64,000 nt of DNA from Balanoglossus misakiensis (taxonomy: Eukaryota > Animalia > Hemichordata). The notes under the pieces are model-generated. The model was given only the letters and a program-made list of their open reading frames with translations. It searched no databases and was not told where the DNA came from. Below are positions 1-64,000 of this stretch, piece after piece (the stretch's first letter is position 1; each line of letters opens with the position of its first letter). Location: NCBI GenBank assembly GCA_040954595.2, contig CM082580.2, positions 7,480,390-7,544,389 of the forward strand. Reading direction: 5' to 3'. The translations under genes were made by a program, and so were the position numbers.

Positions 1-639
1 TGATATTGTACTTCATTTTATAATGTGTTTATTTATTTTGTTTTTCTATTTTTAACTAAATATTTCTACTTGACTTTTCATTTTTAATGACATTTGAAAT
101 TACTTTAGAATTGTTTTTACTTGTGTTTGTGATTTTTATTTAAGTTCGTATTTTAGTTCGTAAAGGTTATTCTTTCAGTTTTTTTACTTTCTAGTTTAAT
201 AAAGTTTTCATTATATTGTAAATAGTAGTACTTATAGTAATAAAAAAATCATAGAATTCATGACAATGTCCCACTGCATGTATATATAGCTTGTGTATGT
301 GTGATCTATTTGACGGTGGTGGAGTGTACTGGTACGTGTGCAGGAATGAAAAGATTGGCTGAAGACAAAGCTGGCCACAGAAAAGAACTATCACTAACAT
401 ATATTCTACCCTTTAGTTATACATGTAACAATAAGTGTACTGGACAAAGGAGGTATAAGTCTTTCATTGTTAATGACACTTATTCCCCCAACATTCGTAA
501 ACTCACTGTGGATAAAGTGAATATTCCAAAAGGAGAAATGAGAATCAGAAGCCAAAGCAAATATTCTGATCATTCTGACATAAAGCTGTATAAACGTGAC
601 GCTAGGTGTATAGAAATTCATCCTTTTATTCACCTTTAT

Positions 640-2120
640 TAGAATGCATAAATGTGATGCAAGGTGTACATGAATTATTCACCCTTATGAGAGTGCATAA
701 AGGTGATTATTTGTGGTAAGCCATTATACCAATTTATAGAGTTGCATAAAGATGTATAAATGAATATCTTTATGCTGCATAAAGATGATTGCAAGAACAG
801 CTTTAATCATATTTATACCAACTTTAAGCATTGCATAAACCTGGGCTTTCATCCTGTGTATGCCGAACGTGTCACTGTCAACTCCCGTATTTTTGCCTTA
901 TGTCCGCTTTTGTTTTCACCATAACTTGCTGCTTCCTTTCAATTCTTGATGAATAGTGAACACAACTGAGTCATTTCACATCTTTCAGGGCGTCAATCAT
1001 GGCTTTAATCACCCTAGAAGCAATATTTGCTGGTTTTGTATCTCTGTATACTTTTCTAGTTTTTATTTTGTCTGTTGTTGGAACCATAGACGCATGTTGG
1101 AACCGTAATTGGCCAGTTTTGCGCTGTTGGTCACACGTTATTCATGAAAGGATGAGCTTGAAAACAATGTCATTCATGAGGTCACTTCCACTATTAGACG
1201 CATGTATGCATTATAAGGTCAATAAGCATATAAACATTGTATCATATTGTTCTAACAAATGTTACAGCGCTTAGCGCCATAAATAGGGTTCCAACCACTG
1301 CGTGGTCGGATTTTTTTCATCTAGGAGGCTGAGTGGCATTGCGCGAGTGTCCCGAGATATATGGAGCGCCGCACACGCGACTGTACCTTGTTGCCTACCG
1401 TACTTTGAAATCATATGCCAATGTGTTGTTTATTCGCATAAAAATCATGTCAATGTAATGAAGAGATATTTATTTGTGATTTTTATAACAACGGCGTTTT
1501 ACAAACGCTACAGAGAAGGTTCAAATGATCATTATCGCAACCTGTACTGCGCCTCCACCTGCCACAATCACACACTGATATGCTAATAACCGATCGTCTG
1601 ACATATATGACATATACCATAGTCATGACATGATGTTCAAAGCCAGTGGGACCTAGTCGGCCCAATGACATTCGTTCTGGCATGCACTTCAAATGTCGAT
1701 GACATATAGCAAAGCAAAACGGTTAAATTAGGCTATTGTTTCAATTGTATGACTGTCAAAGATCGAATGAGGTGGTGGTATTTTAATAAGAAAAAGTAGC
1801 TAGGCCACCAGTACCGCAAAGTAGCCGACCAGGTTGCCGATGGCTGGCGCTTCCTGAAAACTGTGGCCGTCTTTATAACGTGCATAAATGTGTATATATT
1901 CGTTGAGTCATTTAACCATCTTTATACTTTGCATAAAGGTGCATATAATCGGTAAGCCATTATACTCATTTACGCAACCAATTAAAGGAGATAGCAAGAT
2001 AAACACTGTTGACCAACTTCACACCTCTTTAAGCGGTTGCATAAAGGGGCTTGTAAAAGAAGACCAACTTTATGCAGTATTATGCAATTGCATAAAATGA
2101 GTTAAAATGCCTATTTCGTG
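640..2120. repeat. Two diverged direct copies (~640-860 and ~1880-2120) of a GCATAAA-rich repeat, probably decayed transposon sequence
   Basis: Shared strings such as gcataaaggtg...ggtaagccattatac at ~694-730 and ~1931-1965; many internal tgcataaa motifs. Confidence 0.55.
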
Positions 2121-5100
2121 CTGTGGATGTACGTGAGCATAGAAGGCAATGTGTTTGCATGGTTGCCATGTGCGGGATCTCGCGTTGCCCGGTATCACGC
2201 GCGAGACAACAGAGTGAAGTACTCGATGCTCTTCCTGGATAAGTAATAAAATGTCAGTTGCTTGTCATCGAAGTAGCAATGCCGCGTATCCTCTTCGATG
2301 TCTGTCTATAGCCTTCCGAGAACTTACAACGTCTTTCAATTCTATACATTGTACACTGGTACATAGGGGAAATCGGGAAAAGTCTGCGTGCAGGGGGCGT
2401 ATTACAGAAGTAAAGTCAAGCAGTCACATCGTCACAAGAGTCAAGAAAATCAGAATGCAGTTTCCCCATAGAGACAAGGTGCGGTGCACGGTCGCTGTTG
2501 AAAATTAATACAGGCCCCTTTTTGAGACTCGTCGTCTCCCTGTAAAATGTACAGCTACGATTTTTCCATTAAAAGCCAGTTTCCTTGAGGAAGCACCGAC
2601 AACCGTATAACCCATTCATTTCCGAACTGCCAACCTTTCTTAAGATAATATCCGCAACACGGTGCTTGCGGGCTTACGTTTTCCACAATTTTGTAGAGAC
2701 TTTCATTAAGCTGACATGTCAAAATGATATAAAAAGTTCCATTCACGATATCCTTCCATTTCTTTGTCGTGCCGCGCCCCGGGGAAGTGTGTTTCAGAAA
2801 GAGAACATAGAAACAGATACAGCGATTCGGTCGGTGAATGGCGACCTTTTACAGTCGGTCAGAGGATGCAATGTCAAGTTAAATACACAATTTCTATTAA
2901 TATACGAGCTCGTGGCCAGTCAATGGTTGATGATGACCTGAGAACAACAAATTAACATTATCGCCCGTTCTGCGAATTTTGACTTTTGTGCAGATAGAAC
3001 GGCGGTAATTCGCCGTAAATGCTCCACTGGACCGTCAAATTACCCGGATATCCTACAGATACTCGAGAATTCTTAATGCAAATAATTGCACTGATGGAGG
3101 GACGGCGCATTTTGATATGGGTCTAAATCCTCCGGCGATAACAACGGTGGTTATCGTTATCATTCTTATATACGCGGGTATCTACATGTGTATTCAAGTC
3201 ACGGCTGCCTTATTAAACCCCGAGAGACGCCGACGCCCGCACTGGAGTGGCCGGATTTATTTCATACGGTGACGTTGTCAGAAATACCGGGGAAGGAGAG
3301 CGTGTACGGCCGTAACACCTTCCTGTCAGCCCGGTCGGTCTGTCCTTCTATACAAGGCGTATAGGCACACACAGTATTAGCCGGGCAGACGGCATTAACC
3401 TTTGAAAGCACAAGACTTTGACATGAAATGTGACCTTAATTTACATTGTTTGCTCGTTTGTAAAGTCTTCATTTTGTTAAAATTGAAAGTGCTGATATGT
3501 AAACAACTTATCGAGCGAACGATTCCCAAAGTACACCGAAAGCCTGAATAATTCCATCAAAAAATGTCAATATAATAACCATCACAATGCACACAATCTG
3601 CCATTTAATTATAGGATATGAAACGGATTAGAGAAGACGACAAATTGAATTATGCAAATAGTTTGTGCCACAAAGCATTTCATTTGAAATGTCATAAAAA
3701 ATATTCCATTTGGACCTTTCCAAAGGAGGGTCACGACGGGAATATCTGACAAAATGACGTGCTTTGAAAATTGCATCTTTCTGACTGACGTGTTATCAGC
3801 GACACCATCTATAAGGTGTTTCGGTTTTATTTTTATGCAGCGATCGGTTCTTAATACTTAATACAAGTCATCTGGATGGATGTAATCAGAAATAATTAGA
3901 AATACTAGGATTGATAACACTTGCGAGAACATCAATATATCCACAGGTATGATTAAATCAATAATTGACACTGTAATTAAGATCTCACTAATTGTAAAAA
4001 AGAAACCGACCAGACGACCATGCACGCAATTACAATTACAGGGCAATTGTAGCAGACCTGGTGTTTGAATATAATATCTATTATTCTTGTCGTTGGCTTC
4101 TTCTGCTCTCAAATGGAAACGGTGTATCTTTGCTTGTTATTCCCGCAGAGTAAATGCGTTCGCTACAGCAATTTACTAAGTGCTAAATAAACCAAGCGCC
4201 ATAGCCTTAAACCAAACATCACAACATCTGTGAACTGTTTCGTGGAAAATTTCATCCATCTGCGTCGAAGATTTCGCAAAATAATCACGATTATTGAGTT
4301 TTCCTGGTTGTGGAAAGAAGACATCTCACACACTGGCCTGTGTTCCTCTCAGCAGTCGATGACGAATCGCCATGGATACCGCAGGCAAATGCTACAACCC
4401 ACGAGCTTCTTGAAAGATAAAAACTCAACGAATTACTAATATTACAATGTGCATTATTCTTCTGCGTTGAATCGTAGTCTTAATCTAGAGAGATCAACGC
4501 AATGCCGACCATAGGTCATTTATCAATAATGTATGTAGGTTTCCAAATACAGCGAATTTTATTTTCAAGAAATAAACGCGGTATGACTATGACACCATCG
4601 CCGATTTTATGCCCCATGTCTAGAACTCATCAGAATCCCTGAGCTCGTAATAAAACGCCGACAAGAAATCCACACATCAGGACTTCAAGGAAATTCCAGA
4701 ATACTCGTCAAATCTATTTCCGATTTGTATTGAGAGTGCCGCGGCTGGCTGCAGTTCCCTTCGTGGCATGTGAGGATTCCTACACTCATTTGCATGCACC
4801 GTACGTCTCTCCAGACAGCAAACACCTTGATCTCAATGGCCGCATGTTTTCCAGCGCGTTCATTAGAACGAGACACTTCCTGGCCATTGTGCGGGACAAA
4901 GCGACACCCGATCGATGTGATTTGTGAAACGTTGAGAGTGCATGAGTATGAATGGGGGCCTCTCGCCGGCTGCAGCCACGTGCGTGTGTTACTCCATAGC
5001 CACGACAGTGTTAGTTCCTCAATCAAAGATTTAGGCTTTGAATTGGACGTCTTTCCTGTCCGTTCGTGTCCATTCACAGGCAGCAAATAGGCATGTAAAT

Positions 5101-6443
5101 GTGTAAACTCGCGCAGGAGACGTCTGAATACTACTGCAATATGGGGGATCCCGACAGCTGGAAACAAGCAAACTCGGGGTGATTTGAGCCACTTCCCAAC
5201 GCGACATCAACACGATATCAAGGTTGCAAATTGTCCAGCCCAGTTTTCCACACAATGCATGTTATAGCTCATAATCATTACAGCGCATTCGCACCAAATA
5301 GTTTTCAGATGTTTTCTGTATTCAAGCGTTCCATCTGGACAGTGGAGTGCCACCTGCACTTTCTTGATGTGTTCAAAAACGGCGACCGCGGCTCAGATGT
5401 ACTTCAGTCATTTTACTATTCACACCAAGACAGGTTCTAAATTACTTTCGGTAGGGGCTGAATGTACCTGAACGTTTCACGCTATTGGATGTCGGCGTGT
5501 CATTAACCAGTCGCTAGCTTCAATATGGCGCTCAGTGCCACGAGCTTCTTTTCAAGATGGCGCCTGCACAATTACATCGGCAAGTAACCGAATCGATCAA
5601 CGCGCATTTGCATATTGATAAGAACACGTCTGCAAAAGCTGAAGTACCCTTTTGGCGCTTTTGAACATGTTCCAAAACGTGTACCAATCTTCTTGACAAG
5701 TCGATAGATGTATGTGAAGCACTTTCAAGATGGCGGTCACTGCTTTCCATTTATGGACATGTGACGTAACGAATAATTCAACAGACACAATTTGCATATT
5801 GATATTTCTGTCTCGCCGCAATCGCACCATTGTATTTTACAAACAAAGCGTTTTTTCGTATATTTTGACAAAAATGTGACACTTTTATAGGTGAAACAGT
5901 TCAGAGACAGTTCACTATTTACCGATGGATGGCCATTATTTTTAATCAAACTGTCAATGTATGAGCAGTAAATAAACACTCTTTCCCTCAAAGCTCGGCT
6001 GTTTAAATAACACGTCAGGCTTAAAAAGTATAAACGTACATCACTGCAACCTCTCTCACTATTCAGTGACGTTAATGAGGCTGCGCGTTCGCTGAAGAAT
6101 ATATTGAAGCTTTGGCGTCTCGTGATTCAGTCCTAAATCTAAATCAATTTTAAAATTGAATTTTGAATTATGAATTCGCGCACATCGACAAAGCTTCTAA
6201 AGGAATATCACTCATCCATTCTTTCATTCAAACATACATAATATATTCGCACACGCATAACCTTTCTTAGTGTGTCTTACGAGCTTAAAATCGTAAAGTG
6301 GATTTATCATTTGCCGCGTCTGCTTCAGAAGTATAATCTTATTTTTCCTTGAGCAAGTTTCAAGGATTGTATGTTTCAATAGTACGTTTTCAACAACAGA
6401 ATAAAGTTCACACTTCGGTAGTCCTTTTCATATGTACATACAA

Positions 6444-6475
6444 CAGACAGACAGACAGACAGACAGATAGATAGA
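6444..6475. repeat. (ACAG)n/(ATAG)n microsatellite
   Basis: acagacagacagacagacagacagatagatagat. Confidence 0.85.
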
Positions 6476-6542
6476 TGTTACTATTTAAGGTTTCACATCA
6501 CGACACCCCTGTCGTTGATATGCAAATTGAGTGGCGACCCAC

Positions 6543-6821
6543 CTTAGTATCAAAAGCTTCCATGTTTAACTTGTAGTCGTGCAGAATTCCGCGATTCTTA
6601 TTGACGTACTCCAGGGCCAAATCGATGGCCGGTTTCGATGCCCATGCTACGTCGCTTTCTGTGTTTCCCGCCGAGAACGGAAACAAAGCGGCAAAGTAAA
6701 GCTCCTGGGGTCTCGTCTCCTGGCCGAGGGCAACGGTGGAATCTGCTGGTAGACACTGAACGCATGGAAGCAGGAAAGCGACGGCCCAGACGATCCTCGC
6801 GATCTGTTCGGTCGGTATCAT
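6543..6821 (-). CDS. Variable first coding exon A1 of a GABA-B receptor-like protein (signal peptide + start of Venus flytrap lobe 1)
   Basis: ATG at 6821; MIPTEQIARIVWAVAFLLPCVQC hydrophobic leader; ELYFAALFPFSAGNTESDVAWASKPAIDLALEYVNKNRGILHDYKLNMEAFDTK aligns to exon 1 of the + strand gene; phase-0 donor AAG|GTGGGT at 6543/6542. Confidence 0.88.
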
Positions 6822-7139
6822 TTTCACCAGAGCGATGAGTGTAGACGGTTATGGGAGTAATGTCATTTGATGCTACCTGTGTCTGTGTGGGCAAAGATTA
6901 AAGAATTTCCTCGTAGTAGGTTTAGTCGTCCACTGGTTCCCTAGTCGATTTCTTGTGTTGGGTAAATCCTTTCACACAAGCACTAAATTTTTGAAGATAC
7001 TCTTTCTGTCGACAGTTCGAGTGGATAAGGCGTTGCGCTGAAAGGGACGACACGCTATACACAATACTGGAAATTTCGAACACTGCTTTAGACCGCCCCC
7101 TTTCTTTCGATAGGCGGGAGACCCAGCCTCGCACACTGT

Positions 7140-7390
7140 CTGCAGAGACGCGCCACTCGCCAGAGTATTAAACGTCAAACGTCTAAACACCCCGACGCTC
7201 TCTCGATCGATCCCGTTGTGTCGCGCAAAGATTTTCCACCTTTCCTTGGTAACGCTTCATACTAATACGTTGCAGTTGCCGACAAGTGCATGCGCATTGC
7301 ACTGAAACGGTTTTACGATACTTGAGAAGATCAGCATTGAGACCGAAGACGCCCTCAAACAGCGGCCATTTTCAAAAGATTAACTGTTTT
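7140..7390 (-). promoter_or_regulatory. Putative promoter block of exon A1
   Basis: Conserved with 25260-25490: GACAAGTGCATGCGCATT (7281-7298, NRF1-like GCATGCGC core) and GACGCCCTCAAAC (7348-7360), ~460 bp upstream of the ATG. Confidence 0.5.
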
Positions 7391-8532
7391 ATGCTGCGCG
7401 CGGTAAATATTACTAATTGGTACGGCAGACAATTTCAGGACGTCGTCTGCACGACCTAAAGGGAAATCAAAGAAATTTTATTGAACTGTCACAACGGCTA
7501 GCAGTTATAGATACTTGTATACGCACACGTGCAGTTTATTTCAATCCACATAACAGTTTATGAAGATCTCTCGGCGGATTTCCAAATAACAGCCAAATAT
7601 CTCCTAATTTTGATGGCCAGTCTACTAACTTTCATAAAAAATCCAGCGTTTTCGGTTTGCAGTCTCAATGTCGCCGTGTCTGTGTGGGAGTGAAGGTCAT
7701 CAAACGGTATTATTGGCCTGCAGTTGAAGTCTGCGCTATATACGCACACGTGATGCTACGCACGTTTTTGAGAAGAGCGAATACAAATATATCTGGATAC
7801 ATCCGAAACTGTTCCCCAAAGACTACCACTGGAATGCCGCGACCTCGGGAGCACTACAAATTAACGTATCCACAACAACATCACTGACAACCAAAAGCCG
7901 TTTTCATTTTGACGGATTGTTCGGGCCTGTCGTCTGCGCGCGCGATGTTGAATGTTATCCTGCCTCCGATCGATCACCGCTGGCGACATTTTCTGCATTT
8001 TATTCAAGCGGCATTTCTCGTCCACCGTCTTATCGCGTCACGTATTCTATCTCGGCCGGGTATTTCATCATGTTGTTCTCCCGATTGTTTATCCACCAGT
8101 CGATAAATCAGCACAGATGTTCTTCCTGCGACTCTAAGGAGGGTTTCCGCTTTGCCGCTCGGGTGTTCCGTTTACCTGGCAGACTACTAAAAGTACTAAT
8201 CATTCGAACTGCACATTTCCGTGATACGTGGTGCAGTGTTCAGAGTGGCCAAGGGAAGAGAGCATGCGCACACACTGGACACCAGGATGGCTGAACACTG
8301 ACTGACCAGATGTTATTCAAATAAATCATTTATTTATTTACCAACACACAGGTGTATTACCATCAGCGTTAAATAGAAGCAGCGGTGGTTTTCGTCACCG
8401 TGTTATCATTAAAGTTGGGGGGGGGGGGCACCCTTAAGCAATCCGTCTTGCCATTTTGCACAGTTACATACATGCCTTCACGCACGCGCGCTTTGTCATT
8501 TATCATATAGCCATACTGCTGCATATTGTAAG

Positions 8533-8630
8533 ACCACCACCACCACCACCACCACCACCACCACCACCACCACATCAACAACAACAACACAACAACAACC
8601 ACCGTCACCCCCATCATCATCACCACCACC
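8533..8630. repeat. (CCA)n/(CAA)n/(CAT)n trinucleotide microsatellite
   Basis: Long ccaccacca run followed by caa and cat repeats; accounts for the poly-W and poly-P ORFs. Confidence 0.95.
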
Positions 8631-11600
8631 TAAAACACCGCGGAGCGAACGTTAGACATGTGAATATATACCTATAGTGCTGCTGTCACAGCGAGACTCA
8701 TTTTATGCCATTGACTAGCGGTCGATGGAACTATTTTTCTTGGATCCCGGAGTGATGACATTAAAGGTCATTCGAAACAACGTCCCTGTTTAACCTTTTA
8801 AAACAAATTGTATCACAATACCTCTCTGAAACGCTTTCCCCCCTTTGCAACAGAAATTGTTTAACTGCCTGAATAACAAGCAGCTCTCCACCCTGCGGTT
8901 GGAACTTTGACATTTCCATTCGTGCAAAACATCACACAGTGGAAGATTGTGTGCGAAATGTCAGAACATTCAAAACAAGAATCCTATCAATTTTTTTGTC
9001 AAGCTGTAAAATGTGTATTGGTTCAATATCGCTTGCTGTATACTTCTTCCCCGGGTTAAGTGTCATGTCATTCCTTGCACGCTCGTATCAATTTTATAGA
9101 TTTCACAAAGGAAGCGCTTTTTTTATTTTACATTCCCGTCCAGAGTTGTAATAAGACATCTGACTGTATCATTATGACTGAGCCCTGGGGCTGTACATGG
9201 TTTGCGTATTTGGTGCTCTCGGATTGTGTTTGATCATAGGCGATGTTTTAGCGTTTCCGTGTGATGGCTGTTTGCGATGTCGAATTTAGCGCACGTAAGT
9301 CATAATAATCTTGAAACCGAATTCGAGATTGGGTTTTCTTGCTTTATGGTATTGGATACGTAACTTATAGTCAGGGAATTAATTAAATTCTTTGGTGATA
9401 TGCCACCGAAGTAAAATATATATCGGTTTGCCGTGTTATTGATGAATATTAAAACGAGAAACTGTAGCATTTGATATTTCAGATTTTGTAGTGCGCGTAT
9501 CGGATTATAGCTTCTATATCTAACTGATGTTGAACGTCACACGCCTGGACGTCTTGTCAGCAAGCTCTGTCAGTAGGTGTCTGTTTGACCCGAATTTTAA
9601 TCGTAATTGTTGCAAGACGTTATTGTCGTTTTCCTCAGTTAAATTTCGCACACAGCCCAGTCAGAAGAATTTAAATCGATGATGGTACGTCGTGTTTGCA
9701 ATGAGTGGTCCACCCTGTCGTCAAAGCCAATAAAACTTGAAGTGTTTGAATAATAAATGCTGGGTAAAAGACAGATATATTTGTTGGACACGTGTTTCCA
9801 TATAATTAGCACGTGTTGATGATGTAACTGACCTGGTGGGTATGCCAGATCAAATGGATCTGCATATTGCACGTGCCACACCTGTCGTTTATCATCGAAT
9901 GCACCAAACAGACTCGACGTTGCTGTTTTGGCAAGAGTAACACATCCAGGTGGGAAAACATTTGACGTCGAAAAACTGGATAGAAGACAAGACTGTTGTC
10001 AAAAATCTCGCGGTCACCATTTCTCTACACGCACTCAGAGTGTGTTAATATACATTATATGATGGTGATTGCCTCTGACATACACAACAATTTCCTATGA
10101 GAATGGAGGAAGGAGAATGAATGGTTATCTCGCAAAACCATCTATATAAACCCTGTGTATTGCTGGTACGGTGAAATTGGATTGCGGATACCGGAGTTGA
10201 TTAGCCCCCATGTCAACGTCCCCTGCGGTACATACACACATCAGTGGAGAACCTTGATCAGCGTTTTACGGAATGATGTACATGTACTCTCACTGTGCAC
10301 GTGTTATCTACATCAAATCTCATTGCAATCTCTCAACATTTCCCTGTTGCGGCATGAAGGAGGAAGAGAGCGTGGGAATTGGAAATAGACACACGGCAGG
10401 GAGCTGGAGACTGTGCTTTCTATATAACACTGATCAAAATGTTCCTCGCCGTTTTCCTGGGAAGATACATGTGAGATCATTGCGAGGGACGTTGATGAGG
10501 CAACTTATCAACTTCGGTGCGATGAAATCGTCATGATGTCAACAGGCACAGCCTTCCGCGCAAACATGTTGACCGTATGTTTAATGTACTTTTGATAACC
10601 TGCTTCAAAAAAATAACTGATCGAGAAACATCCACTTGTTTTAGTGGATGACACAAATCACCAATGAATGTAGGCTGGGTCCGACTGTTTTCGCTGTGGT
10701 TATTTGTACCATCTAAGTCATCTCCCCATCCTTGCCATAGAGGTCGACTGATGGATTTAAACTTGTGTGTTATACTTGTTGGATCTTTATGCCTGGTTCT
10801 AAGACTCCCCTTTTTGAGGTAGGGGGGGGGGGGGGGTTCTTCACCGCTTCAGACGCAAAGGCAAACAGGCACGTACGGCTACACTTCAGTACGATTGGTT
10901 TGTTTTTGCCGACAAAATCCTCTTTAAAACTCCCAGCGGTATTTTCTGCAGGTATTAACAAACAGATTGCAACTAGACGGACTCATTTGGTTTAACTTGC
11001 GACGCCTAAAGATAAGGGGGAAGTGGTCCCAAGGCGACATACGGGCCCGGAACATCAATTCAAATGATCTTGTTTTATAGGCACGCGGTGAAGAAAACGA
11101 TGGCACTAAATCAAGTCCACTTCAAACCTCTGAACATGCAACTTTAAAAATATGAGTGCGCCGGGAAAAGTCCTGTATACGATTATCATTAAATTGCAGG
11201 TCACTTTATAGACACTCAAGTTCTGGTTCTACATGCAGTGTTTATACACTGTGCAATTCTTTTCTTCGACTAGGAAACAATCCCCCAGATTTTTGACACT
11301 CGCGCTTCTCGTATACAGGTAGGTTAAAGAGGGAAATGCCATTTTCAGTAACCCATTCTGTTAGGGGGTCAAGATGCGCCCCTCAAGTGATTCAAAATTC
11401 ACACCTTTGGTGAAACCCCACTTTATAGAGAAGCTGTTGGGCAAAACATGGACGCTATTTTTTATATTTACAGAAATCACCTCGTGTGGGCGATTGCCAA
11501 CATTAAATTTCCTTCCCTAACTGAGCCTAAACCCATATAACAAAACCAGTAGACCGTGACTAATAATCAATGAAAAAAGAATACTTAGATATCACTATAT

Positions 11601-13329
11601 AGAAATGTTCAGCATGTTTGTTATCATCAACGCTACACAGAGTTTTGTGATTACAATGTATATCGACGAGTCATCTTCATTCGCGGAGTACATGACTGTA
11701 TGCTACTGCAGTCGTCAAAGACCCGTACCGCTCTAGGACAATCGTATACACAGGGGACAGGTACAGTCGAATATGTACCGGTCCGTGATGTCACACACGA
11801 TTTAACAACGTCGCTGCCGGGAAAACTGCATATCTCTGGAACAGATACGCATTCAAAAGCAACATAATCCACGAGGGGGTACATATACATAGCCGCGATT
11901 ATTTTGAAACGGCTTTTGTACGACTACATGCAGATTAGAGTCAGTTCCACGTGCATTCAGAAAACGGCCGCCGGAGAAGCTTTGCTCAAATGGAACGGTA
12001 ACATACAGCGCCCATCATCGAATTAATTTCATTTTCCTTTAGTGCACGATGACAATATGTATTGGAAAAGAACAAAAGTCAAATATCAATTCTGTGTTTG
12101 ACACGTTAAACAAGTCGGGAGTATAAACAGTCACATATACAGACAACGAGTATGTGCGTTAGAAAGAAATTGCGGTTGTAAAATAAATGTCAAATGAAAG
12201 TGCCAATACGTCGTAAAAACGGGAACGAGTCGATGGAATGAACAATGCCTCGACGATGGACGACAGCAATTAATTAACTCAGCGCAAGAGTAACACGGGC
12301 AACGATCGACGATATCGTTTTAATTCATTGCGGCGATACGCTGGACAAGTTTGTAAAAGGTCAATGTGGACATGAAAGTTTATGTGCTGGACAGATAGAT
12401 GGCGGGCCGGGGGGGGGGGGGGGTTAAAGGTGTACGACCGCCTATGCAAATTTAGCCACACTGACCATGGGAAGTTGAGATCTAACCAGCCAGTGATTGT
12501 ACGTCACCTCAGCCGCGCAAATAAAGTGCGAAACTGCATGTATACCTGGTCATATACGAAGACAAAGAAACGTCCCTTCAACCACATATAGGAATATGTA
12601 AATGAGAGGTGATTGAATTCCATTGACACCTATAGACAAGAAACAGATGGTGACAAAAGCGTTGTGTAATACTGAAAAAGAATTTTCGGACTAACTTTAT
12701 CAAGAAACACGTTAGACAATCATAGTTCTCTATACAGTGACGTTGTCTTGTTAGACGCCTTTTTGTGCCACAACAGAGTTTGCAATATTTAGGTTAATCG
12801 ATTAGGCATACAGTTCCGATAGTCGAAGTGTTGACATAGTATACACATTAGGGACACAGATCGATACAAATATATTCAGTCATTCGTCTTCGATTCATAA
12901 CAAAGTAACGCAACCGCCTGACGAATTTCCAACGTCAGGTCGCTGAAAGGTAACTCGTTCTCCAACCGATACGCCAACAGCTGCGCGAGGGAATTCCCGA
13001 GAAGGGGAAAATGGGCCAATTCACAATTCTGTTTCCAAGAAAATCGATAATTTAATATCGGCAAATTTGATAACAAGTGACACGCCACTAAACCCCAAGA
13101 CTTTACACGATGATAATCATTTCTGTTTTTAACACTCCTATAAGCGGCTTCTCTTCACCTGAACACGTGCGCTCTTGAGCAGGGGTCACGTGACAACACT
13201 CTTCAGGGCCCTTGTTCGGACTATTATATTCAACAACGAAAAAGCATTTTGAAAAACCAACATTCCCAAGCGCGAACCTGAACTTCCAGGAGATCCTTCA
13301 CCGAAAGTGTTGACTTACAGCCATCTACA

Positions 13330-13570
13330 ATATCTGCAATATCGATTCCAGTAATTGTATATTCGATTATCGTGACAGGAACCCAAAGGCAAAAAAACCT
13401 CTAGCCTATGAAAGCTATTAAAACTTTGCAATCTATCACCTTTATTAGGAACAGAATCCAGGGCCCGAAACTGTCCTTAACAGAAAATACGCTTCGAGCA
13501 ATCATCTCTCGTCTATAATGCAATGAATTTCGAAGGAGGCCGGTATTCCCATTACTCATGTGGACACTAT
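13330..13570. repeat. Conserved ~250 bp non-coding element, copy downstream of exon B1
   Basis: gtaattgtatattcg...gacaggaacccaaaggc...aacagaaaatacgcttcgagc...gtattcccattactc matches 27310-27570, 28410-28645 and 29730-29975. Confidence 0.6.
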
Positions 13571-14581
13571 AATTTGTAATATAAATACACGACTCCGATA
13601 ATACTCATAATGAAATATTTATCCCCGCGCTCAGCGTCCCTGCGCACAGCAAGGCCGAGGAAAGTTTCATTAAAAAGGTTCACTATTAACGGAAAATTAA
13701 TGTCTGCGTGTCAAAGAGACACAATGATAACGTGAGAAACAATTTTTGCCGAGAACAGCAAAATTAATAGACGTATACACATGATCTCAGCATGAATGTT
13801 ATGTACAATAAAACGGGCACAGGTACACATCGTGAGCTTTCGACCTAAAACGTTCTCAAATGAACACAGTTAAACCGCGGCTTCGTATTTTCTGTGAAAG
13901 TTAATAAAGAGAGTCATAACTCATCAGGTGGTGAGAATGGGACATTTACGGTTGTTTCCGATCGTTAACCCATTAATTGGCTTTCGTTTGAGTGTAATCA
14001 CTGACCCCCGTTAATTTCCCGGTAAATTTGACGCTATTCGTCTGTGTTTGAAAACCTCAAGGCCGAAGGACTTGTGTGAAAACTTACGATTCTCTCAAAG
14101 TTGCTAGGAAAAGAACCGCAATACATTTCTAAGGAACGAATGAATGGAAAGTGTTGTAACATCCACGACGACCACCAAACGTGGCTCACAATGTCGTTCA
14201 ACTTAAAATGAATCCTAAAGATATCAAATGAATATGTGGATATATGACTCGAGCAAAAGGAAGAAGATTTGAATGGCAACACAACAGCTCGGGCAGTCTG
14301 GGCATGATTACTTTTATAGAGTGGTCATTCCTATATACATAATCTTAAGTCATGGTTCTGTGTAAGCTGCTCTCTCATGTGGAAACGCGTCACTCAAATA
14401 CTCTGATGGTAAATATCTACCGCGTTATATAAAGGTATGACTCAGGTCATCGAAGTATGCGTTTCTAGTTTATAGCTAGAACGCCATAGGAATAGTTCTA
14501 ACAATGAGTTTACCCAAAATAAATTCTGCCTCGGTAGTTTCAGCAGAGCGTCAGTTTTCTTTAAATCTAAACCAGTCCTAC

Positions 14582-14884
14582 CTTAGTGTCGTAAACCTCC
14601 ATTTGCAGGCGATGGCGCGGCAAAATCTCCCTGTCACAATTAACAGCTCTCAGGGCTAAATCCACGGCCGGTTTAACGCCCCATGCTTTGTCCTTCTCGG
14701 CGTCGTGCGAAGCGAACGGAAAGAGGGCGGCGAAATGTAGAGAATTATCCGCTGCTTCAGATGGAGCTTCCACGGTCAGTATGTTACTGGACGCTGCGGC
14801 ACAAGCGAGGAAGAACGTGCAGTAGCACATTGAGCACGACATAAACCGCAGAGGAATCATATTCAGCGGAGGTTTCTTCCTCAT
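14582..14884 (-). CDS. Variable first coding exon B1 of a GABA-B receptor-like protein
   Basis: ATG at 14884 (other in-frame ATGs nearby and at 15022); Cys-rich hydrophobic leader MCYCTFFLACAAA; [53 protein letters not shown]; phase-0 donor AAG|GTAGGA at 14582/14581. Confidence 0.88.
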
Positions 14885-15049
14885 CGTGCGCGTGTTCAGG
14901 CCAAAGTCGTAGTCTATCTGGTTGATGACGTCAGGAATCTTTTCAACGTCAGTCGACCAAGGCGAGTGTATGTTATCACTACGAAGATTATGAATACTTA
15001 AAACTCTATTCGGGCATCTCATAAAAATCACCTGATTTTCCTTGATCGC

Positions 15050-16340
15050 GATTTTATGATGCAGTAGTTCTATCTGTGAGGTCTCGATAACCTATCAATA
15101 ATTATATCTAACGATGCGCTGGAGCACGCACGCCTATATGCCATTGAAACAGAATCTTACGACTTTTAAAAGCGATGACAGTCTATAAGCTTAAACCAAT
15201 TTGCGCGCGCAGTGATGTCAACAAGACGACGAGACTCAGAAGGTGTGTCTTGGGACACGGGCGCTGCGAAGGAACCGTCTTCCAGAATTACATGTACTTC
15301 CAGTGTCTTGCAAGGCTGTCTCCAGACACCGTCCGCTGCGCAGCCTTCGTCTGACAAGTGCGGTGGTGTATAGCATGTGCTTCAAGTGCCCCAGAGCTTG
15401 TGCGCGTAATACACATGTACATTGTGTCGCTCACGTTTCCATTAAACTACCTGACCTGATTTGAGCAGTAATCTGCCCGCATCACTGTTCCCGTGTACGA
15501 TAATTACGCAGTGGTCACATTTTCAAACCCCAATGAGCACGGTGTGTGTACTGAAAGCTATCGGTTTAATGTCAAAACGCTGTTTCTGTCTGACTCGTTT
15601 CATCGCTCGCCTCACCATCCCCGCCCTCCCGCGTCATTTCTGTGTTTAGTGTGCCCCACCCATGGCATCCCTGCAATTTGCTGCCCGAAATAGCCATTCC
15701 ATCGGGACTCACAACAATAATTCGGCGTTTCAGCAAAATTATACTTCTCTATCAATTTGTCACTTCGGGTTGGACTTGGCAGTGTTTCGGTCAAATGCGA
15801 TGTTGCGTGCCACTGTGGTTTCCTAAGCCTCCACTGAAAGACAGGATTTAGGTTATAACACAAGCCTGTATTAAAAACCATTGCGTGCCCGCTGGAAATG
15901 TCAAGAGGACGCCTGGTTTTGTGTGTGTGTGAAATACTGGCGCGGAATGTCTCACGCTATTAAATGATATCAATCAAGATCATATAGAAACTTCTCGGCG
16001 AATGAACCAAATTAAATCACAGTCACTCATCGGGCACCGCGGTTCGTAATATAAGGCGCTTACTTGCACAAACAGTCACCGTTGTCGCTGTTGCAAAGTC
16101 ACGTGGTCGAATAATAAAAAAAAAACCCACCCTGACAAACCATCCAGATAACGCGATAACGTGACGTGAATAGCCGAACGTGAAAACATGAGAGTTTCCA
16201 TCAAGTGTCTGGTGGATTTCTTAATCCGATTGTATGGTACGTTTCCCACTATAATAGAACGCTGTTTTCTGAATGCGAAATTGAAACGTGGTCCAAATTG
16301 AATTACCACCATTAAAATTAAACTCAACACCAAAGGCGGG
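15050..16340 (-). promoter_or_regulatory. Upstream/promoter region of exon B1, homologous to 31620-33040
   Basis: Collinear shared blocks: ccacccatgg...aatttgctgc...aaatagcca, tctcacgc...atcaatcaagatc, ccatcaagtgtctggtgg, gtccaaattgaatta. Confidence 0.5.
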
Positions 16341-19300
16341 CGAGTACTAATACTAGGGCGCGTCAAGGCTGTGTCGCCATTAAAGATTTGGTTTACATTC
16401 AGATATATTAAAGGAACTGTATTTTTATTAGTGAAGAGGTATAATTCGTGTTAAAATAACGTTTTATTATTTTGTTTCTGCAAGTTTTTTTTTTGACACT
16501 GTAAGATCAGTGTCCGGCTTCGGTATTGAAAACTCCGATATATCGATGCACGTGTTCGAATAGACCGCTGTTGGTGCAAGTTCACGAAAATCCGTCAATA
16601 TTTGAAATACTCCTGTACTTTGAAATTTCGGTCGGCGGTGTCAGTGTTGCAAACACCAATTGATAATTCTGCGCCACGTGGTCGCCAAGTAATAGCAGTT
16701 TTCGTTCTGAAGGAGAGTCGAATGACCCGATCTCTACATAAGGACTTTAATGCAAATCTCTGCGGAATATCATTCCTGTACACACGATGGCTATTGGTTC
16801 ATGCACAGAAGGTAATGCAAACATGTCCGTTGGAGGGAATGCGTCACCTTATAGGTCAACGCCACTAACAAGTTTATAGACACGAGATTCCCTATCAAAA
16901 TGCCTAAGAGCTTTATGAACTCACGGTGTCTGATCCAATTGATCAAAGTAGCATTTCGAACGCTGGGAGGTAATCTTTGCTCTTATAAACCCTCTTCACT
17001 GGCACATTAGCACATCCACATACGTTTCGGGCCAAGTCGTTTCGATTACGCTAATTATTTGTGAAGTGATGGTGTTAAATTGCCTGGCTATGGTGGCGCT
17101 AGCAGTGTTTGGAAATAAAAGGTTTGCTGATGAGTCGGTCGGTCGGTTAGTCAAGGAGGAATTCTTCTATAGTTCTATTTGAAGCTTCCGATGAATGTCC
17201 GACACAAATTTGATGAAACTTACTACTGTATATGCTTTTAATCTATCTAGAATACTGCGAATAGCGCCCTCCATTGAAATAGCACAGAACTGATAAACCA
17301 TGAATGGTTCGCCAACAGTCGCCCAACCATGCATTCAGTCACAGTAAGCTTACAACAATGATATTTCAATACAGCAAATGGCCGTATGCCTGCCGGGTCA
17401 TCTCTTTCGAGGAATGGGTGTAAGCTTGTAATGTTTTTACGCAATACACTAAAACCTTTGAATGCATTTATGTAATAGTCTGGAAAGTGGAAATGAGTGT
17501 CGATTTATGGTTTCATTCTGTTCGTATGACAATTCCATTAATTGTCACGACAGCTAGCACATTGAAACTGTTTTCAACGATAACACGAAGGTTAAATGTT
17601 ACTTTTTACCTCTGTATTTTACATACGCATGTATAGAACACATATTTCACTAGAAATCATGAGCTATCTGTTTAAAATGAAAAATGTGATCTTAATGTAC
17701 TATCGATATACGGCGTCATATTAAACTTTTCCCATGAATTGATCTCAATTGTGAAATCGAACCTCGGGCTACTAATCTACTGACTTTCATAGCCGATTAT
17801 TGGCGACGAACAGACAAACTCCATTGATTTTGAGATGGCGTTGAGTTTGTATTCAGAATATTCAGTGGTTGCTGAAAGATTTATTCGATATCGATAAGAT
17901 TTTCGCCAATTTTCGGCCGCGTTGTGCGAACGGATGGGGATACAGTCCATCAAAGCATAAAAATCTGTGCCATCAAAACGCATTTACCCGTCTCCATGGA
18001 TACCTGTATCGAACGGTATGCTCAAATACGCGTTTTATTATTTATAATACGAGTTTTAGACCGATATCACTACATCGGACAGGATGTGTTATCGGTGCCC
18101 CGATATGTAGAAGGCTCCCCCAGGGCAGCTGGAGAAGACAAATCGATCCAGCTCGTTCTCGGTTCACTTATCTCGACTCTCTTATCTAGCCTATTAAATC
18201 GTTCAGGCGCCAAATATACACTACTTTTCCTGTCCCCTTGCTGTTGAACACCGCATATGCTCCAAGAAATAACGTTAAGGGCTATTATTTTATAGTTAAT
18301 GCTTAAATTAAGGTAAAACGTCTCATAAGAATCGACAGGAAATTATAATTTTCGTAATTTTTAACTTCGTGTTGCAGGTCACGCAGGCTGCAATTTTCTG
18401 ATATCGATAAATCGGTGATGCAGCAAGACTATTTTTTGCAACTGGAATTCCGGGGTCAATTAGTAGCGCAATTAATATAAATCAAGATTTCCTACGTTTT
18501 GAAGTCTCAGCGTTTGTTTAAGGTATACATCCACAGGAAATGTTACCAAAAGAATGAAATATCGACGGAATTATTCATGAAATAACGACAATGACGTAAC
18601 TAAATGGCATTACCCATATTGGAATTTCAGACTGATTTATGATTCATGAATGGAATTATTCAAGATTCCCGAGTAATGCGTCCTTGTTTGATAAAATTAC
18701 ATTTCATAATTACTCATTGCCAACGGATCTCTGAGGAGTTATCACTTTGCATTAAAACCATGGCAACCTAGACTATCTAAGAGCAGGGGATAAAATGTTT
18801 CATATTATTGTCAGGTAATTAGCTTCCTCACTTGTTTAAAATCGCACATTAAATTATTTATATTAATAATTTAGTGAAATTTATACCCATCACGTCGCTG
18901 TCATAGATCTTCAGGTGCATTAAATGTAACGGGGGTTCCAATAATTACATTAGCTATTTCCAGGATTTTAATAATATTTTGAAGTATGAAAAAATGACAT
19001 GTTGATGGAAACGGTCACCGTTCATTATTTCCAATGCACGGTACTATAAATTTGGCGACAGAATATATAGTGCGCCATCCGTCACACCTAGCTGGGAAGC
19101 GGAGGAGGGGGGGGGGGGGGGTAATACATGCATATCACATGATAAATTTAGTATAGCTTTCATTGAAATTTCGATCTGCTCGAAGCGTTCCTGAAATCGT
19201 GACTTTCGGTTATCACGTCCACGACTGAAAAATGTTGTAAAGTCAGTGACATTTATTTCTAAAGACCTCGAGAGTCGCGTTCAATATTAATAGCCGCGGA

Positions 19301-20970
19301 ACATATAACAGGGAATGATTTGAAACGGAGAGGATTGGCTTATGCGTCCTATTTTTTCCAATTGACGCTTCAATGCGATAGCGGTGGCTTTTTCTAATTG
19401 AAAGGCGAAGGAAGAGCCCGGATGGCAATTATTTGGAGACCTTTGCGTGACCGTGATTCTGGCTCTCCCGCGCTCTGCGTGTGAGCTCCCTCGTTATATT
19501 GTCCCTTCTCACGCGCGCTTTGGTATTATCCGCCAACTTTACCGAAACGAGACTAAATGTTGCTGTGTTGATATAAATCTGTACCTTTAAAGAACGCGCA
19601 GAATCGAAATGAATATTTGTATGTAACTATCCAACGACACTGATGGCTATACATTCGCAGGTATTCGATGTCGAAATGATAAGAATTTTTATGGAATCTT
19701 AATCCCAATGAAATCTTTACAAATTCTATCACTGTAGCGTCGTAAAAGTTGTGATATCAGATTAAAGCTTAATGGTCCAATCCAATCTGAAAATGATAGC
19801 AATTATAATTTCCAAGGAACGAATGTTTCCTTATTCCAATTAGTATTTACAACATCAACGGAAAAAAATAACCAACCACACGGACCTGTCTCTACTAGAT
19901 GTATAATATTACCACTGCATCGGGAGACAGCCTTGCGTAATTCCAGTTCTACCAGTGTGCGCAGATCGCTACCCCCGCAATTATACAGATGTATAGCCCG
20001 CGGTGAAGAGAGGCAACACATCCTATCGCTTGACATATTAAATTCGCGCCTCGGCAAGACGTTCCCTGTTCGAGCTGAGTGGTCCGTGATTAATTGCCGG
20101 CACTCGCTTTAGTCAGAGCCCCATTCACAGCGCGTATGTGTAACTGCTGGGCTTTCAGTCGAGGTCGGTGGTGTCCAGTTATTACGACATTTAAAGAACA
20201 GCGGGTTCCTTTGATGTTGCCGTAATTTTGGAATCATTGCATAATTTGAAAGTCTCGACACTTCCTACACTCGGGTTTTCATTTCAAGTTAATATTGCAT
20301 TTCATGACGCGTTCTGAATTCGATGCATTGCAGGTTCGGTATTTGGAGCGTCTCTTACAACACATACTGCTGTATGCTGTACAAAATCTTTGAGACATTA
20401 GTTAGTTAATTAAGCTCATACTATTTTATAAAATCGTCATGTATCATTACAAAACACCCCTCAAAAAGTCATACCGCAGATATTGCAAAAATTCCACCGA
20501 TCACCGATAAGGGAGCTCGTTTCGAGTTATAGAATAGTCCACGGTATATACATGTACCATTTTCCTCGCCCATTAGACCAAAGCTGATTGCGGAATAGCG
20601 GAGCATTTCCTCCAGGTGGCTAATGAAAGGAAACCCAATAATGTTCAAGTGAGTGAAATTTTCGAAATTGCCAGTGGAAACTCTGGTCTAACAACTCCTC
20701 AGCCGATCAAATCTCTTTCTTGTGCGAAGAGCCCATTCAATATTAACATTAATCGTTGCAATACCGTCTCAGGAGGTGGACGATTGATCGCGTTTACTGT
20801 ATGGTCTACGACCCACTGAGAAGAAAAAAATCGGCTATGAACGACGCGCATCATTAGCGACTTGCGAGATTTTTCAGGCGTTCAGGCCAAGCAGGGTCTC
20901 AAAGGAATGTCACTTTGTGAAGCAGAAGTGGCTTACGCAGATATTTTTCTGATATCGTGATTTAAGCTCA

Positions 20971-21680
20971 TGTTACGACCCGCAGGCCGTCCGAGCCAAA
21001 AATATGCGGATAATTTACCTGACCGGGTGGCTTGTTTTACACCCGAACCGACCAACAGGCCGCAGCAAAAGAAATGGTCAAAGACAGCACACGTACAACA
21101 AACCAGTATATTTACAGTGTTAATTTAACTGCAGACACGAGTAATATTCACAATATGTTAACTAATATTTACAATAAACTACAAACTAAACTCGAGCGTG
21201 ACCTGGTGACCAAAACAAAATTCCTAACAAGTTCAAAGTCTCATAAACAGGTCGGTGACTCGGCGCACGACGATACTGGCCTTTCACTCGACGCACAACA
21301 ATTCTGTACAATTAAAGACAGCCACATATTACCTCAAATGCAGTTCCACAGTGACACGGAGACGCGCTCCCTCAGGACGGCTCCCAAATTCCACGCGGCG
21401 TCCTCGAAAACATCCACCACGACGTCACAAGTCCCTTCGGCAGTGTCAATCCTCAGCTACCACAGTAGACAGGCACTCCGTACGGTGGACTCCAAAAACT
21501 CCTCGACAAGACGACGGCACAACTACCAGACCAGAATCAAAAATGAGCAACCCGACAACGTGGCACTGGGTGGCTTTTATACGACCAAAACTAACACCTG
21601 GTCACGCTTGTATGTTAAATAAAGAAATTAACATAGGTGCACCTGGCCACGAAACAAAACAAATAAGAAACTTCATCACA
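20971..21680. mobile_element. Solo LTR (Gypsy-like), 710 bp
   Basis: Begins TGTTACG, ends CATCACA (TG...CA), flanked by 4-bp target site duplication CTCA (20967-20970 and 21681-21684); TATAAAA on the - strand near 21575-21581. Confidence 0.75.
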
Positions 21681-23238
21681 CTCAAGTGCTGAACGTGTAA
21701 ATGTCTCATTAAACACACTTGGGATGTTGGAAATGTAGAGTTATACAGGGTCACGCTAAACTATAATTCTTGTTCGAAGTTCCCTCACGATGCAATGCGA
21801 GCGAAACGTTGGTAAGAAGCAAAAGGCCCTTTTTACTTGCACGACACGATAATCTCATCTGCGTGGTATGTACACGTAGCGTAAAGAAAACGCTTTAATC
21901 TGCGCACGTGTGCTTCCTCGGGCTGAAAACACCATTATGTCATTCTCAGCGGGTCTCCAGATTTTCATCAAAACGAAGATATTCTGATCGCATAGCAGAC
22001 AAAGGGGAGCACGTTCGGAGACGACACGAATGGAGAGCATGAGATGACTTGAGATGTTTGACACGCTCTTGTCACATTGGTTTATACAATCTGAAAATGA
22101 TTTTGGTTTCATTATGTAACGCCCTCCGCCATTCAATCTGATTTCGTGAAATTATCAACTGTGTTACACCGGCGCGTCGCCGTCACCAGCGAATGATTGC
22201 TTGCACACATAAGTACAGTAAAATGAACGACATCCCAGCGGCAACAAGGGCCCTTCCACATCAAGGGTGGCGCGGCTGGTGTCATTCATTAAGAAAAGAT
22301 CCCCGGGTTGTTCCAGCGTCAAATTAATCTATCCCCTCCGTCCACTTTCTCTAATACCGTCTCCTTTATTGGAACATTCGCTTATCGTTAACCTTGGCTC
22401 CCAAAATGCCGATAGCAGAAATAATATGTGCTTTCTTGTTAAATGTTTTCGAAACTCAGCTCAGTACCAGAAACTCGCACAAAGCTAGCAAATATACGAA
22501 AAGTATTGAGAATATTTATAAAGACAAAAACACCAATCGCGGGCTAGTCTAACACCGAACATGACATTGTGCGTTTAATTGGAGTAGATAGATGGTGGAA
22601 GCTTATTATCTTTTGTGAAATGCGTCTTATAACGAATTGCAATACGTCACCGTGTTTGGGTGATCAATTATGTGTCACAGGACATCGTTTAGGACTATTT
22701 GTCAGATGAATTACGGTGGTAGGTGGCAACCGTAACTGAACCCCTGATCAATAATACAAGATAAATAGCATAAAATATTTTTTTCAGGCGTCTTCATATG
22801 TTCGATTTTTGTACTTTTTCTCCAGCTGTACCATCTGAACAAGAATTGTAATATCAAGCATGCTTCGGGCATTTTTGTGTGTGTGTGTCGGAGGATAGTT
22901 TAGGTCGCCTATATGAAATACTGTTTGTACATCTTGCAAATATCCGCGTCCTTGCGTTTACGAGTTTACCCCATTTTACCAGTAAAGCACGTTTTTATTT
23001 CATACTCCTCGAGCGATACCGCTGTAACAAACTGTGTATAGGTTAAGCGTTTATGAGTCAGTTCACCAGTTACGGATGAACGTCAATTAATTTTGATCAA
23101 ACCGTCAATATATGAGCTATAAATGAGCAATTTTCAAATCAAACACACAGCTGCTTATAATAAATAACGTGTCAGCAGTGAGAGTTTCCACATACATCAC
23201 CGAGGACTTTCCCTCATCGTTCTCTCAGCTGACGTTAA

Positions 23239-23608
23239 CGTATAGTACGCGCCTCGAGGGACATACTTTTAGAAAAAAATAAAGTCCTCCAAACCTTTCG
23301 AATCGTTGCTATAATATTAAAGTGTATGAGGATGTCTTTTTGACAACAAAGAAGAAAACAGAGTGTCCACCGTCTTGTTTTCATAAAAAATCACTACTTT
23401 CAATTTTCTCCGTAGAGTTAACACATAGATCATTGGCGGCCATTTTGAATTTCAAATTTGAGACAATCTTGCCCTCTCATTCAAAAATATGCACGGTGAC
23501 CCCCAATTTTCATTCTCAATTTTAATAGAACATAATCTTAAGTTGCCTGGACCGGTAAAAAGTAGGAGAAAAAAGTTTAAGACTTTAGTTTTCGAGGCAC
23601 GTACTGCC
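23239..23608. mobile_element. TTAA-target MITE (~370 bp)
   Basis: TTAA at 23235-23238 and 23609-23612; imperfect TIRs agtacgcgcctcga / tcgaggcacgtact; the paralogous region has a single empty TTAA at 6072-6075. Confidence 0.8.
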
Positions 23609-24656
23609 TTAAAGGCGCTGAACATTCGCTGAAGTAAGCGAGAACATTAACCTCCTTCTGGTAAAATATGAATCACAAAACAACATGTTGAAATTTGATT
23701 TCTGAATCACGAATGTAAAATTGTCCCGATGCTTTTATCATTCACGCATGATATTTCACACAAAGCCTTAGAGCGTGTATCTTTCGAGGTCTATTAACGT
23801 AAAGTACAATTTAGAAATGCAATTCTATCTTACAAATTACAATTTCAATTTTTACATGCGTTCTTCAAGTCCAACTAAAATTCTGGCTGGGTTGAGTTAC
23901 TGTGGCATCAGATATCCTTTTTACGTGTTACGCTATACGCGCCAAGAGTAGAGTTTCACGGATCATTAGTGTTGGTACATTTAATACTCTCATTCGTTTC
24001 TACCATAAGGTCAAAAAGAATGAGTAAGCATTACATATGAATCTATGACAATGTGCAAAAGCAGTTCTAGGGCAAAATGCCTAAGTTGACCTAGCCGATG
24101 ATACATATATTTGTTTGAGATCATATTCTGTCGCACAAAGCTACACACTATGCGAATCTTAGCGCAGGCTTCTTTGACAATTCCTCGCCCATTGAGCGTT
24201 GTTAGTATAGGTTAATGGAAAAACAGGGTTTATATAGTCGATGACACTATCTCTCCGAGTGACTTATAATGGGAAGGATTTGGACTAAACATAGCCTTTT
24301 TGTGCTGTTTAGGATTTAATTCCATGGTATTAACACTACTGAGCCCCGTTGGTCAAGATATAACAATGGTGCGTGCATCGGTGAGCAAATTACTGTTACA
24401 TGTATTAGTGTACTAGAATGAACGCGTGCGTTCACATCAGATAGACATTCCGCTAGTTGCCCTTAGTCCCTCGCCACACATGCATAACACATCAACTGGT
24501 GGTTCCACTAGACTAGAATAAAATTGTACGATTCAATTTTGTTGGACATTTCAAAAATGCTCAGCGCCCGAACTCCTCTGTCCGCCTTAAGGCGACAGGC
24601 TAACAAAAGACCACATGAAGGTTGTCTTGCATAATACGTAACGAATGACAACCCAC

Positions 24657-24983
24657 CTTCGTATCAAAAGCTTCCATGTTTAACTTGTAGTCTCGCAGAA
24701 CTCCGCGATTCTTATTGACGTACTCCAGGGCCAAATCGATGGCCGGTTTCGATGCCCATGCAACGTCACTTTCTGCATTTCCCGCCGAGAACGGAAACAA
24801 AGCCGCAAAGTGAAGCTCTCGACGAGGTTTCAAATTCCGTTCGCGGGCAATGGTGGAATCTTCCGACAGACACTGCACGCGAAACAAGAAGATGACGGCG
24901 CAGATTAACCTGGGCAGCATTCCCGTCGGTTTCATAACCATCGCCGTGCGGTAATCAAGATATTTTCCAATTATTTCTCGCAT
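24657..24983 (-). CDS. Variable first coding exon A2 of a GABA-B receptor-like protein
   Basis: ATG at 24983 (alternative starts at 24941/24935); leader MLPRLICAVIFLFRVQC; [54 protein letters not shown]; phase-0 donor AAG|GTGGGT at 24657/24656. Confidence 0.88.
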
Positions 24984-25259
24984 GTGCTACCTGTCCTGGG
25001 CTGACTAAGACTAAGCAACTCCTTTCACCGAGCGCTTTCGAGCGGGAATCTCGTGATGGATGTATCCGTTCACACAATCATGAAATATAGAAAACGCTCT
25101 TGTCTTCGGCACGTCTAGTTGATAAAGTTTTGTGATGACAAAAACGACAGGCAGCTACAAATTCGTGACTGGTGGTTTCTTTTAAATGTTGGAAATCCCA
25201 AACCCCGCCTTTAAAATCTTCTTACTTCCTGGAACCAAACTTAAACCAGCTTGTCTATG

Positions 25260-25490
25260 GATGGGAGACGCGTCGTTCGCCAGCGTCACGTCTAACATCG
25301 TAACATCGCCAAGAGTCTGCAGAAAGATGTTCGCGGATTTCCCTGGAACCGCTGCGTCCTAAAGGTAAATTTGCTGACAAGTGCATGCGCATTACACTCG
25401 ATCACAACGTTGATATCTTGGGAGGATACAGCAATTGGACGAAGACGACGCCCTCAAACGGCGGATGCTCTTGTAAGATTAATATTAAGT
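25260..25490 (-). promoter_or_regulatory. Putative promoter block of exon A2
   Basis: GACAAGTGCATGCGCATT at 25376-25393 and GACGCCCTCAAAC at 25447-25459, identical to the A1 motifs. Confidence 0.5.
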
Positions 25491-27309
25491 TATCATAATG
25501 ACTTGCCTTGGGACTGTACAGGTTTTTCGTATTAATGATCTCAAACTGCGTTTTATAGCAGATGTGTGAATTGAGGCTGCAGGGCTTCAACGTTAAATTT
25601 CGTGCGCGTTAGTCATTATCATAATGACTAGGTACTCAAGTCGAAATTGGCTTTCCTGTCTATGACATTGGCTGTGCAATTGGAAGATGAAGCTGCTTGA
25701 TTCGTAAAATGTTGAACTTCGAATCGGATGAATATTCTGCAGCTGTTTCAGAAAACCTGACGTAAACCCTAATGTCTTTTTCTTTCAAATAGATTTCTAT
25801 ATACTGAATCATAAATTTGGCGCAAATATTTTAAGACAAAAGTCGTAACATTTACTATGGATGTTCAACGTCTGATATTTTAATGGACCTATAAAACGGT
25901 AAAAACTCTATTATACTTATAAACCAAACTGCTAAAATCTTAGGCTTTTAATGAATTGCGGCTGTAGAATTCCGCATATTCAGATTAATGACTGTGTTTA
26001 GTGATATTTCCAGTAATAAGAGCACTGCTTCAATGCTTGTAGTCTACTTAAGTTAATAAAACGGCACTGAAACACACATCATAAATGGAAATGCTACAAA
26101 AATATCGATCATTTGACGATAATACGTTTGCTAGTAAAACGTCGCACATTTGCAGAATGGCCCTAAATGCCAGATAATAACAGTAATGCGACGATCGTAA
26201 TCATTACCTTTAGTAATAGCCTTACACATAAAAGTTCGCATTTAGTGTTACAATGAAAGTACACACGAACTATCAATAATGGACATCTCTTCAGCATCAT
26301 CGGGAAATCAGGTACAAAGTTTACATATCATGATTTTTCTGCGTACAACGTACAGCTATAGCATTGAAACCAGCGTATCATGGCAGAGGGGACCCAATCC
26401 ACGTGGTTACACAATGCGAAACCTCGTGGTAATAACCTTTACAAATTGAAATAGAACAATTGACAAATAGTATGTTACTTTTCACTTAGTTTTATGGAGA
26501 TTGACAAAACTATTGAGCCACATGTCTTTGGCACAAGGTACATCTTTCTTGTGATTGTCGTTGGTCAAAATACCGGCCCGATGCCAGTGCGGCTTCTATA
26601 AAATGGCCGGCCCTGATTGGCGATATTGAGTCGTCATGATTTGTGTTGCCCGGTTGTGTACACCTGGTATAAGCTCATCAACGGGACTCTCAGGCAAATA
26701 AAGATGGATATGTTATCAGAACAAGCAAAACTCATGAAAGGGTTGCCGCAACCGTCTTTGAATGGGCCTTCCACCAGCTACGTATTATATACGAAGTTCT
26801 GTGAACGTTTAGGAGATAACCAGCCGCCGGGGAAGGTCCGCTAAAACGGGATTTATCGTGTTCTGTTCGCTGCAGCTTGGGCGATGCGTGAGCCATTTTT
26901 ATTCTTTACCAAAAGGAATCGGTTCGCCGTGAGTCAGAGATGTCTCATTTACTGCATCTACGGGAGACCTGCGCGTCGCAGTTGAATTTGACTATGGACA
27001 CAGAAGTTCCATCAACTTCACCACGTCTTTTCGTGTGGATAATAAGTCAAAATGGTTAATTGTTTGCAGATAAAATGTACGAGAATATTGCTGTCTGTTC
27101 TCAACACCTGCGTTCATCATCGCAGAATTGCAGGGGGTCCACCCGTTCCCTTCTTGCCAACAGAAAACCACTCCAACCTCTCTTGTGTTCAACAACGAGA
27201 ACGGCCTTGCGACCTGAAGACGTGCTGAGATTCACAAACCACGCCGTAAACACGACGAGCTTCTTTACTCTTCATATTTGGCAATCATTCAAAATCAACA
27301 AGAAATTGT

Positions 27310-29975
27310 GAATATTGCAAACCCACACAATGTCTCCATTCTCGTAATTGCGGGCTTTTTTTCCTTTGACAAGAACCCCAAGGCTGAAGACGGTCCCATT
27401 AAAGATAAGTACACTCGGAGAACTGTCGCGTCTTATAAAGAACACCATCTATTCACGAAGAGTATTTTAACAGAAAATATCCTTGAAGCATACATCTCAT
27501 CTCTACAGAAATGCATTTTAAAAGCAGAATCACTTTTCAGAGGCAGACTCAGTATTCCCATTACTCTGATAAATGATATAACGCGTAATAGAAATTCACG
27601 GCACCTCTTAGGCCGGAATATCTAAAAGTAATAGTGAAATATTTATCTCTACGAACAGGAGACCGAGAGGCAAGACTCTTTTAAACATTACATAATGTAC
27701 AGCAAGTAAACGTCTCAGTGTGAAAACCGTATAATAATATGTTAAACAATGTTGGGCATGTGACTGTTATAGATAGCAAAATCTAGCAAAATTTGGCATG
27801 AATGTTTATGTCTGCACATACGCTGTATAGAGTTTAGTCTGTACAGGTATGCATCTTGACTTCGGTTTATATATACTAGTAGCTCCGCGTCTGTCGCTTT
27901 ACAATAAACATCTCCTAACAGCCATTGCATAAACGTACCCCTAACAAAGTCAATCAGGGCATGATCGTCCTTTAACGTGAAACGTAATAAGAGGATTGAT
28001 ACTTTTATAGTGAAAATTCATTCGTTTGCGGTTGGTTCAGGTCGTGAAACTATAAATTGGTCTCGTTAGAGGGAGAAGTCGCTGCTACTCGTTATTTTCC
28101 GTCCCGAAATAAGTGACATCATGGAGATCATATTAGTTACGGAAATAGCTTGGAGCAAGCTACCAGTGCTAGAAGTCGTGCGTGACGGTACTGGTTTCCG
28201 GTGTTATTTAAGGAAAGGTTTACCAACAAGCAACTGCAAATGACACGGATAGGTTCATACATAGATACATACATACATTTTCACAGCTGATGACAAAATG
28301 CCAATTTTGGCCAGCCGACTTACTCATGTTGACAAAGTCTTGTGATGCCCGAGCATACAGTCCAATTACAATCAGAAAATCTTCTTCAAAAAGGTGAAGA
28401 TGGTAAACGGCCAATTGTTGTAATTGCATGGCTACTTTCTCGTAAAAAGACCCAAGGCTGGAAACGGACCATTAAGAATAATTATCCTTTGAAAGCTTTC
28501 GAGTTTTCACGAGAACGCAATCTGGCTGCCGAAAGGAATATACCCTTGAGGAGCAGGACTCGTCCTTACTATATAAGTATAAAACTAAGAACACATTTCA
28601 AAAGAGAACTGGGTTTTCTCCGTATTGCCATTACTCCGGTAAACAGTACACGTCACAGAACATGAATGAATATCTCAAGAGTTTGGATGCTGGGTTAATT
28701 TGAACACTCCAGAATTCATGACATATTAACATCTCTGCATGACAGTATAATTACTAGTGACATTTTACATATATATGTTATGCCCATAGACATAGTGCAC
28801 GCGTAGGTTGCGTCTAGGTAACATCTACTATATTGACTATAACTGTTCCCTATCTGTCGCGTACGGAAAACCATACCCGTTACCAATGCAAAATTCGGCG
28901 AATTCAGGCAACTTGCTATAAGCTAATACTGAATCACATTGATTCACGGGCAAAAGTAAAGTACACCCATCATCATGCAAGGCAGAGCATGAGAATAATG
29001 ATCACCACCATGTAAGAGATATTAACAAACATGATATTCACATTGCACAACGTTATAAAATCCAAATTATTTTCCTTTTATGACTGTAATTGTGCATTGC
29101 AATAAGCAATATACCGGAGCCGACGATCAACGGCATCAATTTAATATCGTGCAGCTGCATGCAGCATTGGCAATCGATGATATCATTTTCATGCAGCGCC
29201 AGGTGATGGATGTCAACATAAAACAAGGCCGCATTCATGCATGACAAATAAGGGGGGAAATTGTCTTACAAATCACAAAGAAATGGAATTTTTAAAAACA
29301 AATGACCATGATATGTCATAAAAAAGGAAATGGCGCGCCCATGTCACATCGTAAAATATAACTTGGTTAAGGTCGTTATTTTACATTTTAGTTGTGTAAC
29401 AAATGCATAATGAGGTCGTACTGACACATTTTATGGAATTTCAGTAAAGAATAACTCATGTTAACAAATCTGCTTTTCTACCCGACACACTACCAAAGTA
29501 CCATTCGAAGTAGTGATTTCTTTCCTGTCTTGAGCACTATCATTATCAGTGAAAAGTACAAGGAAATGTATTCTAGGGTCCGTTCAACGGTATCCATTAA
29601 CGTAAAATTGAAATTGATATTGAAAACCGGTTTGATTCTTGAGCTACGTTGAAACCGTCACGAGCTTCCTGTTTACCCAGTCGAAGTATGATCATCCAAA
29701 ATCTACTAATCTATTAATCCACAAAGATTAACTATCGCAAATCTCGGATCCATTCTTGTAATTGCATACTCGCCCTCGACAAGAACCCCCAAGGCCGAAA
29801 ACAGCCATTAAAGATATTCGTAATAAAAAGCTGCCGCGTTCTTACAAAGAACACAATCTAGAAACCGAAAGAGTTTAGCAGAAAATACCCTTGGGGAGCG
29901 TATCTCGACGGTAATACGATGCGTTTTCGAGACAGACCCGTTAGTCTACGTACTATATACCCATTACTCTGATCA
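27310..29975. repeat. Three dispersed direct copies of a ~250 bp element (27310-27570, 28410-28645, 29730-29975)
   Basis: gacaagaaccccaaggctgaagacggtcccattaaagata / aaagacccaaggctggaaacggaccattaagaata / gacaagaacccccaaggccgaaaacagccattaaagata; each ends near ccattactc. Confidence 0.75.
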
Positions 29976-31143
29976 ACGCTAAACGTTGCAATATACATAT
30001 TCGACATATTCAAGTCTGTGTAAAAACTATAATTACAGGTGTAACACTGTCGTGGGGAGTGTGGAGAATTCTGATGCATGTTTTGGGTATATATGCGCTT
30101 ATGCCTGGCCCATTAAATGAATATACACCAACAGAGGTTAATAGCGTATCGTATCATTAGCCTGCTTATCACAAGAGTTTTAACGCAATTCTCAGTCGAG
30201 ACTGAGCTGATTGCCGCCGCGTCGTTGCCAGTGGTGTGTAGTTTCTCACTGTTAATGGCAGAGGGCGTTCTACAAGTCCGGGTCTCTGAGAATCCCCACA
30301 ATGCTTTATTGCAAATGTAATAATCGTGGACAGGTTGATTCAATTCGTTTAGATTTCACTTAGGCTTTCAGCAGCGTAACCCATCCGCTGTTACTTCACA
30401 AATTGACTTGCGTTCTCAGGTGGTTTAGGTAACACTTGCGTAAGAGAGTTCAATTTTACCTTCAATGGATACGATCACCTCTGGCGACCTGCAAAAGGTC
30501 TCAGCTTGGGCCTATTTGGTACAGTCACGCAAATGGCCTTAAATAGTAATATGTAAGGTTCGCGTTCAATGCCCCTCAGTTTAATTAGAGCGTTACCTGT
30601 CAATCAGATTGTGAGTACTTACATAGGGTTTGATTAATTAATGTGGCTAATTGGTGCAATTCAGGACAACGTGCTACAAAAATTTCTCTATCCTTGCGCC
30701 TTCATAATATGCAAGCGCGGGCCAACCAGACAAGCGATGTGGAAATGATAATATCAATTGGACCTCTGGGTAAATGTGTACACGGATGGGGCTGTTTCCA
30801 AAGGTGCTTAACACTAATGGCAGCCAAACAGCTTAGAGAGCTTGGAAACATGATTACCTTTCGAGGGCGTACTTGTTTCTCCCACCTACACCATTTACCT
30901 CTGTGATTCTGTGAAAGCAACTCTCTCATGCGAAAACATGTCACTTGAAATGCTTAGATTGCATCAGACAAATACACACTTGCATACAGGTAAATGCTAC
31001 AGTACCCATAGCGGCATATAGTATACACCTCAAGTTTCCATCTTGGGTATTCTCGCCGTACCGTTAAATATTGACATAATGCACTTGTACCAAATAGATT
31101 TCTGCACCACTAATTCACGAGAGCCTTATATACAAAAACCCAC

Positions 31144-31425
31144 CTTAGTGTCGTAAACGTCCATTTGCAGACGGTGGTGCGGCAGGAGATGTCTGCCACC
31201 ATTAACAGCTTTCAGGGCTAAGTCCACCGCTGGTTTTACGCCCCAAGCTTTGTCCGTCTCGGCGTCTTGCGAAGTTAAAGGGAAAAGGGCCGCAAAATTA
31301 AGAGCGGGTTCCAATTCTCCGACTGTGTCTCCGACGGTTATTACGTTTGACGCAGTTGCGGCAGAACATACGTGTAACAGCAGGTAGAAGCACATTGCAC
31401 GTGGCGCGAACCGCACAGAAAACAT
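31144..31425 (-). CDS. Variable first coding exon B2 of a GABA-B receptor-like protein
   Basis: ATG at 31425; leader MCFYLLLHVCSAATA; LNFAALFPLTSQDAETDKAWGVKPAVDLALKAVNGGRHLLPHHRLQMDVYDTK; phase-0 donor AAG|GTGGGT at 31144/31143. Confidence 0.88.
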
Positions 31426-31619
31426 TTCCAGAAGGTGTTTCTCTCCTATCGTTCTCTATACACCCAAGTTCAAAGCCTAACTCTTCGATGACAGCCAAGT
31501 ATCTTTCATTCAGTGGTGAACGAAAGGGTGTAGTGTGCTTTGCTCGACGAGTTGCTCTTAAATTCTTCTGCCAAGTGTGGACATCAGGGGATCTCGTCAC
31601 AGTGTCCCCGAAGAATGAG

Positions 31620-33040
31620 TTCACGATGCAGTTGTGTGAGGCGGATCGTCTTGGTTATCTAACCATCATGACATCATCTATTAGCATCGCTGAGGCCGAA
31701 TCGCGCATGCCGAGTGCATGCGCCGCTGTATAGAACACTGCGTATACGAGTTGCAATATTGATGATAGTCCCAAACGATGTACTCATGCGATAATGTCGT
31801 CGAGTCGATGTTCACTGACCATAGAAATATATAAGACTCGGAAGGTGTGCCTCCGGGCGCTGGACAGTAATTAGAGACGAGACAGCTTCCACAGAACCGC
31901 TGCCACCGTTGCAAGATCACTTTCAGACGACGAAGTACACCCTTGCAGTCTTCTGATAACTGTGCTAGTCTAGCCTTTGCTTCAGAAGAGCCTTTTTAGC
32001 TTTATGTGCGTAATGCATTAGCGTCGCTCATGCGAACAGTTCCCCATTTTCCCCCACCCGCCTTGGCTTGGGCATTAATCCCGTTGCTTTTACTGTCTCT
32101 GTCTCCAGTAATTACGCGGGACACGCTAACATTTGCAAGTCGACTGAGCACAAGGAGCACCGGGGCTATGTTTTATGCTGCTCATTCCACGCTGCGTCCA
32201 TGTCGAGTTTTGTTTTGTTCTGTCTGACTGGTTTCTGTCTCATGCGCCTCCTGCGCGTGTCACCGCCATGCTTAGCGAAACCACCCATGGGTGTAATTTG
32301 CTGCTTTAAATAGCCACGTCTGCAATAATGGCTCGCTTGATAATACGGCTCGCGTATTTGTTTGGGTGTGAGCGTGGGCGTGTCAGTAGCGTGTTGTGTT
32401 TTAACACCACCGTCGCGTTAATTGCGCATCAAATACTAATAGTCCGCGACCTCACCGGAAAACGACCTTCCGTTTTGCGTTATAAGTTGCGTTATAACTA
32501 CTAGGATGTGATTTTAAGTTTTTTTTGTGACTGTTCGCTATAAAACAAAAATGATGTGATTGAAATCAGGCATGGTGTCTTTAAAAAATGAAACTAGTGC
32601 GTGCCATCTTGTGGACATTTTCTGTGCGTGAAACGCAGACGCTGAATTTCTCACGCAAATAAACGGAATCAATCAAGATCGGTCTAGGTAATATGTCTCA
32701 TCGAGTATAACAAATTGAATTACAGCCACGCCACGAAAGAGTATAGCTGATTGCATATTTATCCATTCACAAATATTGACCTTTTTTCTGGCATTCTGAA
32801 GTCAAATGATTGAATGTCGTAAGCAAAAAAAAAAATGACTGGCCATATCCTGAAGACACGGTAACGCGCAGTGAATACTGGAGAATGAAAGCGCGCGTTT
32901 TCCATCAAGTGTCTGGTGGGTTTCGTTAATCGGATTACACGGTACGTTTCTCCCCGTAATAGAACACAATTTCTGAATACTGAATTGGAACGTTGTCCAA
33001 ATTGAATTACTACCATTAGAAAAATACAAGTGAACACACA
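31620..33040 (-). promoter_or_regulatory. Upstream/promoter region of exon B2, homologous to 15050-16340
   Basis: Collinear shared blocks with the B1 upstream region; AGTGCATGCGC at 31713-31723. Confidence 0.45.
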
Positions 33041-33489
33041 CGAGGCACGGGAGCGAACTGGGACGCCTCGGCGAGATTGTTTCGCCGTACACCGTGTAAA
33101 GTCTATGCATTCTGCGGGGTGACAGAAACTCGATCATCAGTGACGTGAAAATGATTCAATTGAAACGTAATGTCCCGCCAATATTGTGAAGCAGTTTCCC
33201 ATTAGTTTGTGTCATTTAATCATTTTATCCCCAGCGTCCAGTCAAAATAATGTTTGGCTCGTTTTATAAGCTGTAAAGTCTGGGTAAGCGGGGCGTCCGT
33301 TGTTTTAATGTAGCTATGGTTTATGTCTTATGATGTACTTTCACTTCATGGGGAGATACTAGTAATAATACTGCAGTGTTAGTTTTGACGAAATCTTTCG
33401 GTTGAGTCGACGTTCATAATGCGATTACAAACGCAAGGATAACTGTCAACATTACTGAGCATAACTTAAACTTTAACGTCCGTTTCAAT

Positions 33490-33700
33490 TTAGTTCAATT
33501 TATCCTCCTGAATTGAAGATGAACGAAACATCTGAATCGGTTCCTTCTGCTTCTTATCTGAATATTCTTCCTGACTTTGACGGCCGGAGCGCCTTTGTTT
33601 ATCAGGCTGTAAACGACAAGAGAGATAACACTCTCACCAAGGGCGTATACATCAGTCAGGTTATTCGTTCAGCAAGAGCATATAGTTCAGGTGACGTATG
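33490..33700 (+). mobile_element. Degenerate Penelope-like retroelement reverse transcriptase fragment
   Basis: ETSESVPSASYLNIL...NDKRD...GVYISQVIRSARAYSS resembles the PLE RT C-terminal pattern SASYLD...YDKRDDF...YGVYISQLIRYARACS, with an internal deletion. Confidence 0.7.
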
Positions 33701-36700
33701 AGCTCTGCAAGCCGTGAAAATAGGGGGGGGGTCGTAAAATGCCACGTTCCTGTCAGGGGCATTTCGTTTGATTTGTTTGTGCCATAGTCATATTTTACAC
33801 GGCAATCGAACCAATATTTCGCCCAACGAGATGAGACTAAAAGGGTAATCTATTACATCTTGATCCAGATGTGCTGTTTCATTAACCCGATACACCTTTA
33901 GACATGATTTGAAACTAAACATTAAATCATGTTCCTCGCCGACGAGTCGGTTGTGATATCCCCCTCACACCTGTTTATGTTATCATTATCGTATACAGAC
34001 AGTTTCTTTCATACCGTGTATGACATATGTTTTTTTCACTGTCTAAACTCTGAAAGTCATGTTGGATGCTATTTCATCGCCCCAATACAAGACAAGGTAG
34101 GATTCTGTTGGATTCACCGACGTCTATTTTCGTACCTCCTGGGCAAACTACATTAGGAGTAGGCTATCACTCGTACTTAGACATCAGAGAAAGACGTCTG
34201 ACCCTTTAACTCATACAATTCACCGGCAAGCCTCTATAATTGAGACAGGCCTGATTATCGTCACGGCAAGGATATAAGGATGTCCGCCGCGCTTCAATTA
34301 AATAATGCTAAGAAGACCTGAGAGACGGTGTTCATGTCGACGTATACACTGATCCCCCAGCCATTTTAATTAGTGAAATGTTTTACTGACTTCGCTTTCA
34401 TGATGTTGATATGGCATATGCCTTTTGATTTTGCAATTCACAACGCATGTGCTAACCTGCCGACAGACATGACAGTTTAATTGTCTAAGCCATTTGGTTA
34501 GAACTGTTTAGGTCGTAAAGCGGTTACAATATCCAATACGTTATGTATGACAACGATTGCGGGGTTTCCATAAGTCAGCAAGTAGCCAGAGGTCAGAGGT
34601 CATTACGTTCCCGAAAGCGACACTGGTTAATGTCAGTGCTGCGATTTAGTTCCTCGTTAAGAATCGATCGTGAGACAATAACTATTCACACTGTCGGCCA
34701 CAGACCCTGAAGTGCCGGAGAGGTAAGCACCAAAAAACAAAATGTATTGGTAGTTTGTACGTAGATGGCGCTACACCACACAAGTTCCATGATTTAACAG
34801 TTACTCACTGAAATATTGGTCATTTTTTCCCACGTATTAGATGCAGCCTCATTTTCTTATTCCAGAAACAGTTCGTAACGTCCTGCCTTTGACACGTGAA
34901 CCCGCAGTGTGCGCTTGTATTAGCATCCATATCGCCCTGACTTTCCCTGTTGTTATAGCTTAACGGGGATGGATGGGCTACATCCGTTAACTTTGTTTAT
35001 CTATCTTGCGCCCCCAACTCATAAAATGTTGAAAGTGGGGTCTGAGTCCCTTATATATAAACCCCGCAGGATATAACCCAGATTTTGGTGTACATAAATC
35101 GTGACGTATAGTACGAGGGGATGGACGTCACGAATATCATATGTCGCGTTTTGGCGTATCTCTGTAGTTCGTTCATAAACCCAAAAGGGGAAATGTAGAA
35201 TTGCGACTGAGCAGATGTCTTTGAATTTTAGGGAATGATGGGAGCTCAGCCCGAGACCGAGTATTTTGACGATGGGAATATGATCACAGAAAAAACGAAG
35301 ACGACGCAAGCCTTTGACGGACCCAATTTTGTTGAAATCGACCCCAGCAATACCTGCAAATTGTCTTCAATTTCCCCGTTTCAGCAAGGAAATTTACCCG
35401 TTGCTAATGACGTCGGATTTAGGTTGATTGTACCCTGTAGGCCTAATCTGTACTTCTTGTGTACCCAGCCGTTTTTTTGAGTAGACGACAAAAAGTGACA
35501 GACTCATAGTTGTGGCATAGCGCCAAATCCAGATAAGCGCGCAGTTCTAAACGTTTAGGACATTTTACTTCGAAGGCAGATCAGAACGACAAACTCGCGG
35601 ATTTCGTCGTGTCATCGCGTGCAGACTTTCGAAGTGGAAGAAACCTACCCTGGGCTATTTGAAGTAATTTTCGTAATGGATCTGAAGAGCGCGCTTGGAG
35701 ATCGAGTTTCTATGGAAAATGCCGGAAAAACCCGAGGCCTGGGCTTGTCGTCCCGCGTCTTGCAAGAGCAAAGCAAATTGGTTTATGGAACTTGACCTTC
35801 GGGAAAACAGATACTTGGCTTTTTGGGGATTAAAACCTTGAAACAGCACACTGCCTGACAGCTAGAGCGACGAAGATGGTCATAAATATCTGCCTCGGTA
35901 GATGAAATCACAAAACATGGCCGTCGAAGCATGATTTTAATATCCCAGAAATTCAGATCATTTTGTATACATTTGTTCAGTTCAATCGGATAAATTTAAA
36001 ACCAAATGCTTGATCCTCAATCTTCTACAGAATTTAAATGCACAGGAAAATTTAAGGTACATTTAGTAATTTAGTCTTCAAAAGAAACATGGTTGAATGA
36101 TCTATGTGAAAAAAGCGATTATCTACGACTGAATCATTTAGGTTTTTTCCACTATTTTCAGAGAGATAAACGCTTCCTATATGGCGTATACAAACAATAT
36201 TTCTGGTAAAAATTCTATTCCACTGTGCCCATACAAAGATATCTAAAAGGTCACACAAGGGGCAAAATGCTATCAAATTACACTTGTTTTCTACACTTGA
36301 AATGATTTTGCGGAATTGCACAAACTCGTTGCTCGTTTGGAACAATAGACTTTGAATGTCACCACGATTCAGCGTACCCGTAAAATGGGACTCCATTAGC
36401 GAAGATTGACTGGAGGAAATTTAAATTTCGTTACTTTAATAGAAAATAAATACCACTCATGGCTCTAGTGATTTCAATTTCTCTTTTGGCACAAAACGTC
36501 TCTGAGATTGTTGAACAGCAATTGACCCCTTTTGAACATCGCGGTCTTGTAATCTCGTCAGAAAAACCGGCAGACGTAGAGACCGTTTTATCACAACCGG
36601 CATCCGACACGCAAATCACCAACCGAGGGTGGAATAAATTCAAGCAAGACGAATCATTTTGTCACAAACCAGACAACAATCATACGACTTTGCTTTGTTT

Positions 36701-38773
36701 GTCGTAAAAGGTTTAATTCTATACAGGGAATTGGCATTTATCTGTTATTCCATCACGTTAACTATGAGCCTTTGCGGTCCCGGCCACCCCCGAGCGACAG
36801 TCATGATCTGCGCACTCTCTGGAAATAGAGCAGAGAACCAAAAGCCGCGGCGGTTCTTTTCTCCCACCGCAGTCCTGATTTTGCATCTAGCAGTGAATAA
36901 ATGACATATGTTTCTTGACGGAACGGATCAATTACGGCGCGACAAATTGAAACGGGGAAAAAGCAACAAAGCGTTTGATTGGTGTTCATCTCTCCATCAA
37001 CGATTTCAATGAATTTCGTCTTTTCAGCGCCTTGACGTCATTTTGTCAAAGATCGCAGCGCGTACGCTTCGACGTAATTGGCAGAATCCAGGCCAAACCG
37101 CGCCGCTAAACCAGGCATGACAAACAATTGTAAAGGTCTTGCAATTGTGCGCTCTTCAAAAAATCATATATATAACCGTCTCTGTGAATCTGTTGGGTTC
37201 AATCGCGTCTAGATTTTTATCGGACGCGTTGTCACTGATTGTAATTACCAGCTGCTTAAACTGACGACATTTGGGGAAAAAGTCAGTCTACGATCATTTT
37301 GTGAGCAACGAAATCAGCGATAACTTCGAGACTTTTCGAGAACTTATCTTACAAGACCGCTGTTCAGGAGCGTTGTCATGGAGATTATCCCGCGGTTCGC
37401 CTCCCGATTTTGTTAACCCATATGGTCGAATTTGATTAGATATAAAGTAATTGCATTGATGCATACATCTAAAGCGCGTACGCCTATTTAAAAATATCAA
37501 TTTCGGGTATTGTCTAAATTGTCTTTCTGAGGTTTGGTCGTTGCCATGGCAATTAGTCAATAAGTATGACAGCTTCAGATCATTTCCATGTAGTCATGCC
37601 AATCGAATAACATGTATTGGTTTATCGTGTCTATGGAATATTTTCTTTATGTAGATATAACCTGTCTATATGGATTATTTTCTTTACGAAAAGCTTTCAC
37701 CAATTTCTAAACTTATCTTTTTACAATCATTTTGCGTTGACGTTGTCAGTTGGTAAAATAATGCAATATCCTTAAACCACTGCACTTTTTCTGATGAGGT
37801 TTAATCGAATTGGAATTCCCCATCTTCCCATGTTGACGTTTTCAATTGGCTAAATTAACAACATTCAAACGTCGAAAGCTATTTCACCAATCATTTTTTT
37901 TCTGCAATCCCCTTCAAGAGTCATCTTCAGTACAGTCATCATCTTCGTAAACCTTACGTGACATCTTGCCCGTGTAATTTATCCCAGGAACAAAACGTTG
38001 TCACGGCAACCGAAGCCGTTTTCTTTCGACGAGGAACGACTTGAAAGGAGAACGTGTATCGAGTTTCAGTTACAGACTGACTTTATTTTTGCGTCCAGGG
38101 TTTCATGCATAACCCCTGCTTCGACGCCATTGTTGAAGTATAGTGAAAAGACACGTGCCACAAATAACGCAGACTGAAAGTAAGCGGCAGCAAAAAGAGA
38201 TCTGGTTTTATCTTTATGTCCGCGGTTGACTTTGACGACAGAGCCATGATGGGTATATTTGCAAGCCTACCGAGAGACGATCAGACCGCTATGTGTACGA
38301 CCTATAGTTCATTAAACATTCAATATTCCACTCAGGATATTATTTCGTAAATTGAAACTTTTTTTGGCTTTCTGGTGAGTGTGCTGATATTTTTGCGAAA
38401 TGAAAGTCAAGTTCGTGGATTTTTGTTTGTGGTCAAGTAACTATGGAAATCCAAAACACTTCGTTTGCGTCGTTGCTGCAGCCGCACAGTCCCCAAAATC
38501 AATACAGATCATGAATATGAATTGTGACAGAGTATCTCGAATTATTAGTTACCCACAAGTCTCTGCGAGGGGTTTGAACGCAGTAGTAGTCAGTACTCAA
38601 AAAGGTACAGCGCACCTTATCCTTGCACATTGTCGGCTGGATTGAATGAGAGTTTCCTAAACCATGATTCAGAGCGCTTAAATGTTCAAAAGGCTCTTTG
38701 CCACCAACGACGATTGCACGGAATTCTGATTTCGATAACAGTTAGTGCGGCGTCGACATTGACAGCTGAAAGC

Positions 38774-39079
38774 ATGAGGCAATTGCACGGAACCAGAGAT
38801 GGTGGAAAAGCTCTAGGGATAGCGATTTTAGCAGCGTGCGTCGTCTTCTCCGCCTCCTCCCCCTCCTCAGGAGTGGTCGTAAGCGGATCAAACGCGACGT
38901 CGTCCAGCCGGATGACGGACCTGCACTTCGCCGCACTCTTCCCGTTCACGTCCAAAGGAGCGGAGAGCCGGGTAGCGTGGGGCGTCAAAACGGCCGTCAA
39001 CTTAGCGCTGCAACACGTCAATAACAGCACACGCGTTCTGGACGGGTATTGGCTTAATATGCAATCATACGACACAAAG
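38774..39079 (+). CDS. GABBR2: GABA-B R2-like exon 1 (signal peptide + VFT start)
   Basis: MRQLHG...[15 protein letters not shown]...[53 protein letters not shown]; donor AAG|GTAAGT. Confidence 0.88.
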
Positions 39080-42000
39080 GTAAGTTAAGCGAATGTTGTT
39101 TGTCCGTCATTGTCAACACACTGTGTTTACAGATCGAACATGATCAATGTCTTGTTAAATGCACGCCAGCTGTTGATCAAATTATAGTTTTTATTCGACT
39201 GTTATTAAATCATCTCTGCACGCCATTGTATTTTCCCCATGTAGATATAAATACTTAAGACAGACCAGTGATTATTTTTACCGACAGGCTAGAGTAATTA
39301 GGGACAGAACAGCTTGTGGAGTTTCCATGCCGCCCGTTGTATTGTTTTCCTCGTTTGTAGTACTTTACAATTTGTCGATGCTCTGCCGACAGTTGTCGAC
39401 GGAATTAATGGCCCATTTCAAGTGTCGACGGCAAAACGCCCTACAGACAGATGTGAAATGATGAGGCAAGCGGCATATTTCTGTGTCAGAAGCCGGCGCG
39501 GCCACTTGTTTCCTATCGGAGGGGGCTGTAGAATGCGGACAGTGCGTTATAGTGTTTTTCGCAAACAAAAAGAACCAACTATCTATGATGAGCCTATACA
39601 CACAAAACGCACCACTAAGGTCTACAGCATATTAGGCTGGTTTTAGCATGGGTATAGTGACAACTATGGTATATACATACATACCGACATTCTCTCGTCA
39701 AATTTTCCAAGAGCTTGCCCGCGCAACTGCTATCAGTGTGGTTTTATTCATTGGTCTATTCTCTCTCACGGTAACCGGCTTTTTGATCAGACAAAACGTA
39801 CACTGCGTCGAGTATTGTCAATCAATTCATCGATGTATTTTTCGCTCCATTGCTTCTTATAATGCTAGAGCAAACATCGCGCTGTTTTGAACAAGCGTCT
39901 GCTTTACATCAAAAACGGTCTGCAATTATTGCTTTTTTCGCAATGTTTTTTTCAAAACTGGAGCAATCATTTCCCAACGCGATTTTTATGAACATACATG
40001 TAAGTAAGTAGGCTTATACCGTGACCCTTGGAAGCTTACGGCTACCGTATTACGCAGTCGTGATCGGCTTTCAGAGCTGGTTAACGGGCAAACCTGCATG
40101 GGTACTCTAGTGCAGTGTTGAGTCATGTATCACATTGCATGTTTCAGCTGCTGTCTGTTTTTTGTTGCACTTACACGATGTTCTTTACTACGCGACATAT
40201 GGTGTCTAAATAGGTTACCTGCCAGAGCTTTACAGAAACCCGTCCCCCAAATTGCGAGGGATTATCCGCCCATCAATTTATTTTCCAGTCCAACCTGCTG
40301 TCTGCTGGTGATACGTGTTAAAATATACGTGGCCCGGTATTGATTTATCATATGTAGCAAGAGCTCTGCTGGTACCGATCGATTTCGAAATGTGTATGTT
40401 ATAACAATATTGTTGTGTTTATCCTGCCCGCGTACAATTTAGGTCGAACTAAATGACTGTAAAGCACAATCCGTTTGGAAACTTCTGGCTCGGCAACTGG
40501 TGAAAACTCGGTTTAGCGGTGCACAATGCAGCATAAGCGTCCTTTTGTCCGCGTGTTGTCTGGTCTGCATCGGGGACAGATTTGCGCGCACTGCTTGCAT
40601 GGTCGGTAAACTGAAATGCGATTACGCATTCAACTACTTCCACGCGATATGCCCGTAGCAGTGCATCAGGAAAGAAACCCCTGCCATTTATTATCTGTGA
40701 CAGGAGATCACAACGTGTACGGATTTTCTAAAGTTCGTCATTCCACACACAGCTGCCGGGAAAAAAAATTGATGACAATATTGCGTTTTATTAACCTACC
40801 GATCCTGCGCTCAATACGGGTCCCTACAGTAGATGATAATACTGGTACATTGTACCATCTCTTCAATACATAAGTTTTGCTGAATACAGTATTTTACTTC
40901 GTAGGCATCTGGTTATTTTATGCGTTCCCCCCCCCCTCCTTGGAACAACGAAAAAACAATTTACGCCGCGACTATAACTCTTGCGTCGGTGACGTCATCG
41001 ATTACTGCGCAACTTCGGTTGTCGTAAATTTTGGCCAAGGTAATCGCGACCTTTTGCCTTTTTGGGATTCGCCAGTGCTGTTATCAACCCACGCGTTGCA
41101 CAACGGGGGAATAATCCCAATTTAACATTCGCCCGATGGAAAACAAAACAGCGTGCTCCAGGACGAGAATTCATAGAAACCCGTCGGTTTGATCATGATG
41201 TTCACTGTTTCTCTTGGTGATGGAAAACCCTGAAATGACAGCGAGATCACAGAACATCAACTGTCAGGGGAAGTTCTATAGAGAAAGAATTGAAAAGCTT
41301 GAAAACACACGTGCATACAGGCTTATGCTTGATGTTTGCTAAAACCAGCGGACTTTTCATTTTGTGATCGGCTGTGATTGAGCGATTCCTGTTATTATTC
41401 AAAACAACAGTCAATAGAGAGGCACGGTGGCCGTGATCGGCTATTACAGTTTTTTTCGTCAGAATCAATGGACGCGAATATAGCGCGCGCAGAGAACAAG
41501 GGCAAATTCAATGTTGGATCGAAGTCGAATATAATACGCGCCTGTGACTACCTAGACCGGGCGATCAATTGAGCAAACAAGTTAATGGATAAAAGTGGCG
41601 AAGCATTTAAAATTATCCCATTTTACGTAATAAGACCTATTGTAGGCTGAGCAATGTAATATGTTGTGTTTGCATTGCTTGATTTCCGTGGGCTTTTCTT
41701 TCACTGGTCAACTTCAATTACTTGCCAGCCATAAAATGGTTGCAAGAAATAACCCATCATGATTCTGGTGTATGTCAGAGTACTTAAATTTCCTTTCTCA
41801 CAGAAACTATTAAGGAAAGCGACAAAAATTCAAACAAGTATCACCATAGTCCTATATGTATTTCCAGTTCCACAATGATGTGCGTGCCTCTCATAGACTC
41901 AGTGTAGACGACAGCCTAGTATTACCCTTGAAACGCAGAAGTTCACATTTTTATCGCCGGTACAGGCTTTCCTATTGTCTGACATATGTTGTTGTTAAAA

Positions 42001-45000
42001 AACACAACCCACTCTACGACAAGTATTTATGTTACCTCCCTTTAGAGAAAGTAAGTAGGTTTGCAACGTTTCCCTCGCGTAGAAAAAAAACTCTAATTAA
42101 TCCAAGGAAAATGATTTCCCATGGGTTTGTTGCGTTTTATGACGCCATTTGTGAATGTGTAATCATTCCTGATCTCAGTGTGAATTTAAAGAAGTGTGTC
42201 ACCTAAGTTGGATTTTCGAAAGTCAATAAATAAATAAATAAATTAATTAATTAATAAATAAATAAATTAATTAATTAATATTTTTAGTCAGAGATACAAT
42301 AAAATTTGATGCTGCTGGTGGAATAAACCGCCGACCAGACATTAATTATTAAAACACACACAATAATCATCATGATGAAAACCGCAGCCAGATTTTCTGC
42401 CTGCTATGTTCAGTTATTGAACCGATCGATTCTACTCCCATCATGGGCGACGTTGTTATAACGATTTGGTGTCTACTACAACTGAGAATATATCGTTTGA
42501 TAGCATTGCCGTAGGTATATGCCCGGCATTGAAGCGTTGAAGCGATTTTAATTACATCAAGGAGTATATGAAAAGACGGTTCCAAGACGTGCAGATGTCG
42601 TCATTGTCGACGGCTTAGTGGTACAAGTAGTTCGCAGGCGTGGAGACGTTATTTTGATTATGAGAGATTACAGCTGAAGATGCTTATAGAGAGATCCTCA
42701 TATCAAGCTTCTATCTCGTATGATGGAAACCGCATATTGCGATATTTTGAAAACCACTGATTACGTGATAGTTTCAATGCGCACTGATTTTCCACAACAA
42801 AAGGCAAGCAATAAAATTAAAGATATCATGGAATACACAATTATCCAATATTCATCGCTTTCCCTTGGATACGCGTGTAGTTTCCGGTTCCGATTCTGTT
42901 TCTAGTTGGTGTAGGGGGGGGGGGGGGGTAGTCCCTATGACCGTGTTCAGTATAGTGTGAGCACATTTGAATTTTTGTGTAGGAGGACACTTCGTTTAAT
43001 TATTCCAGCCTGACTATCTGACTGCCTGGTACTAACTGATTGTCTGCGCATGTCACTTCCTTCCGCGAATCATACAGCAACAAACGAGGTAACTGCTGAA
43101 GGACTGCGAGCAACACTAGCATTTTACCGTGAAATATTCTGAAAGGAGATCCGTTCGATCAACCGACGGTGAAAATCCAAGGACACAACTCAAATTAACG
43201 CGACAAAATGTCAACTTTTTGCGGCGAAGTATAGAACCATCAATGCATGATTCACAAATCTTTTTCGTTTAATGTAAATGCTCGGAGGCCGCCTGTAATT
43301 TACCGAGTGATTCCACAAAGGTGCCACGCCTAATTGATCTGTACTCACTTGAACACATGATGTGCTCACAATATTCTACCGCGGTTTCTCGGCAATTATG
43401 ACTGCCCGAGTAAACGCGAACAACGTCCCATCACGAAGCGACTGACGGCACCCGCCGTTTCTATGTGCAAACTTCACTCACTTAATAACAGTGGAGGATA
43501 TCAAACAGTGGTGGATTTCGTCAAAGAGAATTTTCCCTTCGAATTAATTGCTATTGACCCGTGACGACGTAGCCGACAAATATAATTTCTAATCGTCGTG
43601 AACTGAGCAAACGGCGGAGAAAGGGCAAGCACACACCGCGCCGGTGATAACATTTAGTCCCATTGATCTGTCCGTGCCATAGACAATGCATCTAGATCTC
43701 ATTTATTGATCGGAAAACCCGGATACTGTCTCTCAAATGTATCAGTTTTCAGCCTCCTTAATACCCGAATTAAAGCCTATACTTACTGGATCACTTGAGC
43801 TGTTCCTGTAACGTTCTATCGTTTAATTCATTGTGCTTTCGGATCGGCCTAAAGTATACTTATACGTGGGATTACTATCGTGATAGATTTTGAAATTTAA
43901 GAGCGAGAGTCAATTCACGGTGTTATCGTTGCTATTTTAGTCTAATCAAAAAGTGCAGACTATCTTTATACTTGAGAGAACGTACTCAAAGATATACTCT
44001 CACTTTTAATTAACATATACATTTTATTTGGTTAAAATGGCGTTTCAGACTCTTCTAATGACCGCGTGATAGCGCACTTCTTCACATGGCCATCCGAGTT
44101 TAAAATTGTGTTATGCGAAGTTTTTTTTCCGCCGTATGTAAAATACGAAAATTAGATGCTTTGGCGGATTCAGTGTCACGCAATATTCACCCGTTTTTTT
44201 ATATTCAAAACGAGTACGTAATTTGCATAACTTCAACAACTAGCGGCATGAAAGTGTTCCCGTCAACATTTTCAAAGAAAGGATAGGTTTATTATGGTTG
44301 GTCACGTTTTTTCCAAGAACTTCCCAATTCCTGTTAGCGTTAAGTTGGCTAAAATTCACATCACGCGCTTTGCTGGACAAGTAAATGATACGCGCGTGGG
44401 TACGGCTTCGAATAAGAGTACTTTGCAAATTAATCATCATTCGGTGATGAATTGTCAAGAACAATGGAAGACTGCTATCAAGTCGAACATTACTGTGCTT
44501 TCTGTGTAGTGTAATCGCTTGCAAGGATAATTGGGAAGAAATTCTCACTTTGTAGTTAATTTGCAGCTAAAGGCACTGTCTAATGATTCACATCGGCAAA
44601 CCCTTATGATATCATAATATCCATGGCCGGACACATACTCAGACTTAAAGCCGTAATTCATTTATTCAAAGTAATGTCTACATTTTATGCGTATAGCTGG
44701 TAGCGTTCGGATGATGCAAATTAAGACGGTCGCATTCAACAGTTGCAAAGATGACGTAAGCAGCCGATTCGAAAGTCAGCAGACTCAGCGATCCCAATGA
44801 CAATTTCGTTCCGCACGGGTAAAGGGGCGGGGGCAATTAAAGGCTGCCTTTTCTAATTTAAGCACATTCAAATAATTAATGAAACAGTATAGTCATGTAA
44901 TTATATCTGTACCATACCCAGAAGCCGGGTATCCAGGTGTAGCCAAACAGTCGCTTCCTGTCCATTTCGTTCAGTCCTGTTGCAATGTTCAAAAAGTTCA

Positions 45001-48000
45001 AAAATACAACGACCTTCGGTAAAATGACGCAAATGCGCATTTCTGTATGATGCCCTTTTCTTGCAAATGCACAGTGATTCCCGACGGTAAAATGACCTTT
45101 CAAATAGGCAGCCAAAAATACGAGGTTGTTTGCAAGTTGGCATATACGGTGTTGTGTTCTCCTGTATTTATATGCGTTGCCTTTTGTGGATCGGGGGTAG
45201 CTGCGAACGAGCGAAACGAGATTCGATATCTCCCCGGGGGCGGGTTTTCATGTCTCTCGCCCACTAATGAGTTTCGTTACCGCTCTACGCCTGTGCAGAC
45301 GACAAAAAGAGAAAGCACAGTTGCCGCCATGCAGAGAAACGACAGTTCCCGCAGAGAAAAATGCCACGCTCCCACTCTTCCTAGCGCCGTATTCTGGGAT
45401 AGCATTTCAAGGTAATAATCGATTGTTAGCAAAAGGTGCGACGTGGTAACACGATAATGGCTATAGCTCTGAGTAAAAACGAGTGAAGCATATACTGTAG
45501 ATATACTCAGGCTGTCGATTATGTATGTAGCACAAAGACATAAGCTTAGGTACATTGACACCATGCTATATGTTATGATTTTTTCAGCTGTAAATTATGC
45601 GCATGTAATTAGGCAACCCTTTATGCAATGTGTAATATAATAATATACAGCTCTCGGTAAATCATCTTTCTCTAGGGTCTATGGGTAAATATATGATTTT
45701 TCGCTCATTGCGAGTTCTCGCGAGACTCGGTTAATTACCGTAGCAACGGGTTGCTAGCCAAGCAATACACGTCAAGCGTGTGTGAAACTAGAATAGGTTC
45801 AGAGTTTAACAAAAACGTAACTTTTGTGCTAATTGTGTCATATGGGTATGCCGTCCCCCCCCCCCCCATTTAAACTGTCCATCCAAGCGAGATCTCGAAG
45901 GGTCTCGTGGAGTTCGGTCCATTTGGAAGTCAGTATTAAGAACCAAAGTTCTGCACATCTCTGCATACGAATATATACCACGTTAACCTTTCTGGTACAG
46001 TATCTCTCGACTGAGTGTGAAGTAAGTGATTTCTCGCTACCCTTCTTTTTAGCTTCACTGAAACTGGGATCGGCTTTGTTCAAAGTGCCGGTACCACCAA
46101 GTCGACGCGACGCTCTATTCACGCGGCAGACACCACCTTGCGCAGGTGCAGGACGGTGCGCAATAAGGCGTCTTTGTGTAATTAAATTCCGCTATTGCTT
46201 CCCGTTTTTTTGTATTTCACAATTCCGAACCGCTTTTGAAGTCAACCGACCCCCACACCGTCACAGCTATAGTACAGGCGCTTTCGTGGGAGACCCGCCA
46301 TCGCAGCTGTAACATTTCCCCCCCCCCCCCATTCTGAATGTCGTGGGTATGACTCGTTGATGAAAGGCCGGGATTACTCTCTCCCTCCCGAGGCGTCATT
46401 AAAGTGACCCCGCATAAACTGTATTGTTTGGCGTCCATGCTACCTGTCACCTCACCGAGCGTGCATTAGGGAGAGGTCAGCCCATTTTCGGTGCTTAAGC
46501 TCTTACACATGATGCCGTCATTTTAAACAGCGCTGTGCCTTAAAGGGGAAATCCGTCGTAGCTGATTTCTACATAATTTGGTAGCTTTGATGTCACTCTT
46601 TCAGAAAAAAACATATTCGCCATGTATAGGTCGCGCGATTTTTTACAAAATCTAGGGAAAGTTCCAATATGGCGTTTACTGTAATTTGAATCATGGGAAA
46701 AAAAGCGCCAGGACCAACTTCCGCCCACCATGGTGTGGGTGATACCATTCTCCGATAGGTGTCACTGGGCGACAGACTAGGCGTATTTTCATAGCTATTG
46801 TTTGTTCTTTGCATCAGTTGATAAACAATCATCAGCAAAGTCGATAATTTGTCATCTATTGACAGTTTTCATGAGCTATAACCCATGGAAAATATGCAAA
46901 TACGATTAGCTTGTGACGCAGTGACACCAATCGGAAAATGGTATCACCCACACTAAGGTGGGCGGAAGTTGGTCCTGGCGCTTTTTTTCCCATGATTCAA
47001 ATTACAGTAAACGCCATATTGGAAATTCTGCCAACTTTCCCTAGATTTTGTAAAAAATCGCGCGACCTATACATGGCGAATATGTTTTTTTCTGAAAGAG
47101 TGACATCAAAGCTACCAAATTATGTAGAAATCAGCTACGACGGATTTCCCCTTTAAAAGGGGTCCTATCACCGCAAACATTCTTCCGTCGGATTAGGTTG
47201 CCACGATATTGAAAACATTCCTTTTAAAGGGGGAGAATTCTTTGAATAATAAAGCGGCATTTTCATATTCATTATTCATTTCCTTTATCGCAATATGCAT
47301 TTTTCCAGGAAACTAAATCTGATTCAAAAGCCTTTAGAAATTGATAATCAAAAAGCGGATACGAATCGTCGCAGACACACTTTTTAAGTAGTTTGTAGTA
47401 GCATTTGCAATGCGGTATAAACCGGAAACGTTTTAGCGTTTCCCAGTAAGTGCGAAAAAGTGATTTTCAACTTCCGGTCCCATGGTACTTATGAACACCG
47501 TGGCAATGAAACAAATTGTTTGTTTCCCCTATTCTGTTTATGCTGTTTGTTTGGAATATGTCTCCTGTTATAAAGAAGTGTTATATCACCAGAACACATT
47601 TGCAAATGTCAAAGATTGCTACTGCCTGAAATGATTGCTAGGATTATCTGCTATTTCTGCCAGAATTGTTTCGTAATAACGAGACACGTAACACCCCAAG
47701 GAAAATATATTAGTATTAAGATCCTCATCTCAGTAATCCTGAGCTTTAATACCTTAAACCTTATAAGGCCAAAAGGTCCTACATCTCGCCGTCAAGAACT
47801 CTTTATGTGTTCTATCCCGTTGGGCTAATTCTTGAGTAAATTACTATACATTATTCACTACTGCCTGCATGTTCTAGTAATGTTTAGCTCTGAAAAGGGT
47901 TGGAGTCGGCTGTGGAAAGTTAGGGCATGTCTGGTTACAGTGACAGCACACGCTTTTGCTCACCCCGCCCGAGATTAGCCTTTCCAAGCTTTCATTTACA

Positions 48001-51000
48001 TTTTGATGGCTGGCATCGTTACGCACAAACAGTTTTGTAACATCGTTACGCACTCGCAGTTTATGTCGCCCAGGGTTCAGCACTCGAGGCTTTTATGCCA
48101 TTAGCCATATCCTTCTTACACGCTCGATTTATTGAGAATGACACCAACGCTTCAGTCACAGGCGGAGAGAGATACAAGCATTCTTGTGAAGGGCATGACG
48201 CGTAAACGGTGGGCGACTGAAAGCTTCTTTTGTGACAAATTGCGATGAAGAGTCTACTCTGTTCTGTTTGAATCAGTCGAAGGGCGGGAGTCAGAGGCGT
48301 CCTGATTGTGTGAAAACCAGGCATTACAAACCATCATGACAGACAGACAGTCAATCAACAATGCTTCCAATGACAAATATATTTTATCTGCACCCGGGGA
48401 AATAGCTGACGTCTGGGTGATGATTGCGACAATATCCAATCACTGTGAAATACTAAAGGTCACGGGAAAAGAGCAGGAACAGGCCGCTTTCGTGACCCCT
48501 GGGTGACCTTACATCCTGGTCGTCTATTGGTATGACATCATAGATCAAACCACAGACAGCATCGTCGCCATGAAGCTTAACGATTCTTTGATTCTAATGT
48601 TCGTTATGTTGTCTGATTTAGTGTGACATGGCCGAGGGAACAAAGGCGCTGTTTGAAGCAATAGCAGAGGGACCCCCAAAGCTGATGATTCTTGGCGGCA
48701 TATGCTCCAACGTCACCGCACCAATCGCTGAAGCCGTTATATGGTGGAATTTGATCCAGGTAGTGACACTCATGTTATCCGGCCGACGATTGCACAAGCA
48801 TGTTCTATTGTTCTCCTTATTAGAACCGGCTGCGAATTGAATATACTTATAATATGTTTAAGAGAGTTGCAAGTTAGCAAATAATTGACACAAGACTGCT
48901 AATCATATTGCATCCCTAGTATTTGTAGGAACTTTCGTCTCTCAGGTTCATGTTGTTTCGACCTGTATATTCTTCTACACTTTCTGTCTGTGCAAATTTA
49001 GGCTACCTTTAAACTTTAGCTAACACGACAGCAGACTACCTAATAATATGTTTGCTTACTTTAAATTTGCAGCTGTCGTATGCTAACACAGAACCCTTTC
49101 TATCGGAGCGAGAGAAGTACCCCACCTTCTTCCGCACAGTACTCTCCGAAGCCGACTTCAATCCTGCCAAGTTGAAGTTACTGGATTATTTCAACTGGAC
49201 ATACGTTGCCACGATCCACCAAGACACGCCAAGGTTTTCCCTGGTACGTAAGAATTAATTTAACAACACCATGTATTGTTCGACTCGTATTCTTTCTGCG
49301 TACATGGATTTAACTTTATGAATGCATAATTACAGGCTCACAACAAATTATCCAGTGTGTTGGAAAATGTTGGTAAAAAGCACATTTTAGTTGCCAGTTT
49401 TACTCAAGACCCGGCGAAAGCAATACAAGATATTAAGGTAAAGGCGATGTTTTTTTTCTTATTTCTTGCCCTACTCGCAAGGCCTAAATATGTTTGGGGG
49501 TACACACTGACCAACACCGACTACGATGTCTATTTTGTCAAACATTCGTGATCATAGCCACTCTCCCTGAAGCTATTTTTTAAACATTCTTTTTCTTTCC
49601 GCAGGATTCCGGCGCTCGTATCATTCTCGGATACTTTGATGAAGCTATGGCACGCAAAGTATTTTGTCACGTGAGTTATACTAGTGTCTGGCACAATATA
49701 TGCATGGCCCGTGACAGCATTAATGGGGTACTGCATAATATCTATGTATAGAAGTCAGTTTCAAACGAGTTTTTTTGCGCTATTTTTGTCAAAATCAATA
49801 GTTGTAATTGTCTATTTCCAATCACATTTCATGTGAAAGAGGTAATAGACATGGACATCCGCCAATTTCTAGCGATCGTCAAACGAAATTGTCGTGTTAT
49901 TTTTGTCACATTCAATAACTGTAACCTACAACTGCCAATCATATGCCATGTAAACGAGGTCATTTATTTGCCAACGGTGTAGGGCTTGCCGTAGGCTGTA
50001 ATACTCGCTACCTATCTAAAAGTATCAGGCAGTTGTCTTGTGCGTAGTGTGTATGAGTTTTGACACGTGATAACTGTTCAGTGTTAACACTGTTTGACAA
50101 AATGCCTCCCCCGGATGACGGACGCACACTATTGGCCCCCTGACAGGAATTATGGGATATCTACTTTCGTATGCGCAGGCGTATAAGAACAGACTCTTCG
50201 GAAGTAGATATGTCTGGATAATACCCGGATGGTACAACGCCAACTGGTGGCAAAAGTTGGATGCGCAGTCTGAATGCACGGTGCAAGAGATCACCGAAGC
50301 TATCCAGGGTTACCTGGCAACGGATATGCTCTTACTTTCAAGTACTGACGAACCTACCATATCAGGTTTGGTAAGAGAATGTCTGATTTTTTCTCACTGT
50401 AAAAATCTTATTAAAAAATTTCCCAGGTGTACTTGCGTTTTACAGGCACATATTTGAGAACATTATCCCAGACAAAAATCTTTGGTGAATGGAAAATTTC
50501 AAAGAATATTTGAGAAAAGCGCAGCTCGGATATTCTGCGAGCAAATAAAAACCAAACAGATATGGCATTGCTGTAACATTTGAAAATTTTGACGCACCAA
50601 CAATTACCGTTGACTATCCTATTCTTTCGCAGACTCCACGCGAATATCAGATGGCGTACCGAAGGTTAAGCAGGCACAACTACACCGCCTTGCACGGTTA
50701 TGCCTACGACGGTGTCTGGGTTATCGCGTCTGCCATCGACAGAGTTCTGAAACTGGTGGATAATTCTACTTTCCTGACATCAGTGTTCGAGTACGGAAAT
50801 GATTACATATTTGATATGTTTATGGAAGCGATGAACGAAACGGATTTTGTCGGAGTCACAGTAAGTCTGCACACTTTTCCTTTTTTATGATTAATGTTCA
50901 TTTAAATCCAAATCGATGAGATTATTGCGTAAATTTATGATTATGAATGTGCATTGTACCGTTATTTATAGGGGCCGGTAAAATTTAAAGACGGTGACAG

Positions 51001-54000
51001 ACTGGGTACGATTGTGTTCGAACAGCTCCAAGGTAAGAAAATGTTTTGGTGATGTAAATATTTTGACACATTTCTGACTATGCGTTTATCTGAATATCCG
51101 TAGAGGCAAACTACATGTATGTAAATTACGAGTCCTCAATTAGATTTATATTTCGGGCCCGCTGACTTTTAACAACGGTGCCCGAAGCATATCATCAAAA
51201 GGACACAGGTTTTCATTTCGGCGTTCTTGTGTGCGTTTCATTCACCAAATCAACTTATTCCCTGTTCTTTCAGATGGAAAGGAAATCAAAGTCGGCGAAT
51301 ACTACGCTTATAGCGATGATTACGAAATGTCTGACAATATTATATGGGAAGGTACGTTATATACCTTACTCCACTGATCTTGCACGGTGGACTTCACTTT
51401 TGTAATTCATTACATATTGAATACAGCTGCTATCACAGAGATTTGTACCAACGGAAGTACGAGATTCTTACCAACGGAAGTACGAGGCTATGAGGTCATG
51501 TAGAGGTCATGAGAATGGCCTATGAAATTATGTTGATGTGACAATGTCTAACATTATATCTTTAACAGGAGGGTCTGCTCCAGTGGACCAACCGATCATA
51601 CATCTCTATCCAAATGGAGTCTCGTTCGTCCTCTACGTCATCATGGGCACATTTAGCTATCTGGGAATAATGATCGCGCTGATCTTCCTTTTCTTCAACA
51701 TGAGGTTTCGAAAACACAGGTACGTTCGGTGTCACATGTCTGTTCTGTTTGCTGGTTTGTCAGGCTTGGAGTCTGCGCAGAGTTCTAAATTTGCATATAG
51801 TTTATTCACCTTTTGCGACTGTCTTGATTTGAGTCTATAGAAAGCAGTGATGCACAGTCTCCACGACAGTTCACCTTGTCAGATGTGAAATTTTACTGAG
51901 GCTAGGCTTTTGATGAGGAAAGAGGAACTGAAATGCATTTTCCTTCGCCTCTGGATAATATTACATTTACGAAGCCCCTTTGTTGGAAATGTATACTTCA
52001 TTTTTTACAACGTGAACTGTGGCGGCTTCCTGGCATTTCGAATGAACGGAATCGGTATTCTAGCCCGGAGTGAACCAGGTTTACCTTCTCATCCACGTCA
52101 ATTCGCCGGTCTGATAGCGATCGAAAAGAGTATACCATTGTAGGCATTCGTATTGGTTCGTTACACTACCATGTGCCTTTGATTCAGTGTCAGCTAAAAT
52201 CAAATTAAGCACAAAAGACCAAGAACCGATGTCAAGTGTCTCGAAAATGGTAGCATTCCCTACTGTTGATAAACCATGATTTTTTTTCTCTCTCTCTCGG
52301 AAAAGATGATTACTCTCGATTTTGATAGTCTCTGGATAATCCCCATATGTTGCCTTTGATACATTGATGGGAATTATGAGGGATTTGGTGAGGCAAAGCA
52401 AAGATTAATAGTTTTGTACGGCGAGCTCAATCATGTCATTATGCTACGACAGATGGCCGTTTTTGAAGATCTGAGGTGATCTGAATGTGTTCCCGCTTGT
52501 TGTTATGAGTGGTACTGTGTTAATTTGCCTTTGGTTTTACATAACGATTACTGAGCTGCAATATCTCATTCAGGACCAAAACGCGATCATCGTACACATG
52601 CGCCAGCTCATTACATTGTATTCTCACAAAGGCTAGACTAAAATGGTGCCACATCTTGTGTTAGTAGATCGATATTTTCGTATACAAAACGCCGTTACTT
52701 AAATTTTCAGTGTTCTACGTTGTAACACAACCAACATTTATAAGCACCGGGCGGACTAGACAGCAACTCTCCAATTTCGTTTACTTAATACTGTGATGTT
52801 CATCCTTGATGATCTACCGTAATCATGTACAATGCACAGTAAAGCTGTAGGCGACAAGTGTCCAAGTTCGCAACCCTAGCGCTAGCCACGGCGGAAGGCA
52901 AACACGATCAACTCGTACCGTGCTCGGAGACGGACCAATTACGCCAGAGCAAAAAACAATCACGGGACTTCCAACTTTTTGCCGGCGGCGGCTTAAGATG
53001 AACGCGGGGAACTAAATTGTCTTTGTCGCAGGTTACAACACGACCCGTGTACCCTTTTGTACAGAACATCCTTAAGGTGTACGTGTACTTGTTTCACCGC
53101 CGACTGTAATCAAATCAGGCAGCCCAGGAGATCACATCGCGTTTGTGTAATGCGGTCGTGATGATAGCATCTCCATTTTCTTGGAAGACGGTGCCTCGCG
53201 TTAATCTCGTTTCATCTCGCCAAATTTAATTGTGTGTCATAGATATGCTTGGCCAAGGCCTGTTCGCTTATCGACGACCTCTCAGCAAAGTTCAGACTGA
53301 TTACATCGAACAGAACGTCATTAGGCGGAACAGGTAGACTACAGTTCACAAAACCCTGTGGCAGTCTAGAAACTGCACATGTTAGCAATCTCGGTGTTTC
53401 AATCATACCTTTCATCAATAAAAAGGGGGAATTCTCTGTGTCGCAATCTAAATTACTATCGCCCCCGTTTCACACGTATTCAAATTTTCGGAACTGACAG
53501 AATTGCTCTGCAAAACGACAATCAAAAGACCTTCATGAGCGATTTTCATCCGTTTGGGATAGTAAATTCACGTAATGTCCTCCTGGGCCATTACGCGCAG
53601 GTTTAAAATCAACGATCTCTAACGCACTTTGCCTGGTGACTTTATGTGCAGCACCTGACGAAACAACAAATCGAACGGAACGCCTTCTCTGGCGTCCGTC
53701 CGTGGAGGCTTTTGACTGTTTGACGGAGCGTGAGGACGAGAAATCAATAAACATTATTATATATCGCCCCAAACGCAGGCACGCGGAATTGGTTGCACGA
53801 AATGAGGTTTATCCAGCGGTGCAACGCGATACAAGTCACATCTTCTCAAGGGAATCTGGTAATTGCACTGTAAAAAGGCGAACTACCATTAAAGGCTGCC
53901 CCAAATTCTTGATTGGATGGAGGGAGTTGACTATCCCAGCTTTGGCAATTCTCAAAAGTGTTGTATTTCCAAGATTTATATGTTTTAATGAGAAATGGTT

Positions 54001-57000
54001 GAGGTTTCACAATTAATGCCCGTTAAAAGGAATCGAACGTTATAATATATCCACCATCTTTAAAACCAAAAGGTATGAACATACTATATATCATCAGTCT
54101 ATTACCTGCTTATATGCACGGACTCGTCTCTATGTTCAATCGCGATTGTTTATTTGTTACTTTTTTCATTTTTCAGATACATAAAGATGTCAAGTCCGTT
54201 TCTAAACAATTTAATCATTATCGGCGGCATTCTTTCGTATGGGGCTATCTACTTCATCGGCATAGATGGAACACATTTTAGTGATTATGGATTTAGCGTT
54301 ATATGCACGGTAAGAAGTCTGTATTCTCTCGTACCCAATTCACACTCTCTTTGAAAGGTTTATTTACGTCACGAAATGTCATATGCCAAAAAGGTATAAA
54401 TCAACGTGTTTTACAACGGAGGGAAATAGAGCTCACGTGGTTGTAAAATTGGTTTATGGAAAGTTTAGATCTTATTTCTGCCATATATAATCGTAGGCTA
54501 TATGGGGGAATTTCACAACCAATCCATTATTTGCTTAATGATCTCGAGTAAAGGTCCATTTAGATAGGCATTGATGACACGGGGATACCAGTTGCCTGTA
54601 TATGACAAGGCGACAATCGTATAGTAGGGAAACAGGTGAGATATGTTTAAATATGCAAATGTAGCCCGTGCGTTTCGCAGCATCCAGTCTATCTAAACCA
54701 TACATACGTGTACCTTCTTCGTTGTATCATCCTACAGGTGAAGTCATGGATGATTGCTGTTGGCTTTACCATTGCATTTGGTGCAATGTTCAGTAAAACG
54801 TGGAGAGTGTATAGCATTTTCACTAATATCAAAATGAAGAAAAAGGTAATATGGCATTTCTATGCATCTGCGATAAAACAAATGCGGAACTTCGGAGATG
54901 TATTTCGTGCCAAATCTTTTATTTCCTTCACAACATTATTTAAACCTCCATGCTATAAATAATACTACTGCTTGAATGTTTATTAATTACTGATTTGTAG
55001 CGTCAAACCTTTCATTGCTGGTGGGGACGTGTTCTCAGCGCTTTCGTCTCTCTCATTCACTGATAGGTTATCCGTGATTACCGTTTGTTTGGAATTGTGG
55101 CGGTGTTGCTTTTGGTGGACATTGTCATCTTGCTGACGTGGGGACTGAAAGACCCCATGCGAAGAAGGGTTGTAGAAGGGCCGGAAAGGGTAAATATGAA
55201 AACAGGAGAAACTCTGACTTTTTCTCTGTCTTAAAGACCGACAACCGTCTTATGCGCATGTGCCGCCATTTTGTCTGTTGTTAGGACAAAACACCAGCAT
55301 TGACTGCATACAATTTTGTATCCTGAAGACTCTCTGGTTTGGCACATGCGCATGAGACGATCGTCACCGTTTAATGACATTCAACGTGTCTGCCTCCATC
55401 GCATATAGCATTACATCTGCTATTACATCTGTTATTACCGCGTTTTACACCACTACATTAGTCTGTGACGTACGAAAATATAAGCCGTTGCTTTCTGATC
55501 TGCATCGTCAAGTCGGGCAGGCGATCTTTTCCCTGAAGATTTACGACGCACTACTATTCCAACAGATTCTCGTGGTTCACGATTTATCATTTCGGTTTGT
55601 TTAGAAATGGCCCGATAACGTCTGATTCTGCTTTATTGAGCAAATCCATCATGCGCATTTTTTATCGCTTTCCTTTCCACAAGCCTATAAGTTCCTCACG
55701 AAATCCACCCTCGTACAGTTTCGCTGAATGATCTATGCTTTTTTTCTGTCGATCTCAAGAAAATCCCGGTATCTGTGCTATAATAACTTAAAAGGGCTAA
55801 TGCCATGACGTATATATAGTTAGATCAAAAATCGCGCTTTATCAAGCAATGACTTAGAGACATGCAGACTAACGACTCTTGTTTGTTATATCTTTCCTCC
55901 AGCCTGCCCCTGGAGGAAAGGACAGCTCCATAATCCTCGTCACGCATCACTGCCAGAGTGAACACATGACTATATGGTTGGCAGCCATATATATTTACAA
56001 AGGCGTTTTAATGGTAACTATATATATAATTCTGTTTCTTGGAACTCCGTTCCTGAATAGCTTGGCGTCTGAAATTGCTACATGTACTTTCATTTTCCTC
56101 TTGAATAATACTTTATTCGAATTTATGGGCATTTCGGTGGACACACTTTTGAAGGAGCTAAAACCAGCAAGAGCGGCGGAATGAGACAATGATATATGGG
56201 AAAAACGGTTTTATAGCAACGGTTACATGATGCGCTTATTACCACATCTACACAATTTTACAACACATCGTCAATCAATGCTAGGATCGTGTAAGACGAA
56301 AGCGTCCCCAGTATAAAGCAGAGAATCAAAGAAAATGCTATCCTGATAGGAATACTCAATGCTGGTACAAGTATCGAGGTTAATTTCTCACGCTACGCTA
56401 CAGGTATCACAACCCATCAGGCGCGAGCACCTGGACATTATAGCATTTACCTATATTTCCCGTTGTTCGATGAACTTTTTTTCACAAGTTTACGGGGTTT
56501 CTGGTCTATTTCACAGATATTTGGTTGCTTTTTGGCTTGGGAAACCCGGCATGTCAACATACCAGCGTTAAACGACAGCAAGTACATCGGAATGAGTGTG
56601 TACAATGTGGTCGTCATGTGCACCATTGGTGGCGCGCTGTCGTTCGTCATTCGAAACAACCCAAATGCTTCGTTTGGAATCATGTCTCTATTCATACTCT
56701 TCTCGACTACAATAACACTCTGCCTCGTCTTTGTTCCAAAGGTAACGAATTTAGCTTTGAATTTTGTCATCTGTTCAGCCTAAAACCACACAACCACAAA
56801 TTTAAGTAGTTAAATTCTGAAATATGCGAACTATTGATTGGCCAACTGGCGACAACAAATGCCATCTAAGATGATGACAAATTTCCATTTTCGATATTCT
56901 ACCAAATATATCAATATGTTCTTTTCAATCAGCTTTTGGAACTGAGGCGCGACCCTAAGGGAGAAGATAGAAAAATACGGTGCACCACGAGTAAAGGAAG

Positions 57001-58511
57001 TTTGCGCATCCCTCCAAGTTCCAGCGGTACAGACTTTTCGGAGAGGGTGAGGTGTCTGAATGCGGAAAATATTAGACTGGGTAGAATACTTGAGGAGGTG
57101 AGAAATATTTCATGTGTTGATAGTTTAGCGTGGATTCGTAACAGCAGAGTGATTGTCGTCTTCCTGCCAAAATAACTTTAAACTCACCGTGACAAAATTG
57201 TTAACACCTATATACGACCTACTGACCTGTCAGACGCCACCAACTACTGCCTTACAAGGTCCTAAAAACACTCTCTCTGAAAACGCATCACTCATTAACC
57301 TATCGGACACTGACCTGTCAAAAAGCCTTTCACCCGAGTAATAGTCGCCGTCACGGACACATCTGCCAGACACCCTGACCTCCCAGACACTTCATCGCTA
57401 ATTTGTCATTCGGGCGCCTCTGATGACTGACCGATCCGTCAGGCAGTATCAGCCCTGCAAACGTGTGATTGTAGACAGCATTGCACGTCGATCTGTTAGA
57501 TATCATCTCGCACCTAACTGCCGGCTCTACTGCTCAGGAAACCAGTTACGCACATCAATTAACAACTTTCAGGAACCATGGCAACAAACACAGATATGTA
57601 ATTCAGAATGAGTCACCAGGGACAGCCGTAACGAGAAACGATTTGTCACCAACCACAGGCTGTAAAGTTAGAAATAGACTAAAACATTCAGTGTAGTCAC
57701 GTTCTTTAGTGCAATGTCAAGGGACACACGACATTGATCACGGATTCACATTGACATCGGTTTTCTGTCTTGATTTCGTTTACTAGAAAGACCGAGAGGT
57801 TTCTTTCCTTCTAGAACAACTTGGAATGGGCTATCCCGAATCACACACAGACGACATTACTCTGGATACCAGCCCGTCATACTTCCTGAACGAGGAAAGG
57901 GAACTTTCCAATCTATTTATTTCGCCGGAAAACCACACCAATCGGTAAGGTCCAGCGAAGTTTTTTTCTGTATACTGTCACCGTCGCGAGAATGTTCAAC
58001 ATTGTGACTGTCCTGCCCTGAATCAAACTTTAACTGTAAAAGGAGAATGGCAACCAACAATTTCCAGCGATTCGAGTGTACGTGTAGAGCGGCCATTTTG
58101 AATTTTAAATATTGAGGGGTAATTCTTGTTGTCATGGTTTCTCTGGCATTTGAATGTTGTCCACGTGATACATCGAACTATGGTAGATTTTTTAACCTTC
58201 TTCCTAGGACCGAAGAGCTGTCAGACCAGACTGATGATTTTGGCGGCATATACATTGGCATCCCCGTGCACATAACCCCGCCATTCTTGAAAAGCACGAG
58301 GACCCCGGACAGAAACTACGGCGTGGCCGACGAAAAGACCAGGCAATCGGATTACTACGAGTTGACGAGTAAACTACTCGACAGCCAAGACAACTCCAGC
58401 GATAGCAAGGAACTGTCACCGTCCAAACTGCGCATGGCCATGCGCGACATACAAGATGCCGACCAATTGTTGGCGTTGCCGGGTACGACTCTAAAATTGG
58501 AGAAAACTTAA
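38774..58511 (+). CDS. GABBR2: GABA-B receptor subunit 2-like class C GPCR, complete 18-exon CDS (~939 aa)
   Basis: Exons join in frame (2820 nt including stop) with GT-AG introns. VFT motifs [37 protein letters not shown]; 7TM motifs [55 protein letters not shown]; C-terminal coiled coil. Exact orthology (R2 versus an R2/R3-like paralog) needs a tree. Confidence 0.88.
42225..42280. repeat. AT-rich (AAAT/AATT)n simple repeat
   Basis: aataaataaataaataaattaattaattaataaataaat. Confidence 0.85.
46544..47152. mobile_element. 609-bp palindromic MITE with TTAA target site duplication (Kolobok/T2-MITE-like AGG...CCT termini)
   Basis: TTAA|AGGGGAAATCCGTCG... and ...CGACGGATTTCCCCT|TTAA; outer ~200 bp of the arms are near-perfect reverse complements, giving mirror ORFs 46540..46731(-) and 46938..47156(+). 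Confidence 0.92.
48622..48759 (+). CDS. GABBR2: GABA-B R2-like exon 2
   Basis: tttag|TGTGACATG: [46 protein letters not shown]|gtagt. Confidence 0.92.
49073..49243 (+). CDS. GABBR2: GABA-B R2-like exon 3
   Basis: tgcag|[23 protein letters not shown]...QDTPRFSL|gtacg. Confidence 0.92.
49336..49437 (+). CDS. GABBR2: GABA-B R2-like exon 4
   Basis: tacag|[34 protein letters not shown]|gtaaa. Confidence 0.88.
49605..49670 (+). CDS. GABBR2: GABA-B R2-like exon 5
   Basis: cgcag|[22 protein letters not shown]|gtgag. Confidence 0.9.
50179..50370 (+). CDS. GABBR2: GABA-B R2-like exon 6
   Basis: cgcag|[19 protein letters not shown]...PTISGL|gtaag. Confidence 0.92.
50633..50860 (+). CDS. GABBR2: GABA-B R2-like exon 7
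   Basis: cgcag|TPREYQMAY...HGYAYDGVW...[10 protein letters not shown]|gtaag. Confidence 0.92.
50972..51032 (+). CDS. GABBR2: GABA-B R2-like exon 8
   Basis: tatag|[20 protein letters not shown]|gtaag (phase 1). Confidence 0.9.
51274..51351 (+). CDS. GABBR2: GABA-B R2-like exon 9
   Basis: ttcag|(D)[25 protein letters not shown]|gtacg. Confidence 0.9.
51569..51719 (+). CDS. GABBR2: GABA-B R2-like exon 10 (linker + TM1)
   Basis: aacag|(G)GSAPVDQP...[19 protein letters not shown](R)|gtacg. Confidence 0.92.
54177..54309 (+). CDS. GABBR2: GABA-B R2-like exon 11 (TM2)
   Basis: ttcag|[21 protein letters not shown]...VICT|gtaag. Confidence 0.92.
54738..54845 (+). CDS. GABBR2: GABA-B R2-like exon 12 (TM3)
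   Basis: tacag|[36 protein letters not shown]|gtaat. Confidence 0.93.
55067..55189 (+). CDS. GABBR2: GABA-B R2-like exon 13 (TM4)
   Basis: gatag|[41 protein letters not shown]|gtaaa (not in the ORF track, read by hand). Confidence 0.9.
55231..55374. mobile_element. Short TTAA-bounded inverted-repeat element (mini-MITE) in intron 13
   Basis: ttaaagaccgacaaccgtcttatgcgcatgtgcc ... ggcacatgcgcatgagacgatcgtcaccgtttaa. Confidence 0.65.
55903..56013 (+). CDS. GABBR2: GABA-B R2-like exon 14 (ECL2/TM5)
   Basis: tccag|[37 protein letters not shown]|gtaac. Confidence 0.92.
56517..56741 (+). CDS. GABBR2: GABA-B R2-like exon 15 (TM5-TM7)
   Basis: cacag|[32 protein letters not shown]...LCLVFVPK|gtaac. 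Confidence 0.94.
56933..57097 (+). CDS. GABBR2: GABA-B R2-like exon 16 (C-tail, coiled-coil start)
   Basis: atcag|[12 protein letters not shown]...[14 protein letters not shown]|gtgag. Confidence 0.88.
57787..57944 (+). CDS. GABBR2: GABA-B R2-like exon 17
   Basis: actag|[16 protein letters not shown]...ISPENHTN(R)|gtaag; continues the coiled coil; phase 2 matches the next exon. Confidence 0.75.
58208..58511 (+). CDS. GABBR2: GABA-B R2-like exon 18 (terminal coding exon)
   Basis: cctag|G ACC GAA: [10 protein letters not shown]...LKLEKT-stop(TAA); candidate AATAAA signals at ~59341, ~59627 and ~60008. Confidence 0.75.
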
Positions 58512-60955
58512 CAGTCAGTGATTCATTACATTTCTGACAAACAAGCCTGGTTTCCGGCTTTTTGAAAAATGCCTGAATAGTATTTTTTTTCCGAGAGAGG
58601 AATAGGCTTTTCGAGCATTTTCAGTACTACCATTGACATGCGTGGCTGCTGTCAAAAGCCACCAATGAAAATTTCACTTTCAATCTCGAGCTTTCAATTT
58701 GATTTCTATTTCATATATGCTGGCATTGGGAATTCTGGAGATAGGAAGCCTATTAAATATAAGAAATACGACTGCCCCGTCAGATCTTTGTGAACGGGTT
58801 TCAGGTCTGGGAGCAAAACGCAAGAACGGTACGCGTGTGGTTACTCAGTAAAACAGTGCGAGAGCACGTTTGGCCGCAGATAACCGCGTGTATATCTTTG
58901 AGGAGAATCATTATTTGCTTTGAAGCTCACCTATTTTCGTTCATTAAATATGATCCTTCAGCGGTATGCAGCCCTCACGATATTGTTTTATCCCGAAGTT
59001 GATTTCGATATCTTGATATGAGACATGTTTTGTTTTATTCAGACCGCACTGTTATTCCGTAGGGCGTTTGTATTACTTGATAACTATAGGGGAATATGGA
59101 GCGAGGATTATCAGTGATTCAAGAGAATCGAATGTGGATGCAAATCTGCAGTATAGGGTTCGCATGTTCTTTGGAACGCTGCGCTCGCTTGAAAGTTTCA
59201 TACGACAATAAGCGTCAACGGCGTCCCTATGTAATTAATTACACCACTGAAAAACCCAGTACATGATAATCTCGATTAAAAAGTCAGTATTTGCTTTGGC
59301 GCGTCTATTCTTGCAGAGCACTATAGTCATCTTTGTGTGTAATAAATACATTTCTGTTCTCTGTTAGTATCGATTTAATCCTTTCTATTTACGATCACAT
59401 TTATTAAGGCGTGTCTGTTCTATTTTATTTCAGTGACGTCACATTGACAAACCCATTACTGGCAGCTGCAAGGAAGGAAGGAGAGAGCTGTCACCCTGGC
59501 TGTGGAAATAATCGGATAAATATTGTTATGCAAGATTGCTAGGAGGCGTAGCGCCGTCAACACGTCTCCTGATAATCTGTGCTTTACAAAGAGTTTTTTT
59601 TTAAAGTGGTGTAAATATTAAAATTAAATAAAAAGGACAGACGCTTTGCTCTTAATTAAGGGGAGAGTGTTTACCTGTAGCTATGCAAATATATGTGCCC
59701 TTACGCACACGCACATAGTAACGCTGGGTTACATCAACACATATCATGTATATTCACTGTAACTGTGGCCGGGATTTAATTACTCTTACAAGTACGCCTC
59801 CTAAGTATTGCCAAATCGATTTTTGTATTCTCTGATAAGTATGTCATGATCCCATTATTGTCAGTTTACATATGTACACTTTATGAGTATCTTTATAACT
59901 GCGTCTTTCAGTCATTATTTTGGTATATGACGTGATATTGATTATTGATTATTGACCTGCCAATTTGCATAGGTCTTAACACATTATACGTTCTACTTTC
60001 ATTTATGAATAAAATTTTCAGTGGGCAAATACCCGTGCCAGTGACTCCACTCGTTCAGATACCAAATGATTACTGATGATTCTTAATATCACAAACATTA
60101 TGGTGGTCTCTGATATAAAACCACCCACAAATGTTCACATTATTCAGAGGATATCACGAGTCTCATCACGGAAAAAGAAATCGCTGGACAAAGCGGGAAA
60201 TCCGAAATATGAAAGCCTGTAATTTTTAGCGTTCAATCACTTTTGACTTTCCCCAATCAAAAAGCCCTGATCGGCCATTGCTAGCAAACCCATTGTACAC
60301 GTGAAATATGATTCATGCTCGCTGCACTGATCTCAATATATACATGTACATTATTTTTTTTACCGGGGATCGTTTTCATCTGTATAAAAATTAATGTACT
60401 CCTTGGCTTCACTCTCATTTCTGTCGCTTGTAACCTTACATTGTGTCTATCGAATCTGCCACAGATAAAATGTCACCATAGATGGCAGAGATTATAATGC
60501 TACCTATCTAAGGCCATAACTAGTTTCCAAATATAGCCTGGTGGGTCCGCTAAGACGATGAGGTTGTAAGCTCCCCATATGCCATAATTCTTTTGATCCT
60601 GCGTTATTACCGTGCTGCCCGGATGAAATCAAATGCCGTTACTATACCATCATAATGGCGCCGTCGGAAAGGGATTAGATGGGACTGAGTACATGGAAAG
60701 AAGCTGGATCCTGGATCGTATTGTGTTTCTAAAGAGTGTGTGTTAGAACTTCAAGGGGTAAGCCTGCATTATTCATAGCAAATAACCCGCTCTGTACACG
60801 TTGCCATACGTTTGCATGGTTCATGTATATGAGTTATAGATCGAAGTAGTGCATATGGAAGGGGATTTGGCAAGCATTGTGAGTTTATTGATAAGGGTAC
60901 CTATTGATTTTGTCAGTAATATTGACATTATTTTTTCATCTTCGGAAAGTGGTTT

Positions 60956-61020
60956 ATTTTGTTTTGTTTTGTTTTGTTTTGTTTTGTTTTGTTTTGTTTT
61001 GTTTTGTTTTGTTTTGTTTT
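60956..61020. repeat. (GTTTT)n pentanucleotide microsatellite
   Basis: About 12 tandem gtttt units. Confidence 0.95.
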
Positions 61021-62489
61021 CCTGTCTAGCTGCGTATAGTTTGGTGTAATTTTGATACCACACTTGTCTTGCTATACACATCCGCCAGGACTGTACAGAT
61101 TGCGGTGAAATCATTTCAAACGTTTGCTTCTTCAAGCCATATCGATAAAATCACCGAGGGTTTCGTATTCTCTGCGCGAAATTAATCGACTCCGAAAGAG
61201 AGAAGGCTGATATGCGAAAGATGGCGATTAATTATCCATGCATATGCCGAGAGACTCAAATTGTCATCCGATATTCCGAGATATATTTTTCATATCGGCG
61301 CTCTGGGTAAGATACACCTGGTCTTCGTGCGGGGGACTCCCTTTTAAGTGGACGCACCAAAGATAAGAAAGAAATCAATATCGTGTTTCATTTTCTAACG
61401 TAATCTCCCTGAGGGATTTATCAAAGGGTATGAAATTTGATTGGATAAGACGATTATTTTTTCCGCGTTAAGTCCTTTCTTCCGTCTAACGAATCAGTCG
61501 TGTCACCGAGCAGACGATTCATCGAGCATTGCGTCAAATGTCAAAAGTACAGCCCACCAGAACATTGTGTTGCTTTGTCGCGCCTAACACTGAGAATTAC
61601 CTGTCGATATTTTTCCCGCAATTTACGTTTTTCTAATCAGGTGAATCAATGGCGTATATCATTCTTTAATTTTGCTCTTGAAAACCGTCTCGTCAAACGA
61701 CGCATATCAATAATGGCGATTCTGTCAAAATTTGAGTTTTGATATTTTCGAATTCTTCTTCTGGACGTTTTATTTAATGATTGAATGTTTTTGAAGGCCG
61801 GAACTACGCGAAACCAGCGTGATGTGTATACGCGACAAACACGTCTGCCATCGAGTGAATGCCCGGGCCATTTAAATATCCCAGTGCCACGCAGATTAAT
61901 GATCGACACGCGTTTCCATGTATGTTCGCCATAATTGACATTCTTCGAGAGAAAGTGTGAAAACGTCCATGCATAGTAAAACGTTTTCCTGGAAGCGTGT
62001 AGGGGAGGAGGGAAATTGGTCCGCGCGAATGGAAAATACCTAATGATCAAATGCGTCGCCATGGCAATTACGTATCTTGACATTTTGCGTAATTCAGTGC
62101 AAAAATTATGGAGAAAAGACTCGGCGGGGAATACTAGTTTGTTCCCGAACTGCACGACGTGACCAATTACGCACACCACATACATGTAACTTTTCAGATG
62201 GATTCTGTTCACATGAGCGTGCAATTTTTTTTTTCGGAACTGACTCGACTAAGGCAAGAATGAAACGGTGACCGAGCAGAATTAAACGCTCCGTGAGGTG
62301 ACTTTGTAAGGAAACATAACATCCGGAAACCCTTTGATAGTCTTTCTATAAGAGTCAGTCCCGTCCTCAAAGATTTTCTTTGAGGACTGACGTCAACTGA
62401 AAAAACAACAACCAAAGTCAGTTGAATAGATCATTTTGGCCGATAGGGGGCGCCTGACTCGTGTTTGACGTTGCAATGTTGTCATAGCT

Positions 62490-62870
62490 GACGACAGGTT
62501 ACAAATCCCACTCCCAGGTTATATTGTATTTTTTGATATTGGGCTAATGGAAAAGATAAAATATTACAAATTTCAAAAACAGACTAACAGACATATGCTC
62601 GCGCGAAGTTGCCAGGTTACAGATAAACCACTCCAGGGGATACTTGTATATTTTTGATAGAATTTTATTGAAATAAAACAAAATATTACAAATTTAAAGA
62701 CACACCTATTAGGCTAATACCTACATACTGAACTTGCATTAAATATATACGCACGCGCGAAGATGATCGGTACGGAAATAAAGCACTCCCAGTTTTATCA
62801 GTGCGTGTATGTTTTTTAATAATTTTTATTGAAAAATGATGAAAGATTACATATCTGAAAAAACGCGTAT
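62490..62870. repeat. Three diverged ~120-150 bp tandem repeat units
   Basis: caggttaca...cactcc...tttttgata...aaatattacaaattt at ~62496 and ~62613, with a more diverged copy at ~62765. Confidence 0.75.
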
Positions 62871-64000
62871 TAATTATATTAAACCAACAGTCTAAGGGAT
62901 GGGACCCACCCGCACCGGGGATTTTATTTATGTCTATATAACTTACTTGTTACGAAACTTCATCCACTGGTCTTCATTCAGCCATGGAACATACAAACGC
63001 TCACCTCATTGTAGTCTAGCTGCATGGCCCAAATATACCGTACAACTTACCGTACACTCATGCACACACGCATTCACAACAACGAGCACCTTTCGAAACA
63101 TTCAAAGCCGATGAACTTGTTGGTGCCGTAACAAAAATGACCCATGCGCCGAGCATGCAGTCATGTTGGCTTTAAAACTTTAAAATGACATCCCCATATG
63201 GCATCCGCATTGTTGCATTCTTCAGATTTGTGCATCTTCGGTTCGCTGAGCTGGGTACCGGCACCAGTCAGAATCAGGACAAAATCTTCAAAATGGCCAC
63301 AATGAAAAAAAAAAGGCTCGGTCGATACTGGGGCTTTATAATGTTAATATCGCTTACTTGTACATCATGCTTGTAACATCATAGCATCCACGTGGAACGG
63401 ATAAGGACTGGCCTCGCGCAGTCGCATATTGAGTCATAACAGCTGGTCACGTAGGACTCCCCTGGTCTTCTGATCTGCAAAACAATACAAGAATGCATGT
63501 ATAATATTATAATACGAAATTTGCATTCGCTCACGCTCGAAAACACAATGACCCACACGTGAACCCGCTACCAATCCCCCTTCCACAGAAACTGTATCGT
63601 GTTTTGGGTTTACAAAAATCGGCTGCTCACCGGTAGCGCTACGACACCGACTAGTCTATTAAACGATGCATTGTTAGGCTGAGTAACGCGAAAGGGTGGA
63701 ATTTGTAAATTGAAACGCAATGAAACACTGACTCTCGCTGTTTGACTCAGTGGCGCTTGCTCTTTTTCAGTGCTCGTCGGATGAGTGGCTGGGTTGTCCG
63801 TAACTCGTCACAAAATAAGCTATAGGGCAGACATAAAAACTGTGAAATTGCGTCTACTGCTGTTACTTTACTTGCCTCGGCTTTTACAGCAATAAACAGC
63901 GCAGAAACTCTGTTGTTGATTTGAGTTTTCTGCGCTCCGCATCAAAACACAGGCCGACGTGCAGCAGCATGGCCGTCTACTTTGACGAAAATGCCCGGAT

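What the first reader, a model, noticed from the sequence alone, without database searches (positions are those of the whole stretch)
6543..31425. Array of four stand-alone variable first exons for a GABA-B-type receptor (protocadherin/UGT1-like cassette locus)
Seen: four - strand exons (6543-6821, 14582-14884, 24657-24983, 31144-31425), each with an ATG, a different signal peptide, the core L(H/Y/N)FAALFP...AW..KPA(I/V)DLAL..VN...L.M..(F/Y)DTK and a GT donor at the same phase-0 position as exon 1 of the + strand receptor. I found no exon 2-18 homolog between them over 25 kb, so they are not whole-gene duplicates. Frames and donors are intact while flanks are heavily diverged and hit by transposons. 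Known: clustered protocadherins and UGT1A splice alternative promoter-bearing first exons onto shared constant exons; vertebrate GABBR1 has only the 1a/1b promoter choice. Inference: a promoter-choice system generating several N-terminally distinct GABA-B-like receptors from one constant region. I do not know of such an array described for class C GPCRs.
Basis: partly seen in the sequence, partly recalled or inferred. Interest (0 to 1): 0.92.

Follow-up and report, generated by a model that had tools for sequence, protein, structure and literature searches.

The report
Swappable first exons, acorn-worm GABA-B2
Four intact copies of the first coding exon of a GABA-B receptor subunit 2 gene lie in a row in an acorn-worm-type genome, and they are likely alternative starts for one shared receptor body just outside the window, so one gene would make four receptors that differ at the front of the sensing domain, a layout that public gene models also show in another acorn worm and a sea cucumber.

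Summary
Confirmed: four intact minus-strand exon-1 copies with phase-0 donors and no exon 2-18 homolog among them. They are two old types duplicated once as a ~17 kb unit (A, B, A', B'), with coding cores under purifying selection (dN/dS about 0.2). The gene is GABBR2-type, from an acorn worm. In Ptychodera flava RefSeq, one gene carries the A and B orthologs on an identical body. That body is a different paralog from the plus-strand gene, so the shared exons probably lie left of the window. A second P. flava paralog has two first exons, and sea cucumber GABBR2 has three that probably arose separately; amphioxus (0 of 3 clusters) and protostomes (0 of 10) show one. The exon encodes a signal peptide plus strand-loop-helix-strand of Venus-flytrap lobe 1, including the loop that holds GB1's pocket residue W65, but not the known interface residues. 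Splicing and separate promoters in this species are untested. The layout is a known kind (UGT1, GCNT2, sDscam). I found no paper on it in a class C GPCR. The scan had not noted this locus, but had noted similar layouts in other genes.

The parts
6543..6821 (-). Variable first coding exon A (93 aa: predicted signal peptide plus start of VFT lobe 1); nearest to the inferred constant exons
   Evidence: groups with P. flava gene X exon A; hydrophobic 11-mer 2.45
14582..14884 (-). Variable first coding exon B (101 aa; the ATG at 14860 aligns with the ATG of B')
   Evidence: (groups with P. flava gene X exon B)
24657..24983 (-). Variable first coding exon A' (109 aa; the ATG at 24935 aligns with the ATG of A)
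31144..31425 (-). Variable first coding exon B' (94 aa); most 5' cassette, head to head with the plus gene 7.3 kb away
7227..7365 (-). Conserved non-coding island 0.4-0.55 kb upstream of A (partner 25323-25464); candidate promoter, holds a short motif recalled as NRF1-like
   Evidence: function untested
25323..25464 (-). Conserved non-coding island upstream of A'
15919..16378 (-). Conserved non-coding island 1.0-1.5 kb upstream of B (partner 32618-33086); candidate promoter, enhancer or 5' UTR exon
   Evidence: (E 7e-47)
32618..33086 (-). Conserved non-coding island upstream of B'
5886..16378 (.). Alignable span of copy 1 of the duplicated A+B unit; copy 2 is 23037-33086
   Evidence: collinear blocks at offsets 16.3-18.1 kb
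38774..58511 (+). Complete neighbouring GABBR2 paralog ('W'): 18 exons, 939 aa, one first exon, 9.5 kb intron 1; not the body the cassettes are inferred to use
   Evidence: 17 of 17 introns GT-AG, open frame; 83% to P. flava XP_070566244, 67% to gene X

Best explanation
The four minus-strand exons are intact, selected copies of the first coding exon of an acorn-worm GABBR2 paralog, and they likely act as alternative starts, each probably from its own promoter, spliced onto one shared exon 2-to-end body that likely lies left of the window, so that one gene would make up to four GB2 subunits. Shown here: anatomy, the A-B-A'-B' history, purifying selection, orthology to the two first exons that P. 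flava RefSeq places on one body, and the part of the fold that is swapped (signal peptide, then strand 39-47, loop 48-54, helix 55-75, strand 83-91 in the AlphaFold model of the P. flava B isoform). Inferred: transcription from a given promoter makes that cassette the cap-proximal exon, its phase-0 donor joins the common exon 2, and the downstream cassettes are removed as intron. The main likely purpose is regulatory: different cells or stages use different promoters and signal peptides. A second likely effect is modest tuning of the GB1-GB2 heterodimer through the cleft-side loop of GB2 lobe 1. The known interface residues (GB2 K112, Y118, D119), the 7TM region and the C-terminal tail stay constant.
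For:: five exon-1 copies and only one set of later exons in the window. P. flava gene X has an A-type and a B-type exon 1 on one body; window A/A' group with P. flava A (99/94), B/B' with P. flava B (100/99), plus exon 1 with P. flava gene W (96/94). X and W are separate paralog clades, each with P. flava, Glandiceps and Saccoglossus members. Glandiceps X and W lie on a sequence of the same length (29,028,597 bp), which fits X next to W here; 53-codon core dN/dS is 0.22 for A/A' (Fisher P 0.011) and 0.18 for B/B' (P 5e-5); changes fall on both copies (1+1 and 3+3 polarised). At half the pairwise dS per lineage (about 0.3), ATG, frame and donor survive neutrally in only about 2.5% of simulations per exon, counting substitutions only; same layout in P. 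flava gene Y (2 exons) and Apostichopus japonicus (3 exons with cores 40-49% identical; bodies identical over 600 of 600 residues where lengths match). and PMC8807474 (passages): structural mapping; conserved non-coding islands upstream of each type.
Against: The constant exons are not in the window; 6.5 kb without exon 2 follow cassette A, though intron 1 of the paralog is 9.5 kb. The P. flava and sea-cucumber evidence is predicted RefSeq models whose read support I could not see. P. flava has two exons, not four, so use of both A and A' and of both B and B' rests on selection alone. If the low A/A' core dS (0.17) is the true age, neutral survival is 25-28% per exon, and the A/A' bootstrap interval for pN/pS reaches 0.93. 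The N-terminal signal region has dN/dS near 0.75. An acceptor-like site lies 61 nt upstream of A's ATG (score 9.8, the 90th percentile of best scores in random 430-nt stretches), with a weaker one at the matching place in A', so non-coding leader exons are possible. No upstream sequence shared between A and B types was found.
Confidence: 0.78

Rival explanations
1. Only one A and one B are used. The second A+B unit is a partial 5' duplication that has recently fallen silent, or is kept looking intact by gene conversion, so the gene makes two isoforms as in P. flava.
For: P. flava models show two first exons. The A/A' core has much lower synonymous divergence than the A/A' leader and the B/B' exon (6 of 36 sites against 42 of 97, Fisher P 0.0045), as conversion would give.
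Against: B and B' differ at dS 0.63 yet have dN 0.12, with changes on both lineages. All four keep ATG, hydrophobic leader, frame and donor, and both exonic gaps in the A/A' alignment are 3 nt. Upstream islands are conserved in both copies.
Confidence: 0.1
2. The cassettes are mutually exclusive second exons chosen by splicing after a shared non-coding leader, not by separate promoters.
For: Acceptor-like site at matching positions upstream of A and A'. Pairs of RefSeq accessions share one protein in P. flava gene Y and A. japonicus, which implies variation in untranslated parts.
Against: The best upstream acceptor scores for B and B' (5.5 and 4.9) are below the median for random stretches (6.3). 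Each type has its own conserved upstream island. N-terminal homologous swaps are described as arising from alternative promoters (PMC8373072, passages).
Confidence: 0.07
3. The minus-strand cassettes are joined to exon 2 of the plus-strand gene by trans-splicing or by DNA inversion.
For: Same phase-0 junction, and head-to-head position.
Against: The orthologous A and B exons sit on the gene X body in P. flava, and the plus gene is W, which has its own exon 1. In P. flava, X and W lie on sequences of different length (44.0 and 45.6 Mb). No inverted repeat pair of 40 nt or more flanks the cassettes.
Confidence: 0.02
4. All four are orphan relics of deleted paralogs, or an assembly artefact that placed two haplotypes in tandem.
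For: No body is visible in the window, and acorn worms have several GB2 paralogs.
Against: dN/dS about 0.2 and conservation with P. flava (70-74% identity). The two units differ far more than alleles should: 10 of 17 one-kb blocks barely or do not align.
Confidence: 0.03

Closest known systems
Vertebrate variable-first-exon clusters UGT1A, GCNT2, UGT2A and PCDHA/PCDHG (PMC1885805, passages)
   Same: Tandem homologous first exons in one frame, each with a signal sequence, over shared constant exons. Lineage-specific growth, including duplication of a two-exon unit as described for zebrafish Ugt1 a1-a4.
   Different: Only 2-4 cassettes. The exon holds about 55 mature residues of one lobe rather than the whole recognition domain. 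No upstream sequence shared by all cassettes was found. No evidence on stochastic choice.
Human tandem-exon-duplication N-terminal substitutions, e.g. GCNT2 and KCNAB1 with three 5' exons (PMC8373072, passages)
   Same: Small sets of homologous 5' coding exons selected by alternative promoters. This is the closest match in size and kind.
   Different: 'GABBR' and 'GPCR' occur 0 times in that paper's main text; its supplementary gene list was not read.
Chelicerate sDscam 5' cassettes (PMC4835542, passages)
   Same: Invertebrate cell-surface receptor with promoter-bearing 5' cassettes, expanded per lineage.
   Different: Cassettes of 2-4 exons encoding whole Ig domains, many copies, adhesion role.
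GABA-B receptor GB1a/GB1b (PMC8163086, passages)
   Same: N-terminal isoforms of a GABA-B subunit; the 1a/1b difference affects trafficking.
   Different: GB1a/1b add or omit sushi domains and leave the VFT unchanged. Here homologous VFT segments are swapped, and in the GB2 subunit.
RefSeq models of P. flava (XP_070573334-337; XP_070566245-247) and A. japonicus (XP_071853303-309)
   Same: The same architecture; the first set is the ortholog.
   Different: Unremarked predicted isoforms with 2, 2 and 3 exons; the window has 4.

Membership tests
Variable-first-exon / constant-exon loci (UGT1, GCNT2, PCDH, sDscam type) | Tandem homologous first coding exons on one strand with same-phase donors | tested here: met
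Variable-first-exon / constant-exon loci | No copy of the constant exons between the variable exons | tested here: met
   with a positive control
Variable-first-exon / constant-exon loci | Each variable exon is spliced to the same constant exons | tested here: inconclusive
   Met in the predicted models of the P. flava ortholog. Not observed in this species; the body lies outside the window.
Variable-first-exon / constant-exon loci | Variable exons are maintained by selection | tested here: met
   dN/dS 0.22 and 0.18
Variable-first-exon / constant-exon loci | Each variable exon has its own promoter | not testable with these tools
   Conserved upstream islands only; possible acceptor upstream of A
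UGT1/PCDH clusters in the narrow sense | The variable exon encodes the whole N-terminal recognition domain | tested here: not met
   It encodes a signal peptide plus two strands and one helix of lobe 1
UGT1/PCDH clusters in the narrow sense | One conserved motif upstream of all variable exons | tested here: inconclusive
   blastn (word 7) finds A-B similarity only in the coding core; no dedicated motif finder was run
Clustered protocadherins | Stochastic single-cell promoter choice | not testable with these tools
   none
GABBR2 (GB2 subunit) | VFT plus 7TM, closer to GB2 than to GB1 | tested here: met
   P. flava ortholog: E 9e-230 to GB2 against 5e-162 to GB1; fold matches GB2 at 44-47% identity, GB1 at 36-37%; tree. 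Tested on the ortholog and the plus gene, not on the unseen body.
GABBR2 (GB2 subunit) | Lacks the GB1 GABA-binding residue set | tested here: met
   The His of GB1's RTHP motif is Val or Ile in all acorn-worm rows; the Ser of the GCS motif is kept in most. Equating these motifs with H170 and S130 is recalled. The W65 and E349 columns of that alignment were misaligned and not used.
GABBR2 (GB2 subunit) | Obligate heterodimer with GB1, couples to G protein | not tested
   Known for human (PMC8163086); no experiment or complex prediction here

The most novel reading that the evidence does not exclude
Acorn worms and sea cucumbers have repeatedly and separately multiplied the one exon that lines the cleft of the GB2 Venus flytrap because in these animals GB2 is a ligand-sensing subunit. 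Promoter choice would then swap the pocket loop and give different cells GABA-B receptors that respond to different co-ligands. Four of the six fixed A-versus-B differences fall in residues 51-61, the loop and helix start that align with GB1's W65 loop.
Probability: 0.15. Interest if true: 0.88.

Novelty: new member of a known kind. Interest (0 to 1): 0.62.

Why it matters
GABA has a single metabotropic receptor type in mammals, and no ligand binding has been observed in the GB2 flytrap (PMC3920572 and PMC7411975, passages). Acorn worms have expanded GB2 into four paralog clades and then, in at least two of them, multiplied exon 1. A sea cucumber probably did the same separately. Repeated duplication and retention of this one exon, among close relatives of chordates, supplies natural variants that differ only in the signal peptide and the cleft-side part of GB2 lobe 1. 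They allow a direct test of what that part of GB2 does. It also adds a class C GPCR to the variable-first-exon genes and flags a gene-model pitfall: the Saccoglossus gene X model lacks exon 1 altogether.

Tried and rejected
No whole genome is held for this window, so the DNA to the left could not be read. The one run search, on 24500-31600, gave 'no RNA holder listed'; this is no evidence either way, and no reads could be laid. A search for short relatives of exon 1 (5 hits) and an HMMER scan of 1.84 billion representatives (176 hits; I read 8 of them) gave mostly exon-1 fragments from other animals and no junction-spanning acorn-worm sequence among those read. My first idea, that the variable exon carries the GB1-GB2 interface, was rejected: GB2 K112, Y118 and D119 (PMC8807474, passages) align to the first helix of exon 2. 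A weak tblastn hit at 3087-3293 (E 0.017-0.064, plus strand) was set aside as chance hydrophobic similarity. The Saccoglossus pair (XP_006813973.1 against XP_077863660.1) is counted as weak: two annotation releases, the older start has no hydrophobic leader (0.45), and it groups with another paralog's exon. CpG content did not mark promoters (o/e 1.04-1.22 upstream against 1.09 overall). The constant-region tree is the quick version, because the careful search did not finish. Ten literature searches listed no paper on duplicated first exons in GABBR2 or on acorn-worm GB2 paralogs; the library lacks most subscription journals. I read passages of PMC7411975 (plus section 5), PMC8163086, PMC8807474, PMC8373072, PMC4835542, PMC1885805, PMC3920572, bioRxiv 10.1101/2020.04.15.004267 and 10.64898/2026.09.08.749565. 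No supplements were read; the gene list of PMC8373072 and the closed bioRxiv supplements could bear on the novelty claim.
Full report
Observation. The four minus-strand exons are present at 6543-6821, 14582-14884, 24657-24983 and 31144-31425. Each is open from ATG to DTK and followed by GT at phase 0, and each begins with a hydrophobic stretch (best 11-mer 1.85-2.76; this is a hydropathy check, not a signal-peptide predictor). The plus-strand gene assembles into 18 exons and 939 aa with 17 of 17 GT-AG introns, and its exon 1 ends at the same position. An HMM of exon-1 cores finds exactly five copies. HMMs of exons 2 and 3 find only the plus gene, and the constant regions of 12 relatives find nothing in 1-48600 better than E 0.017, while the positive control recovers the plus gene's exons. 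The cassettes therefore stand alone within the window.

History. The order is A, B, A', B'. Collinear blocks from 5886-16378 match 23037-33086 at offsets of 16.3-18.1 kb, so a two-exon unit was duplicated once. Much of the unit no longer aligns: 10 of 17 one-kb blocks score at or near shuffles. What survives best is the exons and non-coding islands upstream of each type. In the 53-codon core, dN/dS is 0.22 for A/A' (P 0.011) and 0.18 for B/B' (P 5e-5); the leaders are near 0.75. Polarised changes fall on both copies. Neutral survival of ATG, frame and donor at about 0.3 substitutions per site is about 2.5% per exon, but 25-28% if the low A/A' core dS is used. The A/A' core has fewer synonymous differences than the rest (P 0.0045), which suggests gene conversion or extra constraint.

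Identity. All five hits of the exon-1 profile among longer proteins are acorn-worm GABBR2-like proteins. The plus gene is 83% identical to P. flava XP_070566244 and 73% to a Glandiceps protein, so the source is an acorn worm nearer P. flava, but not that species. The family is GB2 by sequence and by fold. Acorn-worm GB2 forms one clade (SH-aLRT 100) of four subclades, here called X, Y, Z and W; the plus gene is W (quick tree).

Decisive comparison. P. flava gene X has four RefSeq models. XP_070573334/335 start with an A-type exon, XP_070573336/337 with a B-type exon, and all are identical from Cys-Glu-Met onward apart from one optional Ala. The window's A and A' group with P. flava A (99/94), B and B' with P. 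flava B (100/99), and the plus exon 1 with P. flava W (96/94). The cassettes thus belong to gene X, whose body is inferred to lie left of the window. Glandiceps X and W share a 29.03 Mb sequence, which fits this linkage, whereas P. flava X and W are on sequences of 44.0 and 45.6 Mb. These are predicted models. That such isoform models usually need transcript support is recalled, and I could not see the reads.

Spread. Of 25 clusters looked up, 4 hold more than one homologous exon 1 on the same body: P. flava X (2 exons), P. flava Y (2), S. kowalevskii Y (2, across annotation releases, weak) and A. japonicus GABBR2 (3, cores 40-49% identical). That is 4 of 12 ambulacrarian clusters, 0 of 3 amphioxus and 0 of 10 protostome clusters. 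Several clusters hold a single model or models lacking exon 1, so absences are weak. All 18 acorn-worm exon-1 rows form one group apart from echinoderm rows (99/95). Forcing the B exons together with one sea-cucumber exon is rejected (p-AU 0.019; one such pairing tested), and A plus B as one clade is not rejected (p-AU 0.45). Separate origins are the simplest reading, though 55 columns resolve little and conversion could hide an older shared layout.

What is swapped. In the AlphaFold model of the P. flava B isoform (mean pLDDT 73; 88-96 over residues 41-90), exon 1 gives a leader helix, strand 39-47, loop 48-54, helix 55-75 and strand 83-91. This is human GB2 57-107 and GB1b 48-102. The loop aligns with the GB1b loop holding W65, whose mutation abolishes agonist activation (PMC7411975, passages). 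The GB2 lobe-1 interface residues K112, Y118 and D119 (PMC8807474, passages) align to exon 2 and are constant. Across the six A and B cores the two loops vary most (1 of 7 positions invariant in each, against 5 of 7 in the first strand), and 4 of the 6 fixed A-versus-B differences lie in residues 51-61 (the interval was chosen after seeing the data). The GB1 His of the RTHP motif is absent, so GABA binding by this subunit is not expected.

Mechanism. Most likely each cassette has its own promoter, the cap-proximal cassette splices to the common exon 2, and cells choose among up to four GB2 front ends. Shown: anatomy, selection, orthology, structural position. Inferred: splicing in this species, four promoters, and any functional difference. 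I put about 0.9 on alternative starts of one gene X body, and 0.78 on the full reading with all four used from separate promoters. A mainly regulatory role with modest tuning is likelier than ligand switching (0.15). An acceptor-like site upstream of A leaves room for non-coding leader exons.

Comparison and verdict. It works like UGT1, GCNT2, KCNAB1 and sDscam, and meets the testable general features of that layout. It fails the narrow UGT1/PCDH feature of a whole variable domain, and nothing here bears on stochastic choice. Ten searches listed no paper describing it for GABBR2 or another class C GPCR. The scan's own notes hold nothing on this sequence or place but several unchecked reports of the same layout in other genes, so the layout itself is not rare. 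Verdict: real, a new member of a known kind, notable for its recurrence in GB2 of ambulacrarians. Interest 0.62.

Noticed in passing
window 46540-47156: A 617-bp near-perfect palindrome in intron 1 of the plus gene (arms of 124 nt at 100% and 135 nt at 90%), MITE-like; probably a recent insertion.
   Followed up: no
window 13341-13746, 27335-27753, 29748-30005: A diverged element in three copies, one of them off the duplication diagonal; unclassified.
   Followed up: no
window 6543-6704 and 24657-24818: The A/A' cores are 93% identical over 176 nt including the donor, with few synonymous changes; possible gene conversion.
   Followed up: partly
window near 7296, 25391 and 8270, minus strand: A 9-mer recalled as NRF1-like occurs three times in the window, twice in the conserved islands upstream of A and A'.
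   Followed up: partly
window near 6882 and 24995, minus strand: Acceptor-like sites at matching positions just upstream of the A and A' start codons; a non-coding leader exon is possible.
   Followed up: partly
proteins P0001-P0016, P0059: Acorn worms have four GABBR2 paralog clades, whereas the echinoderm, amphioxus and protostome rows in the tree fall outside that clade; not found in the literature searches.
   Followed up: partly
P0111-P0116, P0018: Apostichopus japonicus GABBR2 RefSeq models carry three different homologous first exons on one body.
   Followed up: yes
P0144: An unnamed 745-aa GABA-B-like protein begins with two near-identical exon-1 copies back to back, as if a gene predictor had joined duplicated first exons in another animal.
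   Followed up: no
P0013, P0004: The Saccoglossus gene X model lacks exon 1 and the Glandiceps gene X model lacks a hydrophobic leader; both loci may hide unannotated cassettes.
   Followed up: no
P0001 and P0002 against P0003 and P0004: Genes X and W lie on sequences of different length in P. flava but the same length in Glandiceps, and appear adjacent here; a lineage-specific move is possible.
   Followed up: no
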